Source: an uncultured virus (IMG/VR IMGVR_UViG_3300030413_000012) (taxonomy: Duplodnaviria; Heunggongvirae; Uroviricota; Caudoviricetes). From it: 56,155 nucleotides of DNA. Made by a program: the position numbers and the translations under genes. Of the stretch, positions 1 to 56,155 are shown piece by piece (within the stretch, counting starts at the first letter, position 1; every line of letters begins with the position of its first letter). The stretch is taken from the IMG/VR virus record IMGVR_UViG_3300030413_000012; one strand, given 5' to 3'. A model generated the notes under the pieces. The model saw only the letters and a program-made list of their open reading frames with translations, searched no databases and was not told the DNA's origin.

Positions 1-2
1 AA

Positions 3-1145
3 TTTATTTTTAACTATCCACATCTTAGCAACATAAAAACTGTTTCAGATGTTCCTCAAAATTCTATTGTCCAAGAAAAACTTAATGGAACAAATGTTGG
101 GATTATTAAACTTGCAGATGGTTCAATAATTTACAGAACCAGAGGAAGCATTGAACCAGATACTTTTATGAATAACATAAATTCTGCAATTTTGGAGGGG
201 GCTAAAACTCTTGTTGGAATAAATGAAGAAGTATTTGATGATTTTAAAAATAAATATATTGATATATTAAGAGAAGGTATAAAAAAATATATTGATGATT
301 TTGGAAATGTGCTGATGACAAGTATTGGAACAGAACTTGTAAATGAATTAAAATATATTTTTATTGAAAATTGGAAAATTGTTGGAATATTTGGAGAACT
401 TATTTCAAAATATAATCCAATTGCAGTTGATTCAAAAATGAAGTTTGGAATGTATCTTGATATGCCAGAAGATTATCAGTTTTATATTTTTGATATAATG
501 GTTACAGATAATGGTGGAAATATTTATTTTGCAGAACCATCAGAACTTAAGTTAATAAGGAAAACAAAGCTTATAAAAACAGTTTCTTCTGAAAAACTTT
601 CAGACATCAATGCAATGCAAAATAAATTTATAAATGAAGAGGGTGTTATTGCAAAATCTTCAGAAGGTTATTATAAAATAAAAAAAGATGAAGTTTTAGA
701 GTGGGAAAGACTTCTTGGAAAATTAAGCAATGTTGTTGTATTTTCAATAAATCATGTTTTTGAAGAGAATGGTTTTTCAACAAATGAAGTTTTAAACAAG
801 AAATTTTTAGAGCCAAATGCAATAGAACCTTTAATTTTGTCTTCATGGCAAGAAATAAAAAATAATGGTGTTTCAGAAAATGATTTGATTGAATATTATG
901 GTTCTAAGAACAAGGTTGATACTGAAATTAAAAGCATTGTTTCAGAAAAAGTATTGATTGGAATTGCAAGTGTTTTAATTAAAAATAATATTACTACAAA
1001 AGAAAAATTATATCTTGCACTTCCTGAATATTTCCAATTTACAGAACCTGTTCTTGATTGGAATGAAAGAAGAGGTAAATTATTACCTATAAAAAGTTAT
1101 GCTTTGATGATAAGAAAAATAATTGGAAATGTAGTAGGAAAATAA
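3..1145 (+). CDS. ATP-dependent RNA ligase (Rnl2/Rnl3-like nucleotidyltransferase), 5'-truncated by the window
   Basis: The frame of ORF 168..1145 is open back to position 3: FIFNYPHL...VQEKLNGTNVGI (motif I KxNG at 78-89), IIYRTRG (Ia), IFGELI (III), FYIFDIM (IIIa), EEGVIAK (IV), YYKIK (V). Confidence 0.75.
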   Translation, partial: FIFNYPHLSNIKTVSDVPQNSIVQEKLNGTNVGIIKLADGSIIYRTRGSIEPDTFMNNINSAILEGAKTLVGINEEVFDDFKNKYIDILREGIKKYIDDFGNVLMTSIGTELVNELKYIFIENWKIVGIFGELISKYNPIAVDSKMKFGMYLDMPEDYQFYIFDIMVTDNGGNIYFAEPSELKLIRKTKLIKTVSSEKLSDINAMQNKFINEEGVIAKSSEGYYKIKKDEVLEWERLLGKLSNVVVFSINHVFEENGFSTNEVLNKKFLEPNAIEPLILSSWQEIKNNGVSENDLIEYYGSKNKVDTEIKSIVSEKVLIGIASVLIKNNITTKEKLYLALPEYFQFTEPVLDWNERRGKLLPIKSYALMIRKIIGNVVGK

Positions 1146-1172
1146 ATAAAAATAACTAGGCTTATAAACTAA

Positions 1173-1862
1173 TTACATATAACCTAAATCTCTTAATTTT
1201 TTCATTATCTTTTCTTTTTCTGCATTTCTACTGGCTCTTTCATTTTCTGATGAACAGGATATTTCTTTTATTATATCAGGAATAGTTTTAGCATTACTGT
1301 TTATTGATGCTGAACAAAATGAGCAACCTAAACTTCTATATCTTTGTCCATCCTTTGCAAAATATAATGGATTAACTTTTATTTTATTTTCTTTTATGTA
1401 GTTCCAAATATCAAGTTCAGTCCAATCCAAAATAGGATGAACTCTTTTTTTATTAAATTCTTTTTCATCTGCTCTTGCTGGATTTTCATCTCTTCTTATT
1501 GCAACAAAAAGAACATCATATTTTTGTTCTAATTTTTTTAATGCATCAATTTTATTATATGAACAACAATTTCCATCTTTTTGATAATTTTCTGGAAGAA
1601 TTGATTTTTCAATAACTAAATTAAAGCCAAGTTCTTTTTGTTTATCTTTTAAAAAAGTATAAGATTCTTTAAATTCAACTCCATTATCAATAAAACCAAC
1701 ATCAAATGGAATTTTGCCAAATGCTTTTTTTATTAAATGCAATAAAACAGTGCTATCCTTTCCAAGACTAAACATTACTATTGGTTTTTTAAATTTAGTT
1801 ACTGTTTCTTTAATTATACTTATTGATTTATGTTCTTTATATTCCAAATCTTCTGTAATCAT
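1173..1862 (-). CDS. PAPS/APS reductase family protein (CysD/CysH-like PP-loop protein)
   Basis: PP-loop FSLGKDS, AIRRDENPARA, RVHPILDWTELDIWNYI, RYRSLGCSFC, CysD-like C-terminus MKKLRDLGYM; CC...CxxC cysteine motif. Confidence 0.85.
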   Translation of the reverse strand: MITEDLEYKEHKSISIIKETVTKFKKPIVMFSLGKDSTVLLHLIKKAFGKIPFDVGFIDNGVEFKESYTFLKDKQKELGFNLVIEKSILPENYQKDGNCCSYNKIDALKKLEQKYDVLFVAIRRDENPARADEKEFNKKRVHPILDWTELDIWNYIKENKIKVNPLYFAKDGQRYRSLGCSFCSASINSNAKTIPDIIKEISCSSENERASRNAEKEKIMKKLRDLGYM

Positions 1863-1911
1863 TTTATTTCCTTTTTTATATTCTTATATTTATATAATTA
1901 TTTGTTTAAAA

Positions 1912-1995
1912 TGCTGGTGATAGGATTTGCACCTATGAAGTCCTAAGACAAAAGGGTTTAAGCCTTTCCAGTTTGACTGCTTCTGATACACCAGC
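1912..1995 (-). tRNA. tRNA-Leu (anticodon TAA), long variable arm, no encoded CCA
   Basis: Reverse complement folds as GCTGGTG/CACCAGC acceptor stem + discriminator A, D arm, AAAGG-CT TAA AC-CCTTT anticodon arm, GTC-TTAG-GAC variable arm, ATAGG-TGCAAAT-CCTAT T arm. TTTAAATA box at 2031-2024 upstream. Confidence 0.88.
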
Positions 1996-2051
1996 ATATA
2001 TTTATAATATCTTTTTATTTATATATTTAAAGATACTTTTTTTATTTTAAT

Positions 2052-2356
2052 ATGAATATTATGTTAAAAATAGAATGGATTGATAAAACCTGGAGAGAAG
2101 ATTTAATTTGGTGTCCTTCACAACTTTATAGAAAATGTAAAATTTCTGATGAAAAAAATCAAAAAATAGTAACTTTATATTTGAGATGGAGACATGATGA
2201 CCCCTGGACAATGTCTATATTAAATGAAGATGAATCAGATTTTATTATATATAACAGGAAGATTTTGATTATTTTAAAGCAGATGACTTTAAATTAGCAG
2301 AAAAAGAAGCTGAAAAAATAATAGAAAAATATGGAGAAAAAGTATTAGCAGTATAA
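2052..2356 (+). pseudogene. Small hypothetical protein, apparently frameshifted near 2245-2255
   Basis: ORF 2052..2297 (WCPSQLY...YLRWRHDDPW) ends in poor-looking sequence, while another frame from ~2255 reads QEDFDYFKADDFKLAEKEAEKIIEKYGEKVLAV to a stop at 2356. The shift lies in an ATATAT run. Confidence 0.5.
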
Positions 2357-2368
2357 ATAAAAAATAAT

Positions 2369-2827
2369 TTATTTCTTTTGTAAATTTGCAAAAGTTTCAT
2401 TTTTTAGCTCTTTTATTAAATCTGACCATATGAATATAATTTGGTTATAAGGAACATCTGTTTTTGGTGCTGTTTCAATTATCTCTTTTATTAAATTAAA
2501 AAAACCCTTATCAGTCATATTATCAGTTGCCATTGCATTTAAGATATATTCAAATAAAACATTTATCTCTTTTAATAAAAACACTGAATGTCCAGAAAGA
2601 TGTAATTGTTTCATAAAAATAACAAAAGCTGTTCTTTTATTACCATTTAAAAAAATATGACCTGTTGTTATTAAATAAGCAAGTTTGCAGGCTTTTTTAA
2701 CACTAGCAGGCTCTTCTTGATTTATACCTGAAATAAAAAAAGCATTTCCTTCATTTATAATAATGCCTTCTTCACCAACTAATTTATTAACCTGAACCAA
2801 TTCATTTACAAATTTTATTTCTTGCAT
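2369..2827 (-). CDS. Doc-like (Fic/Doc family) toxin
   Basis: Doc-type motif HIFLNGNKRTA, preceded by KKACKLAYLI; 152 aa. Confidence 0.8.
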   Translation of the reverse strand: MQEIKFVNELVQVNKLVGEEGIIINEGNAFFISGINQEEPASVKKACKLAYLITTGHIFLNGNKRTAFVIFMKQLHLSGHSVFLLKEINVLFEYILNAMATDNMTDKGFFNLIKEIIETAPKTDVPYNQIIFIWSDLIKELKNETFANLQKK

Positions 2828-3103
2828 AATAACAACTATAACTTAATTTAAACACTTAAATTATTTTTGTAAAAAATAACCCAATTTTGAAAAAATTAGA
2901 AATCTGAAAAAAAGGCTTCTCTTCTACAATATACTTTTTGAAAAATGGTCATTTTTCCTCTATTATTTTGATTTTTCAAAAAATTGAGCTATGGTTTTGG
3001 CAATAAGGGGGAATATTTTAATAAATTTTACAAAATATCAAATTTACTGAGGAAAAATAAGACTTTATTTTTTTTTATGAATTTGGAGCATTTTTATTTC
3101 AAA

Positions 3104-3130
3104 TCAATACTGGCAATAAACCAGTATTGA
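3104..3130. repeat. Perfect 10-bp inverted repeat
   Basis: TCAATACTGG (3104-3113), loop CAATAAA, CCAGTATTGA (3121-3130). Confidence 0.85.
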
Positions 3131-3173
3131 CAGGTTTTGTTATATTGTTATTTATTTACTATTTATTATATTG

Positions 3174-3260
3174 CACATATAATATTGTCACATATAATAT
3201 TGTCACATATAATATTGTCACATATAATATTGTCACATATAATATTGTCACATATAATAT
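3174..3260. repeat. Tandem array of a 15-bp unit CACATATAATATTGT (5 perfect copies + 12-nt partial), iteron-like
   Basis: Units start at 3174, 3189, 3204, 3219, 3234 and 3249. Degenerate copies continue to ~3320 and recur near 3555-3590. Confidence 0.95.
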
Positions 3261-3393
3261 ATTTATCAAATAATATATTATCACCTAAGTATATTATTAT
3301 CAGATATAATATTATCAGATAGAATGACAAGAAGTTGTCTAACTCTTAAGGATATATACATATTATGCATTAGATATATATGTAATAGTTAAC

Positions 3394-3470
3394 ATAGATT
3401 GAGACCTTAAATGGATGGTCCCTGCACTATATGTGCAGGGACCATTGATTTGGGAACTCAATCCATCTAT
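3394..3470. repeat. Long hairpin with a perfect 13-bp GC-rich core
   Basis: ATGGTCCCTGCAC (3415-3427) / GTGCAGGGACCAT (3433-3445), extended outward by GATTGAG/CTCAATC. Confidence 0.85.
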
Positions 3471-3697
3471 ACTAAAGAAGTAATATGCTTATAATAATAT
3501 CAAACAATATTATGTGTTATAATAATATGCTTATATATATAACACATTATTATGAGACATATAATATATCTGACAATAATATTATCTAACAAAATAACAT
3601 ACTCTATTTGAGGATTGTCTAATATTACCTAAAACTTAGACAATTGTCATATAAAAATATTTTTATATACTTAAATATAAGTATGCTTGTTAATTAA

Positions 3698-4404
3698 GCT
3701 TCCTCCACTTCAATCCCAACCACTCTTTTATCCAGTTCTTTGGTCTTTCAGGAGGAAGCAGGGTGTTCCTTCCAGTCCTGCACCCTTCCATCCAAATCCA
3801 ACCCCTATTTTTCTTATTATAAAGATTCCTCATTTTGTAATAGAAAAGATAACCTTCATTTAAAGCCCTTTTTTAGCCAATTCTAGCCATTTTAGTCTTT
3901 CTGGGTATTAAGGTATTGGGTATTAACCTAAACCCACCCACAGCTCAATTCTGTGCAATTCTGAGCATTCTACCAAGCTGCTTACCCCTCCTCTGGCAAA
4001 ACCCTCTTAGTCTTCCTTCAAAGCATTATAGAGTCTCTAAAAATTACTTGTTCTGTGAGGCATTTCATCATAATTGCACAGAATGGGATATAGAAGCTCA
4101 CATCTCTTGGGTAGGTAGGAGTGAGGTGCATTGAGATATGCTGCCACAGCTCAAATTAGAGCCCTTTATAGGCATTATACAAGCCTTAACTGTTGTCTGA
4201 AAACAAGCCATTTAACCTTTTATGGACTAAATGGGTCTCAAATGACTTGCTCTAAAATTAACTTCCATGAAAATGAAAAATATTCTCTCAGAAATCTTTA
4301 CAATTACTCAGAAATGCACCTGCAGGCTCTTATACTTTGAACCCATATAACTATATAGTGTAAATGGAGATGCTGTTGTAGGTCAAATTTGGGGCATCTA
4401 TGGG
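3698..4404. ncRNA. Candidate large structured RNA or ssDNA element
   Basis: GC-richer than its flanks, with no credible ORF. Helices: 3698-3706/3751-3759, 3760-3765/3781-3786, 3948-3960/4072-4084, 3927-3940/4108-4119, 4124-4132/4313-4321, 4208-4214/4228-4234, 4342-4347/4399-4404, 4368-4373/4394-4399. Confidence 0.35.
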
Positions 4405-4749
4405 CATTCTACTAGACTTTTATCTAAAAATAACATAAAGGCTCAGGCTTTTTTGAACACCAATCATACCAACTGTATATTATTTTATACTTTAGGTTAT
4501 TTTGGTGCTACAAATATTATCAAATGATAATAAAAGTTAATCAGTCTATTTATATTTTATTATGTATAAAATAGGGTTTGTGCTGCCCAATCTAACAGTT
4601 TTGTTATACTGGAGTGATTAAAACTTGTTTTTTGAAACCATTTTTTTATAAAAAATTGTCTTAAAATTAAAAAAAACCAAGCTAAGAGGCTCTCTTATTT
4701 ATCAAAGTCTTCATTTTATTTTATTAAAAAATTTATAAAAAAGAGAATC

Positions 4750-4757
4750 TTTATATA
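4750..4757 (+). promoter_or_regulatory. Archaeal TATA box of a leaderless gene
   Basis: TTTATATA begins 30 nt before the ATG at 4780, preceded by a purine-rich BRE-like tract. Confidence 0.55.
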
Positions 4758-4779
4758 TTTTATAGTTTATTATTTTTTT

Positions 4780-5028
4780 ATGAAACTCACAGAATCTCTT
4801 GTAAAGTTTATTAAATCTATTAAAATAACAAACACTTATGAAAATAAAACAGAAGAATATGTTCTTTATTTATTATTTTTTATAAATTTTATTGGTTTTG
4901 TTTTAATACCAATTAATAATATATTTTTGTTTAGTTTTGTTGCTATTTGCATTTTTATATTTTATTATGAATATGATAATCTTTTTAAAAAAATACAACA
5001 ACATATCATTAATATAATAAAACCATGA
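4780..5028 (+). CDS. Small membrane protein
   Basis: Two hydrophobic segments; upstream TATA box. Confidence 0.55.
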   Translation: MKLTESLVKFIKSIKITNTYENKTEEYVLYLLFFINFIGFVLIPINNIFLFSFVAICIFIFYYEYDNLFKKIQQHIINIIKP

Positions 5029-5147
5029 AATTATTTAAGATAAAAAAAGAACAATAAAGGTAAAATAATAGTTGAAATTATTTATTATATTAACTAACTG
5101 AATCTAATAATAAAAAAATTATAAAAATAAACCTTTTCTTTTAAAAA

Positions 5148-5588
5148 TCAGGCTTCTTTTGCAACAAAGGTTGAATACTTTGTTCCATCTTTTCTTGTTT
5201 TTTGTTCTGTTGTTAGAATTATTTTTAATGGAACACCAGCTTGATATGCTTTTTCATTCAAATCTAGAACAGTTTTTCCTGAACCATACTCTCCAAGTCC
5301 TGTTTTAGATGTTTTTATTGGCAAAAACATTGAAACTGCTGTGCAAGTTTTAGCCTCAACCTCTTTTCCTGCATCATTGATATAATATGGCTTAAATTCT
5401 TCAGGAAGTTTTACAATTATCATTGCTGATTTTCCATATTCTTTTATTTTACTGACCATTAGTTTTGCAAATACAACAGTAAGAGGCATATCAAACAATT
5501 TTAGCTTATTTATTTTATCTACTGAAAAATATTCTTTCTTTGTTCCATCTGGTTGTTCTTTTTCTACTCTTGTTACAATTATCTTCAT
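5148..5588 (-). CDS. Hypothetical protein, possibly an OB-fold ssDNA-binding protein
   Basis: 146 aa, Lys-rich, beta-strand-like pattern, ending TRKDGTKYSTFVAKEA; own TATA (TTTAAGTA) and GTGAG motif. The fold is a guess. Confidence 0.6.
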   Translation of the reverse strand: MKIIVTRVEKEQPDGTKKEYFSVDKINKLKLFDMPLTVVFAKLMVSKIKEYGKSAMIIVKLPEEFKPYYINDAGKEVEAKTCTAVSMFLPIKTSKTGLGEYGSGKTVLDLNEKAYQAGVPLKIILTTEQKTRKDGTKYSTFVAKEA

Positions 5589-5663
5589 AATCTCACACTA
5601 TATTATTATACAAATAAATACTTAAATACTTTGGTTATAACTTTTTATAAAATAAACTAAAAA

Positions 5664-5999
5664 TTAACAAATTACAAAAGCACCCAGTAATACAAAAACA
5701 CACAAAATAGTAACAAGTATTATAATAACAGAATCATTCATTAGACAGGAATTAATAACATATTTTTCCATTATAATAAAGAAAGCTACAAGTGTAATTA
5801 AAAGAGCATCAAATGATATGGCAGCCATTTTTAAATTAACAAAAAAACTGGATGCAAGACTACTAGCAGCACTACACACAAAACTGCTTCTTGGCAATAA
5901 AGAAAATATTTGAAAATTTGAAAAATGAATAACACCAGTTATCATTGTTATTGCAAATATTATAAAGATAGAAAACAAATAGTTTTTATTAGTTAACAT
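5664..5999 (-). CDS. Small integral membrane protein
   Basis: Three to four hydrophobic segments in 111 aa. Confidence 0.6.
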   Translation of the reverse strand: MLTNKNYLFSIFIIFAITMITGVIHFSNFQIFSLLPRSSFVCSAASSLASSFFVNLKMAAISFDALLITLVAFFIIMEKYVINSCLMNDSVIIILVTILCVFVLLGAFVIC

Positions 6000-6078
6000 T
6001 TTTATCTAATATTATTTTTATGTTTATATATTTTTATATTTCTATTAAACTGTTCTTTTTTAAACATGAAAGATAAGG

Positions 6079-6086
6079 TTTATATA
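6079..6086 (+). promoter_or_regulatory. Archaeal TATA box of a leaderless gene
   Basis: GAAAGATAAGG-TTTATATA; the TATA begins 30 nt before the ATG at 6109. Confidence 0.55.
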
Positions 6087-6108
6087 TTTTAATTTATAAA
6101 TTGATATT

Positions 6109-6807
6109 ATGTTTGAAAAAAATATTATTATTGTATCTAAAAAGTCTGAAATTGAAGATGTTCTTGATATTATTATAAAATTTGGCTCCCAAAAAACAGC
6201 AAAAAATGGTTCACAAAAAATAATGTTTCTTGTCAAACCTAAATCTGCTACTCAGAAAAGATTATTGTTTAAATTCTATAATAGTTCAACTGAAGAATTA
6301 ATAGCTAGATTTTTGATAAAGTTTTCAAATAAAAGTTTTCAAAATATTTTTATGAATAGTTTTAATTCTTATATGCAAAAATTACAAAAATATTATGCTG
6401 CAACCTTAAATCCATATAAAGAAGAATATTCAATGTTTGGTGAATATAAAAATTTATTTATACTAAGTAAAGAAAATGTGAAAGAATTTATTGAAAAATT
6501 ATCTACTTATTTTAATGTTAAAAAGCCAGAACTGAGATTTATAAAAAATCAAAAAATATCATTTAAAACAGAAAAAACAAATGTTATTGTTTATGGAAGA
6601 ATTAGTAAAGCAACTTTACAGATAGATTTTTTTGGTATGCCACTGCCATTAGAAGCAGTTGCCCATGAATTTACACATTATCTTCTTTTACTTAAATCCA
6701 AAAATGTATCCCATGATAAAATCCATAATAAGATGCTTAAAAAAGTAATGATGATTGCAATAAATGAGCCAGCTTTAAAAAATTTATATAAACCCATAAA
6801 TTTTTGA
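6109..6807 (+). CDS. Protein with a C-terminal zinc metallopeptidase (SprT/YgjP-like) domain
   Basis: HEXXH motif AVAHEFTHY followed by a third His (VSHD). Confidence 0.65.
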   Translation: MFEKNIIIVSKKSEIEDVLDIIIKFGSQKTAKNGSQKIMFLVKPKSATQKRLLFKFYNSSTEELIARFLIKFSNKSFQNIFMNSFNSYMQKLQKYYAATLNPYKEEYSMFGEYKNLFILSKENVKEFIEKLSTYFNVKKPELRFIKNQKISFKTEKTNVIVYGRISKATLQIDFFGMPLPLEAVAHEFTHYLLLLKSKNVSHDKIHNKMLKKVMMIAINEPALKNLYKPINF

Positions 6808-6822
6808 AATATATTTATATGG

Positions 6823-7080
6823 TTAAGTATTGTTTTTATTTTTAATATAAGTTTTGAAATCTTTTTCTTCTTGTAATAGAGATTTTTTAATTCCAGAATT
6901 TATTGATTTATGATATTGTTTGTTTAATCCTCTTTTAAAATACAAAAAAGTTTCAATATCTCTACATCTTTTACAAATAGGTGTTTTATGGTCAATATAT
7001 GAAAGTGAATTAACTGCTTTACCTTTGTTCAATTTATTTAATTTGCATCTTGGACATAGCATTATATCATCAGAAATCAT
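6823..7080 (-). CDS. Small zinc-finger protein
   Basis: CPRC...NSLS...ICKRC. Confidence 0.65.
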   Translation of the reverse strand: MISDDIMLCPRCKLNKLNKGKAVNSLSYIDHKTPICKRCRDIETFLYFKRGLNKQYHKSINSGIKKSLLQEEKDFKTYIKNKNNT

Positions 7081-7232
7081 GTTTTGATTTCATTTTGGAC
7101 TTTTTCATTTGTTCATTTATCTTTTTTACTGAATATATATATTCTAAAAGAAATATTAGTGAAACCATCAATAGTGTTTTTAATTTTATTATCCTTAATA
7201 ACTGATTTGGCATTTTATTACCTATGTTTTTA

Positions 7233-7634
7233 TTATTCATTACTTATTGTTTTAACTAATTCATAATGCAGTAGTGATGATTCTACTATATCATATTCTA
7301 TAATAATTTTTTCTTTTAAATCTTTTACTATTAAAACTTTTCCAGTCTTAATTTTAGGAATAAGCATGTCATCCAAAGATTCTTTTGAATCAGCTAAATT
7401 AAGCAGTGATATTGGTGTGTTTATTTGTTTAGCCAAATCAACCAGTTTGTGTATTGTTTCACTATATTCTTTTATAAGTTGTAGTTTTGGTATAACTGCT
7501 GTATTATATGTGGAAAGGACTTTTTTTAAATCAGATACATATGATTTTAATCCATCTGGATATTGGATGAAATAACTAACCCAGTCTCCATCTTCAGAAT
7601 CTACTATGCTTCTAAATTCAATTTTACATTCCAA
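7233..7634 (-). CDS. Hypothetical protein
   Basis: 133-aa ORF; GGTGAG ribosome-binding motif before a TTG start. Confidence 0.6.
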   Translation of the reverse strand: MECKIEFRSIVDSEDGDWVSYFIQYPDGLKSYVSDLKKVLSTYNTAVIPKLQLIKEYSETIHKLVDLAKQINTPISLLNLADSKESLDDMLIPKIKTGKVLIVKDLKEKIIIEYDIVESSLLHYELVKTISNE

Positions 7635-7960
7635 GTTCTCACCATTATTTATAAAATATTTTTTATTTAAATCCTAATATCCATTATCTTTTTTCAAAGT
7701 CTATTCCAAGCAGCTAATTTATTCATTTCATTCTAGAAAAATCTGTATCCATATACATTTTTTTTAATCTTTTCAATCATCTGTTTTTTAGTTAACTCTT
7801 TTTCAAATTCTATTTTTGAAATATAAAATTTAATAAATCATCAGATGTGTATGGGTTCAAACTATCAGGGTTATGGCATACAGCTCCACCAGCCATTTCC
7901 ATTATTTTGTCTCTGTCTTTTTTAGTCAAAAACTTATATTTCAATTGCATACTATTCACT

Positions 7961-8602
7961 TTATTCAACTAATAATTCTTTTCTTATTTTTAATAAAAAT
8001 TTATCATACCATTCAGAACTATTTTTTTCAGGAAGTGTGCTTATTAAATACATGTTGTCTAAAACACTAAGTTGCTGTTTAATATATTCTGGTTTAATAT
8101 TTCCTTCTGGTTTTTCAAACATTATAGTTCCATCTTTAAGATAATTTATACCAAAAAGTAATAATCTATAAATAGTTCCAAGTCTTTTTTGTGATGCATC
8201 AATTTTAAAAAGTATATATTTCTTATAATTCTGAACAACAAGTCCATGTATAGAATGATAAATGTTTTTTGTTGGGTGTGAAACAACATAGTTTAGAAGT
8301 TCTTCATGTTCAGGTGTTGTTATTTCTGGTTTCCCAGTTAAACCCAAAATATAATTTATATTGCCTTTTTCTAATTCTCTTATAACATTTCCAATTTCAT
8401 GTGTTGCAATATCAATATTTTGATTGTTTGGTTTTGTAATTGATTCAGATTTCATTACATTTTTTCCAAGTAATATATCATCAGAATTTGCAACATAGCA
8501 AATAAAATAATCTTTATCACTATCAAGTCTTTGCATATTAAATTGCCAAGAACCAACTAAAGTTTTGAAAAGAATTTTATTTCCATTCCATGTTTCAATC
8601 AT
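7961..8602 (-). CDS. DNA polymerase beta-superfamily nucleotidyltransferase (RlaP/Nuc-transf-like)
   Basis: hGS...DxD signature LVGSWQFNMQRLDSDKDYF, KGNINYI, and C-terminal helical domain (RLLLFG...FLLKIR). Confidence 0.8.
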   Translation of the reverse strand: MIETWNGNKILFKTLVGSWQFNMQRLDSDKDYFICYVANSDDILLGKNVMKSESITKPNNQNIDIATHEIGNVIRELEKGNINYILGLTGKPEITTPEHEELLNYVVSHPTKNIYHSIHGLVVQNYKKYILFKIDASQKRLGTIYRLLLFGINYLKDGTIMFEKPEGNIKPEYIKQQLSVLDNMYLISTLPEKNSSEWYDKFLLKIRKELLVE

Positions 8603-8610
8603 AATATACC

Positions 8611-9081
8611 TTATTCTGTCACAAAAGTAAAGGCTGTTTCTGGTTGGTTAGGGTTCATTTGTGTATAAAAATCCTGTTTTAGAGCTTCTTCTCCATACAA
8701 AACTTTTACAAATTTCATGTTTTTGTCAATTGAGCCATCTGTGTATTTTAGTTCCATTCCAAATAAATAACTTTCTTGTTCATATTTTTCAGCAAGCTTT
8801 TTTATAAACTTCTCATCTAATTTTAAAAAATATTTTTCTTCTAAATATGGGTCACTTATAAAAATACTTGGTTCTTTTGCAAGTGTTCCATCCTCATATT
8901 TATATCTTCCAAAAACTTCTGTTACTTTATAGCCAACAGATGTTATATCCTGAACAAGTTCTTTTGTTTTGCTTTCTTCTTCTGGTGTTCCTTTTATTTT
9001 CTGGGTAGAGGCACTCAATATTGCAAAGTTTCCTGTTTCTATTATTTTTTTCATTTCTTCAAATTCCATATTCATCAACAT
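8611..9081 (-). CDS. Hypothetical protein, DUF3293-like (common in viruses)
   Basis: FAILSA...GRYKY...KEPSIFI...LAEKYEQESYL pattern. Confidence 0.6.
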   Translation of the reverse strand: MLMNMEFEEMKKIIETGNFAILSASTQKIKGTPEEESKTKELVQDITSVGYKVTEVFGRYKYEDGTLAKEPSIFISDPYLEEKYFLKLDEKFIKKLAEKYEQESYLFGMELKYTDGSIDKNMKFVKVLYGEEALKQDFYTQMNPNQPETAFTFVTE

Positions 9082-9090
9082 ATTTTTAGT

Positions 9091-9309
9091 TTAATCATAA
9101 TTTTCATTAAAATCATCAAGCTGTATTTCCAAGTCTCTTAAAAATGCATCTGCTTGAGATATATTCAAATTTAGTTGGTCAATAGTTTCAGCAGTAACTG
9201 ATTTTTCAAGGTTCTTGAGCTGTTTTTTAGCATTATAAAGTGCTACTTTAATGTCCATTATCAATTCACTATATTTTGTATCTTTTTCAAATTGTTTCAT
9301 ATTTATCAC
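9091..9309 (-). CDS. Small coiled-coil protein
   Basis: 72 aa with a heptad pattern; co-oriented in an operon. Confidence 0.6.
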   Translation of the reverse strand: MINMKQFEKDTKYSELIMDIKVALYNAKKQLKNLEKSVTAETIDQLNLNISQADAFLRDLEIQLDDFNENYD

Positions 9310-9347
9310 ATTTTTATTACTATATTTAATAAAGTTTTTGATTAAAA

Positions 9348-9557
9348 TTATTTTAGTATTGTTTCACTTGTTGTTATAATTTCATTACACACTGGACAAT
9401 AAAATTCTTCTTTTTCATTGTCTTCAGCACTTCCATCATTATAATCAGACCAGTCTAACTTATTGTTTTCATCAAGGCTAACATCTTGATATATATGAGT
9501 TACTCTATCACATACAACATTGTCTATTTCTTCTTTACAATTTGGGCATTTTGGCAT
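9348..9557 (-). CDS. Small acidic zinc-ribbon protein
   Basis: CPNC...CPVC; GTGAT motif before ATG. Confidence 0.7.
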   Translation of the reverse strand: MPKCPNCKEEIDNVVCDRVTHIYQDVSLDENNKLDWSDYNDGSAEDNEKEEFYCPVCNEIITTSETILK

Positions 9558-9643
9558 GTTATCACATTATTATATATTATTAAATATTTAAATAACTTTC
9601 TGTTTATATTTTTTTTTAATGATTTTCTTTTTTCAAAGCACCA

Positions 9644-10171
9644 TTAACCATATATTACATCTCCAAAAATTGCACACTGCACTAAAGCATCACAATCTGT
9701 TGCATCAATATCACCAGAACTTAATCCTGATGGAAAGTTATAATTTTTATACTCCCCTTTTATAGCTAAATCAATAAGAATATCAATACCCTTTACCAGC
9801 ATTGGAAGGGTAATTGTATGTGTCAAAACTGGTGGCAATCTTGTATCTCTTTCATTATCTTCTTTAAATTCAAAAATCATATGTATAAGCACATCAGTTG
9901 TAAATGCTGTTGTTGGAGAACCCCATGAAAGAAGTAAAACAGCTATTTTATTATTTTTATCAGAATACTGTTTTAGAGAATTTAACCAGTTTGGATTTAA
10001 ATCAAATGGCTCTAAATTAAATTCTTTTAAAAATGTATCAAGAATTTATTGCTGATATAAAAGTATTACTTGCTCAGGAAAAGGATTTTTATTATTGACA
10101 TTATTGTTCATCATTTTTATGAAATACTCTGCTGTCAAAACAGACTTTTCTTTTTCTTCTTGGCTTAACAT
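9644..10171 (-). pseudogene. Decayed or fragmented gene; intact 3' part is ORF 9644..9892
   Basis: ATG at 10171 reads MLSQEEKEKSVL...LLYQQ*ILDTFLKEL (in-frame TAA). A shifted frame then runs LEPFDLNPNW... into ORF 9644..9892, which ends DIDATDCDALVQCAIFGDVIYG. Confidence 0.45.
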
Positions 10172-10235
10172 TTTAATACACCTTTATAATATATTGAATA
10201 TTTAAATTTATGCATTTATATTTAAACATTTTAAA

Positions 10236-10544
10236 GTGCCTAGAGTTATACTAAAGCAAAATTACTATACCAGCCCTGGTTCACCACAAAGAGTGATTGT
10301 CAAAATATTTGATAAAAATAACAAGGAAGATGAAAAATGGTATAAGTTTAAAACAAAGTCTGAATCCACAAAATTTTTTAATGAAATAAAAGCAAATTAT
10401 CTTTCAGAAGGATATACTCTCATGCAAAAAACAGTGCTTACTGAAAACATAACCAATTATCATATTATAAAAACAGGAAAACTTGATAAACAATTAAATA
10501 AAAATAGGACAATAGAGTCTATAAAAATATTAAAAAAACTATAA
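10236..10544 (+). CDS. Hypothetical basic protein
   Basis: 102-aa ORF, GTG start, upstream TATA-like box. Confidence 0.55.
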   Translation: MPRVILKQNYYTSPGSPQRVIVKIFDKNNKEDEKWYKFKTKSESTKFFNEIKANYLSEGYTLMQKTVLTENITNYHIIKTGKLDKQLNKNRTIESIKILKKL

Positions 10545-10598
10545 GCTTATATTAAGAAAAAGAATAGTTTTAAATATATTGTTGTTTATACCTAATGT

Positions 10599-10925
10599 GT
10601 GAAAAGAATGAGAGAAATAATTACTTCAAAGGAATTAGATAAAAAGTATGTTGAAGGTTTTAAAACTGGAAAGATTTTTAAAACATCAAAAGATTTTGTT
10701 GGAGAAATTATTAGGTTTCAAGTTGCTGATGGGTATAGTTATTATAAAGTTGTGAAAATTTCTAAAAAGACAGCAACACTTGAACATGTAACAAGCAGTG
10801 ATTATGATAATTACATAGAGCCAGTTCTTGGGTTTAAGGGAACAGTGCCTGTTTCAAAACTTAATGAAATAATTGGTCAAAAATATATAATACTAAATCT
10901 ATTTGGTAAACAAAATAAAAAATAA
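10599..10925 (+). CDS. Hypothetical protein (virus-like)
   Basis: 108 aa, FQVADGYSYYKV motif; TTTAAATA at 10569-10576 begins 30 nt before the start. Confidence 0.65.
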   Translation: MKRMREIITSKELDKKYVEGFKTGKIFKTSKDFVGEIIRFQVADGYSYYKVVKISKKTATLEHVTSSDYDNYIEPVLGFKGTVPVSKLNEIIGQKYIILNLFGKQNKK

Positions 10926-10936
10926 TTTATTTTTAT

Positions 10937-11287
10937 TCAATATTCACTCATCAAACAAAGTGTATTGTTCTGAAAGAACATTTTAATATTTCTTTTAGCT
11001 GTTGTAAATGTATAATTTTGTTTATAAAAAACAGTATCATTACCATCAGTAATACTAAGAGTTCCAGTTTCTGGTTTTTTGCCAAGTTCAAATTTTATTG
11101 AAAGAAAATCTTCTTTCATTAGTTTTTCATCACTTGTTATTACAGCAATGGTGTCAGTTACAAGCCAAGAATAGCCATTATCCATTATATATTTTACACC
11201 ATCTGTTATTTTTGAGCCAAGAACAGAATAATAATGCTCTGTTCCTGTATAGTTATCCAATTTTTCTAATTCTAAATCATCTGCCAT
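10937..11287 (-). CDS. DUF6876-like protein
   Basis: YTGTEHYY...TDGVKY...YSWLV...ITDGND...QNYTFT...LCLMSEY matches my recollection of this mobile-element family. Confidence 0.7.
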   Translation of the reverse strand: MADDLELEKLDNYTGTEHYYSVLGSKITDGVKYIMDNGYSWLVTDTIAVITSDEKLMKEDFLSIKFELGKKPETGTLSITDGNDTVFYKQNYTFTTAKRNIKMFFQNNTLCLMSEY

Positions 11288-11368
11288 TTTGTCATCTCTT
11301 TTTATGTATAAAATCTCTACTTATAAACCAAACCTGAAAAGACCAAACCTCATTACATTCAAAATCTC

Positions 11369-11512
11369 TTAGTCCCATGCCAGCATTCCCCTTCCTCTAT
11401 TTATAACTTCAGGTAGTTCAGCAAAATAGGTTTCAACAAAATTCAAATCTTGTCCTTCATTTTGAGGTGTTATATAATAATATCTCTTTTTACTTTTATT
11501 TGATGATTTCAT
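11369..11512 (-). CDS. Small hypothetical protein (47 aa, not in the ORF track)
   Basis: MKSSNKSKKRYYYITPQNEGQDLNFVETYFAELPEVINRGRGMLAWD; GGTGG motif before ATG; possibly frameshifted at the 3' end. Confidence 0.4.
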   Translation of the reverse strand: MKSSNKSKKRYYYITPQNEGQDLNFVETYFAELPEVINRGRGMLAWD

Positions 11513-11780
11513 TTCCACCACTTGTTAAATAGTTTATACTTCTTTTTTTTCTCCCATTTAGGAAAGCAATTGCATCCTCTTCATTATTGAAAAGCTCTTC
11601 ATAACAGTCAGGACACAACCAAAAATTATAATCACCATCATAAGTAAAGTCAATTGTTTTATATTTACCATCTGGATACATTTCATAATCTTCTGTTCCT
11701 GATTGTCTATTTATCAAATAATATATTTCATCTCCACATTCTGGACATTTTATTATTTTCTTTTCTTTCTTGTTTGACAT
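11496..11780 (-). CDS. Zinc-ribbon protein
   Basis: CPECG...CPDC; AGGTGA ribosome-binding motif; resembles 9348..9557. Confidence 0.7.
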   Translation of the reverse strand: MSNKKEKKIIKCPECGDEIYYLINRQSGTEDYEMYPDGKYKTIDFTYDGDYNFWLCPDCYEELFNNEEDAIAFLNGRKKRSINYLTSGGNEIIK

Positions 11781-12018
11781 TTATTCACCTAATACTATAA
11801 TAGTTCATATTGTTTAAAAACATTTCTGTTTTGTTAAACAATTTATTCATAAATATTAATTTATGCATTTATAATTAGAGTCTAGGAATAGGCACAGTTT
11901 CAGGCACAAGGGTGCCATCATTAACCAACAACAAGTAATGGCATCAGACATTTGTCTGCATTTTTTACTTATTAATTATATAGGTGTAACAATAAATATT
12001 TAAATCTTTGCTTTTTTA

Positions 12019-12654
12019 TTAAAATCTAAATGTCCAGTATCCAAGATTTTCACCAGCCTCAAGAACCCTTTTTACAATACTTGGATTAAATCTAAATCTT
12101 AATTCTTCTATTCTGATGCCTCTATTGGTGTTTGCTTTCATAAACTTTATTATGTCTTGCACCTCCCTATTATAATCAACATTAAATCCCATACTATCTG
12201 TTAGTTTTTTAATGTTATTTACATTTTCAAATAATATTTTTACTTGAGCAGAAAGAGATTCAATCATTGATTTTTCAGCAGTTAAAAAGGTTTTCATATC
12301 AGATGCTTCTCCTGATATTGTTGTAGTATAATTTGAAAGTGCTTCTGTTATACTTTCTAAATTGAGTTCTTTTATAATTGATTTAGTTATTATATCCTTA
12401 TTTTCAGTTAATATTTTTACTGCTGAATTTACTTTATCTATAACATCTTGATTTCTTACCATATTTTCTTTATCAACATTATTTCCAATAGAAAGCAGTT
12501 GATTAATTTCAATACCCTGCTTTATTTGCTGATTCATTAATTCTTCAGCTTTTTTCATTGCAAGGTCCACTTTAAAACTATAATCATTTATTGTATTAGC
12601 TAGCCTTTCTATTTTATTGTTCAAATCATCTAATGTTTGTTTATCAATAGCCAC
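12019..12654 (-). CDS. Coiled-coil protein at the distal end of the transfer operon
   Basis: Heptad-rich 211 aa with a short HTH-like C-terminus. Confidence 0.7.
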   Translation of the reverse strand: MAIDKQTLDDLNNKIERLANTINDYSFKVDLAMKKAEELMNQQIKQGIEINQLLSIGNNVDKENMVRNQDVIDKVNSAVKILTENKDIITKSIIKELNLESITEALSNYTTTISGEASDMKTFLTAEKSMIESLSAQVKILFENVNNIKKLTDSMGFNVDYNREVQDIIKFMKANTNRGIRIEELRFRFNPSIVKRVLEAGENLGYWTFRF

Positions 12655-12658
12655 AGTT

Positions 12659-12829
12659 TCACTTATTTATTATTTGATTATATATTAGTTCTTCTTTATC
12701 ATTTTTAAATTTTTTTGTAAAGAGTATGTTCATGCTGGCTTTTTTGAGTCTGTAAAATATAGCTACACCTGTTGCTGTTACAAATACAGCAAATGAAGCT
12801 ATTACTAAATAAATTATTGGTAGAACCAT
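12659..12829 (-). CDS. Small single-pass membrane protein (56 aa, not in the ORF track)
   Basis: MVLPIIYLVIASFAVFVTATGVAIFYRLKKASMNILFTKKFKNDKEELIYNQIINK; fills the gap between co-oriented genes. Confidence 0.6.
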   Translation of the reverse strand: MVLPIIYLVIASFAVFVTATGVAIFYRLKKASMNILFTKKFKNDKEELIYNQIINK

Positions 12830-12867
12830 ACTATTACTTTTATTATCTTTGCATAATTCCTTAAAAT

Positions 12868-13914
12868 TTAGATAAGAGCCAACATTGAATATATTATAAT
12901 AACTACAACATATAAAAGGATTAAAGTATAATAGGATTTTGTTATTGATTCTCCCTCTTTTTCACTATAATAATAACTTATAAGTATCAAAACAGTGGAT
13001 GCTATTACAGTAGAGCCAAACCATAATGTAAAATCAAGTGGTGTTGGCATCATTTGTGCTGCTGTTAAACCCTGCAAAGATGTTTGTGACCCACTCCCCA
13101 TTGAACTCATAAATATTCCAATAAAAACTGTTGGAAATCCTATCATCATGCCTATTGCCAAATAACTTATAAATGTTCCTGATTGCATTTTTTGGGCATA
13201 TCTTCTTTTTCCTTCACTTGCTATACTTATAGCACTTTTTAATGCTTCTCTTAATGAAGAGTCATTTGAATCTAAAGTATTTATTATGAATTCTCTAAAT
13301 TTTACCAATTCAAAATATTGATTTCTTGGTAACTCAAGAAGTCTTTTTAATGCAGTTGTGCTGTGTTCTATTTTCATTCTATTTCCTAATGGTATCAAAA
13401 ATTCATCAACAAATATTTTGGGATACCTTTTTAATAATTCTGGACTTATTAAAAGTTCATCAACAAAAGCTTTGAAACTAACATCTTGAGCCTGTCCTAT
13501 ATAATCATCCATAAAAATAAAGAAACCATCAACTATTTCTCTTTTTCTTTCTAATATATAATAAAGACCAGGTTTTATGAAAGTAAATGCCATGATAATT
13601 CCACTAAAAATCCAAAACCAGGGTTGTGTAAGAATTGGTATTTTAGAGGTTAATAATAGGTTTGTTCCAATAAACAATATTACTGTAACAACTATTACTT
13701 GTAATAATATTTTTCTTGTTTTCTTTTTATAATAATCAACAAATGAACTATAAATTGTTTGTTTTTCTTCTTTATGTTTTTTCTTTTTTTCTTGGTTTGA
13801 ATCTGGTATATAATTATTTGGTGTTTCTTCTTTTTTGAGTTCTATTGCTGAGTATGGCTCAGTATAAAAAGATATAAACTTTTTTAATAACTCTTTTATG
13901 TTCATAAACATCAT
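12868..13914 (-). CDS. TadC/GspF-like pilus assembly platform membrane protein
   Basis: Topology 2 TM - cytoplasmic helical domain - 3 TM; tandem with a similarly built gene; cognate ATPase and pilins in the window. Confidence 0.55.
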   Translation of the reverse strand: MMFMNIKELLKKFISFYTEPYSAIELKKEETPNNYIPDSNQEKKKKHKEEKQTIYSSFVDYYKKKTRKILLQVIVVTVILFIGTNLLLTSKIPILTQPWFWIFSGIIMAFTFIKPGLYYILERKREIVDGFFIFMDDYIGQAQDVSFKAFVDELLISPELLKRYPKIFVDEFLIPLGNRMKIEHSTTALKRLLELPRNQYFELVKFREFIINTLDSNDSSLREALKSAISIASEGKRRYAQKMQSGTFISYLAIGMMIGFPTVFIGIFMSSMGSGSQTSLQGLTAAQMMPTPLDFTLWFGSTVIASTVLILISYYYSEKEGESITKSYYTLILLYVVVIIIYSMLALI

Positions 13915-14903
13915 CAGCTAAACATTGATTGACTGTCTTTTTTAAATTTTAATGCTAATATAATAACTATTACTGGAATTATTAAAAATCCAAACCACAT
14001 TGGGGGAAGTGAAGTTATAAGTTGAAATATTGAAAGCACACTTGTTAAAGATGTTACTGAACCAGCAGAAGCTGCTGCTGTGCTAAGTATTGAATGATAA
14101 ATCAATATAAATATAACTTGTAAATATGAAAAAAGACCAATAAATAATCCAGCTAATCCTGAAAACATTATCATCATAACAGTTGTTGTTTGTTTTATAC
14201 TTGCCCTCTCATTTATAGTATTTTTTATTGTATCTACATTTTCAATTTGTTGCATTTTAAAAAATTCTTCAAAATCTCTGTTTTTAAGTTTTTCAGCAAC
14301 ACCTTTAAAAAATTGTGACAAATCAAAGTGGTTACTAAAAAGTTCTGCAAGGGTGTTAAATTTTTCATAAAAAGCTGGCTTTGTATCTGCTTTTAAAGCT
14401 ATAAATAACATATATTCTTCTGGAAGAGTTTTTTTCATAAAAGTTGGATTTGCTATAAAAAATGGATTATTGTAAAGTTTTATATTATAATAAAGCTGTC
14501 TTAAAATATCATATCTGCTATTAAATATTACTTTTTCTACTGATTTTATTTTATTATAAATGGTATATTTAATTACATTGTATGGTGCAAAATAAAGGAA
14601 GGCACCAATGGCTATCATAGCCATAGCACAAATTAATCCAAGTAGTAATGCACCTAATAGAACTATAAAAACAATACCAAATATTATTCCAAGAAAAAAA
14701 GTAATTATTCCAAAAAATTTGAGTTTATATGAACTTTTTATAAAATCAATCATGTTGTTTGTATAAATAAAATTTATATACTTTTTTAATTCTGTATTTT
14801 CTTCTTTTTCAAAATAACTCATAAGTTTAACAGCAAATTGTTTCTGTTCTTTTGAAAAAACAATTTCTTTTTCTATATGAGGTTTCTTTTTACCAAACAT
14901 CAT
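13914..14903 (-). CDS. TadB/TadC-like pilus assembly platform membrane protein
   Basis: Topology 2 TM - cytoplasmic domain - C-terminal TMs; stop/start overlap with the downstream gene at 13914. Confidence 0.55.
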   Translation of the reverse strand: MMFGKKKPHIEKEIVFSKEQKQFAVKLMSYFEKEENTELKKYINFIYTNNMIDFIKSSYKLKFFGIITFFLGIIFGIVFIVLLGALLLGLICAMAMIAIGAFLYFAPYNVIKYTIYNKIKSVEKVIFNSRYDILRQLYYNIKLYNNPFFIANPTFMKKTLPEEYMLFIALKADTKPAFYEKFNTLAELFSNHFDLSQFFKGVAEKLKNRDFEEFFKMQQIENVDTIKNTINERASIKQTTTVMMIMFSGLAGLFIGLFSYLQVIFILIYHSILSTAAASAGSVTSLTSVLSIFQLITSLPPMWFGFLIIPVIVIILALKFKKDSQSMFS

Positions 14904-14941
14904 TATTTCTTTTTATCTCCAACTTAAAATTTTAATAATTA

Positions 14942-15430
14942 TTATTCATTAAGTTTATCTGCAAAATTAGATAGTGCATCAAATAAACCTGTCTTAGTTA
15001 TGGTGATTTTGGTATTTTTAAAAGATATAGAAATTACTATAAAAGTATAGTCTTTTATATAATAGTTAATAATGGCAATTTCTGTTCCAATTTTTATGAA
15101 AGAAGTTGTGACTTTTTTGTTGGCAATGGTTATAAATCTTTCAAAATCAATAAATTTTATTTCTGAATTTTGTGTATTATTAAATACACTATCCCTTTCT
15201 GATATAAAACTATCAAAAATAGTGTCTTCTTTTATAATAGTAGTTGTTTTATAATTAGACATTAAATATTGGTATGCTTCATTAAGCTGCTTGCTTATTT
15301 CTTCACCATCTTTATTTATATCTGGATGATATTTTTTTATTTGTTTTAGATAAGCATCTCTAATTTGTTTTTTAGTTGCTGTTTTATTAATGCCAAGCTG
15401 TTTATAATAATCAGTCAAATATATCATCAT
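14942..15430 (-). CDS. J-domain (DnaJ-like) co-chaperone
   Basis: DYYKQLGI...AYLKQIKKYHPDINK...LNEAYQYL with intact HPD; no G/F region or zinc finger. Confidence 0.9.
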   Translation of the reverse strand: MMIYLTDYYKQLGINKTATKKQIRDAYLKQIKKYHPDINKDGEEISKQLNEAYQYLMSNYKTTTIIKEDTIFDSFISERDSVFNNTQNSEIKFIDFERFITIANKKVTTSFIKIGTEIAIINYYIKDYTFIVISISFKNTKITITKTGLFDALSNFADKLNE

Positions 15431-18400
15431 CTTGGGTTATATCATCATCTGGTGTTGGTTTATTTTCTTTTGGTGCAGTATCATCATTTTGGTTTTCCTG
15501 TTTAGAGACTGATGGGTTAAAAGATGCTTTTTTATTTTTTAGTGGTCCTATACTTTTTTTGGGGTTTGAATTTAGTCTTACAGAGGTTCTTCTTTCACTT
15601 TTAACTGGAAGTTTAGGTGTTACTTTATTGAATTCAGCAACTCTGGTCTTAAAGTCCTGTATTGCTTTTATGTTATGTGCCAATTCTTCTTTTTCAACAG
15701 CAATACCATTTTCCAATATTGCTGATAAATTATATTGTCTATTTTCTTTCATCTTTGTTGTAATATTGTCAAGACTCTGCAACAGTGTAACAGCAAATAC
15801 ATTTCCATTTTCTCCAAGCATCTCTATTTTGTTTAACATGCTAGTTATTTCTTCTTTATTTGAATAAGGCATGTCCTTTATTCTTTCATATATTTCATGC
15901 TTTTCTTTGTTTATTTCAACATCATTACTATCTTTATTTAGTATTTCTTTAATATTTCTTTGCAATAATACTGCAAATTTATTAGTTTCATTTGATAATG
16001 TTTTATCATATTTTGTTTCTATACCATTTATTATAGCATTAACCATTTTATTAACTTTTGTTTCTTGTGCCATTTGTATATAGTCTTCAATATTTTCTTT
16101 TAGAACACTATTAATTGTTTTATTTAATGCTTCTGAGTTAGTGCTGTCTGTATTAACAGATGCAATATTTTCTACAATATCCTGAATGTCTTCTTGTGGA
16201 ATAATTGGACTTAATGCTGTTTTTATGTTCTTTTTTATATTTTCAGCCATGTTTGTATATGAATTTTTATCTGACATTAATGTTGCAATTTGTGTTTGCA
16301 AATCATTTCTTGCAGTAATATTAGATTCTTTAAGGTATTTTGTTTGTAATTCTTTTAAGTCTTCATTTATTGTTGTTAACTTATTCTTTGTAGAATATAA
16401 ATCAGAAACATATGTATTAAGGTTTGCTTTAGCTATAAATCTTTCAAATTCAGAATCTATTGCTTCTGTTGTTTTCTTTTGTATTGCTGCATTTATAATG
16501 GCTGCTTTTCCCTGCAAAATGTTTTTATATTCATCAGTGTTTATTGGTTTGTTTTGTGATAGTAACATTTTAAGTTCTCTTGTTTTCTTTAATTTTTCTA
16601 CAAGATTATCATAATTATTAATATAGGTTTTAATTTCATTATTTTTATTATCAGAAGCTAATTCTTCTATTTTATTATTTAAATCATTTGCAATATTTAG
16701 TCTTAACATTTCATCATTTACTTCTGCATCATTTAATTCAATATTTGCAGTATCAAGAAAGTTGTCTATTGCAATTTTTTGCAGTTTAAATACATTGTTG
16801 TCTTTTTGCAATTTTGCAAGTTTTTCTTTGTTTCTTGTTATTTGGTCATCTAAATATGCTTTTATACTTGCATCTTTTGTTGCTGCTAATTTTTTATTAT
16901 ATTCATCAATTTGTTTATAAATATTAGTTGCTTCTTTTGTAATGGTTGATTCTTGATTTTCAATAAAACTTCTTCTAAATTTATATTGTTTTACAACATC
17001 ATCTGTTGACATTACATTAAATTCAACAACAGCATCCATTAGTCCACTTAAAACTGGTATTTTACTATAAATGGTCACTGCTTTATTGTTTGAAAGTATT
17101 TCCATTTTTTTCTTTTTAATATCAGTTTTTAATATTTCTACTTTTTCTTGTATTTTCATTTTTTCATTTTCTGGAAGATTTTCTTTTAATAGTTCTTCTT
17201 GATATTTGTTTATTTCTACAGATGCCTTTGCAAGTTCAGATGAGAGCAAACTGTTATCTTTTCCTATCCTTTCCAAAATTGTATCTGTTGAACCTGTGCT
17301 AACTTGATACCAGGTTTCATTTACCATTTTCTTTATTGCATCTATGTTTGTTTTTAATGTCTGGTTTATTGGGTTTGTAATCATTGTTTTTAAATTTTCA
17401 TGTATTGACCCACCTATAATATTTGGTATTTCAATCATGCTTGATAAAACTGGGTTGGTCATACTTGTTATTGAATTTGAAATAAGGTCTCCTATTTGTT
17501 TTGATGTTCCATTCAAATTTGCAAATAAAGTTTTTTGTAATGCTTCTATTGAGTCTGGATTTGTTTTTATAAATGACATTACATTATCAACTTTTTTGCC
17601 ATCCAGTCCAAATTGTTTTAACAATGATTCTGTTTGTATAAATGCTGTTTGTTTTTCTTCTTCTGAAGCTGAAGATTTTATTTTTGTAAATATATCTGAA
17701 AGTCTTACTGATGATAATGATTTTCCATTTGTTACTAAATCATTTATGTTTTTGAAACCATACTGTTCTGCTTCATTATTTAATACAGATAATATATTTT
17801 TAAGATTTGATTGTGTTGTTTCTTTTTCAGCTTGTGGCATTTTTGTTTTATCAAGTTGTTCTGTTGTAGTATTAACACTGGTTAACATCTTATTAAGATT
17901 TGCAATCATTTCTCCTGGTGTTTTTGAACCAGTAACAGTTGTTAATTGTTTTTCCATTCCAGGTAATTTTTCTTGAATATTATTAAGACTAGATGATAGA
18001 CTTTCTGTTCTTTCTTTTATAACAGTTGCAGTTTTTATGTTTTTATCATTTTCTATTTCAAGTAATGCTTTACTTTTTTCAGTGCTTTTCATTTTACTAT
18101 TTTGTATAACTTTAGCATCATATTTATATTTTCTGTTTATATTTGAAAGTTCAGTATTCATTGCTAAAAATGATTTTTCATCAGAAGTATAGGTTTTAAT
18201 AGCATTAACAACATCAGTTGCCTGATATTTATTTCTATCTTTCATTAAATCTGGATTTTTTATATATACCTCCATCATTCTTTGTCTTAATGTTTCACCA
18301 GTATCAATATTTGATTTAAAATCAAAATCATCTTTTCCAAATGCTTTTTCAAATATACTATCAAGTTTACCTGGTGCCTGTTTTCTTCTTAAATTTATGC

Positions 18401-20729
18401 TTTCTTTTATATCATTTTTTAATATTTCCTCATCTATAGACCCATCTTCATTTATTGCATTCTTATATTTTCCACTATTTAAATCATCAATAAGTTGTCC
18501 TTGTGTTATTAAGCCACTTGTTCCTTTTTTATTTTTATTTTGAAGTTCCCCTGCCACAGCTAAAACATCATATTCTAATGCATCTTGTGCTGCTTTCTTT
18601 TTAGCTTTTTCTTTATTTTTCTTTTCTTGATGCTCTTTCCATGTTTTATTTATTCCTTCTCCTAGACCAGTTACAGTAGCAGTTGCTGTTCCAACAACAC
18701 CTTCAAGCAAAGCACCCTCTGTTGTTCCAGTTAATGGTGCTTTAACAAAACCATAAGTTCCACTAATTAATTTTCTTGCACTTCCTTTACTGTTTGTAAA
18801 ACTTTCAACAACACTGTTTCCAATGGTTTTTGATGTTTCCAATATACCCTTTCCAGATTGTAAGCTTGTTATAGCAGTAGAAACACCACCAAGCCCAGGA
18901 ACAGCAGCAGATAATTGAGGTGCAATAAATATTGCAAATATTACTAAAAGAATTGTTATTGCATCTATAACTTGAACTCCACTTATTACACCAATTATAA
19001 AGTTTTTACACCCATAAGACAAAGCAGAATAAGCATTTGGCTGATTTGTATTTGCCTGTGAAATTGTTTGTAATGCATTATTTACAGAAGGATTTGATGC
19101 ACAATCTAAATTTGAAATTGACAAACCAGGTCCATTTATTGAAAGCATATGACCTGAACCAGCTAATGTAAATCCATAAACATTACCAGTTGTTACAGTT
19201 GCATTACCCATTAATGCTGGTGATAAAATACCTGGTAATATACCAAACCACATGGAATATATAAATACAATAAATAATGGCAAAATAAATAAACCAATGA
19301 CTAAATAATATATTCTTTTTCCAAACAATTTTGTTGTTGGTTTATCACTTGCAAATAAATAAGTTCCTGTAACAAATAAAGGTCCTGCAATTATTTCCAT
19401 TATTGAAAATAAACCAACTACAACTAAAAGTATTAAAACAAAAAATAAACCAATAATTCCTGTTATTAAAACAATAGGATTAGTTGTTGTGAATGGGGAG
19501 GTTATTGTCAATAAAGCTGGTATTGGTGTAAAATTACCAGTGAACATAAGTCCTATTATTATTTGTGAAAAAATACTAATAATAAGTAATAAAATTATAA
19601 AAATGACTGGTGAAAAAATAAAAAGACCATATTGTATAAATTTAGCTTTTAATTGTCTAAATGTTGTTTCTTTCTTTTCATCATTCATATCTGAAAAATA
19701 TTTATACAAAAGATAGTCTAGCCATCCAAATGTCCATATTAAAATTATTGGAAACAAAATATTGTATATGTCAATGGTAAATGTGTTTGCCAAAAATTTA
19801 TGAACAAGCATACTACTAATAAAATTATAAAGATTAGCTTGAACAGCAAAGGGATAGATATTTCCTAGTGCTAAAGCAAGTGTTGATTCTGCAACACAAA
19901 TAGATTCTTGCCCAAGTTGCCAAAATGAGGGTTGAACTGGACATGCCTGAACTGAAGCAGCATGTGTGCCTACTGCAATCACAATAGGTGAGGTTGAAAC
20001 TGAAACATTGCTATAATTGGTTGTAACAGCAGATGAAAAAGTAATTAACACCTGTGTTGAAAATAAAAATACAAAACTTATTAAAAAAGGTGCAGCAACA
20101 ATAATAACAAACATATAAAAAAGTCTTCTGCTGCTAAATGTGGCATTTTTATTGTTAAAATAATTAAAAATTTCTTCAAATAAAATTTTTATAAACAGTA
20201 TAAAGCCAACAATTGCAAATATTACTGTAATTACAAGTATTGCTGTAATTAATGTTCCTGAAAAGGTGAATGCTGCAAATGAACTTTGTGTTGCTGTTAT
20301 AAATGATGGAAATGCAATAGTAAAAGCAGCAAGCATAGCTGGTATTAAAAGAATAAGTGAAGCAAAAACTGCAAATTTTAAATATATTCCAGTATCTATG
20401 TTAATATTTTTTTCTTGTTGTTCTTTTACCTGGTCATTATATAGTTTTAATTCACCAACAAATAATGTTATTGCAAATATTATAAAACTTAGTATTGTTA
20501 TAAAATTATTTATTGGGTCAATTATTTGTTTAAATAAAATTGATGCTTCTCCTGCATTTACAGAACCACCTGATTTTGAAAGAGCAGAACTTATGCTATT
20601 ATTATTTATAAAACTGTTGCTTGTTGTATTAGTAGTGGCTGATGTATTAGTTGTTGCACCAAAGGCTGTTCCAACTAATACAATGCAAAATAAAATAGCA
20701 AAAACTGCAATTGCAATTGTTTGTTTCAA
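15411..20729 (-). CDS. Giant VirB6/TrbL-like polytopic membrane protein with a >1000-aa coiled-coil C-terminus
   Basis: Signal peptide, about 10 TM segments in the first ~610 aa, Gly/Ala/Thr-rich linker, long Lys/Glu/Asn coiled coil; same operon as VirB4. Confidence 0.6.
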   Translation of the reverse strand: MKQTIAIAVFAILFCIVLVGTAFGATTNTSATTNTTSNSFINNNSISSALSKSGGSVNAGEASILFKQIIDPINNFITILSFIIFAITLFVGELKLYNDQVKEQQEKNINIDTGIYLKFAVFASLILLIPAMLAAFTIAFPSFITATQSSFAAFTFSGTLITAILVITVIFAIVGFILFIKILFEEIFNYFNNKNATFSSRRLFYMFVIIVAAPFLISFVFLFSTQVLITFSSAVTTNYSNVSVSTSPIVIAVGTHAASVQACPVQPSFWQLGQESICVAESTLALALGNIYPFAVQANLYNFISSMLVHKFLANTFTIDIYNILFPIILIWTFGWLDYLLYKYFSDMNDEKKETTFRQLKAKFIQYGLFIFSPVIFIILLLIISIFSQIIIGLMFTGNFTPIPALLTITSPFTTTNPIVLITGIIGLFFVLILLVVVGLFSIMEIIAGPLFVTGTYLFASDKPTTKLFGKRIYYLVIGLFILPLFIVFIYSMWFGILPGILSPALMGNATVTTGNVYGFTLAGSGHMLSINGPGLSISNLDCASNPSVNNALQTISQANTNQPNAYSALSYGCKNFIIGVISGVQVIDAITILLVIFAIFIAPQLSAAVPGLGGVSTAITSLQSGKGILETSKTIGNSVVESFTNSKGSARKLISGTYGFVKAPLTGTTEGALLEGVVGTATATVTGLGEGINKTWKEHQEKKNKEKAKKKAAQDALEYDVLAVAGELQNKNKKGTSGLITQGQLIDDLNSGKYKNAINEDGSIDEEILKNDIKESINLRRKQAPGKLDSIFEKAFGKDDFDFKSNIDTGETLRQRMMEVYIKNPDLMKDRNKYQATDVVNAIKTYTSDEKSFLAMNTELSNINRKYKYDAKVIQNSKMKSTEKSKALLEIENDKNIKTATVIKERTESLSSSLNNIQEKLPGMEKQLTTVTGSKTPGEMIANLNKMLTSVNTTTEQLDKTKMPQAEKETTQSNLKNILSVLNNEAEQYGFKNINDLVTNGKSLSSVRLSDIFTKIKSSASEEEKQTAFIQTESLLKQFGLDGKKVDNVMSFIKTNPDSIEALQKTLFANLNGTSKQIGDLISNSITSMTNPVLSSMIEIPNIIGGSIHENLKTMITNPINQTLKTNIDAIKKMVNETWYQVSTGSTDTILERIGKDNSLLSSELAKASVEINKYQEELLKENLPENEKMKIQEKVEILKTDIKKKKMEILSNNKAVTIYSKIPVLSGLMDAVVEFNVMSTDDVVKQYKFRRSFIENQESTITKEATNIYKQIDEYNKKLAATKDASIKAYLDDQITRNKEKLAKLQKDNNVFKLQKIAIDNFLDTANIELNDAEVNDEMLRLNIANDLNNKIEELASDNKNNEIKTYINNYDNLVEKLKKTRELKMLLSQNKPINTDEYKNILQGKAAIINAAIQKKTTEAIDSEFERFIAKANLNTYVSDLYSTKNKLTTINEDLKELQTKYLKESNITARNDLQTQIATLMSDKNSYTNMAENIKKNIKTALSPIIPQEDIQDIVENIASVNTDSTNSEALNKTINSVLKENIEDYIQMAQETKVNKMVNAIINGIETKYDKTLSNETNKFAVLLQRNIKEILNKDSNDVEINKEKHEIYERIKDMPYSNKEEITSMLNKIEMLGENGNVFAVTLLQSLDNITTKMKENRQYNLSAILENGIAVEKEELAHNIKAIQDFKTRVAEFNKVTPKLPVKSERRTSVRLNSNPKKSIGPLKNKKASFNPSVSKQENQNDDTAPKENKPTPDDDITQDDDIFD

Positions 20730-20770
20730 TTTATCAACTCTTAATTATTTATTACCTCTTTTCTTTAAAT

Positions 20771-21217
20771 TTATAATCTAGCAGTTTCACTCTTTAATAT
20801 TTCTAGTTTTTCTCTCATTTTTTCTTGTTGTTTCTTATATTTTAATTTATATTTTCCTGATTTTTTAGTTGTTTCATTTATAATATTGTGTAAATTTCTA
20901 GCAAGACCAAAGCAAAGCATTATTTGTTTAAATTTCTTTTCTGGAACTATCTTTTTTATTTGATATATGTTACTAAATATTGATTCAATTCTGGAATAAA
21001 CACTATTTTCACCATTTATATGCAAGGAGAGGTTAGACAACCTTCCATTGGTTTCTGCAAGAAAAAGAAGTCTTGTTGTTTCTCTTATATAACTGTTTAG
21101 TGCATTACTTATTTCAGCATTTTGATAGTCATTTCCTTTTTTATTTGTATATGCTCTATATTTATTTTCAAAACTGTTTTGTATAAGAGTATCTTTTATT
21201 ATACCAAAAAATCCCAT
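20771..21217 (-). CDS. Hypothetical basic protein
   Basis: 148-aa ORF in the transfer operon. Confidence 0.6.
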   Translation of the reverse strand: MGFFGIIKDTLIQNSFENKYRAYTNKKGNDYQNAEISNALNSYIRETTRLLFLAETNGRLSNLSLHINGENSVYSRIESIFSNIYQIKKIVPEKKFKQIMLCFGLARNLHNIINETTKKSGKYKLKYKKQQEKMREKLEILKSETARL

Positions 21218-21253
21218 ATTATCAATAATTATTAAATAGACAAGCTTAAAGTG

Positions 21254-24200
21254 TTATATTCTAAATAAATCAAAATAAGCATCCCACTTTAATTTTAAAT
21301 AATCATATGCTTTTTTATAAAAACCATAAAAATAAAGCAGAATTAATATTATAATAACAATTGACATATAAAACAATAGATTTATGTAAAGTTGTTTTAA
21401 TTGAACACTCATTGTTTGTTTTAGCCCATAAAAAGTATAATTACTCTTGCTATAATTATATGGCAATATTTCTAATACTAAATTTTCTGGGATTTCAATT
21501 CTTGTTAACAAAGATTCATTATTAGTAACAGTTATTATTTTTATTGGAGTATTTTGTATAAAACTATGTGTTGCAACCATACTTATTTTATTTCCATTTT
21601 TATAATTTATTTCAAAGGCTTTGCCAACAGTTTCATTATATGTTTTGTTGCCAACCATAATTTTTATATTTGTTATGCTATTATTTGGATAATTAAAATA
21701 ACCAATATTTGGCTGAATATAAAATAAAAAGGTTGATGAATTTAATTCTTCATACTTATAATAAGTATTGACAGTAAAATTTGTTGGTGTTAATGTTTTT
21801 GTAAAACACAGATTATATTCACACTCATCAAACTGTAAAACAGGATATGCTTTGTTTGTTGCAATAGTCATTGTTCCATTAATATTATATTGTTCTGTGT
21901 TATAAAATATTGAATGTTGTGAACTGTTTATAAATGCTTTATTAATAATAAATGGATTTTGTATATAAGAGTATGGTGCCTTGTAAATATCACCATAAGT
22001 TGACTTTGTTGAATTACCAGCTAAAGATGCATTTTCAAGATAATTATAAAAGGTTTGTTTTTCTTGAGGAGTAACATTAAAGGTTGTGTTAAAAGCTAGT
22101 TCTTGGGTATCAATATAAATGTGTGAAATTGTATTATTGCTTTTTTGACCAATACAAGAAATATGTTTATTTGAAAATACTGAATATATTTCTGCTTTTA
22201 GGCACAACCAACCTGGTGACTCTTCTCCAGCATAAAAAGCACCTTGTGTATAAACTGTTGGATTTAATAAGTCATATGTTTTTGCTGTTGAAAGTGGATT
22301 TTGTCCAAATGTATAAAAGGGTGTTTTTATTATACAGGAATTTCCCAAAAGAGTTGAACTGCAACCATTATTGTAATATTCATATTCCCCTATATTGTTA
22401 TATATAACAGCAGCAGCAAAATTTGTTTTTAATGAACCTGATAATGAACTGAATAATGAAGTAATTTGTGAAAGTGCTGCTAGCATACCTACTGGCAGTA
22501 AAACTGCTGAATTTTCATTTGTAATTAAAAATTGAGTTCCTTGTTCTCCACCAAACTGTTGTAAATATAATCCATTATTGTATGTATTTTCTATTGTTGG
22601 ATATAAAACAGAAATTGTGCTGTATGTGTTGGGATATACATAACTTGGGTCATAAGCATAAATATATTTTGATATTGTTGTATAAAATGAAGTATAATTT
22701 GTTGTTATTAAATATTTATCAAAAGCATATGTGTCAAACTGGTATAATACAGTATTATTAGGTGAAAGTAATTGGAATGCTGTTCCAAGTGGAACTGTTA
22801 TTCTATCATATGTTTTGTATTGACCATTTGCAAGTTTAACATTTTTATAACTAAATGAGTAATTAAGATTTTGTAATGTATTATTTTTTATTGTAAATAT
22901 ATTTTTGGTTGTCATGTTTGTTGAAACATTTAATGTCTGATTTCTGTAAACATTTTCATTATAAGATTTGCTTGTTTTATTTACATATGTAGCATTATGT
23001 TTTATGCTGGTTGCTACCTGTTTTACATAGCATGTTTTAGGAACCTGTATTGTTGTATAATAATTTATAGTTTTATTATCAACTATTTTTGTGTGTTTTA
23101 TTTGTTTTGTAACCATTATTGTGTAATTAAAATTATTAAATGTATAATTTGGTGCAAATGTATTTTCATTAAATTCAGCATAATTCATTGTATATGAAAA
23201 TGGTGATTTCATTTTTGCAAATATGATTTCATTTTTATATGGAAAAGCTAAAAGTGGCAGGGTTAAATTATACTGGTTTGTTGCTGTTGTAAATCCATTT
23301 ATTGTAAAATTCTTTTGATAAATTATACTTCCATTATAGGCTTTTGTTCCATATATTATTGTTTCATTTGGTGTTTTAAGCTTTGTATAAACAGCTTTCA
23401 CTATGGTTGGTCCATTAGCAACATCATAGTAATTTTCAGTTCCTGTGTTTGGACCAGGTCTATAATTTACAGGATAAAAGTTTTCAACATATAAATTTGA
23501 AAAAATTGTATTTAATACAGAGGTCTGTTCATTGTTCTCTATTGTGGTTAAACCTGGATTTGAAGTGTAACAAGAATTTTCATAAGTTTGATACCCAGAA
23601 TTTGTTGTTCCTTGAAATGGAGATTGGTTCAATGAAACATTATATATAGCATACTTGTTTAATAATTCTTGTGCCCCTATTATTAAAGTAACATTATTGT
23701 AACTGCCTGCTGTTATATTTATATAATTATTTGAGAGAATTTTTATAGATTTATTTGATAACATATGAATTGGTAAAAGCAAAGTTGCATTATTTGACAT
23801 ATTCATTGCTTGTTGTCCAGATGGAAGAATTCCAGGGTATATACCAAATATTGCAAGGTTTGGTTGAATAAGCTGTGATGTTTTCAAAATTGGAAAAATG
23901 GTTTGATTATTTATATCATATTTTATCATTAATTTTGTTATAGCAGCAGTTGTTTGTTTTTGATACTGCATAAACATATAAAGTGATTGATAAAATGATG
24001 AAAATTGAAATGGATTTGGATAACTGTAATTTTCAGCAGTTCCTGAACAATATGTGTTTATAAGCAAACTGCTATTAGAAATGGTAGAGCTAGGACTTTT
24101 GCAGGCTTTTGAATAAGAAACATACTCATTATAAAGTTGTTTTGTAAAATTGTCATCTGACATATACTGTGTTGCAATTGTTTTTAATGACTGATTTGTG

Positions 24201-24637
24201 CTATTACTGTTATTGTATAACCCTGAAAACTGAGGATGCAAACTTGTTTTATAAGAATAACAAAGATTAAAGAAGAAAGACTGTGTATAGTTTGAATTAT
24301 CTGTTGTATTTTTAAAGCAATAATTTACACCATCCTTATACATATTTTTTATAAAATAAAATGGATAAGCAGTTTGTGCTAAATAAAAAGAAGTTGTTGT
24401 TGAACTATTTGTATAAATAGAATTATTTTTATAATATTGTTTGGGCTGAATTTCAAAATAAGAACCATTTAAAAATTCCTTGACTATTGATGTTATATTA
24501 CCATTTATTGTTGTGTATTTTATGGTTTGATTATTTATCCAACTACTAATAGAAGTAGATGTAGTGGTTGTTTGACTTGTTGTAACTGTAAATAATAGCA
24601 AAAAAGTTAAAACAGTAGCAACAGTTATATTATACAT
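21254..24637 (-). CDS. Large secreted, C-terminally membrane-anchored surface protein
   Basis: N-terminal signal peptide, Asn/Thr/Tyr-rich with many N-x-S/T sequons, C-terminal TM (LLFYMSIVIIILILLYFYGF) and basic tail. Confidence 0.8.
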   Translation of the reverse strand: MYNITVATVLTFLLLFTVTTSQTTTTSTSISSWINNQTIKYTTINGNITSIVKEFLNGSYFEIQPKQYYKNNSIYTNSSTTTSFYLAQTAYPFYFIKNMYKDGVNYCFKNTTDNSNYTQSFFFNLCYSYKTSLHPQFSGLYNNSNSTNQSLKTIATQYMSDDNFTKQLYNEYVSYSKACKSPSSTISNSSLLINTYCSGTAENYSYPNPFQFSSFYQSLYMFMQYQKQTTAAITKLMIKYDINNQTIFPILKTSQLIQPNLAIFGIYPGILPSGQQAMNMSNNATLLLPIHMLSNKSIKILSNNYINITAGSYNNVTLIIGAQELLNKYAIYNVSLNQSPFQGTTNSGYQTYENSCYTSNPGLTTIENNEQTSVLNTIFSNLYVENFYPVNYRPGPNTGTENYYDVANGPTIVKAVYTKLKTPNETIIYGTKAYNGSIIYQKNFTINGFTTATNQYNLTLPLLAFPYKNEIIFAKMKSPFSYTMNYAEFNENTFAPNYTFNNFNYTIMVTKQIKHTKIVDNKTINYYTTIQVPKTCYVKQVATSIKHNATYVNKTSKSYNENVYRNQTLNVSTNMTTKNIFTIKNNTLQNLNYSFSYKNVKLANGQYKTYDRITVPLGTAFQLLSPNNTVLYQFDTYAFDKYLITTNYTSFYTTISKYIYAYDPSYVYPNTYSTISVLYPTIENTYNNGLYLQQFGGEQGTQFLITNENSAVLLPVGMLAALSQITSLFSSLSGSLKTNFAAAVIYNNIGEYEYYNNGCSSTLLGNSCIIKTPFYTFGQNPLSTAKTYDLLNPTVYTQGAFYAGEESPGWLCLKAEIYSVFSNKHISCIGQKSNNTISHIYIDTQELAFNTTFNVTPQEKQTFYNYLENASLAGNSTKSTYGDIYKAPYSYIQNPFIINKAFINSSQHSIFYNTEQYNINGTMTIATNKAYPVLQFDECEYNLCFTKTLTPTNFTVNTYYKYEELNSSTFLFYIQPNIGYFNYPNNSITNIKIMVGNKTYNETVGKAFEINYKNGNKISMVATHSFIQNTPIKIITVTNNESLLTRIEIPENLVLEILPYNYSKSNYTFYGLKQTMSVQLKQLYINLLFYMSIVIIILILLYFYGFYKKAYDYLKLKWDAYFDLFRI

Positions 24638-24672
24638 TATTAAGACTTATTACATTTATTTTAAAATAAAAA

Positions 24673-25125
24673 TCAAAGAAATTTTCTTCTTTTCATATTT
24701 TTCTTATTAAGTTTTCTTGCTTTTTCAAGGGCATCAATTTCTTTATAATATCTGCTTATTCCTTTATCAACTAATTTTTGATTTTCTTTTAGATAAGTTG
24801 CATCTTTTTTTGCATATTTTGTTGAGTTTTGCTTTAAATCAACAAACCAATTAGTTAATAAATTATTTGCTTCTTTTCCATAAGTTACAGCTTTAAATTC
24901 AGTTGGTATTACATCATCAACACAAAAAGCTTTCTCTTTTTTAAAAATGTTTTTTATAATTGATTTATATTTTTCTTTTATATCAGAAGAATAGTCAAAT
25001 CTGTTTATACTGCAATACAAATCAAGAAGTGTATTATTTTGTAATTTATAAATGTCTGTTGGCTTAACCATTACCTGTGCATCAATTAATGTTTTTATTA
25101 AATCAAAAAATTCATTTTTTGTCAT
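24673..25125 (-). CDS. Hypothetical protein
   Basis: ORF 24673..25170; a more plausible start is the ATG at 25125 (MTKNEFF). Confidence 0.6.
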   Translation of the reverse strand: MTKNEFFDLIKTLIDAQVMVKPTDIYKLQNNTLLDLYCSINRFDYSSDIKEKYKSIIKNIFKKEKAFCVDDVIPTEFKAVTYGKEANNLLTNWFVDLKQNSTKYAKKDATYLKENQKLVDKGISRYYKEIDALEKARKLNKKNMKRRKFL

Positions 25126-25212
25126 TTTATCAATAATTATTATAAAAAGAATGTTTAAAATAAAAAACAAATATTTAAATATATAAAATATTAATATTAT
25201 AGTATTGATAAT

Positions 25213-25845
25213 ATGGCTGGAATTAAAACAGTTTTGCTCATTATTTTAATAGTGGCAGTAATTTTTGCATATTTGTATATATTTCATCCAAGTTATATTG
25301 GTAAAAAATCAACAACTACTACTGTTTTACCATCAAATAATACAATAACTAATGCCTTTAATAATTATACAACAACAGCAGAAAAAGAATTTAATGTTTC
25401 TAATTCAAGTGTTGTTTCAATTTTGCCAAACAAAGAACCCTATTTATTAAATAATGTTGTTGAGTCTAATCCCAACCCAATACTTATTATCAATTATACT
25501 TATAATGGAAAAATATATCAGTTACCACAATGGTTTTCTCTATCATTTTCAAATGTAACAGCAAATCTTCCAAATTTTAATGGTCAACATGTTCAATTTT
25601 TATTTTTTATGAACAAAACAGCAGCAATAAATTATACTGGAAATCCAGCTAATAGCACACCAATGATATTTAACTACAGTGTTGCTGTGAATGGAACTAC
25701 TTATAAATTTACATTTATAAATAATAAAAATAATAAAATAATATCTGTCCTTTCAATTCCATTTAATAAACATCAAGTATTTTATACAATTGGTTTTGAA
25801 TATAATAAAACTGTTTATTTAATTCCAGACATAGCAATTGGTTAA
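25213..25845 (+). CDS. Membrane-anchored extracellular protein
   Basis: N-terminal TM, Thr-rich linker, many N-glycosylation sequons. Confidence 0.75.
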   Translation: MAGIKTVLLIILIVAVIFAYLYIFHPSYIGKKSTTTTVLPSNNTITNAFNNYTTTAEKEFNVSNSSVVSILPNKEPYLLNNVVESNPNPILIINYTYNGKIYQLPQWFSLSFSNVTANLPNFNGQHVQFLFFMNKTAAINYTGNPANSTPMIFNYSVAVNGTTYKFTFINNKNNKIISVLSIPFNKHQVFYTIGFEYNKTVYLIPDIAIG

Positions 25846-25850
25846 TAAAA

Positions 25851-28800
25851 TTATGTTGTAACATTTTCATATAATGCATAGCCATTAATTGATGAGCCAG
25901 ATATTGACCTTGTTGAACTTTCAAGAATATACTCAGATTTTGATATATATAAAAGGTTTGTAGTTCCATCATTATTTACCAGTTTGGTGTTTGCAAACCC
26001 TGTAATATAAGCATCAGTTTTACACACCTTATTATTACAAAATCCATATGATACACCACTTGGTTCAGAAGGAATTGTTGTATTGAAAGTTCCTGGTGCT
26101 ATACTGATTTGTGTGGTGGTATTATATATAATAATTCCAGCAACTTGTGAATCAGCTACTCTTTCAGGGGTTCCACCTATAATACCACAACTATGATAAA
26201 AATTCTTTGATGTTATAAGATAATTATATAAAGATTGATACTGGGTGACAAAATTGTTGCAAGTGCTTGGTGGTGAATCAGTAATATTTATATTATAACT
26301 TTCAAATATAGGAACAGCATAACCATAAAATAAATTAAAGGTAGCTGGTTCCACTGGTAAAATTGAATAACTATTTGATAAATTAAAAAAAGTATCATAG
26401 CCTGGTCCTATATTTAAATTTTGCAGAGATTGTTTTGTAACAAGTGGTGTATAACCAAATGTTTTAGTATATGCAGAGATTCCTGTGTTTCCACTAGGAC
26501 CATTAATGTCATAATTAGCAGTTCCATTTGAAAATAATGCTGTTGAAATAAGACCACTTTTAGTTACAGTTGAAACCTGTCCATTAATATCTCCAATAAC
26601 TAAACAATTATCAAGTATTCCAGAATCATAACATTTTGTATAATTTCCATTATTTGAAATTGTCTGTGAACTTGAAACAAAATGATTATTATTGGTGTTG
26701 TAAAATCCTTCTGTTAGGGAGTATGTGGTTCCACTATACAAGTTAATATATTTAGAAGGGGCTGGTAATACAAAAAGATGTTGTGTAGCTATACTTGTGT
26801 TTTTTATATAACTGCTATCAAAAGAAGTAAAGATGGGACCACCTGTAATATTATAAGGAACAGTTGTCCATCCAAGTGTTGAAAAACTATAAGGTTGACC
26901 AACTAAATTTGTTGTTATATTTAGTGGAACAAGGTAAATTGCAATTATAGTATAATTATTTTTATCTGACAAACCAGATATTGTTTTACCAGTTACACCA
27001 GAAATTATTTCATTTTTTATACCACTAACATATGTTTTTGTTGTATTATCATAAATGGTTAATAAATAATCTTTATTTTTTAAATAATTTGAATAATAAA
27101 ATTTTACTGGATTAATATCTATACTATATATTGTTGGTGAACCCTCTAAATAATAAGTTGTTATATTTGTATATGGTTCACTGGTATTAACTGTTGTATA
27201 ACCAAAATTAGTAGAAACAGCATGAGGAATTAATGAAATATCACCAATACTATCAGGATAGTTATACACAGTGATTGTTCCTGTTGATTTTATTATTTTA
27301 TTAAAAAGCACTGATGCATTTACAGATATAGTATCAATATATGTTTTATTTATTTTTGGATAACTTTGATTAAACAAGATTGCTGCTTCTTGTTCTGTTA
27401 TATTAATTGGTAAAGAAGTTGTTGATGTTGGTGGTGCTTTGTTTGATTTCAAAACTGTTCCATTTTTTAAATAATATGTAAATTGTATTGTGCTTTCTGG
27501 TAAATTTATTGAATAATTTTGTGAATTATATACAAATTTGTTTTTTGTATTTATATAAAAATATGTTGTATTATCACCAGGTATATCTTGGAATATAGCA
27601 CCATTTGAATTTCCATACACTGGGTCAAAACTGTTACCCCAGTTTGAATGTGCAGACACCTGATAAAATGAAAAATTATCATTACCACTGTTTAATTCAG
27701 GATTTGAATACATTTCTATTTTTCCAGCATTATTTATATAAACAGTCAAATTATTTATATTTAAATTTGATGTTGTAAGATTATTAGCAACTGCTGTTGG
27801 ATAAATATCTGATATTAACACATTTTTCCAAGCAGCATTTAAATACCCTGTTCCTGTCACATGACAGTTATTTCCACTGCACCCACCAGTTCCACCACCA
27901 GTGGGTGGAGGTGGTGGTATTACATGATAGTTTGCTATTATTGTAACATTTTGGCAACCATTAAGTGCTTTCCAATTGTAATTAAAACTTTCTGAATTAG
28001 AATTTGAAATTTTATCACCATTGCAATAAACATTTTGTGATACAAAACTTCCACTGCTTGAAGAGGTTGCTGCAAATGTCCATGTAAATCCAAATGTTGT
28101 ATTTAAAGTATTAGCTGAAAATACATTTGTTTTATTAAATGTAAAAGTATAAGGTGTTGCTGTATTTGTTTGATTAGACCAGCCTATTAATGAATTTGTT
28201 GGTATTGCATTTGCTGAAAATGTTGTTGAAACACCACCTAAATTACTGGTTGCTTCCCATGAAATTGTTGGTAAACTAATCTTGAAATTAGCAGTATAGT
28301 TTGTTGCATTTACAACAGTAAATGTATAAGGATTTTGTGTTATTGTTGTTCCAGCATGGGTCCAATTACTAAAAGCATAATATGTATTTGCATTTCCAGT
28401 TATTATTACTGATTTTCCTTTTGGAACAAATTCACTAATATTATTTCCTGTTATAGTTTTATTATTATATGGTGTATATATACTAACATTTCCTCTTGAA
28501 CTATTTGAAGTTTTTACACTAATATTATATTCATATTCATAATCAGCTTGTAAGGTGCAGGGTGCAAATGATAATGATTTAACTGTTTGTGATGGATTAA
28601 ACAAATTAAAACCAGTTGAACATGATAATGAAACAGATGTGTTAAAATCAACAAATGCTAATGCTTTGGTCTTTGTTTTTGTTAAAATAGCAGGATAATT
28701 AAAAGAATAAGGTGCTGCATCCTGATACATTGTATATGGTAAATTTCTTACAGATTGTTGAATACAAAATCTTGAGGCATCAACACCACAAGTAATATTT

Positions 28801-29597
28801 GTATCATTATTTATTTTATTATTAACATTTGATGTAAACAATATATTTCCAAAATAATTTAATTCAAGTGTTACTGCACCAGTTGCATTTGTAATATTTA
28901 ATTCTGTTGTTTGTGAACTTTTATTTTGTAATGTAATTGTTCCACTATAACTTGTTGATAACCAGTTTGTAAAATACAAATCACTTGAAACATTTGTCTG
29001 CAATCCTGTAATTGTATAGACACCATTTGGTAAATAAACAGTTTGACCATTTGAAACTGTTTTTGAGGTTCCTTGCCCATTTACTGTTATGTCCCATGTT
29101 CTTGTTTGAGGAAAAATATAAAAAGTTATAAATTGCCCACCACTAACAGTTGTATTGGGTGTTATTAAAAAGTTTTCAACAGATAAATAAACCTTTGACC
29201 CATCCTGTTTTGTATAAGATATAAGACTTATGTGTGCATTTGTCTTTGTTAAAGCTGCAAATATTGTTGAGTTTATTGTAGTTGTAAAATTATATTTATT
29301 TTGTTGTCTAATAATACCCTTTGTATATGTTGAATTTGTCATGGGAAGGGTTGTTGTTAAATTATTTATAAAGAATGTAATGTTTTTGGGATTTGTAAAA
29401 TTGTCAGGTGTTATTACTGATATTAAAGCTGAATTTGAAGTAAGTGATAACACCTTTACTTGACTAATATCAAGTAGTGGTTTTGCATTTAAAGAAGGTG
29501 CTGCAAAATGATAAGCTAATACTATAAACAAGGCTACAAGAACAATAGCAAAACTTATAAGTATTATATTTTCAGCAATAAACTGTCCTTTTATCAT
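25851..29597 (-). CDS. Large type IV pilin-like adhesin (class III signal peptide)
   Basis: MIKG|QFIAE with Q+1 and E+5, then a hydrophobic helix; InlB-B-repeat-like unit (VIITGNANTYYAFSNWT); PPPPPTGGGTGG hinge. Confidence 0.75.
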   Translation of the reverse strand: MIKGQFIAENIILISFAIVLVALFIVLAYHFAAPSLNAKPLLDISQVKVLSLTSNSALISVITPDNFTNPKNITFFINNLTTTLPMTNSTYTKGIIRQQNKYNFTTTINSTIFAALTKTNAHISLISYTKQDGSKVYLSVENFLITPNTTVSGGQFITFYIFPQTRTWDITVNGQGTSKTVSNGQTVYLPNGVYTITGLQTNVSSDLYFTNWLSTSYSGTITLQNKSSQTTELNITNATGAVTLELNYFGNILFTSNVNNKINNDTNITCGVDASRFCIQQSVRNLPYTMYQDAAPYSFNYPAILTKTKTKALAFVDFNTSVSLSCSTGFNLFNPSQTVKSLSFAPCTLQADYEYEYNISVKTSNSSRGNVSIYTPYNNKTITGNNISEFVPKGKSVIITGNANTYYAFSNWTHAGTTITQNPYTFTVVNATNYTANFKISLPTISWEATSNLGGVSTTFSANAIPTNSLIGWSNQTNTATPYTFTFNKTNVFSANTLNTTFGFTWTFAATSSSSGSFVSQNVYCNGDKISNSNSESFNYNWKALNGCQNVTIIANYHVIPPPPPTGGGTGGCSGNNCHVTGTGYLNAAWKNVLISDIYPTAVANNLTTSNLNINNLTVYINNAGKIEMYSNPELNSGNDNFSFYQVSAHSNWGNSFDPVYGNSNGAIFQDIPGDNTTYFYINTKNKFVYNSQNYSINLPESTIQFTYYLKNGTVLKSNKAPPTSTTSLPINITEQEAAILFNQSYPKINKTYIDTISVNASVLFNKIIKSTGTITVYNYPDSIGDISLIPHAVSTNFGYTTVNTSEPYTNITTYYLEGSPTIYSIDINPVKFYYSNYLKNKDYLLTIYDNTTKTYVSGIKNEIISGVTGKTISGLSDKNNYTIIAIYLVPLNITTNLVGQPYSFSTLGWTTVPYNITGGPIFTSFDSSYIKNTSIATQHLFVLPAPSKYINLYSGTTYSLTEGFYNTNNNHFVSSSQTISNNGNYTKCYDSGILDNCLVIGDINGQVSTVTKSGLISTALFSNGTANYDINGPSGNTGISAYTKTFGYTPLVTKQSLQNLNIGPGYDTFFNLSNSYSILPVEPATFNLFYGYAVPIFESYNINITDSPPSTCNNFVTQYQSLYNYLITSKNFYHSCGIIGGTPERVADSQVAGIIIYNTTTQISIAPGTFNTTIPSEPSGVSYGFCNNKVCKTDAYITGFANTKLVNNDGTTNLLYISKSEYILESSTRSISGSSINGYALYENVTT

Positions 29598-29642
29598 TAA
29601 AGTAATATATATGTTTTATTTTAAATATTAATAGTTATAGAA

Positions 29643-30560
29643 TTAGTCAGGTTTTTCTTCTTCATCAATAGGTATTGCTTTCTTTTTATCAGCAAGTTTC
29701 TTTTCAATAATTTTATGTTTTCTTTCTTCAATAGCCAGTGCCTGTGTTTTTTGTGCAAGTTTATTTGCTTTTTCAGCCTCTATCTTTTTTCTTTGTTCTT
29801 CATAGTTTTTTGCTGGCAAAAATAATTCTTTTATAAACTGTTTTATTGCTTCAACTGTTTCACTTTTTTCTTTTTCTGGTTTTATTTTATTTTCCAGTTC
29901 CAACTGTTCAATATCATATTCAGTTTGTGGTGCATTTAAAGGCTGTATGGCTTTCTGTTTAACTAAAGGAATATTGGTTGCTGTTTTAGGCTGAACAACT
30001 TGTTTTTGTTCTTCCTGTGGTTTTTTAATATTTGCAATTGTATTAGAAATTTCTATTTGCAGTGGTTGTATTCCTTTTCCACTATATTGCAGTAATATTT
30101 GATTTTCTCTATCTGCAATAAAATCAGTTTCAGTTACCCCATATTTTGAAAGTTGTGTTTTCATATACACATCAATAAAGGATATTGCTTCATTTATAGT
30201 GTTTATAACATTTTGATTGTTTGTAAATAGAAATTTCTTTATTGTGCAATATATTATTCTATCAGTTCCAATTGAAAAAGTTGTATCAAGAAGGTCTTGA
30301 TTATTTATTATTTTTTGAAAGGTTTCTGGTGAAACTTTAAAAGTTATTGATGCACCAACTATTTGGTTTTCAGCACCTAACACAACATATCTAGACATTT
30401 CAACATCAACAAAACTTTTTACTTTATTAAAAAGAGATTCACCAATGACTCTTGTTATAAGAATTTTTGGTATTAAGTCTGAATTTGAAAATATTATTCT
30501 GTCTGGATTATCAACATAGCTGTAAATACTATTTCCAAGTGAAGTATTGGCATCCATCAT
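29643..30560 (-). CDS. Hypothetical protein with a charged coiled-coil C-terminus
   Basis: 305-aa ORF immediately downstream of VirB4. Confidence 0.7.
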   Translation of the reverse strand: MMDANTSLGNSIYSYVDNPDRIIFSNSDLIPKILITRVIGESLFNKVKSFVDVEMSRYVVLGAENQIVGASITFKVSPETFQKIINNQDLLDTTFSIGTDRIIYCTIKKFLFTNNQNVINTINEAISFIDVYMKTQLSKYGVTETDFIADRENQILLQYSGKGIQPLQIEISNTIANIKKPQEEQKQVVQPKTATNIPLVKQKAIQPLNAPQTEYDIEQLELENKIKPEKEKSETVEAIKQFIKELFLPAKNYEEQRKKIEAEKANKLAQKTQALAIEERKHKIIEKKLADKKKAIPIDEEEKPD

Positions 30561-30693
30561 ATTTTATATATCAATCATCCTTAAATTTTAATCATTCAAA
30601 TAAAAAATAGATTTTTTAATTATAATTATAATTATTATAAATATAATAAGATTAATCCAACCAATAACTAAAAATTAAATAAAAATAGAAACA

Positions 30694-33600
30694 TTAACTG
30701 AATATTTCATGGAAAAGATTTAAATATTCATTAAATCTAAATATATTTTTTGGAACAAGTCCTGAGCTTGATTTAGTATTATATAAATCTGTAAAAAGAA
30801 CATAATACTGTTCAATTTTTTCATTTGCAATATCATTTGTTTGATTTGAAAATTGTGTAAAATATTCTGATAATACTCTTATTTGTATCCTTTTTTCATT
30901 ATATAGTATTTTTTCTTTTAAGAAGTTTTCTTGTTCTTGTGGATATATTATTTCTTTATTTGTATCTATATTGTGAACATAAATGAAATTATTATTTATT
31001 GTTGATTTGCTAAAGTAGTCTTTTTTGGGTGATGGTTCTATTTTTATATTTTCATTTTCAATTGTCCATAATTGAGTTGAATCTGTGCTTGGAACATATA
31101 CATAAAAACTACCATTTGTTTTCATTTCTTTGATTCTAAATGAAATATCATTTTGTTCTTCAATAATGTCACCCAACAATAGATTTGAATATTCTCTTTT
31201 GATTTTTTCTATTAAAAATTTATTATATATTGCAATCTGGTCCTGTAATGAACTTTTTACATAGAACATCTCTGGTCCAAATATTTCTTCAAGTTCTGGT
31301 GAAGCCTGAACTTCTTTATAACCATTTTTTAACAAATAAATTGATTCATCAATATTTATTCCTTCACCAAATATTTGTTCCTTGTTACTATCAAGAGAAT
31401 AAATACCAGCATCTTTTATAACAAAATTTCTAACCTGTTCTTCATTATAAGAAGAACCTGCTATAACACTTCTTTCTATATTTGATTTTATATCTCTAAG
31501 TGTATCAAGTATCAAAGAATAATAACTTATAAGTTTTTCTTCATAATCACTTGAAATACCTTGTTCTTTTTTTGCAGTTATCTCTGTTTCAAGCTCTTCT
31601 ATCTTTTTTCTGTTGTTTATTATTTCAACAGGAAGCATTCTTAACAATGAATCTGGATTTGATTCTGAAAATTTTACTTCATTTTTTGTAAGCATGAATT
31701 TTATTCTATAATTATCATCTTTAAATCTTAATATTCCTCTTGCTGCTTTTCCTTCTGGTGTTAAGGCAAGTTTATTTGAGCCAGCATAATTTTTAAGAAA
31801 ATAAATATCATCATCATTAAGTTTGAAAAGTTGTTTTAATGAATTCATAACTGAATCTTCTCCCTGAATTCTATAAAGATATGCAAATTGGATGTTTTCA
31901 ACCAATGCTCTGCCTTCATCACTATCAAAGTCTTTTATTTGTTGTGTTGTTATTATTAACCCCAATCTAAATTTTCTTGCTGTTTTTGCTATTATTTTTA
32001 TGTATTGTGAACCAAGCATAGACAATACTTTCCAGCCTTCATCAATGAGGAATATCTTGTCTTCTGTTAAACCAGTTTTCATTGTTTTTATAACATAGTT
32101 CATAATTACATAAGTAACCAATATTTGCAATTTTTCTGGTAACCCTGCTGTATTAAAGGCAATAAACTTGTTTGAAAGATTTATATTTGTTTTACCCATA
32201 AACATTGAATACTCTGGAAGTTTTAATGTTTCACAGGCACTTGTAATTAAGGCAAATGCCTTTTTATAATTTGAAAAATTTATGTCTGCTGCTGTATAGG
32301 TTTTATTATACAAATGCAGTTCATTTTTTTCATTAAAAGTTTTATTTATAGCATCAATATATGCAATAAATTCATTAAGGGTTGGCACAGTTTCATTTGT
32401 AATGTCAGTTATTGAATATATATTTTTAGAATTATAAAAACTTATTATTAATGTTGTTAAAAATTGATTATATATAGGTTCTTGTTTTAATTCATTATGT
32501 TTTTCAGTTGTTACAGTTAAAGCTATAAAATCAGCAATATCATTTATTTTTAGTGAAAAGGCAGTTCCACTTCCTTTATCTTCTATTTCATAATCAGCTT
32601 TATCAAAAATATTTAGAGAAAGTTGTGATTTTTTGTTTTCTTGCAAAACATTTATATATTCACCACCAACCATTTTAGTAACATATAAATATTCAGCTTG
32701 GGGGTCAATGATTATTATTTTTCTATTTTTAAATATAAGATTTCTTGTTAAGAAAGCCTTTGAGGTTGCTGATTTTCCAGAACCCATCATCCCTATTATT
32801 ATACCATTTTGAGAATCAAGGTCCCACAAATCTTTTAGTATTGGCTGACCAGTTCCTATGTAATTTCCAAATATAACTTTATCTGAATTTATAAAAGAGG
32901 GATAAACAAATGGATACAAATGTCCAGTTGCATCATTAACAGAATAAATATAATACATGTAAGTTACAGGGTCAAGTGTATTTATATAATCAAACATTGT
33001 AAACTGTTGTCTATTAGTTGTTTTTTCAAGAATATGTCCTTGTTGTTGTATTGAATGTCTAAAATTTTCATATTCTGGTTGTATTACATTTGTAAAATCA
33101 GAATTTTCATATTTTTTTCTAAAAGCAACATTAAACCTAGTAACAGTTGAGTTTATATCATTTTCAATATTGGTTTGTGTATATTGTAAAAGTTTTAACA
33201 TGCTTTGTGATTCTTTAAGAAGTCTTTCTGCTTTGCTATCTTGCTTATTCACTCTTAATTCTTCTTGATATGTGTTTATTGCTGTTGTTAAATATAAAAT
33301 ATCTCCTCTGATTTTTCTTAGCATTTCATATTTTGGAATATTTTCAAATTTCAAATAATAATCACTATTATCTGAAACAGCATTTGAAACAAATGTTTCT
33401 GGAATTGAAACATTTGCAAGATTAGTTATTTTGAATATTGTTGAAACTGTATTGTCAATTACAGAATATGTTGGTTTAAAAATAACAAAATGAAGACTTA
33501 GTTTTCCCTTTGCTTTAAATAAATTATCATAAAATATTTTTACAGGTGTAATAGTTGCTTTGAATTTTAAATTATCATTGAATTTAATGTTTTGAATTTC

Positions 33601-33696
33601 TTTTCTATAAAGAAAATCATTTAATTTTGTGTGCTGAAGCTGCACAGGATTAAAAACATATTCTAAAACTTGTGATATTTTATTATTAAGCTTCAC
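30694..33696 (-). CDS. virB4: VirB4/TrsE-like type IV secretion ATPase
   Basis: Walker A GMMGSGKS, IIIIDPQAEY...VGGEYI, LNIFD, Walker B IFLIDEGW, ARKFRLGLIITTQ. Confidence 0.9.
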   Translation of the reverse strand: MKLNNKISQVLEYVFNPVQLQHTKLNDFLYRKEIQNIKFNDNLKFKATITPVKIFYDNLFKAKGKLSLHFVIFKPTYSVIDNTVSTIFKITNLANVSIPETFVSNAVSDNSDYYLKFENIPKYEMLRKIRGDILYLTTAINTYQEELRVNKQDSKAERLLKESQSMLKLLQYTQTNIENDINSTVTRFNVAFRKKYENSDFTNVIQPEYENFRHSIQQQGHILEKTTNRQQFTMFDYINTLDPVTYMYYIYSVNDATGHLYPFVYPSFINSDKVIFGNYIGTGQPILKDLWDLDSQNGIIIGMMGSGKSATSKAFLTRNLIFKNRKIIIIDPQAEYLYVTKMVGGEYINVLQENKKSQLSLNIFDKADYEIEDKGSGTAFSLKINDIADFIALTVTTEKHNELKQEPIYNQFLTTLIISFYNSKNIYSITDITNETVPTLNEFIAYIDAINKTFNEKNELHLYNKTYTAADINFSNYKKAFALITSACETLKLPEYSMFMGKTNINLSNKFIAFNTAGLPEKLQILVTYVIMNYVIKTMKTGLTEDKIFLIDEGWKVLSMLGSQYIKIIAKTARKFRLGLIITTQQIKDFDSDEGRALVENIQFAYLYRIQGEDSVMNSLKQLFKLNDDDIYFLKNYAGSNKLALTPEGKAARGILRFKDDNYRIKFMLTKNEVKFSESNPDSLLRMLPVEIINNRKKIEELETEITAKKEQGISSDYEEKLISYYSLILDTLRDIKSNIERSVIAGSSYNEEQVRNFVIKDAGIYSLDSNKEQIFGEGINIDESIYLLKNGYKEVQASPELEEIFGPEMFYVKSSLQDQIAIYNKFLIEKIKREYSNLLLGDIIEEQNDISFRIKEMKTNGSFYVYVPSTDSTQLWTIENENIKIEPSPKKDYFSKSTINNNFIYVHNIDTNKEIIYPQEQENFLKEKILYNEKRIQIRVLSEYFTQFSNQTNDIANEKIEQYYVLFTDLYNTKSSSGLVPKNIFRFNEYLNLFHEIFS

Positions 33697-35230
33697 CCAA
33701 CCACCTGTTTGTTTTTGACAATTCTTTCATTTTTGAAATTTGACTATTGTCATCAGTTGTTATTATATTTACATTCTTAAAAATTTGATAAACATTATAA
33801 ATATGAAACAGTGGTTTACTATGTATAAAGAAACCACTTGTATCATATGATAAATCAAACAATTTAAGTGTTTCCTTTTTGGATGGTGGAAGCAGTCTTA
33901 TTTCAAGATTGGCTTTTTTAGCATCATTTACAAATTCAGTTAATTGATTTTTAAAAATTAAATGATTTATAGCATATTCACCAACAGAATATGCTTTTTC
34001 AGCATTATCAAGTAGTTTATTTTTTATTTTTAAATAATAGTCCTCATTGTTTTTTATTTCTTCTCTGTATGCTTCAAGCAATCTTGGTGATTCCTCTTCT
34101 TTTGATATTATTGTGCTTAATTTTAATCTTCCTATTTTTATTTTATTGTCAATATAAGATATAAGTTCATCTTTATTTATTTCTTGTATTTTCAAAATTA
34201 TATCAAAATTTCCACTAAGGTCATCAATATACTTCATAAAATTTTCATTATAATTTGTCATTGTTTTTGTTCCTGCTACAAAATATATCTGTGATTTTGA
34301 AACTGAACTTACAATTGTTGAATTGTTACTTATTTCAACATAATCAAAATTTTTTATAAGTGGTTTTATTATATCAAAATATTTTTCACCATTTCTTCCT
34401 GGTGCAATAAGTTCATTATATACATCAACCATTGTCATGTATTTGTCTCCAAAATAAATTGATTCATACAAAAAACTATTAAACAACCCAGTTATCTCAT
34501 CTGTTCCAGTTAATGTATATAACTTGGCTTCTGTTTCAAGTTGCATAATTGTATTTTTATTTTGTGCTGTTATATTTTGTTCTTCATCAGTCTGTGTATT
34601 ATAAATATCAAGAGATGGAAGAATTATGTTTTCATATAAATATTTTGATATGTCATTATTTTTTATTTTCAATTCTTGTATTCTTTTATTATATTCTAAA
34701 AAGGATAGTTTTTCAATACCTTTTGTCATATCATTATATTCTTTGAAGTATTTTTCTTTTTCTTTTTTATATTTTAATTGAACTTCTTTTATTTTATTTG
34801 GTTTTAATCCAATTTTTAAAGGCACAAAAACATAAACCACTTTTTTAGGTTTTATATGGTTAGTCACTTGTTTTAACTCTTCACTAAAATCATTATATAA
34901 TGCATCATATTTTTTAAATTTGTTATATATTTTGTTGCTACTTGTTTCTATTTCTTCTTCAGTTTTTGAAAGATAGTCCTGTGTTTGAAATTCTTTCATA
35001 ACAAAATTTTTGTGAAGTGGTGCAAATATTTCTGCAAGATAATTTTGAGTTTTTACAACAATTATAATTCCTTGAATGTTTTTGAAAAGCACAGGCATCT
35101 TGTTTAGGGCTTCTTCTTGGGTTATTTTATATCCTTTGTAGAATATGTTTGATTTAAAATCAACAAGTGTATCATCTGTAATTGCAAAATTACTTCCAAA
35201 CAAAAAATCTTCACTATTTTTTTGTATCAC
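33686..35230 (-). CDS. T4SS protein resembling a stand-alone VirB4/TrsE N-terminal domain
   Basis: Overlaps the virB4 start. The segment DDLSGNFDIILKIQEINKDELI...KNKLLDNAEKAYSVGEY resembles the TrsE N-terminal pattern; no Walker motifs. Confidence 0.45.
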   Translation of the reverse strand: MIQKNSEDFLFGSNFAITDDTLVDFKSNIFYKGYKITQEEALNKMPVLFKNIQGIIIVVKTQNYLAEIFAPLHKNFVMKEFQTQDYLSKTEEEIETSSNKIYNKFKKYDALYNDFSEELKQVTNHIKPKKVVYVFVPLKIGLKPNKIKEVQLKYKKEKEKYFKEYNDMTKGIEKLSFLEYNKRIQELKIKNNDISKYLYENIILPSLDIYNTQTDEEQNITAQNKNTIMQLETEAKLYTLTGTDEITGLFNSFLYESIYFGDKYMTMVDVYNELIAPGRNGEKYFDIIKPLIKNFDYVEISNNSTIVSSVSKSQIYFVAGTKTMTNYNENFMKYIDDLSGNFDIILKIQEINKDELISYIDNKIKIGRLKLSTIISKEEESPRLLEAYREEIKNNEDYYLKIKNKLLDNAEKAYSVGEYAINHLIFKNQLTEFVNDAKKANLEIRLLPPSKKETLKLFDLSYDTSGFFIHSKPLFHIYNVYQIFKNVNIITTDDNSQISKMKELSKTNRWLGEA

Positions 35231-35258
35231 ACTATCACTATTTATTTGATTATTAAAT

Positions 35259-36095
35259 TTAAAAATCTGAAATTATAGGTAATTTTGCAGAAGTTTCATA
35301 ACCAGGTGAAACTGTTAAATCTTTTAGATATGTATAAATTTCTTCTCCTGTCAAAAATTCTGGCATTCTTTCAGTTGATATATTAAATCTACTTGTAACT
35401 AATTGATTATAAAATTGTTGAACTGGTGTTGTAATTGCAGAATCTTTTGTTTTTGCTGGAAATCTCAGTTCAATATAATAATCAAAATCATCAACACTAG
35501 AAGTTATGTCAATATATTCTTTTGTAAAATTTTTATAGTATTCATCATAAATTATGTTTTGAGACAAAACATCAGAATTCTTAACTGTAAAATAATCAAA
35601 ATAATTTTTAATATTTAATTTTTTATTTATTACTCTAAAAATAATTTTTGGGATATAATTACTATTGTATATTATTAAACTATTAAACTCTTCTTTTATA
35701 AATTCTCTTATTTCATCAGGTTGGTCAAAATAAGTGCCTGAATAAACCTTTATAACTGTTATTTTTTCATCCATTGTTGTAACAATGTTATTATTTATTG
35801 TTTTTATCCTTGAAAACAAATATTTTGTTATAAAGGATTGGTCATATTTAGATAAAGTTGGTGTTATTAAATTATAAACCAAAGTATCAAGTGGTGTTAA
35901 CAATAATAGTGCAAGTGGACCAATTATAGCAAAAATAACAATTCCAGCAATTAAATTAAATTTTAGAAACATTAATAGAAATATTCCTATAAGAAAAACT
36001 AAAACAAGAAACATTCCTGTTTTTAGTGGTAAATTAACTATAGTATCATAATCAACATTTTTGTAGCCAAAAATTGAATTTGGATTGTCCATCAT
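35259..36095 (-). CDS. PrgI/VirB3-like plus TrsD-like T4SS protein
   Basis: Two N-terminal TMs, then VIKVYSGTYFDQPDEIREFIKEEFNSLI...YYIEL, like proteins preceding VirB4 in Gram-positive/archaeal T4SS. Confidence 0.55.
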   Translation of the reverse strand: MMDNPNSIFGYKNVDYDTIVNLPLKTGMFLVLVFLIGIFLLMFLKFNLIAGIVIFAIIGPLALLLLTPLDTLVYNLITPTLSKYDQSFITKYLFSRIKTINNNIVTTMDEKITVIKVYSGTYFDQPDEIREFIKEEFNSLIIYNSNYIPKIIFRVINKKLNIKNYFDYFTVKNSDVLSQNIIYDEYYKNFTKEYIDITSSVDDFDYYIELRFPAKTKDSAITTPVQQFYNQLVTSRFNISTERMPEFLTGEEIYTYLKDLTVSPGYETSAKLPIISDF

Positions 36096-36153
36096 TTAAA
36101 ATAATGGTATTGTTACTTAAAAATTGAAAAATTAAAAAGAAGAAGAAAAATAA

Positions 36154-36573
36154 TTAAGGGCAACTTAATGCTACTGGTAATACTGCAACTATAAAAGCAA
36201 GTATTACACCAACTATTACTCCAACAACTAAAAGATTTATAAACTGTCCAATAGATACTGGTGCATCAGCACTTTCAGCTTCATGGACCTTTCTAGTATA
36301 TATTGAAAGAGTTGCTATTCCACCTATAATAACAGGAAGTAAAAAGGCAGCCATAACATGTAAACCTGTTCCACCAAAATCATTACTTAATTTACAAAAG
36401 GGGGTAGTAATAACTGAACTATTGGTGCTGGGGGTGCTAGCAAATACTGGCATAACTATAAGTTGTGCAATTATTAGTGTTAAAACCAATAACTGCCTCA
36501 TTGCTATTATTTTTCCAAGTAGACTGATTTTTTTAGTTTTTATTATTTTTTTATTTGTTTGTTTTCCAAACAT
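36154..36573 (-). CDS. VirB2/TrbC-like conjugative pilin
   Basis: Signal peptide ending PVFA, then a two-TM hairpin with a Cys near each end; canonical position upstream of VirB3/VirB4. Confidence 0.55.
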   Translation of the reverse strand: MFGKQTNKKIIKTKKISLLGKIIAMRQLLVLTLIIAQLIVMPVFASTPSTNSSVITTPFCKLSNDFGGTGLHVMAAFLLPVIIGGIATLSIYTRKVHEAESADAPVSIGQFINLLVVGVIVGVILAFIVAVLPVALSCP

Positions 36574-36618
36574 AATATCACAATCAATTGTATTAAATTA
36601 TAATACCTTAAAATCTTT

Positions 36619-39273
36619 TTAAGTTCTATTTTTATATTCATCTGAAATCCTTAAAATTTCAAGAATCATTTTTCTATTATTTTCAGAATTATAATTATCA
36701 ATATATTCAGTTATAAACAGTCTTGCATCTGTTGAAAATTGTCTGTTAACTTCTATTAACATCATTATTTTTTCTATAAATTGTAAAGTGTTTGTTGAAA
36801 AAGCTTTTGTATTTAATTCATTATCTGGAAGTGAAAGCTGTTCACTAAGTGATGGTTCTAACACATCAGTTAAATAATTTCTTATTTTTATTTCATCTTG
36901 TTCTGTGAAAGAAGCAAGCACAAGTTTTCCTTCATTATTTAATAAATCAAATCCTATTTTTAATGGTGCTAACTGTATTTTTAATTCAGTATTACTTACA
37001 AAATTTTGTGCAAGATATGGTTGTATTTCTGCTGAATATTTATCTTTACCATATTCCATTATATCTGGCAGTTGTGCCCTATTAGGAAATGACTTTATTG
37101 CAGTGGTATCTCTTGAAAGATAATTTCCATCTTCATCAACAAAAAAGTTATCATTATCATATGTAAAAGTAAGCATGAGTGTATTTATAAACTGAAGTAT
37201 ATATTTGTTGAATATTTTTGAGAACCTTGTTTTTTGTGAACTGACATCACCTGATTGTTGCCCAAATAAAACATAATTTCCCAGAGACTCCTGTTTACCA
37301 AAACTTTTCATAAATATTCTCTGGCTGGAAAATATCCATCCTCTATTTCTTAATCTGTCTGTTCTTTGTGCATCTGTCAATACCTTATTTAACACAGCAT
37401 CATCATTTAGATAGTGTGCTTCATCAATAAATACAGCAGTATAACATTCATTTTCAACCATTCCTGGTATTTTTAGTTTTTCACCTCTAACCAATAGATA
37501 ATATATATAAATAATATAAAAACCAACCAAGTCAGGATTAGTTCTTATTGTTATGTAAAAATTGGTCTTCATATTTGATACAATATTTGTTAATATTGTG
37601 TAAAGATTTATTCCATTCTCAAAATCTATTATTTTTTTAGCCAAATTATTATCATATACATTATTTATAAATCTTAATTCTTCACTATCTGGTTTCAAGT
37701 CTTTTCCAAACATTGAATAGTCATGTATCCAATTTGCAAAATCAAAATTTGTTGGAAATACAGAAAATCCTGTTTTTTCCATAAAAGTTATTATTTTATT
37801 TGTTACAAAATCAGCAATAACAGAAATAAACTTATCTGATGATATTGAACTCTTTTGTGATAAAACTCTAAAATAAACAGTTAACATTAAATTTAATCCT
37901 TCTTTATATTCTTGTTTTCCAGCATTATATTCAGCACTATTTTCTTTCCCATTTTTTTGTTCTTGTGTTAATTTTACAAGTTCTAGTCTTAATTGATTGT
38001 CAAGTATATTTAGTGTTGTAAAGCTTCTTATGTTTTCAAGTTCATCAGGATTATTATATATAACAATTGGAACAATATCATTTCCAAATCTATTTTTAAA
38101 TCCTCCAATACTTGGGTTTAAAAGTTTTAATGCTTCTTGTGGAATGTCTTCTTTTGTAAACATTATATTCTTTTCTGGTTTCAATGTTCCCTTATATCTT
38201 TCTGAATTCATTATCTCATTTAATATTCTGTCAGAACTTTCAGGTTTTTTAATCAGGGTTGAACTATAGTCTATACTTCCACTTTTTATATCAAATGCAA
38301 AAATATTTACACCATGATACAATAAACTGTGTATCAAATTATTATTAAATGATGTTTTACCACTACCAGTTTTTCCAGATATAAACATATGTGTTGTTAA
38401 AATTTTGTTAAAATCTTTTGGTGAGAAATAAATTTTTACTGGTGCTTTATTTTGATTTATATCATATTCCCAACTATATGTATTATCAACACTATTACCA
38501 TCAACTTTTATTTTATAACCAACAAAATAATGAGGGTCTATTTTTGTTTTATGTTGTGATTTTATTTCTTTAACTTTTTGTGTTATATCAGACATTGGTT
38601 CTGAAAGTATTTTTGTGTTTGATGTAAAAAATTCTGTTGCTACTGTGTTTTCTGATTTTGATGATTTTTTAACTTCTTCTGTTTCTTTTTTATCAAATAC
38701 TGTTTTTTCTGGTTCAACCTGTTGTTCAGTTATAATTTGTTCTTTTTTAATTGAACTTTTTTTAAAATTGTCAGCAGGTCCATTTTCATAATCTTCAAAC
38801 TGAACTTCTTTATAATTTAAAAGACTAATACTATTTATTTTTTTGATTCCTTCAACTGATGCACTTAATATTATTCTTGCAAGAGAGTCATCAATAAGTG
38901 TTTTCCCAATTCCAAATTTATCAATAATTGTTCCAAGTTCTTTATAATTATCTATTGTAAAAGTTGTTTCAGCAACAGCATATTTTACAGAATCAATGTC
39001 AAATAATATAATTATTGAAAGGTCATCTCCATTGTCATTTTTAAAAAGAAATTTTGATTGGGAATCAAAGGCAGTTATTACAAAAGAATATAATAATATA
39101 TCATTTCCAGTAATGAAATATACATCTTTTTCTTTTGTTTTAAATCTATATAAAGAATATCTTTTATTACCAAAAACCATAGAAGTGATTGGACTTATGT
39201 CAACATTATTTGACCTTTTAACTGGTTTTTCAGTTAGGTCAGTTTCTTTTTTCAAAAATGGAAAATTCATCAA
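36619..39273 (-). CDS. FtsK/HerA-superfamily ATPase, candidate coupling protein (VirD4/TraG-like) or HerA-like translocase
   Basis: HMFISGKTGSGKTS, FAFDIKSG, Walker B VFIDEAHY, RLRNRGWIFSSQR; no obvious N-terminal TM. Confidence 0.75.
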   Translation of the reverse strand: MMNFPFLKKETDLTEKPVKRSNNVDISPITSMVFGNKRYSLYRFKTKEKDVYFITGNDILLYSFVITAFDSQSKFLFKNDNGDDLSIIILFDIDSVKYAVAETTFTIDNYKELGTIIDKFGIGKTLIDDSLARIILSASVEGIKKINSISLLNYKEVQFEDYENGPADNFKKSSIKKEQIITEQQVEPEKTVFDKKETEEVKKSSKSENTVATEFFTSNTKILSEPMSDITQKVKEIKSQHKTKIDPHYFVGYKIKVDGNSVDNTYSWEYDINQNKAPVKIYFSPKDFNKILTTHMFISGKTGSGKTSFNNNLIHSLLYHGVNIFAFDIKSGSIDYSSTLIKKPESSDRILNEIMNSERYKGTLKPEKNIMFTKEDIPQEALKLLNPSIGGFKNRFGNDIVPIVIYNNPDELENIRSFTTLNILDNQLRLELVKLTQEQKNGKENSAEYNAGKQEYKEGLNLMLTVYFRVLSQKSSISSDKFISVIADFVTNKIITFMEKTGFSVFPTNFDFANWIHDYSMFGKDLKPDSEELRFINNVYDNNLAKKIIDFENGINLYTILTNIVSNMKTNFYITIRTNPDLVGFYIIYIYYLLVRGEKLKIPGMVENECYTAVFIDEAHYLNDDAVLNKVLTDAQRTDRLRNRGWIFSSQRIFMKSFGKQESLGNYVLFGQQSGDVSSQKTRFSKIFNKYILQFINTLMLTFTYDNDNFFVDEDGNYLSRDTTAIKSFPNRAQLPDIMEYGKDKYSAEIQPYLAQNFVSNTELKIQLAPLKIGFDLLNNEGKLVLASFTEQDEIKIRNYLTDVLEPSLSEQLSLPDNELNTKAFSTNTLQFIEKIMMLIEVNRQFSTDARLFITEYIDNYNSENNRKMILEILRISDEYKNRT

Positions 39274-39289
39274 TAATAATTAATAACTG

Positions 39290-41215
39290 ATGTTTAAATT
39301 TTTAAGTGTCATAAATAAGGTTTTGTTGATGGAAGGGCTTGAAGAAATAATAAAGAAATATAAAAAAATTAATGCTCAATCTAATGAAGATACTAATACC
39401 AAAGAAATTGGTGTCCAAAGAATAAGTCAGCAAATAATTGAGCAGGCAAATGTTGACAAGATGAGTAGCAAGTCAGCAAATGATGTAACTGGTGCTGAAA
39501 AAAAGAAAGCTTATTTGGTTGCAAAAACAATAAAAGATTATCAGTTTATTAGTAAACTTGCACCAAATGTTTCAAATGAAAAAGACCTTGTTGATGAACC
39601 AAGAATTGTTTTTGAAGACAATGGAATTTCTATTGTAAAAGCTATTCTTAAAATTAAAACAAATAAATATATTGTTGAAGAAGAACCATTAAGACCAGAA
39701 GAACTTGCTGTTATAAATCTTTATAAACAATTTGATAAACTTACACAAAAAATTGATTTTTCAAAGAAAAAAATATATGATGTCTATAAAGAAATAGTTG
39801 AAGTCATAAATGATTTTATAAAACAACAAAATATAGATGCTGGTTATATAAGAACTGAAGTTATTGCTTATTATTTAGTAAAAGAATTTGGTTATTATGA
39901 GCTAACACCAGTTCTTCTTGATAAATACATAGAAGATATAAATGGTGTAGAAAATACAGAAATGGTAATACATGACTCAAAATACACACAAGATTTTATA
40001 ACAAATATTTTTTTATCAAGACAAAAAATGGACACAATATTGAAAAGATTTGCTGAATATGGAAAAAGAACAATAACACCACAAGAACTGACAGCAGCAG
40101 TAACACTTCCAGAAGGTTCAAGATTTGTATGCATATATCCCTTTGAAAATCAGGGTGTTATGAGTTTTTCAATAAGAAAACAAGTATTTGGTTTAATAAG
40201 TCCAATGAAATCAATTGATTCAAATTTTGTAACACTTGATGAAATGTCATTTCTTGCATGGGTTATGTCAAAAAATGAACTTGGCAAAATTGGTTATATA
40301 GGATTACCTGGTTCAGGAAAAACATCCTTCTTAAAAACAATGGCTTTATTTATGCCAGAGTCTGCAAGAGTTTATTCTATTGAAACAACACCAGAACTAA
40401 TGTTGACACAAAAAAGCTGGACAAAAAATACTTATGCTTATGAAAATGAAGCACAAGTTAAATTAATTGAATCAAGTCTTATGTATAAACCAGATTATCT
40501 TATAATAGGAGAAGTAAAACTTGAAAAAGATTTAGTTGACAATATGTTTGCAGCCATGTCTTCTGGTTTTAAAACATCATTTACTTTTCATGCTGATACA
40601 ACCTCTGCTTTTATAAGCAAGATGCAAAGTAGAAGCTTAGATATACAACCAGATAGAATAATGAATATAAAATTTCTTATTTTTATAATAGAAGACCTTT
40701 CTGTAAAAAAAAGATATATTGCAAATATTGATGAAATATACAATTTTGATGTTGATAATAATAGATTAGATTATCAAACAATTTTATCAACAAAAAACAT
40801 CAAAAAAGAATCAAATTATATGTCATTATGTTCACTTGATTATAATACAGGAGCACCAAATTCAATATCAGAAGAGTTATATAATAAATTTATTTTAGAT
40901 GCAAGACTCCCATTAAAAACAGGACCAGGGGTTGACCCTGATATATTGTTACTTATGGTGTTAAAATCAAAAAACATTGAAGGTTATGCTAAAATATATG
41001 GTCATGGTGAGGATGAAAGACCTGAATATATTGAACCACAACTTAGATATATTGGTCAGTATAAAAAAATATATCTTGAAATGAGTGGCATAAGAAACTT
41101 TTTGATAGAAGAATTAAATAAATATATTGAAAATAAAAATAATCCAAACTTTAATGATGTTGCTGTTTTCTTAAATGATTTAAACAGAAATTATAACACA
41201 TTATTTAATTTATAA
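39290..41215 (+). CDS. Type II/IV secretion ATPase (archaeal TadA/ArlI/VirB11 family)
   Basis: FGYYELTPVLLDKYIEDI, LPEGSR, SFSIRK, Walker A GLPGSGKT, SIETTPEL, PDYLIIGEV, TFHAD. True start probably ATG 39329. Confidence 0.9.
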   Translation: MFKFLSVINKVLLMEGLEEIIKKYKKINAQSNEDTNTKEIGVQRISQQIIEQANVDKMSSKSANDVTGAEKKKAYLVAKTIKDYQFISKLAPNVSNEKDLVDEPRIVFEDNGISIVKAILKIKTNKYIVEEEPLRPEELAVINLYKQFDKLTQKIDFSKKKIYDVYKEIVEVINDFIKQQNIDAGYIRTEVIAYYLVKEFGYYELTPVLLDKYIEDINGVENTEMVIHDSKYTQDFITNIFLSRQKMDTILKRFAEYGKRTITPQELTAAVTLPEGSRFVCIYPFENQGVMSFSIRKQVFGLISPMKSIDSNFVTLDEMSFLAWVMSKNELGKIGYIGLPGSGKTSFLKTMALFMPESARVYSIETTPELMLTQKSWTKNTYAYENEAQVKLIESSLMYKPDYLIIGEVKLEKDLVDNMFAAMSSGFKTSFTFHADTTSAFISKMQSRSLDIQPDRIMNIKFLIFIIEDLSVKKRYIANIDEIYNFDVDNNRLDYQTILSTKNIKKESNYMSLCSLDYNTGAPNSISEELYNKFILDARLPLKTGPGVDPDILLLMVLKSKNIEGYAKIYGHGEDERPEYIEPQLRYIGQYKKIYLEMSGIRNFLIEELNKYIENKNNPNFNDVAVFLNDLNRNYNTLFNL

Positions 41216-42178
41216 TTTATCTTTTATTTTTTCAACATTAAATCCCAATGAAGTTAAATAGTTTTCTATTTCTACTTTATCATATTTTCCATATATTATA
41301 TTTTCAGAAACTGGCATATTTTTAATTTCAGAATAAGCTGCTTTAATTTCTGAAAGAATTTTTTCTTTATCATCTTCCATTATTTTTTCATCATCAACTA
41401 ATTCTTCAACAGTTTCTTCTATTGTGTTATTATTTTTTATATATTTTATTCCTTTTTTTGCACCAATACCAAAAATTCCAGTATTAAAATCTGTTCCAGT
41501 TAAAGTTGCAAGATAAATTAACTTATCTCTTGTTAATCCTGTTAATTTAAGAATTTTGCTGCTTGAAATTATTTGTAATGGCAAATAATGTCCTTTATAA
41601 CTTAAACCAAGATTTCTAAGAATATGGTCACAGCTATAAAGTATTGCATCATAATCTTGTGTTGAAGCATAATCAGCTTTGCCAATATTTACAAGATGAA
41701 CAACATTTGCTTCAGCCTCCTCTGGTGCATCAACATAATCACAGCCAAACATCAAAAGAAGTTTTTTAAATGACTTTATAATTGCAGAAGTTAAATAAAC
41801 AGTTCTTTGTGAATATAATTTTGCTTTTTCAAGGTCTCCATCTTTAACAGCTTTTTTCCTTAATTCTTCTGATTCTATTTTAATTCTTTTTCTTTCAGTT
41901 AATGTTTTATTTTTTAACTGAGATGGAAATCCATCAAATACAAATATAAAATGCATGTTATAGTTTTTTATAAGATAAGCATATCTATTTATAAAACCAT
42001 AAAGATGACTAATAACAACATCATCATGTTTTAAAATATCTCCATTATTATCTCTTATTGCTGTTAAAAACTGATATATGGCATTGTAGGCATCAACAGC
42101 AATTGTTTTTCCTTTGAGGTCTTCTAATTTTATTGTTTCTATTGGTATAAAATCTCTAAAGGATGAATTAAGTCCCAT
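41210..42178 (-). CDS. fen: Flap endonuclease 1 (archaeal type)
   Basis: IAVDAYNAIYQFL, SHLYG, FVFDG, APEEAEA, STQDYDAIL, TGTDFN, GIGAKK (H3TH). Confidence 0.92.
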   Translation of the reverse strand: MGLNSSFRDFIPIETIKLEDLKGKTIAVDAYNAIYQFLTAIRDNNGDILKHDDVVISHLYGFINRYAYLIKNYNMHFIFVFDGFPSQLKNKTLTERKRIKIESEELRKKAVKDGDLEKAKLYSQRTVYLTSAIIKSFKKLLLMFGCDYVDAPEEAEANVVHLVNIGKADYASTQDYDAILYSCDHILRNLGLSYKGHYLPLQIISSSKILKLTGLTRDKLIYLATLTGTDFNTGIFGIGAKKGIKYIKNNNTIEETVEELVDDEKIMEDDKEKILSEIKAAYSEIKNMPVSENIIYGKYDKVEIENYLTSLGFNVEKIKDKL

Positions 42179-42199
42179 TATTACACTTTAATTATTTTA

Positions 42200-42544
42200 T
42201 TATTTAAATTTTGTTATTTCAACTACATTTCCCAAAATATTTTCATAATAATTTAGTTCATTGGAGTCTAATTTAAAATAAGTAATTGTCTTTTTTGCTT
42301 TATGCTTTTTATTTTCAACTATTATTTCCCTTTTTATTACTGTATGTGAATCAATTTCATAAGACAACCATTTTGATTTATATTTGCTTCCATTAAAAAG
42401 AAAACTTGTATGCTGTATTTCTTCAGCCATTTCTCCTGCTCTATAAAAAATATTCTCTTCTTTAATATAGAATTTTACAGTTATTGTTTTATCAGATGAA
42501 ATATATTCACTTTCATTAAAACATATGTTTGAAGTCTTCATCAA
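42200..42544 (-). CDS. Hypothetical protein
   Basis: 114-aa ORF co-oriented with fen. Confidence 0.55.
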   Translation of the reverse strand: MMKTSNICFNESEYISSDKTITVKFYIKEENIFYRAGEMAEEIQHTSFLFNGSKYKSKWLSYEIDSHTVIKREIIVENKKHKAKKTITYFKLDSNELNYYENILGNVVEITKFK

Positions 42545-42577
42545 ATTTTCTTTTCATAATAAGCTTAAAATAAACAA

Positions 42578-43090
42578 CTATGGAATCAGAGTTTCAGCAG
42601 GTGTTGACAGTTTATAAAGAAATTCTTTGGTGTTATTTGTAACTAAAATGGAATCAATTGTTCCTGTTGAGCTTTCAGGCACTTGTGTAAAAAGGGAACA
42701 AACAGTAGAATTAAAAGGGTGAAGTGTTGTCATATATTTATAATGATACATGTTACCAATTTGACTATATGAATATGCTGTATATGTGCTATTGTTTATT
42801 GGTGCCAAAAAACTTGTTTGTTGTGCTGTAATAAATCTAAGTTTTATTGGCAATAATGATGTATTTTTTTGCATATCAAAAGTGAAGTTAAAAGAACAAT
42901 TTCCTGAAATAGCATTAGCTGAGAATGCAATAATTTTAAAATTAACAACTGGTATTTCTGTTGTTTTTATGTTTTGGGTTGTGCTATTAAAAAACATATA
43001 TACTGTTACAGAAACAATTAATATTAACACTAAAACAGCAACAATTAAAAAATTGTATTCAATAACAGTCTGTGCTTTCAACTTTTTCAC
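42578..43090 (-). CDS. Archaeal type IV pilin (class III signal peptide)
   Basis: KKLKA|QTVIEY with Q+1 and E+5, hydrophobic helix, small globular domain with two Cys. Confidence 0.8.
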   Translation of the reverse strand: MKKLKAQTVIEYNFLIVAVLVLILIVSVTVYMFFNSTTQNIKTTEIPVVNFKIIAFSANAISGNCSFNFTFDMQKNTSLLPIKLRFITAQQTSFLAPINNSTYTAYSYSQIGNMYHYKYMTTLHPFNSTVCSLFTQVPESSTGTIDSILVTNNTKEFLYKLSTPAETLIP

Positions 43091-43684
43091 TCATATAAAT
43101 TTTATTTTACTATTGCAACTTGTGCAATAAAAACTATTCTTTTTCATTTTTGTTTTTGTTGGTTCAAGGTCTGTTTCATAATTTATAAAAACAAAATTAC
43201 CACACCTACACTGACCATAAATTGTGTTTATCATTTTATTAAAATCAGAAAGACTAACTTTTAATTGAAAAAATACAGGATGTATTAAATAAGATGAAGA
43301 AAAGAAACTATAAAGCCACACAGCAATAAACTCTTTTTTATTATAATCAAATGGTATATAAGCAATATCATAACTTAAGGCATTACTTCTCTTTAATGTA
43401 AAAACTGGTGATAGTTTTTGTTTATTTGTTATATCTTCTAAAAATAAAGAAACAAGTTTTACTTTATCATAGTTTTCAGTTTGATTAACTTCATAAAAAT
43501 TCTCAAACTTTCTATAAAGTTTAATTGACTCTTCTGTATAATCAGTTGTTTCTGCAAGAAAACCATAAGTTTCCCTTACAGGCATTCCATCATTTTCTAT
43601 TAAAAGATGTGTTTTGCAATAATTTACAAGATTTTCTTCTTCTTTATCATAAAACATATTATCAGTTATAGTTGTAATAAACAA
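43091..43684 (-). CDS. Hypothetical protein with a C-terminal zinc ribbon
   Basis: CRCG...CTSC. Confidence 0.65.
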   Translation of the reverse strand: MFITTITDNMFYDKEEENLVNYCKTHLLIENDGMPVRETYGFLAETTDYTEESIKLYRKFENFYEVNQTENYDKVKLVSLFLEDITNKQKLSPVFTLKRSNALSYDIAYIPFDYNKKEFIAVWLYSFFSSSYLIHPVFFQLKVSLSDFNKMINTIYGQCRCGNFVFINYETDLEPTKTKMKKNSFYCTSCNSKIKFI

Positions 43685-43692
43685 TTTAAAAA

Positions 43693-44370
43693 TCAGGAAG
43701 TATAAAAGACAGAATAAGCTTCTCCATTTGTTGTTTTATTGCTTGCAACAACTTTTAATGTTGAATTGTATCCAGTATTTGGTGTTGTAAAAGAACATGT
43801 GTCAGTGGTGCAAGTTGTTAAATCAACATTATTAAGATAATAATTAAAAGTTGCATTATTTATATTTGTAATAACATTTGCAGTATCAATTGAACCATGC
43901 TGTGGAAAATAGTTTGATAATTCAATCTGTATAAAAGTTATAACTTTATTTATTCCAAAAACAGTTGGCATAGAATCCACCACTTTGGCAGCATATGACT
44001 TTCCATTTTTTACAATAATTATAGCAGCAACATTTACTGTTCTGTTATTTATTGTTAAATTATCTTTTGTATTTATATTATAAACATTGATATAGGTTCC
44101 ATTATGAATAGTTGTTCCAATTAATTGAGTTCCTGAAAGAGTAATGTTGGTTAATGTAGCAAGTTGTATTGTAATACTCTGAACAGAACTGCTATTAAAA
44201 CTTGTTAATAGTTCTGTAATGTTATTATCTGAAATAATTTTATAAACATAAAAAGTTGAAGAAATATTTTCTTTCAAAAAGAAACCATATAAAAGAGCAA
44301 TAACTGCAACTGTAATTATTAGCCCCACTATTAACCAAATTGTTAAAGGAATAATTATTTGAGCCTTCAT
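43693..44370 (-). CDS. Type IV pilin-like protein (class III signal peptide)
   Basis: MKA|QIIIP, hydrophobic helix, Thr/Asn-rich beta domain. Confidence 0.7.
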   Translation of the reverse strand: MKAQIIIPLTIWLIVGLIITVAVIALLYGFFLKENISSTFYVYKIISDNNITELLTSFNSSSVQSITIQLATLTNITLSGTQLIGTTIHNGTYINVYNINTKDNLTINNRTVNVAAIIIVKNGKSYAAKVVDSMPTVFGINKVITFIQIELSNYFPQHGSIDTANVITNINNATFNYYLNNVDLTTCTTDTCSFTTPNTGYNSTLKVVASNKTTNGEAYSVFYTS

Positions 44371-44447
44371 TATTTTTAATCTGGTAAAAGCTTTTAAAGT
44401 TTTAAAAGTATTTTAAACTTCTTAAAATCTATAAAATAGATGATAAG

Positions 44448-45122
44448 ATGAGTTTTCATAACAACTATATAAATAATAGAATAGAACTGGTAAATAAGTT
44501 TGTAAAGAAAAATATAAGAAGGGATTTATATACATATGTAAGAATTTCTGATTGGAAAATAAAAGGACTGGCAAACAGGCTATTAACTGATAAATTAACA
44601 CCAGAAGATATGAGATATTTGAATCAAACTTTGACAAATGCACACAGACAAGATTACAGGACACCAGACCAGATGGCTTTAAATTTAATACTTGGTTGGG
44701 TTGTTGAAGATGTTATAAGAGATAAATTAAATGCACTTGGTATAAAAACAGAAAATGCTGGGACTGATAAAGAAAGAAGTTTTGGACCAATAGTTGCAAA
44801 TGTTCCAGACCTTTCAACTGAAACAACAAAAGGAACAAGATTTCTTGAAGTTGTAATGGGATATACTGGAAGAGAAAAAGAAAATGGTGTTGCATTAAGG
44901 GACAATAAATATGAAAATCTTATAATGTTTCACTCTTATCTTGTTGGCATAGACCTATTAAATGAACAAATGTTTGTTATAACTGATTTAGAAAAAAGAA
45001 AAGCTGGAGAAAAACAATATAATAGTGGATTTGGAAAGATAACCAGAACTGTTGAACTTACAAACAAAGACTTTTATGACTATGTAAAGGGGTTTGAAAG
45101 GCTTCAAAAAATATTAAAGTGA
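44448..45122 (+). CDS. PD-(D/E)XK-fold nuclease, restriction endonuclease-like
   Basis: Helix with Glu (GWVVEDVI), then VPDL...FLEVV, matching an E...PD...E catalytic layout; the canonical Lys is not in its usual position. Confidence 0.5.
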   Translation: MSFHNNYINNRIELVNKFVKKNIRRDLYTYVRISDWKIKGLANRLLTDKLTPEDMRYLNQTLTNAHRQDYRTPDQMALNLILGWVVEDVIRDKLNALGIKTENAGTDKERSFGPIVANVPDLSTETTKGTRFLEVVMGYTGREKENGVALRDNKYENLIMFHSYLVGIDLLNEQMFVITDLEKRKAGEKQYNSGFGKITRTVELTNKDFYDYVKGFERLQKILK

Positions 45123-45127
45123 TAAAC

Positions 45128-45256
45128 ATGAATATGAAAAAGAAAGCATGGTATAAAGAGAAAAAATATAGTAAAATGACAAAATATCTTGAAAGAAAAA
45201 CACTATTAGAAAAAAGAAAGAAAACTAAAAAAGAACATAATAAAAATAATCCATAA
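45128..45256 (+). CDS. Very basic 42-aa peptide (not in the ORF track)
   Basis: MNMKKKAWYKEKKYSKMTKYLERKTLLEKRKKTKKEHNKNNP; GTGAT motif upstream. Confidence 0.35.
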   Translation: MNMKKKAWYKEKKYSKMTKYLERKTLLEKRKKTKKEHNKNNP

Positions 45257-45276
45257 ATAAAAAATATTTTTAATTG

Positions 45277-45302
45277 TTGACCAAACTAAACAAATTGGTC
45301 AA
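45277..45302. promoter_or_regulatory. Inverted repeat, candidate operator upstream of the NTP-transferase cluster
   Basis: TTGACCAA-N10-TTGGTCAA just upstream of a TTTTAAA box and the ATG at 45346. Confidence 0.45.
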
Positions 45303-45345
45303 TAAATCCTTTTAAAGTTTATTTCTTTTTATTTATTGACACTAT

Positions 45346-46125
45346 ATGCTTGGTATAATATTAACTGGTGGATTTGCAAAAAGAATGAAAGAAAATACAA
45401 CATATACACCTAAATCCATGCTAACTGTTGGTGGTAAAACAATTCTTGACCACATTATATCTAAAATTGAAAGAATTGATGAAATAAAAAAAGTTTATAT
45501 TTTAACAAATTCAAAATTCAAACATATTTTTCTTGAATTTGCAAATGAATATATGGCAAGAAAATCAAAACTTCAAATTATTGTAATTGAAGAACCAAAT
45601 ACATATACTGAAAAAACAAAACTTGGTTCAATTGGTGGTCTTCATTATTTCATCAAAACCTATGGTATCATAGATGATTTTTTAATAATTGGTGGTGATA
45701 ATTTTTTTACATTTAATCTTGACAGTTTTATAACAGCTTTTTATAAACATAAAAAACCAATTGTAATAATAAAAGAAATTCAAAATAAAAATTATTTAAA
45801 AACACTTGCTGTTGCAAAAGTTAAAAAAGGCAAAATAATTAATTACAGCATAAAACCTAAAAATCCATCAACTCATTTTGCAGGAACAATGATTTATGTT
45901 ATTCCTAAAGACAAAATTACAATAATTGATGAGGCATATTATAACCATATAACAGACCCAACTGGTAAACTTATTGAATTGCTTGTAAAAAAGAAAACAC
46001 CAGTGATGGCATATATTGAAAAAACAGGCATGTGGGCTGATATTGGAACAAAATCAATTTATAAAAAAATATTTACATTCTATATGCAAAATAATGCTGA
46101 TTTTGAACAAAAACTAAAAATATAA
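45346..46125 (+). CDS. Sugar-1-phosphate nucleotidyltransferase (NTP_transferase family)
   Basis: GIILTGGFAKRM...PKSML...ILDHII, KLGSIGGL, FLIIGGDN, WADIGT. Confidence 0.9.
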   Translation: MLGIILTGGFAKRMKENTTYTPKSMLTVGGKTILDHIISKIERIDEIKKVYILTNSKFKHIFLEFANEYMARKSKLQIIVIEEPNTYTEKTKLGSIGGLHYFIKTYGIIDDFLIIGGDNFFTFNLDSFITAFYKHKKPIVIIKEIQNKNYLKTLAVAKVKKGKIINYSIKPKNPSTHFAGTMIYVIPKDKITIIDEAYYNHITDPTGKLIELLVKKKTPVMAYIEKTGMWADIGTKSIYKKIFTFYMQNNADFEQKLKI

Positions 46126-46177
46126 GTCTTTTAAGAGCAATGTTTATATATTTAAATATATAGTATAAAATGACTAT

Positions 46178-47041
46178 ATGGAACATAATGTTTTTTTAAC
46201 AAATAAAGAAGAAATAATACTTGAAAATAAAATACCAGAAAGTAAAAAATCTGAATTTAAATTCATAGTTTATCTAATTGAAAATGGAATAAATAACATA
46301 AATTTTTCTGAACTTGTAGAAGTTACAAAAGCAACAAAAGAAGAATTAGAACTATGGCTTTCAAAGCTTAAAAGTGCTGAATTTTTTAATGAAGATGGTT
46401 CTGTAAAAATTAATGGTATATACAAAGAGGCATCACCTGATTTTGAAAAACTCAATTTTGAAATAGAAAGTGCTATGCTTATAGCTGAAGGAAAAATAAC
46501 AGGAAAATTTAGAGAAAAACCAACTTATGTTCTTACATCTGAAAAAGAAAATAAAGATGTTTTAATATTTAATGGTGAATGGTTTAAAATAATGAAAAGT
46601 AATATTGACAACAGCCTTTATATTGCAAAAGCAGATTCAGTTGTAATACTTCCTTTTATAAATAATAATACTATTCTTTTTGAAAGACAACATAGAGCAG
46701 CAATAAATAAACATTTATTTGAAATTCCAGCAGGGTCTATTAAAACATATGATTATGAAAACAAAGAAGAGGCTGTAAATAAGATACTTCTTGCAGAAAC
46801 TGGATATATTGCTAAAAAAATATATCCAATGTTTCAAAGTTTTGCCAGCCCTGGTATCTATAACACAATGCATAATTTTTATGTTGCAAGAGAACTTGAA
46901 AAGATGGAACACAGTATAGATAATAAAATAGAAATAATGAAAATTAATTTTAATAATGCCCTTAATTACATAAAAACAGGAGAAATACAAGATAATAAGA
47001 CAAGTCTTGCAATTCTTTTTTATAACACATTTATGAAATGA
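46178..47041 (+). CDS. N-terminal wHTH-like domain fused to an ADP-ribose pyrophosphatase-like Nudix domain with a degenerate Nudix box
   Basis: SVVILPF...RQHR...FEIPAG...ETGY...SPG...GEIQDNKT is NudF-like, but REUXEE reads KILLAE. Confidence 0.75.
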   Translation: MEHNVFLTNKEEIILENKIPESKKSEFKFIVYLIENGINNINFSELVEVTKATKEELELWLSKLKSAEFFNEDGSVKINGIYKEASPDFEKLNFEIESAMLIAEGKITGKFREKPTYVLTSEKENKDVLIFNGEWFKIMKSNIDNSLYIAKADSVVILPFINNNTILFERQHRAAINKHLFEIPAGSIKTYDYENKEEAVNKILLAETGYIAKKIYPMFQSFASPGIYNTMHNFYVARELEKMEHSIDNKIEIMKINFNNALNYIKTGEIQDNKTSLAILFYNTFMK

Positions 47042-47066
47042 TTTAAATAAAAACAGGTAGTTAAAA

Positions 47067-48026
47067 ATGGAGGAAGAATTAAAGAACAGGGTGCCAGTTA
47101 ACAAGAACATTCTTGTTGTTGGTTATGAACATTTTATTTCATCTGATTTAGTTTCACTTTTACAAGCAAAAAATAATAAAGTAACATATAGTCTGGAAGA
47201 CACTCAGATTGATTATTCAAAACTATTAGTTGGCTCATATATTACTATTTATAATTCAAAAGAATTTATTTCTGATATTAAAAAAAGTGATATAATTTAC
47301 TTTTTACAATTTGCTAACAGAAATAAAAAAATTGAACAAAAAGAAATTGAAACATTTAAAAAAATAGTAACACTTGTTAAAAATACAGATAAAGATATAA
47401 AAATAGTTTTGTTGAGCAGTATTGATGTATATGGAACAAAAAGAAAAGATGAAACTTGTTTTGTTGATAGCCCACTATCACCAAATAATTATAATGGTGT
47501 AATGCTTGCATTTGTTGAAGAGTTTTTATTTAATACAATTGAAAATTATTCAATAATAAGAAGTTCTGAAATAATGACCAGAGAAATAATAAAAGAATTT
47601 TATCCACTTTTTTCTGACTTGTTTAAACAAAAAATATTTTTAATACCTAAAGCATCAAATCATATTAACATGTCAAGTAAATCAACTATATTGTCTGCTT
47701 TATTAATAGCTGGTGCTGAAGAAAATAAAGAATTTATAATAAATATTACAGAAACACCAAGTCTAACCTTTACTGAATTTTTTGAAAAACTTTATTTTTA
47801 TGCAAAAAGAGATTTAAAAATAGAAATACCAAAAAGATATATAAATTTATTTTCATGGAAAACAAAATTTCATAATATACCTAAATTTTTATTTAATGAC
47901 CAAAAAATTTCAACAATAGAAGCCAATACTGCTGATGTGATTTTTAGTTGGAGTTCAGATTTGTTTATACAAAAATTGCTAGAAAATTATAACAAAGCTG
48001 TTTCTTTAGAAAATAAATCCATATAA
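47067..48026 (+). CDS. Extended SDR / NAD-dependent epimerase-like protein, degenerate
   Basis: NILVVGYEHFISSDLV (GxxGxxG eroded), LLSSIDVYG, PNNYNGVM (YxxxK lost), YSIIRSS. Confidence 0.7.
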   Translation: MEEELKNRVPVNKNILVVGYEHFISSDLVSLLQAKNNKVTYSLEDTQIDYSKLLVGSYITIYNSKEFISDIKKSDIIYFLQFANRNKKIEQKEIETFKKIVTLVKNTDKDIKIVLLSSIDVYGTKRKDETCFVDSPLSPNNYNGVMLAFVEEFLFNTIENYSIIRSSEIMTREIIKEFYPLFSDLFKQKIFLIPKASNHINMSSKSTILSALLIAGAEENKEFIINITETPSLTFTEFFEKLYFYAKRDLKIEIPKRYINLFSWKTKFHNIPKFLFNDQKISTIEANTADVIFSWSSDLFIQKLLENYNKAVSLENKSI

Positions 48027-48481
48027 ATATTTGAAAAAAGAACATCAAGATTATATGGAATATCAGAATTATTATATTCAAAAACATAAGTGCTATCATT
48101 AATTGTTAATTTATTATTTGAATATAATTTGATTAAATCCTTTTTAAAAAAGACAGCTATTTTCTTTGTATTTGTATCTTTTAATATTATTAATGGGATT
48201 CTTATGTTTTTATATGAAAAACTTTTCCATTTATTTATTTGTTTTTCATTAAGACTTGATAAATACAATATCCCTTTTTTTCTTGCTTTTAATTCAGAAT
48301 TAAAAACAACATTTTTAAAAAATACTAAATAATCAGCAACATCAACTCTTTTCATTTTGCTACCACTATCTTTTAACCTTATAATGTAGCTTTCATTTTC
48401 ATCTTTTGTCTGTATTGGATATATTTTATTAAATGAATTCACAAACTGTCTTTCAAAGTATTTTCCACTATTAGTCATCAA
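47987..48481 (-). CDS. RecU/Hjc-like Holliday junction resolvase
   Basis: NSGKYFE...RLKD...VADYLVF...ELKAR, a PD-(D/E)XK layout typical of viral RecU-like resolvases. Confidence 0.7.
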   Translation of the reverse strand: MMTNSGKYFERQFVNSFNKIYPIQTKDENESYIIRLKDSGSKMKRVDVADYLVFFKNVVFNSELKARKKGILYLSSLNEKQINKWKSFSYKNIRIPLIILKDTNTKKIAVFFKKDLIKLYSNNKLTINDSTYVFEYNNSDIPYNLDVLFSNIYMDLFSKETALL

Positions 48482-48533
48482 TATTAAGGTTAAACAAATA
48501 TTTAAATTAAAAAAGTCAATACTTATTGATGAA

Positions 48534-48665
48534 ATGGTTAAAACACAAAGTAAAAAAATAAATAAATTTAAAAAAGAAGCATGCCCATATTGTCATCAAA
48601 TAATATATTATTATGATATTGCAGAACATTCTGAAGTATGTCTTGGACAACATTTAGATAAATAA
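48534..48665 (+). CDS. Small C2HC zinc-finger protein (43 aa, not in the ORF track)
   Basis: MVKTQSKKINKFKKEACPYCHQIIYYYDIAEHSEVCLGQHLDK: CxxC-x11-H-x3-C. Confidence 0.6.
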   Translation: MVKTQSKKINKFKKEACPYCHQIIYYYDIAEHSEVCLGQHLDK

Positions 48666-48677
48666 ACAAAAAATGTA

Positions 48678-50894
48678 ATGATAAAAATGAAAAGTCAAGC
48701 AACTGTTACAACAACATTAATAGTGGTAATAAGTATTGTGTTAGCTTTGATGCTTTTCTTTTTTATTTATGATTTTTATCATCAAACATTTGTAAATCCA
48801 ACACCAGCATTAAATATTGCTAATTTTCAGATTTTTGGATTTAAACAAAATTCAGCAAGTGCAGGATATTGCTCTTTTTCATTTAGTTTTACAACAACAC
48901 AGCCAATAAATAATTTTAACAATGAAAAGCTGGGATTTGTTACATCACAGGGATTTACTATTTTTCCAAATTATAATAATCTTACAGAAACCTCTTCTAT
49001 TGTAACTAATGGTGAATATCTATATCAATTTATTGCAAATAATAATTTTATAAACTACAATACAACAATATGCAACTATATTTCAAATGGTATGACAAAA
49101 ACTGAATATATTACTGGAATAAAAAGAAGTATAAACAACAAAATAATTTATCAGCCCTTTACATCAAGTATGCTTTTTACTGTTGATACACCAAATACAA
49201 ATCCAGCACAACTATTTGATAAAAATATAATAAGTGTTGCTTCAACTTATAATTTTGGATATATTTTAGTGTCTTCATTAACTAACAGTTCATTTAAACC
49301 TATTTATGCACCATCTGGTGAATTTTTATATCTTCAAAATGGAAAATATCAAATAGAATATATTTCTGGTTCAGCACCAGTAATATTTTTACAATGGCAG
49401 GGTATTGGTGGTGTTTCAATAACTGATAATCTTGAGCAAATTACAAACATGACTGTTATAAATAATGGTGAAATAAAAATTGACAATTATGAAACAACAG
49501 CACCAACTTCCCATTTTGTTATTTCTGCAAATAGAACAGAAGCATTACTTAATCAGACAATAAATGTTTCTTCAAATATAGACATGCCTGGCTATTATAC
49601 TTTTTCAATAAACAATGTGCCAATCAATAATTGTGTAGATATAACAAATGATTACTGTAAAATAACAGAATCAGCACCTAATACTTACAATGTTTCAGTT
49701 ACCTTTAAAAACACCACTTCATATAAAATAGCTATACCAATTTCAATAAAATTTTTATTATACAAAAATTATGTTCCTATAACTTTTACTAACACACAAT
49801 CAGATGCAACCCCTTCACCATTTCAGCAAATGTTTATATTTAATCCTTCAAATTATAGCAATTTTATAAATAATAATTTAGGTAATGTAAGATTCTTTTA
49901 TGGCAGCACTCCAATTCATAGTTGGTGTGAATATGGATGTTCAAACACCTCAACATATTCAATAATTTGGTTGAACATACCACAAGGAATTAATAGTAAA
50001 AGTGCAATAACAATAAATATGTCTTTTTTAAATATGAAAACAAATTATGATGGCAATATTGCAGGTGAAGCACCAGTTTTACCAAATACATTTGGTCAGC
50101 ATGAGTCCTCATATGCTGCACATGATAATGGTGCTAAGGTATTTGAGTATTATGAAAACTTTGCAGGTTCACACTCATTTCCTTATGACAATTATTATGC
50201 AAACCATACACAGTATGCTCATATTGATAATGGTTTGTATATAAATGCCAGTGGGGGTGGAACAAATGGAAATTATATATATACCAGCACCACATTTCCA
50301 ACTGGAGTTTTTGGTTATTATTTCAACAGTGGTGATGCTGGTGGTGGAGTTAGAAACTATCAAGGAGTTTATTATAGTTCATCTGAATTTCCAACTACTC
50401 CAGCAATTGGAACAGCTTGGTATTATGCTGCTTTTGGTTATGATTATGTTGCAAATATACAAATGTTTATGGATAATGATAGTATAAATGGAAATATGAA
50501 TTCTGCAACACAATATGGAGTCTCAACTTCTTGGCTGGGGAATCAGTTCTATTCAACATTTTCAATAAATCCATCTGGTTATTTAACAAATGCCTTTTTC
50601 TTAGGACCATATTATAATTATCCACATCCAGCAAATGCTACAAATCCTGATGTTGGAATATTTAACATTAAACCAACACCATCAAACAATCCACCATATG
50701 GCTGGGCTACACCTGAAAACATTACAAGCTATTATGTTTATTTAAATAAAACATATGATGGAACACCAATAACAACAGGGCATTTAATTATATATCCACA
50801 CACAGGCAGCACTAGTGTATGGTATTATATATTTGAAGCAGCATATCCTCCAAATGGAGTTATGCCAAGTATAAAAATAGGAAATGTTCAATAA
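48678..50894 (+). CDS. Type IV pilin-like adhesin with a DUF2341-like domain
   Basis: KS|QATV class III-like leader; YVPITFTNTQS...PFQQM...NVRFF...SWCE...IWL...GEAP...DNGAKVF...YPPNGVMPS pattern. Confidence 0.8.
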   Translation: MIKMKSQATVTTTLIVVISIVLALMLFFFIYDFYHQTFVNPTPALNIANFQIFGFKQNSASAGYCSFSFSFTTTQPINNFNNEKLGFVTSQGFTIFPNYNNLTETSSIVTNGEYLYQFIANNNFINYNTTICNYISNGMTKTEYITGIKRSINNKIIYQPFTSSMLFTVDTPNTNPAQLFDKNIISVASTYNFGYILVSSLTNSSFKPIYAPSGEFLYLQNGKYQIEYISGSAPVIFLQWQGIGGVSITDNLEQITNMTVINNGEIKIDNYETTAPTSHFVISANRTEALLNQTINVSSNIDMPGYYTFSINNVPINNCVDITNDYCKITESAPNTYNVSVTFKNTTSYKIAIPISIKFLLYKNYVPITFTNTQSDATPSPFQQMFIFNPSNYSNFINNNLGNVRFFYGSTPIHSWCEYGCSNTSTYSIIWLNIPQGINSKSAITINMSFLNMKTNYDGNIAGEAPVLPNTFGQHESSYAAHDNGAKVFEYYENFAGSHSFPYDNYYANHTQYAHIDNGLYINASGGGTNGNYIYTSTTFPTGVFGYYFNSGDAGGGVRNYQGVYYSSSEFPTTPAIGTAWYYAAFGYDYVANIQMFMDNDSINGNMNSATQYGVSTSWLGNQFYSTFSINPSGYLTNAFFLGPYYNYPHPANATNPDVGIFNIKPTPSNNPPYGWATPENITSYYVYLNKTYDGTPITTGHLIIYPHTGSTSVWYYIFEAAYPPNGVMPSIKIGNVQ

Positions 50895-50899
50895 ATAAA

Positions 50900-51172
50900 T
50901 TATTCTAATTCTTCAAGTGAACTTTTTATTATATCAAAAAAGTTTTCTTTAACCATTTTCTGTATATTCCTTTCAACTGATTTTTCAAATTCTTTTTGAT
51001 TAAAACTTATTTTCATTCCATACAAATCAACTGCTGCTTTTATTGCAATTACTTTTATTTTATTGTCATCAAGCTTTAGTTTAATTTCCATAGTATCAAT
51101 GTTGTTTTTATAAAAAACCTTAAATTGTTTTTTTAAATGGTTATTGTAAAAAGATATTGTGAAAAACCTCAA
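50900..51172 (-). CDS. Small hypothetical protein
   Basis: Between two adhesins; probable start at MEIKLKLD (~51091). Confidence 0.45.
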   Translation of the reverse strand: MRFFTISFYNNHLKKQFKVFYKNNIDTMEIKLKLDDNKIKVIAIKAAVDLYGMKISFNQKEFEKSVERNIQKMVKENFFDIIKSSLEELE

Positions 51173-53699
51173 GGGTCAAGTTACTATACCTTATATATTA
51201 ATAGTGGTTATTGTTCTTGTTGTGGCTGTAGTATCTTTACTTTTATATTCTACACTGATTTCACACTCAGTAACATCAAAAACACTTTTACAAATAACAA
51301 ACTTTTCATCAAGCAATATTTATAATGGAAACCAAAGTTTTTATTTTAATATTTTAACAAATAAAAATGTTTTTATAAAAGGAAACAACTACACCTTAAA
51401 TGAAAAAATCAAATTTACCAATGGAACAAGTCTTGATGTTGCAAAAAACTTTACTTTAGTATTAGATGAAAATATTTCTCCCACAGTAAAATTTTATCAA
51501 TTTTTTACAACAAATGCAATTACTTCTAATTTTTCAGGAATTGCAACTGTATCTTTAGAATTCTTAAAAAATAATGTTTCTTCTTTTATTTATCCAACAT
51601 CACCTGTTTCTGATAGTGTCAGTGTTTATTCAAAAAATTCAACAGCAAATCTCCCATATTTTCTTTTAACAACAAATACAACACCACCAAACACAGGTCT
51701 TACAACACCAGCATCTGAATATTTTCATGAAGGAACAATAATAAACATTAATGCAACCCCTAAACCTGGTTATGGATTTATAAGCTGGTTTGGAAGTGGA
51801 AAAGGTAATTATACAGGAGAAGTTCAAAATATGTCATTTGTTTTAGAATCAAACACCAGTGAAATTGCCATGTTTGGTTTACTTGCTCCATTGTATATAA
51901 AATCAACCTATCCTGGTCTTTCTGTAAAACTTGGTGGACAAGTTTATACAACAAATGCATCAACTGTTTTAACAGAAGGCAATGAATATACATATCTATT
52001 TCCAACAACATATACTTCTTCAACTGGGGTTTTTTATAATTTAAAATATGTAAGCAACTGTGGAACAGATACTAATTCAACTGGAACAATTTTTATGTCA
52101 CCCTCTTATGCAAACTGTTCTTTGACTGGTTATTACAATGTATTAGTTCCAATCAACATAAATATAAATAATATTGGAAGTGAAATTTCAGGAACTTCTG
52201 TGCAAATAACTTTTGCAAATGGCAGCACAAGCAGTTGCTCTGCAAGTTGTAAATATATGGCACAGGTTGGACAACAAATAAAATTATATGCTATAAGTTC
52301 AAGTAATGGTTATTTTAATAACTATACTGGAACTGGAACAGGGAGTTATAGTGGAACAAATAAAACTATTACACTAACAGTTTCAAATCCAATAACAGAA
52401 ATTGCTAATTTTATTCCTGGAGAAACTGTTTTTATAGCATCTAGTTCACAAGTTTCAGGAAATATAAATAATAAAATACCAATAACAACAAATACAACAA
52501 TAACATTACCTGCTAATAGACCATTTAATTTTACAAGTAATGGTATTTTATTACCTGGTTTTATTTTAAAAAATTGGGGAACAAGATTAGATTATTCAAT
52601 TAATTCAAGCAAAACAAGCTGTTTAAATTCTGGAAACATATTTACAGCAACAAATAAAACAAATTCAACCAGAACAGAATGCTCTGTTTATTTTTCACCA
52701 CCAACTATACAGTATGCTATTATATTTAAAGAGACATTGAATGGAATAAATACAACTGGATTTCCATATGGAAATGTATTTTTTGACAATGGAACTGAAG
52801 CACAAACTGTAAACTGGATAAATGCAAATACAGTTGTTCAATTCTATGGAACAAATAATGAAGGAAATTATGGATTTAAAAATTTTACAACAATAAGTGG
52901 CACTATAAATGGAACAACTGTTAATACTGGTTTTTCTGGAATTGATTCAGTCCCCACAACACAACCAACCAATATTAATTGTCAATGCAGCAATTATAAT
53001 CAGTTCTTTGTTGATACCCAGGATTTTTCCTTTGCTTTGTATCAATATAATTACAGCACACCAACTGTAAATATAACTAGTCCAATAATTGAACAAGCAA
53101 ATTATGTTAAAACTAATAGTGTTATATCTGGAACACAATCTATAACAATTAATTATAACTATTATAATATATCAGTAGATTATTCATCTAGTAGCAGCAA
53201 TCTGTGGGATTATTATTTGTCTAGTTATACAACAAAAAGTGGGCAGTTAACTATAAATGAAACATTAACAACACCAATAAGTAATTACACAGCAGGAATT
53301 GGAACATATAATATTTATTATGAAGGGACCAGTGAAATATTTGCATCACTCACAACCAACCCTGACACTTTTATGTATAATTTAAATGTGGTTAACAGTA
53401 AATCCTTTTTTGCAATGTCACCTGAATTTAAAAATATATTTAATTCAATTAATAGTTATATGAATAATAAATTTCCATATATTATGACTAATGTTGGACC
53501 ATATGATTATAATATAAAATACATTAGTTTTAGTTATACATTTGACAATATGACAGTTTATGAAAATTATGGTAAACCAACTGGGTCTGGTCAGTATTGT
53601 GGAGATTTGTTTTATGGAAATACAGGAGGTTCCACTGAATGGGTGTTTTGTTCAACCAAATTTGCTTTTTCAAACACTTATGCTGGACAATATTTATAA
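51159..53699 (+). CDS. Type IV pilin-like adhesin with InlB-B-repeat-like units
   Basis: KG|QVTIP leader; related units GTIININATPKPGYGFISWFGSGKGNYTG...EIAMF and GQQIKLYAISSSNGYFNNYTGTGTGSYSG...EIANF. Confidence 0.8.
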   Translation: MKNLKGQVTIPYILIVVIVLVVAVVSLLLYSTLISHSVTSKTLLQITNFSSSNIYNGNQSFYFNILTNKNVFIKGNNYTLNEKIKFTNGTSLDVAKNFTLVLDENISPTVKFYQFFTTNAITSNFSGIATVSLEFLKNNVSSFIYPTSPVSDSVSVYSKNSTANLPYFLLTTNTTPPNTGLTTPASEYFHEGTIININATPKPGYGFISWFGSGKGNYTGEVQNMSFVLESNTSEIAMFGLLAPLYIKSTYPGLSVKLGGQVYTTNASTVLTEGNEYTYLFPTTYTSSTGVFYNLKYVSNCGTDTNSTGTIFMSPSYANCSLTGYYNVLVPINININNIGSEISGTSVQITFANGSTSSCSASCKYMAQVGQQIKLYAISSSNGYFNNYTGTGTGSYSGTNKTITLTVSNPITEIANFIPGETVFIASSSQVSGNINNKIPITTNTTITLPANRPFNFTSNGILLPGFILKNWGTRLDYSINSSKTSCLNSGNIFTATNKTNSTRTECSVYFSPPTIQYAIIFKETLNGINTTGFPYGNVFFDNGTEAQTVNWINANTVVQFYGTNNEGNYGFKNFTTISGTINGTTVNTGFSGIDSVPTTQPTNINCQCSNYNQFFVDTQDFSFALYQYNYSTPTVNITSPIIEQANYVKTNSVISGTQSITINYNYYNISVDYSSSSSNLWDYYLSSYTTKSGQLTINETLTTPISNYTAGIGTYNIYYEGTSEIFASLTTNPDTFMYNLNVVNSKSFFAMSPEFKNIFNSINSYMNNKFPYIMTNVGPYDYNIKYISFSYTFDNMTVYENYGKPTGSGQYCGDLFYGNTGGSTEWVFCSTKFAFSNTYAGQYL

Positions 53700-53892
53700 T
53701 ACTAGAAGGTCTATTATTTAAAATAAAAACAGTTTATAAAAAAATATTTATTGTTTTTATTTGTGTGGTGTTCTTGCCACAAATCCTTCTTAGTAATAAA
53801 ATAAAGATGCCAAAATCTCTTTCTATCTTTTCTTTGCTAATCTTTTTAGCTGTTATTTTTTAGCTGCTAATAAATATTCATTTAAAAGATTG

Positions 53893-54372
53893 TTAGCTGT
53901 TAATTATATTTCTAAATAATTCATTAACAAGCTTATTTACTTCATCTTCAAACTCAGTTAATTCTGGATTATTAAAATTAACTTTTATTGTTTCTTCTGG
54001 TGAATGTGGTCTTTCTGGCAAATTAGAAAAAGTATCTTTAAATTCAACTTCCATAAAAACTATTTCAGTTTTTGTTTCTGAAACTGATTCATTTATAATT
54101 GCAATAATTGAAAAATTTGTTTCACTTGGAATCAAAACAGGTCTTATTTTGTTTGGATAAAGTTTTTTAGTTGTTAAATTTATATGAAGTCCAACTTCCA
54201 GATTTGTAGTGAGTGGCAAATCAGGCTGAATAAATACTCTCTTTATAACAAAATCAAAAGGATAAACATGAGTATCTTCTATATTTTTATCATTTGGAAG
54301 TAAGAATTTGCCAATAATAACAGCCCCTTCTTTTGTATCCTTTTTAATTAAAAAATCAACAGGAATTATCAA
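53893..54372 (-). CDS. Hypothetical protein
   Basis: 159 aa; AGGTGTGAT motif before a TTG start. Confidence 0.65.
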   Translation of the reverse strand: MIIPVDFLIKKDTKEGAVIIGKFLLPNDKNIEDTHVYPFDFVIKRVFIQPDLPLTTNLEVGLHINLTTKKLYPNKIRPVLIPSETNFSIIAIINESVSETKTEIVFMEVEFKDTFSNLPERPHSPEETIKVNFNNPELTEFEDEVNKLVNELFRNIINS

Positions 54373-54628
54373 TTAATCACACCTTTTTTACTATTACTTT
54401 ATTATAAAATATTTATTATTATATGTCAATATATAATATTTGTTTATTATTTCATTTTTTTTTATAAACCTGACTGTTTTCATATGATATATGTTCAAAT
54501 ACCATTTAAATATTTTTATAATACAACTATTTTAAATATCTATTTAAAGATTATAAAATAATAGGTGATTACCTGAACAAAGAAAATGAAGAAATATTAA
54601 AAAACAGAATATATGATTTTTTAATCAG

Positions 54629-54760
54629 ATGGAGTTAACTAATCAAACAGTAACCTTTGAAGAATTAATCAACCACTTTAAAGAAGATTCAATAAATGAA
54701 GTGCTAAAAATAGTTAAAGAAATGATTAAGAATAAAGAACTAAATATAAAAAATAGATGA
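54629..54760 (+). CDS. Small helical (wHTH-like) protein translationally coupled to Fic; perhaps the 3' part of a frameshifted gene
   Basis: MELTNQTVTFEELINHFKEDSINEVLKIVKEMIKNKELNIKNR; ATGA overlap at 54757-54760. Confidence 0.4.
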   Translation: MELTNQTVTFEELINHFKEDSINEVLKIVKEMIKNKELNIKNR

Positions 54761-55440
54761 ATGATTTCATGGTTAGAAAAATGACATGGAAAGAGTTTGC
54801 TGTTTCTTTTACCTACAATACAAATAAGATTGAGGGAAGCAAATTAAGTTTTGATGATGTTAAAACTATAATTTATAAAAATATAATACCAATAAATGCA
54901 GATAGAAATGACATTGAGGAATGCTATGGTTTATATAATGCAATAAATGCTATTAAACTTTTAGCAACATCAACAAATATTATTTTATCACCAGCTTTTA
55001 TTAAAGAGATACATTATATGGTATTTTTAAAAACTAAACCATTTGCAGGAAAATTTAGAGAAAAGCCAGCTGAAAATGTTGTAATTGTAAATAATTATGG
55101 AAACATTTTAGCAACACCACCTTCATCTGAAAAAGTAGTATCAGAAATAACAGACCTTTGCAATACAACAAACATACTAAATGAAAATAAGGATGAGCCA
55201 TTTAAATTTCATATAGGGTTTGAAAATATTCATCCTTTTATGGATGGAAATGGAAGAGTTGGAAGACTACTTTTAAATTTTATGTTGTTACAAAGAAAAA
55301 TGAATCCCATAGACATAGAATTTGAAAACAGACTTATTTATTATAGCTGTCTTGAAATGCCCTCTGAGGATTATATTAAGGCACTTAAAAAACTTTATGA
55401 AAAAGAACAAGTAGAAATACTTATACCTAAACCACAATAA
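54757..55440 (+). CDS. Fic-family AMP transferase with an N-terminal autoinhibitory helix (class II)
   Basis: TNKIEG inhibitory motif; HPFMDGNGRVGR catalytic motif. Confidence 0.92.
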   Translation: MNDFMVRKMTWKEFAVSFTYNTNKIEGSKLSFDDVKTIIYKNIIPINADRNDIEECYGLYNAINAIKLLATSTNIILSPAFIKEIHYMVFLKTKPFAGKFREKPAENVVIVNNYGNILATPPSSEKVVSEITDLCNTTNILNENKDEPFKFHIGFENIHPFMDGNGRVGRLLLNFMLLQRKMNPIDIEFENRLIYYSCLEMPSEDYIKALKKLYEKEQVEILIPKPQ

Positions 55441-55608
55441 ATTAAATAAAATAAAAAATATAACATTCATAATTTTATAAAAGAACAGTTACAGTGGTTA
55501 TCATGCTACAAAAATACATGAAATACATTTAAATATATATTGAGCATATAAACTATGATAATATGAAAAAAAAATTTAGTTAGAATTTATTTTAAAAAAT
55601 ATGATTCA

Positions 55609-55818
55609 ATGTTTGATGAGTATGACACTGAAACATTTGGTCTTATTAAAACCAATATTGAAGAATCTGCTACTCTGAAAAAATTATATAATGAATATAT
55701 AGACACCATGAATATAAAAAGAAATAATATAATTGAATTTTGCAATTTTCTAAAAACTAAAAATTATAATGCAACACCTGTATTTTTAGAGTTTGAACTA
55801 TGTGTGGATGATGTTTAA
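55609..55818 (+). CDS. Small hypothetical protein
   Basis: 69-aa ORF with typical codon usage. Confidence 0.5.
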   Translation: MFDEYDTETFGLIKTNIEESATLKKLYNEYIDTMNIKRNNIIEFCNFLKTKNYNATPVFLEFELCVDDV

Positions 55819-55971
55819 TTTTAAAATAAGAATACTTGCAAGGGTTCTTGAAAAAGAGCAAGTTGAAGATGTTAGAAAACTTATAGAACTTTCTTTAAAA
55901 AAGTAGTTTTTATTTAATTTTGTAGATATTTATTTTTAAACTATAATTTTAATAAAAGCTGATGTGATATA

Positions 55972-56061
55972 ATGGCTAAAACACAAGAAGATACAGATGA
56001 AGATGACCTTGATGAGGACTTTGAAGATTTTGATGATGATGGTGAATCTGAAGGAGGCTGA
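55972..56061 (+). CDS. Highly acidic 29-aa micro-protein ending Gly-Gly (not in the ORF track)
   Basis: MAKTQEDTDEDDLDEDFEDFDDDGESEGG; GTGAT motif upstream and TTTTAAA box further upstream. Confidence 0.5.
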   Translation: MAKTQEDTDEDDLDEDFEDFDDDGESEGG

Positions 56062-56109
56062 AGCTGTCTGAAAAATAAATAATTTTAATTTTTTGTTTTA
56101 TTTTTTATT

Positions 56110-56155
56110 GGGTCTGTAACTCAGGTTGGTTAGAGTCCTGCACTTTTAGCAGGAG
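56110..56155 (+). tRNA. 5' half of a tRNA, probably tRNA-Lys(TTT), cut by the window end
   Basis: GGGTCTG-TA-ACTC-AGGTTGGTTA-GAGT-C-CTGCA-CT TTT A; D stem ACTC/GAGT pairs and the D loop has the conserved GG. Confidence 0.75.

What the first reader, a model, noticed from the sequence alone, without database searches (positions are those of the whole stretch)
1..56155. An apparently CpG-free 56-kb segment
Seen: reading through coding regions, intergenic DNA, the GC-richer 3.7-4.4 kb tract and both tRNAs, I found no CG dinucleotide. GC, CC, GG, CA and TG are all common. At about 25% G+C, several hundred CGs would be expected. Zero CG removes all CGN Arg codons and all NCG codons. Established: strong but incomplete CpG depletion occurs in mollicutes with CG-specific methyltransferases (M.SssI, M.MpeI) through 5mC deamination. 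Inference: total loss, even in tRNAs, suggests lethal selection against CG, e.g. a CG-recognising nuclease or defence system in the host or encoded by the element itself (self/non-self discrimination by absence of a dinucleotide), perhaps aided by CpG methylation.
Basis: partly seen in the sequence, partly recalled or inferred. Interest (0 to 1): 0.92.

Follow-up and report, generated by a model that had tools for sequence, protein, structure and literature searches.

The report
CG-free stealth element of mine archaea
This 56-kb piece of a large mobile DNA element from acid-mine-drainage archaea contains not one CG, GATC, GTAC or GGCC, which looks like an extreme way of hiding from DNA-cutting defence enzymes and implies that something in that community reads the bare two-letter word CG.

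Summary
The window has 0 CG where 934 are expected. CG is missing from all three codon phases, from spacers, from a 38%-G+C non-coding tract and from the tRNA sequences.

Low G+C, codon usage and the data set do not explain it. Synonymous shuffles give 245 CG, and a 28%-G+C control plasmid stretch has 458.

The main new result is that GATC, GTAC and GGCC are also totally absent (0 against 75, 59 and 16 expected). CTAG, AGCT and several 6-bp palindromes are depleted.

The only relative whose DNA could be fetched is syntenic at 32-66% protein identity. It also lacks all four words.

The DNA is an archaeal-type, VirB4-carrying, probably extrachromosomal element from mine-drainage metagenomes. It also encodes a phage-type SAM lyase, a known counter-restriction enzyme.

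Best reading: sustained selection for restriction/modification-site avoidance. The CG part needs an unidentified reader of the bare dinucleotide. Decay of methylated cytosine alone cannot explain the three other missing words.

This scan had already called a look-alike ~119-kb record "CG-free" in passing (e1-5355343). It has also noted near-CG-free crAss-like phages.

The parts
1..56155 (.). Whole window: 0 CG, 0 GATC, 0 GTAC, 0 GGCC. CTAG and AGCT are partly depleted. GATATC and GTATAC are absent; CAGCTG, TCATGA and CTGCAG occur once each.
8611..9081 (-). Phage-type S-adenosylmethionine lyase (SAMase) fold, a candidate counter-restriction / counter-methylation enzyme
   Evidence: Pfam PF23780 at E 0.005, 17.2 bits, below the cut-off of 28. 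Atlas feature score 0.92 and structure TM 0.81 to SAM-lyase clusters. 8 of 13 aligned homologues match PF23780, best E 5e-14. AlphaFold2 model with the alignment has pLDDT 90.5. The seven best Foldseek PDB rows are all phage SAM lyases (7ock, 6zm9, 6znb, 8bb1), E 1.1e-3 to 2.5e-2, TM up to 0.61.
30694..33696 (-). VirB4/TraG-type transfer ATPase; the marker gene used to find relatives
   Evidence: Pfam TraG P-loop at 48 bits, DUF87 and AAA_10. 22-27% identity to VirB4/TrsE-type genes of Firmicutes plasmids. Relatives at 47-66% identity.
36619..39273 (-). FtsK/HerA-type ATPase of the transfer cluster
   Evidence: conserved in L001 at 51% identity
39290..41215 (+). Type II/IV secretion (T2SSE/VirB11-like) ATPase
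   Evidence: conserved in L001 at 59% identity
41210..42178 (-). Archaeal-type flap endonuclease FEN1
   Evidence: Pfam XPG_N and XPG_I. NCBIfam fen_arch at E 3e-71, 240 bits, below the cut-off of 352. Nearest structural cluster is Archaea/Nanobdellota.
1911..1996 (-). tRNA-Leu(UAA), CG-free, with T-loop GGUGCAAAUCC
56110..56155 (+). tRNA-like 5' part cut by the window end (U-rich anticodon loop, possibly Lys), CG-free
   Evidence: Read directly from the sequence; not called by any program
1173..1862 (-). PAPS-reductase / CysD-like ATP pyrophosphatase of phage type (BrxP/DndC-like); a possible DNA-modification enzyme
   Evidence: Pfam at 7.6e-34; PHROG 424 at 2e-35; PADLOC BrxP at 1.5e-16 and SspD at 1e-6; NCBIfam CysD subfamily at 175.5 bits, below the cut-off of 195
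3159..3327 (.). Array of 15-bp iterons (CACATATAATATTGT, 5 exact overlapping copies and degenerate ones)
3386..3474 (.). Long hairpin palindrome (42-nt arms around a G+C-rich core), a probable replication-control site
3690..4440 (.). 38%-G+C non-coding tract without CG (25.9 expected); nature unknown
   Evidence: No Rfam family. Folding z-scores 0.44 and -1.8.
2369..2827 (-). Fic/Doc-family protein
54757..55440 (+). Fic-family protein
47987..48481 (-). Weak Hjc-like (PD-(D/E)xK) nuclease candidate
   Evidence: Pfam Hjc at E 0.0014, 18.9 bits, below the cut-off of 21.1; not followed up

Best explanation
The window is part of a large archaeal-type, conjugation-like mobile element from acid-mine-drainage communities. 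It is most likely extrachromosomal. Its whole sequence has been rewritten, mostly silently, so that it offers no target to sequence-reading defence enzymes.

Four words are forbidden outright: CG, GATC, GTAC and GGCC. Several more are depleted (CTAG, AGCT, GATATC, GTATAC, CAGCTG). Purifying selection removes every new occurrence.

GATC, GTAC and GGCC are ordinary archaeal restriction/methylation sites. The CG part cannot be the sum of a few 4-bp sites, so it implies a reader of the bare dinucleotide somewhere in the element's host range. It could instead be a CG methyltransferase whose mark would expose the element to methylation-dependent restriction in the next host. A phage-type SAM lyase on the element adds a second, enzymatic layer of counter-defence.

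Shown: the absences, their silent coding accommodation, their conservation in one diverged relative, and the SAM-lyase fold. Inferred: selection by restriction or modification, the extrachromosomal nature, and the existence of a CG reader.
For: 1. CG is 0 against 934 expected, in every codon phase and in non-coding DNA.
2. In 200 synonymous-codon shuffles that keep proteins and codon usage, CG averages 244.8 (minimum 214), GATC 63.9 (min 48), GTAC 87.9 (min 68) and GGCC 9.7 (min 4). All four are observed at 0. CTAG is 30 against 64.9 and AGCT 97 against 149.1. CATG is not depleted (71 against 66.0).
3. Codon choice depends on context. C-ending codons before G-starting codons are 0 of 2175, against 13-21% elsewhere. 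GAT before a C-starting codon is 0 of 33. GTA before C is 0 of 76. TCN after NGA is 0 of 22.
4. Relative L001 is syntenic over 11 genes at 32-66% protein identity. It has 0 CG (233.5 expected), 0 GATC (23.2), 0 GTAC (7.3) and 0 GGCC (4.2). It also has absences of its own: CATCC/GGATG 0 against 12.8 and GAATTC 0 against 5.4.
5. Controls: a 27.9%-G+C plasmid stretch with a remote VirB4 has 458 CG (ratio 0.48), 69 GATC, 84 GTAC and 17 GGCC. The 10 bacterial loci fetched by the same profile have CG ratios of 0.51-1.25.
6. Only 26% of the control's CGs (120 of 458) lie in CG-containing 4-bp palindromes, so site-by-site avoidance would leave most CGs in place.
7. GATC, GTAC, GGCC, CGCG, AGCT and CTAG are the persistent Type II methylation motifs of archaea, and Thermoplasmatales carry 5 Type II methyltransferase genes per genome (PMC10609329, passages read).
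8. The element encodes a SAM-lyase-fold protein. T3 SAMase is a counter-defence against restriction-modification and BREX (abstract starts of PMC7877911 and 10.1101/2023.02.27.530186 in the listing).
11.1% of all possible substitutions would, so about 3 are expected.
10. Mobile-element character: VirB4, FtsK/HerA and T2SSE ATPases, two Fic/Doc proteins, a phage-type PAPS reductase, an iteron array, its own tRNAs for its commonest codons, and no translation or ribosomal genes. There is no close homologue in 185,579 species genomes.
Against: - No nuclease or methyltransferase that reads CG, GATC, GTAC or GGCC was found in the window. The host and its enzymes are unknown.
- I know of no characterised restriction enzyme that cuts at bare CG (recalled, not searched in REBASE).
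- DNA of only one relative (14.9 kb) could be fetched. The other seven relatives are known as proteins only.
- The variant test is weak. One search gives P(0) = 0.07 for CG alone. For all four words I get about 0.04 by hand from the 11.1%.
- CA and TG are raised (1.34, 1.32), as deamination would predict, although GC (1.31) and CC/GG (1.23) are raised too.
The window has no terminal repeat.
- Only 56 kb of what may be about 118 kb was seen.
Confidence: 0.58

Rival explanations
1. Mutational purge. A CG-specific cytosine methyltransferase in the host methylates every CG, and deamination converts them to TG/CA faster than they re-arise. This would be enzymatic if the methyltransferase is starved of SAM, which the element's own SAM lyase could cause. 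Selection would be needed only for the other three words.
For: CA and TG are the most over-represented dinucleotides (1.34, 1.32). A SAM-lyase-fold gene is present. CpG under-representation with a CpG methyltransferase is reported for Mycoplasma penetrans (passage of PMC11282364). That C5 methyltransferases deaminate their target at low SAM is recalled from the literature and was not checked here.
Against: Zero in 71 kb means a CG ratio below 0.0026. By my own arithmetic on the counts, not a tool result, CG decay would then have to be on the order of a thousand times faster than the TG-to-CG and CA-to-CG back-transitions. No methyltransferase was found in the window. GC, CC and GG are raised almost as much as CA and TG. 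The mechanism cannot explain the equally complete loss of GATC and GTAC, so a second process would still be needed.
Confidence: 0.15
2. Sum of many ordinary sites. There is no CG reader. The element has met so many different CG-containing restriction specificities (CGCG, TCGA, ACGT, CCGG, GCGC and non-palindromic ones) that together they cover all 16 NCGN contexts.
For: The element demonstrably avoids several unrelated sites, and the relative has extra avoided sites of its own. CGCG methyltransferases persist in some archaea (PMC10609329).
Against: Only 26% of CGs in a composition-matched control, or 31% by base composition, lie in CG-containing 4-bp palindromes. By my own count of the 16 NCGN contexts, the remaining 12 form six reverse-complement pairs, and each pair would need its own efficient enzyme. 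Other real archaeal motifs (CTAG, AGCT) are only partly depleted, so avoidance is not indiscriminate.
Confidence: 0.1
3. Lineage-wide trait. The window is a piece of the chromosome of a very AT-rich DPANN-type archaeon whose whole genome lacks these words, so nothing is specific to a mobile element.
For: Archaeal FEN1, tRNA genes and a sugar nucleotidyltransferase are present. Near-identical proteins sit on contigs up to 118 kb.
Against: There are no ribosomal, translation or other core genes in 56 kb. Most ORFs are without family, and the recognisable ones are typical mobile-element and phage-type genes. No close homologue of the marker gene exists in any of 185,579 species genomes. A cell would need CG-free rRNA.
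Confidence: 0.1
4. Element-encoded nucleases. The element, possibly a virus, carries frequent-cutting nucleases for CG, GATC, GTAC and GGCC without methyltransferases. It uses them to destroy host or competitor DNA and is itself immune because it lacks the sites.
For: Total absence of sites is what such self-immunity requires. A weak Hjc-like nuclease candidate and many unknown ORFs exist. Chlorella viruses are recalled to encode 2-4-bp cutters, including GATC and GTAC enzymes (not checked here).
Against: No restriction-type nuclease was recognised in the window. No virion genes were found. The VirB4 transfer cluster suggests a persisting plasmid-like lifestyle, which would not tolerate host DNA destruction.
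Confidence: 0.08
5. Artefact of sequencing, assembly or data handling.
For: None found.
Against: The stretch stands in contigs of 8 public runs of 2011-2015. Three of the four runs laid cover it with near-identical contigs. A relative from another record shows the same absences. Parts of contigs of the same runs that do not fit the window contain CG (loose ends). Long ORFs are intact.
Confidence: 0.01

Closest known systems
Restriction-site avoidance by dsDNA phages and archaeal viruses (Rusinov et al. 2018, PMC6286503; abstract and passages read)
   Same: Complete or nearly complete elimination of short palindromic Type II sites from mobile DNA by selection. The paper reports this for about one tenth of viral genomes.
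   Different: Here the excluded word is a dinucleotide (934 expected occurrences) on top of three 4-bp sites. The carrier looks like a conjugative-type archaeal element, not a lytic virus. The host enzymes are unknown. The term 'dinucleotide' does not occur in that paper.
CpG depletion in bacteria with CpG methyltransferases (Mycoplasma penetrans, as cited in PMC11282364, passage read; M.SssI and M.MpeI recalled)
   Same: CG is the depleted word; CA and TG are raised.
   Different: As I recall, depletion there is strong but incomplete, is genome-wide in a cell, and is explained by 5mC deamination. Here it is absolute, is accompanied by three absent non-CG words, is found in archaeal-type DNA, and no methyltransferase was seen.
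Phage T3 SAMase / SAM lyase counter-defence (PMC7877911 and bioRxiv 10.1101/2023.02.27.530186; abstract starts seen in the listing; PDB 7ock, 6zm9, 6znb, 8bb1)
   Same: ORF 8611-9081 has the same fold, and its homologues match the same Pfam family.
   Different: Sequence identity to the solved enzymes is 8-18%. Activity is untested. It sits on an archaeal-type element beside site avoidance, two strategies that are usually discussed as alternatives.
Near-CG-free crAss-like phages noted earlier in this scan (e1-5977746, e1-7848065; AI notes, unchecked)
   Same: Almost total loss of CG by silent rewriting in genes, spacers and tRNA genes of a mobile genome, with the cause unidentified.
   Different: Here the loss is 100%, in an archaeal-type element, with three further absent words.
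Archaeal VirB4-type transfer systems
   Same: VirB4-like, FtsK/HerA-like and secretion ATPases in one conserved cluster.
   Different: No relaxase or recognisable replication protein in the window. Identity to known VirB4 genes is only 22-27%.

Membership tests
Restriction-site avoidance in mobile DNA | The word is significantly rarer than expected from composition | tested here: met
   CG 0/934; GATC 0/75.4; GTAC 0/58.9; GGCC 0/16.1. 0 against 244.8, 63.9, 87.9 and 9.7 in synonymous shuffles.
Restriction-site avoidance in mobile DNA | [quoted passage not shown] | not testable with these tools
   Host unknown and no genome held. Indirect only: GATC, GTAC and GGCC are persistent archaeal methylation motifs (PMC10609329). 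No known enzyme for bare CG (recalled).
Restriction-site avoidance in mobile DNA | The carrier is a mobile dsDNA element that does not protect the sites by its own methyltransferase | tested here: inconclusive
   Mobile-type gene content and no methyltransferase domain in the ORFs scanned. Only 56 kb of a probably larger element was seen.
Restriction-site avoidance in mobile DNA | Avoidance is maintained in relatives (selection, not accident) | tested here: met
   L001, at 32-66% protein identity, has all four words at zero. This is one relative only.
CpG depletion by CG methylation and deamination | A CG-specific cytosine methyltransferase in the genome | tested here: not met
   None in the window. 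Host not testable.
CpG depletion by CG methylation and deamination | CG deficit mirrored by a specific TG/CA excess | tested here: inconclusive
   CA 1.34 and TG 1.32, but GC 1.31 and CC/GG 1.23.
CpG depletion by CG methylation and deamination | The process affects CG only | tested here: not met
   GATC, GTAC and GGCC are equally absent.
Phage SAM lyase family (PF23780) | Pfam match above the curated cut-off | tested here: not met
   17.2 bits against a cut-off of 28. However, 8 of 13 aligned homologues match at E up to 0.01, best 5e-14.
Phage SAM lyase family (PF23780) | Fold of the solved phage SAM lyases | tested here: met
   Model pLDDT 90.5. The seven best PDB rows are SAM lyases, probability 0.98-1.00, TM 0.34-0.61. 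Atlas TM 0.81.
Phage SAM lyase family (PF23780) | Catalytic activity on SAM / active-site residues | not tested
   No residue-level comparison or assay was done.
Conjugative type IV secretion system | VirB4-type ATPase | tested here: met
   TraG P-loop at 48 bits against a cut-off of 25.8; tblastn to TrsE/DUF87 genes of conjugative plasmids.
Conjugative type IV secretion system | Relaxase and origin of transfer | tested here: not met
   No relaxase family in any ORF scanned. It may lie outside the window.

The most novel reading that the evidence does not exclude
Acid-mine-drainage archaea, or the element itself, possess a DNA-targeting system that recognises the bare dinucleotide CG. It could be a nuclease with 2-bp specificity, or a CG methyltransferase coupled to methylation-dependent restriction. 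This family of ~50-120-kb elements survives by being the first natural replicons known to lack a dinucleotide completely. That would be self/non-self discrimination by the absence of a 2-bp word, a prokaryotic counterpart of CpG sensing in animals.
Probability: 0.35. Interest if true: 0.92.

Novelty: new variant of a known kind. Interest (0 to 1): 0.8.

Why it matters
Site avoidance is the oldest known anti-restriction trick, but it has been described for sites of 4 bp and more. A natural replicon that has removed all of roughly 930 expected CGs, in genes, spacers and tRNA sequences, and keeps them out over deep divergence, shows two things. Selection can police a 2-bp word at a standing cost of about one forbidden mutation in nine. 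And some still unknown enzyme in an archaeal community reads CG as such.

If it is a nuclease or methyltransferase with 2-bp specificity, it would also be a useful tool.

The list of forbidden words is in effect a read-out of the restriction landscape of uncultured acid-mine archaea. It gives a cheap sequence signature (no CG, GATC, GTAC or GGCC) for fishing this element family out of metagenomes.

Tried and rejected
- **Whole genome or host:** none is held. L001's record is not held either. A handle search only showed that the control genomes give no handles. The host-versus-element comparison could therefore not be run.
- **Close DNA relatives:** megablast of 24 kb against plasmids and phages found nothing.
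- **IMG/VR scans:** five scans found nothing. They used VirB4 alone, the VirB4 profile, the FtsK/HerA ATPase, FEN1 and the palindrome core.
- **Species genomes:** only remote bacterial VirB4 genes were found. They served as composition controls.
- **The G+C-richer tract as a structured RNA:** no Rfam family and no significant folding (z 0.44 and -1.8). Rejected for lack of evidence.
- **A C/D-box sRNA-like hit:** 19 bits, E 0.13. It lies inside a 29-codon acidic ORF. Rejected.
- **Single-sequence AlphaFold2 of the SAM-lyase candidate:** unusable, pLDDT 42, so it was repeated with an alignment. Sequence search of the PDB and tblastn against phages gave nothing for it.
- **Run X2:** no contig was laid. 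No conclusion is drawn.
- **Strain-variant test:** too few variants (27) for more than a hint.
- **Literature:** eight full-text searches turned up no description of a CG-free natural prokaryotic or archaeal replicon or of this element family. Supplements were not consulted.
- **Code 4 (TGA=Trp):** it does not improve the ORFs, so a mollicute-type code is rejected.

Full report
**1.

The window (56,155 bases, 25.8% G+C) contains no CG at all, where base composition predicts 934. The other C/G dinucleotides are common: GC 1219, CC 1191, GG 1105, CA 3456 and TG 3680.

I called 56 ORFs greedily. For codon statistics I kept the 43 ORFs of at least 100 aa outside the non-coding tract at 3.1-4.4 kb (15,810 codons). 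That dropped 13 small or doubtful ORFs. In those 43 genes:
- All CGN and NCG codons are unused.
- The positional base frequencies predict 170, 231 and 240 CGs at codon positions 1-2, 2-3 and 3-1.
- The remaining 8,674 bases predict 114.

Bases 3690-4440 are 38% G+C, with 25.9 CG expected and none found.

There is one complete tRNA gene, tRNA-Leu(UAA) at 1911-1996 on the minus strand.

**2. It is not a by-product of low G+C, codon usage or the data set**

- Shuffling synonymous codons among the 43 genes keeps every protein and the overall codon usage. In 200 shuffles CG averages 244.8 and is never below 214.
- Codons ending in C make up 13-21% of C/T-ending codons before A-, C- or T-starting codons. 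Before G-starting codons they are 0 of 2175.
- A 50-kb stretch of a 27.9%-G+C bacterial plasmid with a remote VirB4 homologue has 458 CG, a ratio of 0.48.
- Ten bacterial loci fetched with the same protein profile have CG ratios of 0.51-1.25.
- The stretch is present in contigs of 8 mine-drainage runs from 2011-2015.
- Three of the four runs laid cover it with near-identical contigs. Parts of other contigs of those runs that do not fit the window do contain CG.
- An artefact is therefore very unlikely.

**3. CG is not alone: the main new result**

Against a second-order Markov expectation, three 4-bp palindromes are also completely absent:

| Word | Observed | Expected |
|---|---|---|
| GATC | 0 | 75.4 |
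| GTAC | 0 | 58.9 |
| GGCC | 0 | 16.1 |

The synonymous-shuffle null gives 63.9, 87.9 and 9.7, with minima of 48, 68 and 4. Other words behave differently:
- CTAG (30 against 64.9) and AGCT (97 against 149.1) are partly depleted.
- CATG is not depleted (71 against 66.0) and TGCA is enriched (251 against 207.5).
- Among 6-bp palindromes, GATATC (0/8.4) and GTATAC (0/9.2) are absent. CAGCTG (1/10.0), TCATGA (1/7.6) and CTGCAG (1/6.5) are nearly absent.

The accommodation is silent and depends on context:
- Asp is never GAT before a C-starting codon (0 of 33, although GAT is 529 of 615 elsewhere).
- Val is never GTA before C (0 of 76).
- Ser after an NGA codon is always AGY (22 of 22).

So 8 of the 16 possible 4-bp palindromes are excluded outright, five of them through CG.

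**4. The same zeros in a deeply diverged relative**

The VirB4-like ATPase has eight close database relatives: its own cluster and seven at 47-66% identity. They sit on contigs of 9.6-58 kb, and cluster members sit on contigs up to 118 kb. DNA could be fetched for only one of them, L001 (14,910 bases of a 45.9-kb contig).

L001 is collinear with window 25.8-45.1 kb over 11 genes at 32-66% protein identity. At that divergence synonymous sites should be saturated (my inference). Yet L001 has 0 CG (233.5 expected), 0 GATC (23.2), 0 GTAC (7.3) and 0 GGCC (4.2). It also has absences of its own: CATCC/GGATG 0 against 12.8 and GAATTC 0 against 5.4.

The exclusion is therefore policed continuously. 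The list of excluded words has a shared core and lineage-specific additions, as expected if it tracks the enzymes each lineage meets.

**5. What the DNA is**

It reads in the standard code. Recognisable genes are:
- a VirB4/TraG-type ATPase, an FtsK/HerA-type ATPase and a T2SSE-type ATPase in one conserved cluster;
- an archaeal-type FEN1 (nearest structural cluster Archaea/Nanobdellota; fen_arch E 3e-71, below its cut-off);
- an RNA ligase, an RlaP-type nucleotidyltransferase and a J-domain protein;
- two Fic/Doc proteins, a sugar nucleotidyltransferase and a phage-type PAPS-reductase/BrxP-like protein.

Further points:
- Most ORFs, including three of 1127-1772 aa, match nothing.
- There are no ribosomal or translation genes, no virion genes and no DNA methyltransferase or restriction-nuclease domain.
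- A 15-bp iteron array (3159-3327) and a long hairpin palindrome (3386-3474) look like replication control.
- tRNA-Leu(UAA) decodes the commonest Leu codon (TTA, 585 of 1318 Leu codons). The cut tRNA-like end may be Lys(UUU), and AAA is 1234 of 1391 Lys codons. This is typical of AT-rich mobile elements in less AT-rich hosts (inference).
- No close homologue of the marker gene exists in 185,579 species genomes.
A sister note (e1-5355339) read the cluster as chromosomal.
- I could not test circularity. The window has no terminal repeat.

I put roughly 70-75% on an extrachromosomal element. That figure is my judgement.

**6. A counter-defence enzyme on board**

ORF 8611-9081 (156 aa) is a SAM-lyase-fold protein. 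The evidence:
- a weak Pfam match (PF23780, E 0.005, below the cut-off);
- Atlas feature score 0.92 and structural TM 0.81 to SAM-lyase clusters;
- 16 relatives in the representative library;
- 8 of the 13 aligned sequences match PF23780, best E 5e-14;
- an AlphaFold2 model with pLDDT 90.5;
- its seven best PDB matches are all phage SAM lyases (7ock, 6zm9, 6znb, 8bb1), with E 1.1e-3 to 2.5e-2 and TM up to 0.61.

T3 SAMase is a counter-defence against restriction-modification and BREX (abstract starts in the listing). The element thus invests in evading SAM-dependent defence by two routes.

**7. Mechanism**

Deamination of methylated cytosine cannot remove GATC or GTAC. The complete absence of four words, with silent context-dependent recoding, is the signature of selection against recognition sites. 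This is the classical anti-restriction strategy (Rusinov et al. 2018, PMC6286503; abstract and passages read).

GATC, GTAC and GGCC, together with CGCG, AGCT and CTAG, are exactly the persistent Type II methylation motifs catalogued in archaea. Thermoplasmatales, the dominant acid-mine archaea (dominance recalled), carry 5 Type II methyltransferase genes per genome (PMC10609329; passages and tables read).

The CG part is the unusual one:
- Only 26% of CGs in the control (120 of 458), or 31% by composition, lie in CG-containing 4-bp palindromes. A handful of ordinary enzymes would leave most CGs in place.
- A neutral methylation-decay equilibrium would need CG loss on the order of a thousand-fold faster than its re-creation to give a ratio below 0.0026. 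This is my arithmetic on the counts.

I therefore infer a reader of bare CG in the element's host range. It could be a nuclease. It could also be a CG methyltransferase whose mark would be fatal in a next host with methylation-dependent restriction.

The cost is visible. 0 of the 27 variants seen among strains do so, against about 3 expected. That is only a hint, with P about 0.04 by hand. For CG alone the expectation is 2.4 and P is 0.07.

**8. Limits**

- The host, its enzymes and its own word frequencies are unknown.
- Only one relative's DNA and only 56 kb of the element were available.
- No CG-reading protein was found.
- CA and TG are raised (1.34, 1.32), which deamination also predicts, though GC (1.31) and CC/GG (1.23) are raised nearly as much.

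The rivals are scored in their own section. They are a mutational purge (possibly by SAM-starved methyltransferases), the sum of many ordinary sites, a lineage-wide chromosomal trait, and element-encoded nucleases.

**9. Novelty**

Eight full-text searches found no description of a natural prokaryotic or archaeal replicon without CG, or of this element family. Within this scan, the CG-free state of the look-alike record was mentioned in passing (e1-5355343). Near-CG-free crAss-like phages were also reported (e1-5977746, e1-7848065). The additional total absence of GATC, GTAC and GGCC and the SAM lyase do not appear in the notes these look-ups returned.

I class it as a new variant of a known kind: site avoidance pushed to a dinucleotide. 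It carries a substantial chance (about 0.35) of pointing to a new kind of CG-reading system.

Noticed in passing
window 3159-3474: A 15-bp iteron array (CACATATAATATTGT; 5 exact overlapping copies plus degenerate ones) is followed by a long hairpin palindrome with 42-nt arms and a G+C-rich core. This is a probable replication-control region.
   Followed up: partly
window 3690-4440: A 750-bp non-coding tract at 38% G+C, C-rich on the plus strand, sits in a 26% G+C element. It has no Rfam family, no significant fold and no long ORF, and it is still free of CG. Its nature is unknown.
   Followed up: partly
window 55972-56061 (+): A 29-codon ORF encodes an extremely acidic peptide (MAKTQEDTDEDDLDEDFEDFDDDGESEGG) just upstream of the cut tRNA. 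Its charge pattern recalls small DNA-mimic anti-restriction proteins. This is pure speculation.
   Followed up: no
window 1911-1996 (-): The tRNA-Leu(UAA) has the T-loop GGUGCAAAUCC, with G where the near-universal U55 stands and A at position 57. Part of this avoids the usual UUCG.
   Followed up: no
window 26055-26174 and about 41124-41273: In the laid runs, short stretches are shared with contigs of about three times higher depth (346.6 against 104.8 in X5). These contigs continue into unlike, CG-containing sequence. They may be a fragment shared with another replicon (host or competitor) and could help to find the host.
   Followed up: no
window 1173-1862 (-): A stand-alone PAPS-reductase/CysD-like protein of the phage type (PHROG 424, BrxP- and SspD-like). 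It could be a DNA-modification enzyme, that is, a third anti-restriction layer.
   Followed up: partly
L001 (whole locus, 14,910 bases): The relative additionally lacks CATCC/GGATG (0 against 12.8 expected) and GAATTC (0 against 5.4), which the window does not avoid (GGATG 39, GAATTC 10). These are lineage-specific avoided sites.
   Followed up: partly
window 26113 and 27426: Two in-frame 3-base deletions distinguish strains inside the 1248-aa ORF 25851-29597, and variants cluster at 25.1-26.3 kb. This looks like a fast-evolving part of a giant surface-type protein.
   Followed up: no

What the first reader, a model, noticed from the sequence alone, without database searches (positions are those of the whole stretch)
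1..56155. GATC, GTAC and GGCC also missing, enforced through synonymous codon choice
Seen: no GATC, GTAC or GGCC found, while AGCT, TGCA, CATG, CTAG, GANTC and GGWCC occur. Asp is usually GAT here, but before a C-starting codon it is GAC (39584, 40934, 45448, 45955, 55153). Ser-Thr is AGC-AC rather than AGT-AC (25654, 49905, 52224), and Gly-Thr uses GGA/GGG/GGC rather than GGT. Established: these 4-mers are classic type II restriction sites (MboI/Sau3AI, RsaI/Csp6I, HaeIII/SuaI). Inference: with GCGC lost through CG, every G-N-N-C palindrome is purged, indicating a transferable element shaped to evade several restriction systems.
Basis: partly seen in the sequence, partly recalled or inferred. 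Interest (0 to 1): 0.7.

Follow-up and report, generated by a model that had tools for sequence, protein, structure and literature searches.

The report
Archaeal element purged of restriction sites
A large gene-transfer element of acid-mine archaea has removed every copy of three four-letter DNA words that restriction enzymes cut, even at the cost of changing its proteins; this is a known evasion trick, but this complete form is typical of lytic viruses and unexpected in so large a plasmid-like element.

Summary
Confirmed. The 56,155 bases hold 0 GATC (75 expected), 0 GTAC (59), 0 GGCC (16) and 0 CG (934). Asp before C is GAC in 33 of 33 cases against 88 of 614 elsewhere. The loss is not only synonymous: it covers non-coding DNA, Asp-Pro/His/Gln pairs are depleted (18 against 44), and several 6-base palindromes are also purged. 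Escape from GATC and GTAC runs T-to-C, against the AT bias, which points to selection rather than deamination. The window looks like half of a 116-118 kb VirB4/pilus element from mine drainage. Its closest cellular links are to the Micrarchaeum family, whose genomes carry patchy GATC-type (4 of 129) and GGCC-type (4 loci) restriction enzymes. No GTAC enzyme was identified and the host is unproven. 'G-N-N-C' is not a rule: the 12 non-palindromic GNNC words are normal, and virus-like contigs in a related bin lose GATC, GTAC, AGCT, CATG and CTAG while keeping CG. Best reading: avoidance of several host Type II enzymes. The total CG loss is separate and unexplained.

The parts
1..56155 (.). Whole window: 25.8% GC, no GATC, GTAC, GGCC or CG; GTATAC, GATATC, GTGCAC and CCWWGG also absent; CAGCTG, CTGCAG, TCATGA and GTMKAC once each
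1173..1862 (-). CysD/PAPS-reductase-like gene; best nucleotide link to a cellular lineage (about 70% identity), yet free of all forbidden words
   Evidence: matched in 21 of 129 genomes of the family of G002 and 1 of 40 of the order of G001
1911..1996 (-). tRNA-Leu(TAA) that folds as a cloverleaf-like structure without a single CG
3164..3260 (+). Tandem repeat, 6.5 copies of 15 bases, in a long non-coding stretch followed by a 42-base inverted repeat (3386-3474); possible replication origin (inference)
8611..9081 (-). 156-aa ORF with weak likeness to SAM lyases (possible anti-restriction gene); unconfirmed
   Evidence: Pfam PF23780 E 0.005 and DUF3293 E 0.06, both below cut-off; model pLDDT 40, fold search no match at E<=0.001
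12868..14903 (-). Two membrane proteins, by position and hydropathy possibly pilus platform proteins (inference from the sequence; no family over cut-off)
30694..33696 (-). VirB4-like conjugal transfer ATPase
   Evidence: Pfam P-loop_TraG E 9e-13; NF045975 E 1.7e-37 and NF045971 E 2.7e-24, both below their cut-offs; three full-length relatives at 38-43%
36619..39273 (-). FtsK/HerA-type ATPase, candidate coupling protein
   Evidence: Pfam FtsK_SpoIIIE E 1.4e-6, DUF87 E 1.6e-5; the role is inference
39290..41215 (+).
   Evidence: Pfam T2SSE; 25 non-self family members at 37-60% on contigs up to 138 kb
41210..42178 (-). FEN1-type flap endonuclease, at most 41% identical to all other hits except one family relative (52%)
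44448..45122 (+). 224-aa ORF resembling PD-(D/E)XK nucleases, with no methyltransferase next to it or elsewhere in the window; specificity unknown
   Evidence: Atlas: unnamed viral, archaeal and bacterial clusters at 0.97 and TM 0.73-0.81; nearest named clusters PDDEXK_14 (0.90) and Hjc; no Pfam, PADLOC, NCBIfam or PDB hit
47987..48481 (-). Hjc-like Holliday junction resolvase
   Evidence: Pfam Hjc E 0.0014, below cut-off
48678..50894 (+). Surface protein with a KSQ-type N-terminus and a DUF2341-like domain common in Micrarchaeota and Parvarchaeota records
   Evidence: best locus titles are Micrarchaeia, 51%

Best explanation
The window is part of a large, AT-rich, conjugation-type extrachromosomal element of acid-mine archaea, probably of the Micrarchaeum family. 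Each time it enters a new cell its DNA is unmethylated for whichever orthodox Type II restriction systems that cell carries. Those systems are patchy between strains, so no methylation pattern carried over from the last host protects it. One 4-base site is enough for a cut, so selection has removed GATC, GTAC and GGCC completely, and several 6-base palindromes nearly so, by silent changes where possible and amino-acid changes where not. Each word answers a separate enzyme; there is no single GNNC reader. Shown: the absences, their significance, the direction of escape, the amino-acid effect, the transfer genes, and GATC- and GGCC-type enzymes in the candidate family. Inferred: the host, that these enzymes act on the element, a GTAC enzyme, and transfer by conjugation. 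The total loss of CG is a separate layer that palindromic enzymes do not explain.
For: (1) Zero against 75, 59 and 16 expected, in coding and non-coding DNA. (2) Escape is T-to-C against the AT bias: GAC before C 33 of 33 while Asn uses AAC in 27 of 134; AGC-AC 24 against 6.1 expected without compensation (p 4e-8); GAC before Pro/His/Gln 18 against 8.9 (p 0.005). Deamination of a methyl-C cannot give this. (3) Asp followed by Pro/His/Gln 18 against 44.4+-5.8 in 300 shuffles; Asn 96/105, Tyr 68/67 and Glu 67/66 are normal. (4) 5 of 15 palindromic 6-mers are at or below 0.2 of expectation against 1 of 635 non-palindromic ones (p 2e-8), and that one belongs to CCWWGG. (5) In the family of G002: DpnII-family nuclease in 4 of 129 genomes; C5 methyltransferase in 10 of 129, with an NgoPII-family nuclease beside it at 4 loci and M.HaeIII as best PDB match of the one tested, E 1e-102; ThaI at 2 loci. 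(6) Chromosomal DNA keeps the words: 0 of 110 loci of 4 kb or more lacked GATC or GTAC, 3 lacked GGCC; 590 kb of G099 has GATC 1105/953 and GTAC 593/612. (7) Six related virus-like contigs binned in G099 (24,846 bases) have GATC 2/44, GTAC 0/34, AGCT 0/50, CATG 0/43, CTAG 0/38 with normal CG: the same strategy with another word set. (8) GATC, GTAC and GGCC are listed archaeal methylation motifs (PMC10609329).
Against: The host is not identified: no spacer-like match in 129 plus 40 genomes for 40 of the 56 kb, and Thermoplasmatales could not be searched. No GTAC-specific enzyme was identified. The GATC and GGCC enzymes are rare in the candidate family (about 3% of genomes each), which seems weak pressure for a total purge unless the true host lineage is richer in them. 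About half of the replicon is unseen and could encode its own systems. Published bacterial data say that plasmids over 100 kb rarely become target-free (PMC10359461) and that full elimination marks non-temperate phages (PMC6286503), so a resident plasmid is not expected to reach zero. AGCT, CATG and CTAG are only mildly depleted although they are archaeal motifs too.
Confidence: 0.72

Rival explanations
1. Self-imposed avoidance: the element carries its own restriction nuclease(s), such as the ORF at 44448-45122 or genes in the unseen half, and is immune because it lacks the sites rather than because it methylates them. The nuclease would attack rival elements or unmethylated host DNA.
For: A PD-(D/E)XK-like ORF without a methyltransferase partner. 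Absolute zero fits constant rather than occasional exposure. The close ATPase clade lacks Asp-Pro/Asp-Gln at three columns where 8-9 of the 9 distant members have them, which hints at long, host-independent GATC avoidance.
Against: Nuclease activity and specificity are untested; the model had pLDDT 34. One enzyme cannot account for three 4-mers, several 6-mers and CG. An unrelated virus-like element loses GATC and GTAC too, which points to an outside agent. The clade signal rests on related proteins and few columns.
Confidence: 0.13
2. Avoidance of methylation rather than of cutting at unmethylated sites: host methyltransferases would mark GATC, GTAC, GGCC or CG, and methyl-directed nucleases in the next host would cut the marked DNA.
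For: GATC is also avoided where methyl-directed DpnI-like enzymes occur (PMC4687349, PMC6286503; passages). N6/N4 methyltransferases are over cut-off in 54 of 129 genomes of the candidate family. It could cover CG if a CG methyltransferase exists.
Against: No search for methyl-directed nucleases was run. No CG-specific methyltransferase was identified; C5 enzymes occur in only 10 of 129 genomes. The same papers report no avoidance of Type IV sites in general.
Confidence: 0.07
3. Mutational erosion: methylated bases in these words mutate away, as in CpG decay, with no selection against the sites.
For: For CG the direction fits: at 92 aligned positions where a relative has CG and the residues are identical, the window has CA or TG in 53; TG is at 1.33 of expectation; the AT-rich genome G099 already has CG at 0.26.
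Against: For GATC and GTAC the compensating change is T-to-C, and no constrained Asp-Pro or Ser-Thr site keeps the word. For CG, NNC before G is 0 of 2166 against 13-21% before other bases, which would need a very large rate excess (my estimate: about 100-fold).
Confidence: 0.04
4. A G-anchored reader: one degenerate GNNC nuclease, or DNA phosphorothioation, whose motifs (recalled: GATC, GTAC, GGCC, GAAC/GTTC) share the G-N-N-C form.
For: The three absent CG-free 4-mers all start with G. The element has a PAPS-reductase-fold gene with weak SspD and BrxP hits.
Against: All 12 non-palindromic GNNC words are near expectation, GAAC/GTTC 364 against 334. DndC is over cut-off in 0 of 129 genomes, though no control genome passed either. 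The gene matches CysD far better (E 1e-51) than DndC (E 0.002).
Confidence: 0.03
5. Assembly or library artefact.
For: The best holders may be the source samples.
Against: Nine runs from three years hold 94-100% of the sampled words; long contigs of two runs agree but for a few letters; reading frames are intact and codon compensation is systematic.
Confidence: 0.01

Closest known systems
Restriction-site avoidance in prokaryotic viruses (Rusinov et al. 2018, PMC6286503; abstract and passages read)
   Same: Palindromic sites of orthodox Type II systems are removed; complete or near-complete elimination is reported for about one tenth of viral genomes.
   Different: There full elimination marks non-temperate phages, and methylation by the host is said to weaken it in temperate ones. 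This element has transfer and pilus genes, and no capsid, portal or terminase hit among the 30 ORFs scanned with PHROGs; it also lacks CG altogether.
R-M target avoidance by plasmids (Shaw et al. 2023, PMC10359461; abstract and one results section read)
   Same: A transferable replicon avoids palindromic targets more than chromosomes do.
   Different: That work is on bacteria and finds that small plasmids adapt by sequence while large ones carry protective genes, a target-free state being hard to reach above 100 kb. Here at least 56 kb are free of three 4-base targets and no methyltransferase lies in the window.
Palindrome under-representation in acid mine drainage genomes and viruses (Dick et al. 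2009, PMC2745766; passages read)
   Same: GATC and GGCC are named among the most consistently under-represented palindromes in this kind of habitat.
   Different: It reports partial depletion, not absence; GTAC and CG are not among the five words named. Its tetranucleotide heat map (supplement) was not seen.
Archaeal R-M systems for these words: DpnII-like/M.ThaII (GATC), SuaI/PhoI (GGCC), M.MhuII and PabI (GTAC), ThaI (CGCG) (PMC10609329, PMC11033074, PMC10273834; passages read)
   Same: They are the kind of enzyme inferred to act; DpnII-, NgoPII/HaeIII- and ThaI-family genes occur in the candidate host family.
   Different: None is shown to meet this element, and no GTAC system was identified in the candidate family.
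CpG depletion by CG-specific methyltransferases M.SssI/M.MpeI in Mollicutes (search listing only; the rest recalled)
   Same: Loss of CG with excess of TG/CA.
   Different: It concerns CG only, is partial as I recall it, and no CG methyltransferase was found here; it cannot explain the T-to-C escape from GATC and GTAC.

Membership tests
Type II restriction-site avoidance | Palindromic 4-6 base words far below Markov expectation | tested here: met
   0/75, 0/59, 0/16; 5 of 15 palindromic against 1 of 635 other 6-mers
Type II restriction-site avoidance | Loss due to selection, not to composition or codon bias | tested here: met
   Codon shuffles; T-to-C compensation and dipeptide depletion
Type II restriction-site avoidance | Cognate restriction enzymes in the host | tested here: inconclusive
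   Host unproven; DpnII family 4 of 129 and NgoPII family 4 loci in the candidate family; no GTAC enzyme identified
Type II restriction-site avoidance | Added sites reduce establishment in a restricting host | not testable with these tools
   Needs a culture and a transfer assay
Conjugative plasmid or ICE | VirB4-type ATPase | tested here: met
   30694-33696: Pfam P-loop_TraG over cut-off; NCBIfam VirB4 models below cut-off
Conjugative plasmid or ICE | Coupling protein | tested here: inconclusive
   36619-39273 has FtsK/HerA hits only
Conjugative plasmid or ICE | Relaxase and origin of transfer | tested here: inconclusive
   No relaxase family among 49 ORFs; about half of the replicon is not in the window
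Conjugative plasmid or ICE | Not part of a cellular chromosome | tested here: inconclusive
   No core translation or transcription gene in 49 ORFs; ATPase family not found in genome contigs nor in 401 plus 40 DPANN genomes searched; relatives carry conflicting bin labels, Saccharolobus and Caldisericia; circularity not seen
Methylation-driven mutational depletion | Escape by C-to-T or G-to-A at the methylated base | tested here: not met
   GATC and GTAC escape by T-to-C; for CG alone the direction fits
Methylation-driven mutational depletion | Cognate methyltransferase on the element | tested here: inconclusive
   None in the window by Pfam or six-frame motif scan; other half unseen
Single GNNC reader or Dnd phosphorothioation | Hybrid non-palindromic GNNC words also depleted; dnd genes in the host lineage | tested here: not met
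   12 of 12 hybrid words near expectation; DndC over cut-off in 0 of 129, without a positive control

The most novel reading that the evidence does not exclude
A family of roughly 100-140 kb transferable elements of ultra-small acidophilic archaea lives without methylation cover, like a lytic phage. It defends itself by sequence alone against SAM-independent Type II enzymes, may drain SAM with a lyase to stop SAM-dependent systems, and carries a methyltransferase-less nuclease aimed at a word that it has itself deleted. Its total lack of CG, tRNA included, would then report an undescribed archaeal activity that reads the bare CG step.
Probability: 0.13. Interest if true: 0.85.

Novelty: new variant of a known kind. 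Interest (0 to 1): 0.52.

Why it matters
Restriction-site avoidance is well known, but the bacterial literature read here expects a total purge in lytic phages and small plasmids, not in a replicon of over 100 kb that must live inside its host. This element breaks that expectation in an uncultured archaeal lineage with almost no described mobile elements, which suggests very frequent host switching or a life without methylation. The missing words are a prediction of the host's restriction set (GATC, GTAC, GGCC, probably GTMKAC, GATATC, CCWWGG, CAGCTG) and can be matched against methylomes to find the host. The comparison with the virus-like contigs separates the palindrome loss from the CG loss, which makes the unknown CG reader a question of its own.

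Tried and rejected
DNA of relatives was not obtained. No whole genome is held for the window. Genome and viral scans found no family member, nor did 401, 40 and 5 DPANN genomes (only ordinary pilus ATPases at E 1e-13 to 1e-29). A viral scan with the nuclease-like ORF reported 5 related stretches but returned 0 loci. Plasmid records gave only distant VirB4s, all 130 under 60% identity. The nuclease-like ORF had no match in plasmids, phages, PDB, or 301 plus 251 DPANN genomes; its single-sequence model failed. The SAM-lyase-like ORF stayed unconfirmed. No CRISPR-spacer-like hit for window 1-20000 and 36200-56155 in 129 and 40 genomes, with only 2 or 7 candidates scored per genome; 20001-36199 was not searched. 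Rfam: 0 matches. The PabI family search in 5 genomes had no ringing control and shows nothing. Gapped two-part words gave codon-periodicity effects and no clear absent motif. Trp-Pro, which forces GGCC, is 0 against 2.4 expected: too few to test. RNA-library contigs of one sample cover 44487-45290, but contigs cannot show transcription; the two small-share runs are no evidence of habitat. Of 1,591 degenerate palindromic motifs only GTRYAC (0/12.2), GTMKAC (1/14.2) and GAYRTC (3/18.3) pass a Bonferroni limit; CCWWGG, GATATC and CAGCTG do not pass singly. Paper searches that found no description of this element or of a CG-free archaeal replicon; the library lacks most subscription papers.

Full report
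Observation. The claim holds exactly. In 56,155 bases of 25.8% GC there is no GATC (75.4 expected under the maximal-order Markov model), no GTAC (58.9) and no GGCC (16.1); these are the only absent 4-mers whose two 3-mers both occur. CG is absent as well (934 expected), and all four words are zero in each of 8 blocks. AGCT (123/168), CATG (86/141), CTAG (36/49) and TGCA (280/322) are present. Shuffling synonymous codons among 43 ORFs 200 times never gave fewer than 48 GATC, 69 GTAC or 3 GGCC. Asp is GAC before C in 33 of 33 cases against 88 of 614 elsewhere (p 1.7e-26), while Asn, Tyr and His keep their T-ending codon before C (107 of 134, 93 of 98, 15 of 17). AGT, GGT and TGT never precede AC (0 of 98, 0 of 80, 0 of 5) and GTA never precedes C (0 of 73). 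ATC, TAC and GCC codons never follow a G (0 of 39, 0 of 71, 0 of 47).

More than synonymous choice. The words are also missing from 8,839 bases outside those ORFs (expected 11.7, 5.8 and 2.8). Proteins are affected: Asp followed by Pro, His or Gln, which forces GAY-C, occurs 18 times against 44.4+-5.8 in 300 within-protein shuffles, while the Asn, Tyr and Glu controls are normal. The purge extends to 6-mers: GTATAC 0/9.2, GATATC 0/8.4, CAGCTG 1/10.0, TCATGA 1/7.6, CTGCAG 1/6.5; 5 of 15 palindromic 6-mers with an expectation of 5-25 fall to a fifth or less, against 1 of 635 non-palindromic ones (p 2e-8), and that one is part of CCWWGG, 0/9.0. Singly, only GTRYAC, GTMKAC and GAYRTC pass correction for the 1,591 motifs tried.

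Selection, not decay. A methylated cytosine that deaminates turns GAT-C into GAT-T or AAT-C, which changes residues, so constrained sites would keep GATC. None does. The compensating change is T-to-C, against the AT bias: GAC before Pro/His/Gln is 18 against 8.9 expected without compensation (p 0.005) and AGC-AC is 24 against 6.1 (p 4e-8). The site itself is selected against. For CG the escape is mostly to TG or CA (53 of 92 aligned positions), which fits either decay or selection.

No G-N-N-C rule. GCGC cannot be judged apart from CG. All 12 non-palindromic GNNC words are near expectation, which a single degenerate reader would not allow. GAATTC and GTTAAC survive while C- and T-starting 6-mers go. 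Phosphorothioation, whose motifs I recall as sharing this form, finds no support: DndC is over cut-off in 0 of 129 candidate genomes (no control passed either), and the element's PAPS-reductase-fold gene is CysD-like.

What the DNA is. Pfam on 49 ORFs shows a VirB4-like ATPase, an FtsK/HerA-type ATPase, a VirB11/FlaI-type ATPase, FEN1, an Hjc-like resolvase, DnaJ, two Fic proteins, RlaP and a nucleotidyl transferase, and no ribosomal protein, tRNA synthetase, RNA polymerase or DNA methyltransferase; there is one tRNA. Identical proteins lie on contigs of up to 118,155 bases, with close variants on 116,446 and 116,617, so I infer that the window is about half of one replicon. The DNA occurs in mine drainage metagenomes (9 runs with half of the words or more). 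The secretion ATPase defines a family of 25 further proteins at 37-60% on contigs of up to 138 kb. It was not found in genome contigs nor in 401 and 40 DPANN genomes, and two relatives carry conflicting bin labels. I read it as an extrachromosomal, conjugation-type element; relaxase and circularity are not shown.

Host. Unproven. The CysD-like gene matches at the DNA level in 21 of 129 genomes of the family of G002 (the genome behind locus L079, titled Candidatus Micrarchaeum sp.), best 70% in G099, against 1 of 40 in the order of G001 (Parvarchaeum). The DUF2341-like domain has its best loci in Micrarchaeia records. Among 14 genomes compared, G099 is the nearest in dinucleotide and codon usage. 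Thermoplasmatales, which share the habitat and methylate GATC (PMC11033074, passages), could not be searched. No spacer-like match was found.

Cognate enzymes. In that family a DpnII-family nuclease occurs in 4 of 129 genomes and a C5 methyltransferase in 10 of 129. At 4 of those loci an NgoPII-family nuclease lies beside it, and the one methyltransferase tested matches M.HaeIII at E 1e-102; that HaeIII and NgoPII read GGCC is recalled. ThaI occurs at 2 loci. N6/N4 methyltransferases are over cut-off in 54 of 129. I scanned 42 of the 145 ORFs extracted from 50 such loci with Pfam and 18 with PADLOC; no GTAC enzyme could be named. GATC, GTAC and GGCC are all listed archaeal methylation motifs (PMC10609329, passages and one fifth of the text).

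Controls. Of 110 fetched loci of 4 kb or more, mostly DPANN chromosomal DNA, 0 lacked GATC, 0 lacked GTAC, 3 lacked GGCC, and the lowest CG ratio was 0.21. In 590 kb of G099, GATC is 1105/953 and GTAC 593/612. Six of the 25 G099 contigs examined differ: they are related virus-like pieces with GATC 2/44, GTAC 0/34, AGCT 0/50, CATG 0/43, CTAG 0/38, GGCC 2/3.6 and normal CG (ratio 0.84). I picked them for lacking GATC and GTAC; the other three zeros came afterwards. They are not independent of each other and binning does not prove a host. They show that total palindrome loss recurs in AT-rich mobile DNA of this kind, with an overlapping but different word set, and that it is separable from CG loss.

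Mechanism. Most likely (0.72) the element meets several orthodox Type II enzymes as it moves between strains whose systems differ, and it arrives unprotected each time. Rivals: a nuclease of its own (0.13), for which the methyltransferase-less PD-(D/E)XK-like ORF at 44448-45122 is a candidate but untested; methyl-directed restriction (0.07); decay (0.04); a GNNC reader (0.03). A weak SAM-lyase likeness at 8611-9081 would fit a division of labour, SAM drainage against SAM-dependent systems and site loss against the others, but the fold was not confirmed. Protein data hint that GATC avoidance is shared by the close ATPase clade and not by the distant one, although three VirB4 relatives show no deficit.

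Comparison and novelty. The strategy is known. Rusinov et al. 2018 (PMC6286503; abstract and passages) report complete or near-complete elimination in about a tenth of prokaryotic viruses, mainly non-temperate. Shaw et al. 2023 (PMC10359461; abstract and one section) find that large bacterial plasmids rarely lose targets by mutation and carry protective genes instead. Dick et al. 2009 (PMC2745766; passages) name GATC and GGCC as depleted in acid mine drainage genomes; its supplement was not seen and may bear on the comparison. PMC4687349 and PMC10273834 were read in passages. Eight searches found no description of this element family or of a CG-free archaeal replicon. Earlier notes of this scan describe CG-free phages and other purged elements; they are unchecked leads. 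Verdict: a new variant of a known kind, notable for its completeness in a large transfer element of uncultured archaea. Interest 0.52.

Noticed in passing
window 1-56155: CG is entirely absent (0 of 934 expected), including all CGN and NCG codons and the tRNA. With the CG usage of genome G099, about 133 CG outside palindromic contexts would remain, so palindromic enzymes cannot explain it.
   Followed up: partly
L179, L180, L183, L184, L185, L188 (small contigs of G099): Six related virus-like contigs (DNA polymerase PHROG 11768 in the three tested, a packaging-type ATPase, an FkbM methyltransferase) lack GTAC, AGCT, CATG and CTAG entirely and GATC nearly, with normal CG. No relative was found in viral contigs.
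   Followed up: partly
G099 (L133, L134, L166-L178, L190-L205): A genome of the Micrarchaeum family with only 22% GC and CG at 0.26 of expectation; AGCT 694/1101 and CATG 767/1008 are depleted, GGCC 130/54 enriched. No C5 or N6/N4 methyltransferase was found in it.
   Followed up: partly
window 44448-45122 +: PD-(D/E)XK-like ORF of an unnamed family spread over viruses, archaea and bacteria, with no methyltransferase beside it.
   Followed up: partly
window 8611-9081 -: Weak SAM-lyase/DUF3293 likeness inside a run of small, variable genes (5148-12829) such as often hold anti-defence functions.
   Followed up: partly
window 3159-3600: 15-base tandem repeat (6.5 copies), a 42-base inverted repeat and further AT-rich repeats in about 2 kb without long ORFs; candidate replication origin.
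   Followed up: no
window 3-1145 +, 7961-8602 -, 2369-2827 -, 54757-55440 +: RNA-ligase-like and RlaP nucleotidyltransferase genes (possible RNA repair pair) and two Fic-domain genes.
   Followed up: no
window 15411-29597, 42578-44370, 48678-53699: Very large surface or membrane proteins (1772, 1127, 1248, 738, 846 aa), several with K-[AGS]-Q N-termini that resemble class III signal peptides (motif recalled).
   Followed up: no
alignment A1 (P0002-P0025): The close ATPase clade lacks Asp-Pro/Asp-Gln at three columns where the distant clade has them in 8-9 of 9 rows; Asp+Pro/His/Gln is 7 against 19.4 in P0002-P0008 and 66 against 44.4 in the distant set. The VirB4 relatives show no such deficit (12 against 13.0).
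   Followed up: partly
L070, L024, L083: GGCC is absent from these loci of a Micrarchaeota bin (0/19), a Bathyarchaeota bin (0/16) and a viral contig (0/12, also GCGC 0/15).
   Followed up: no
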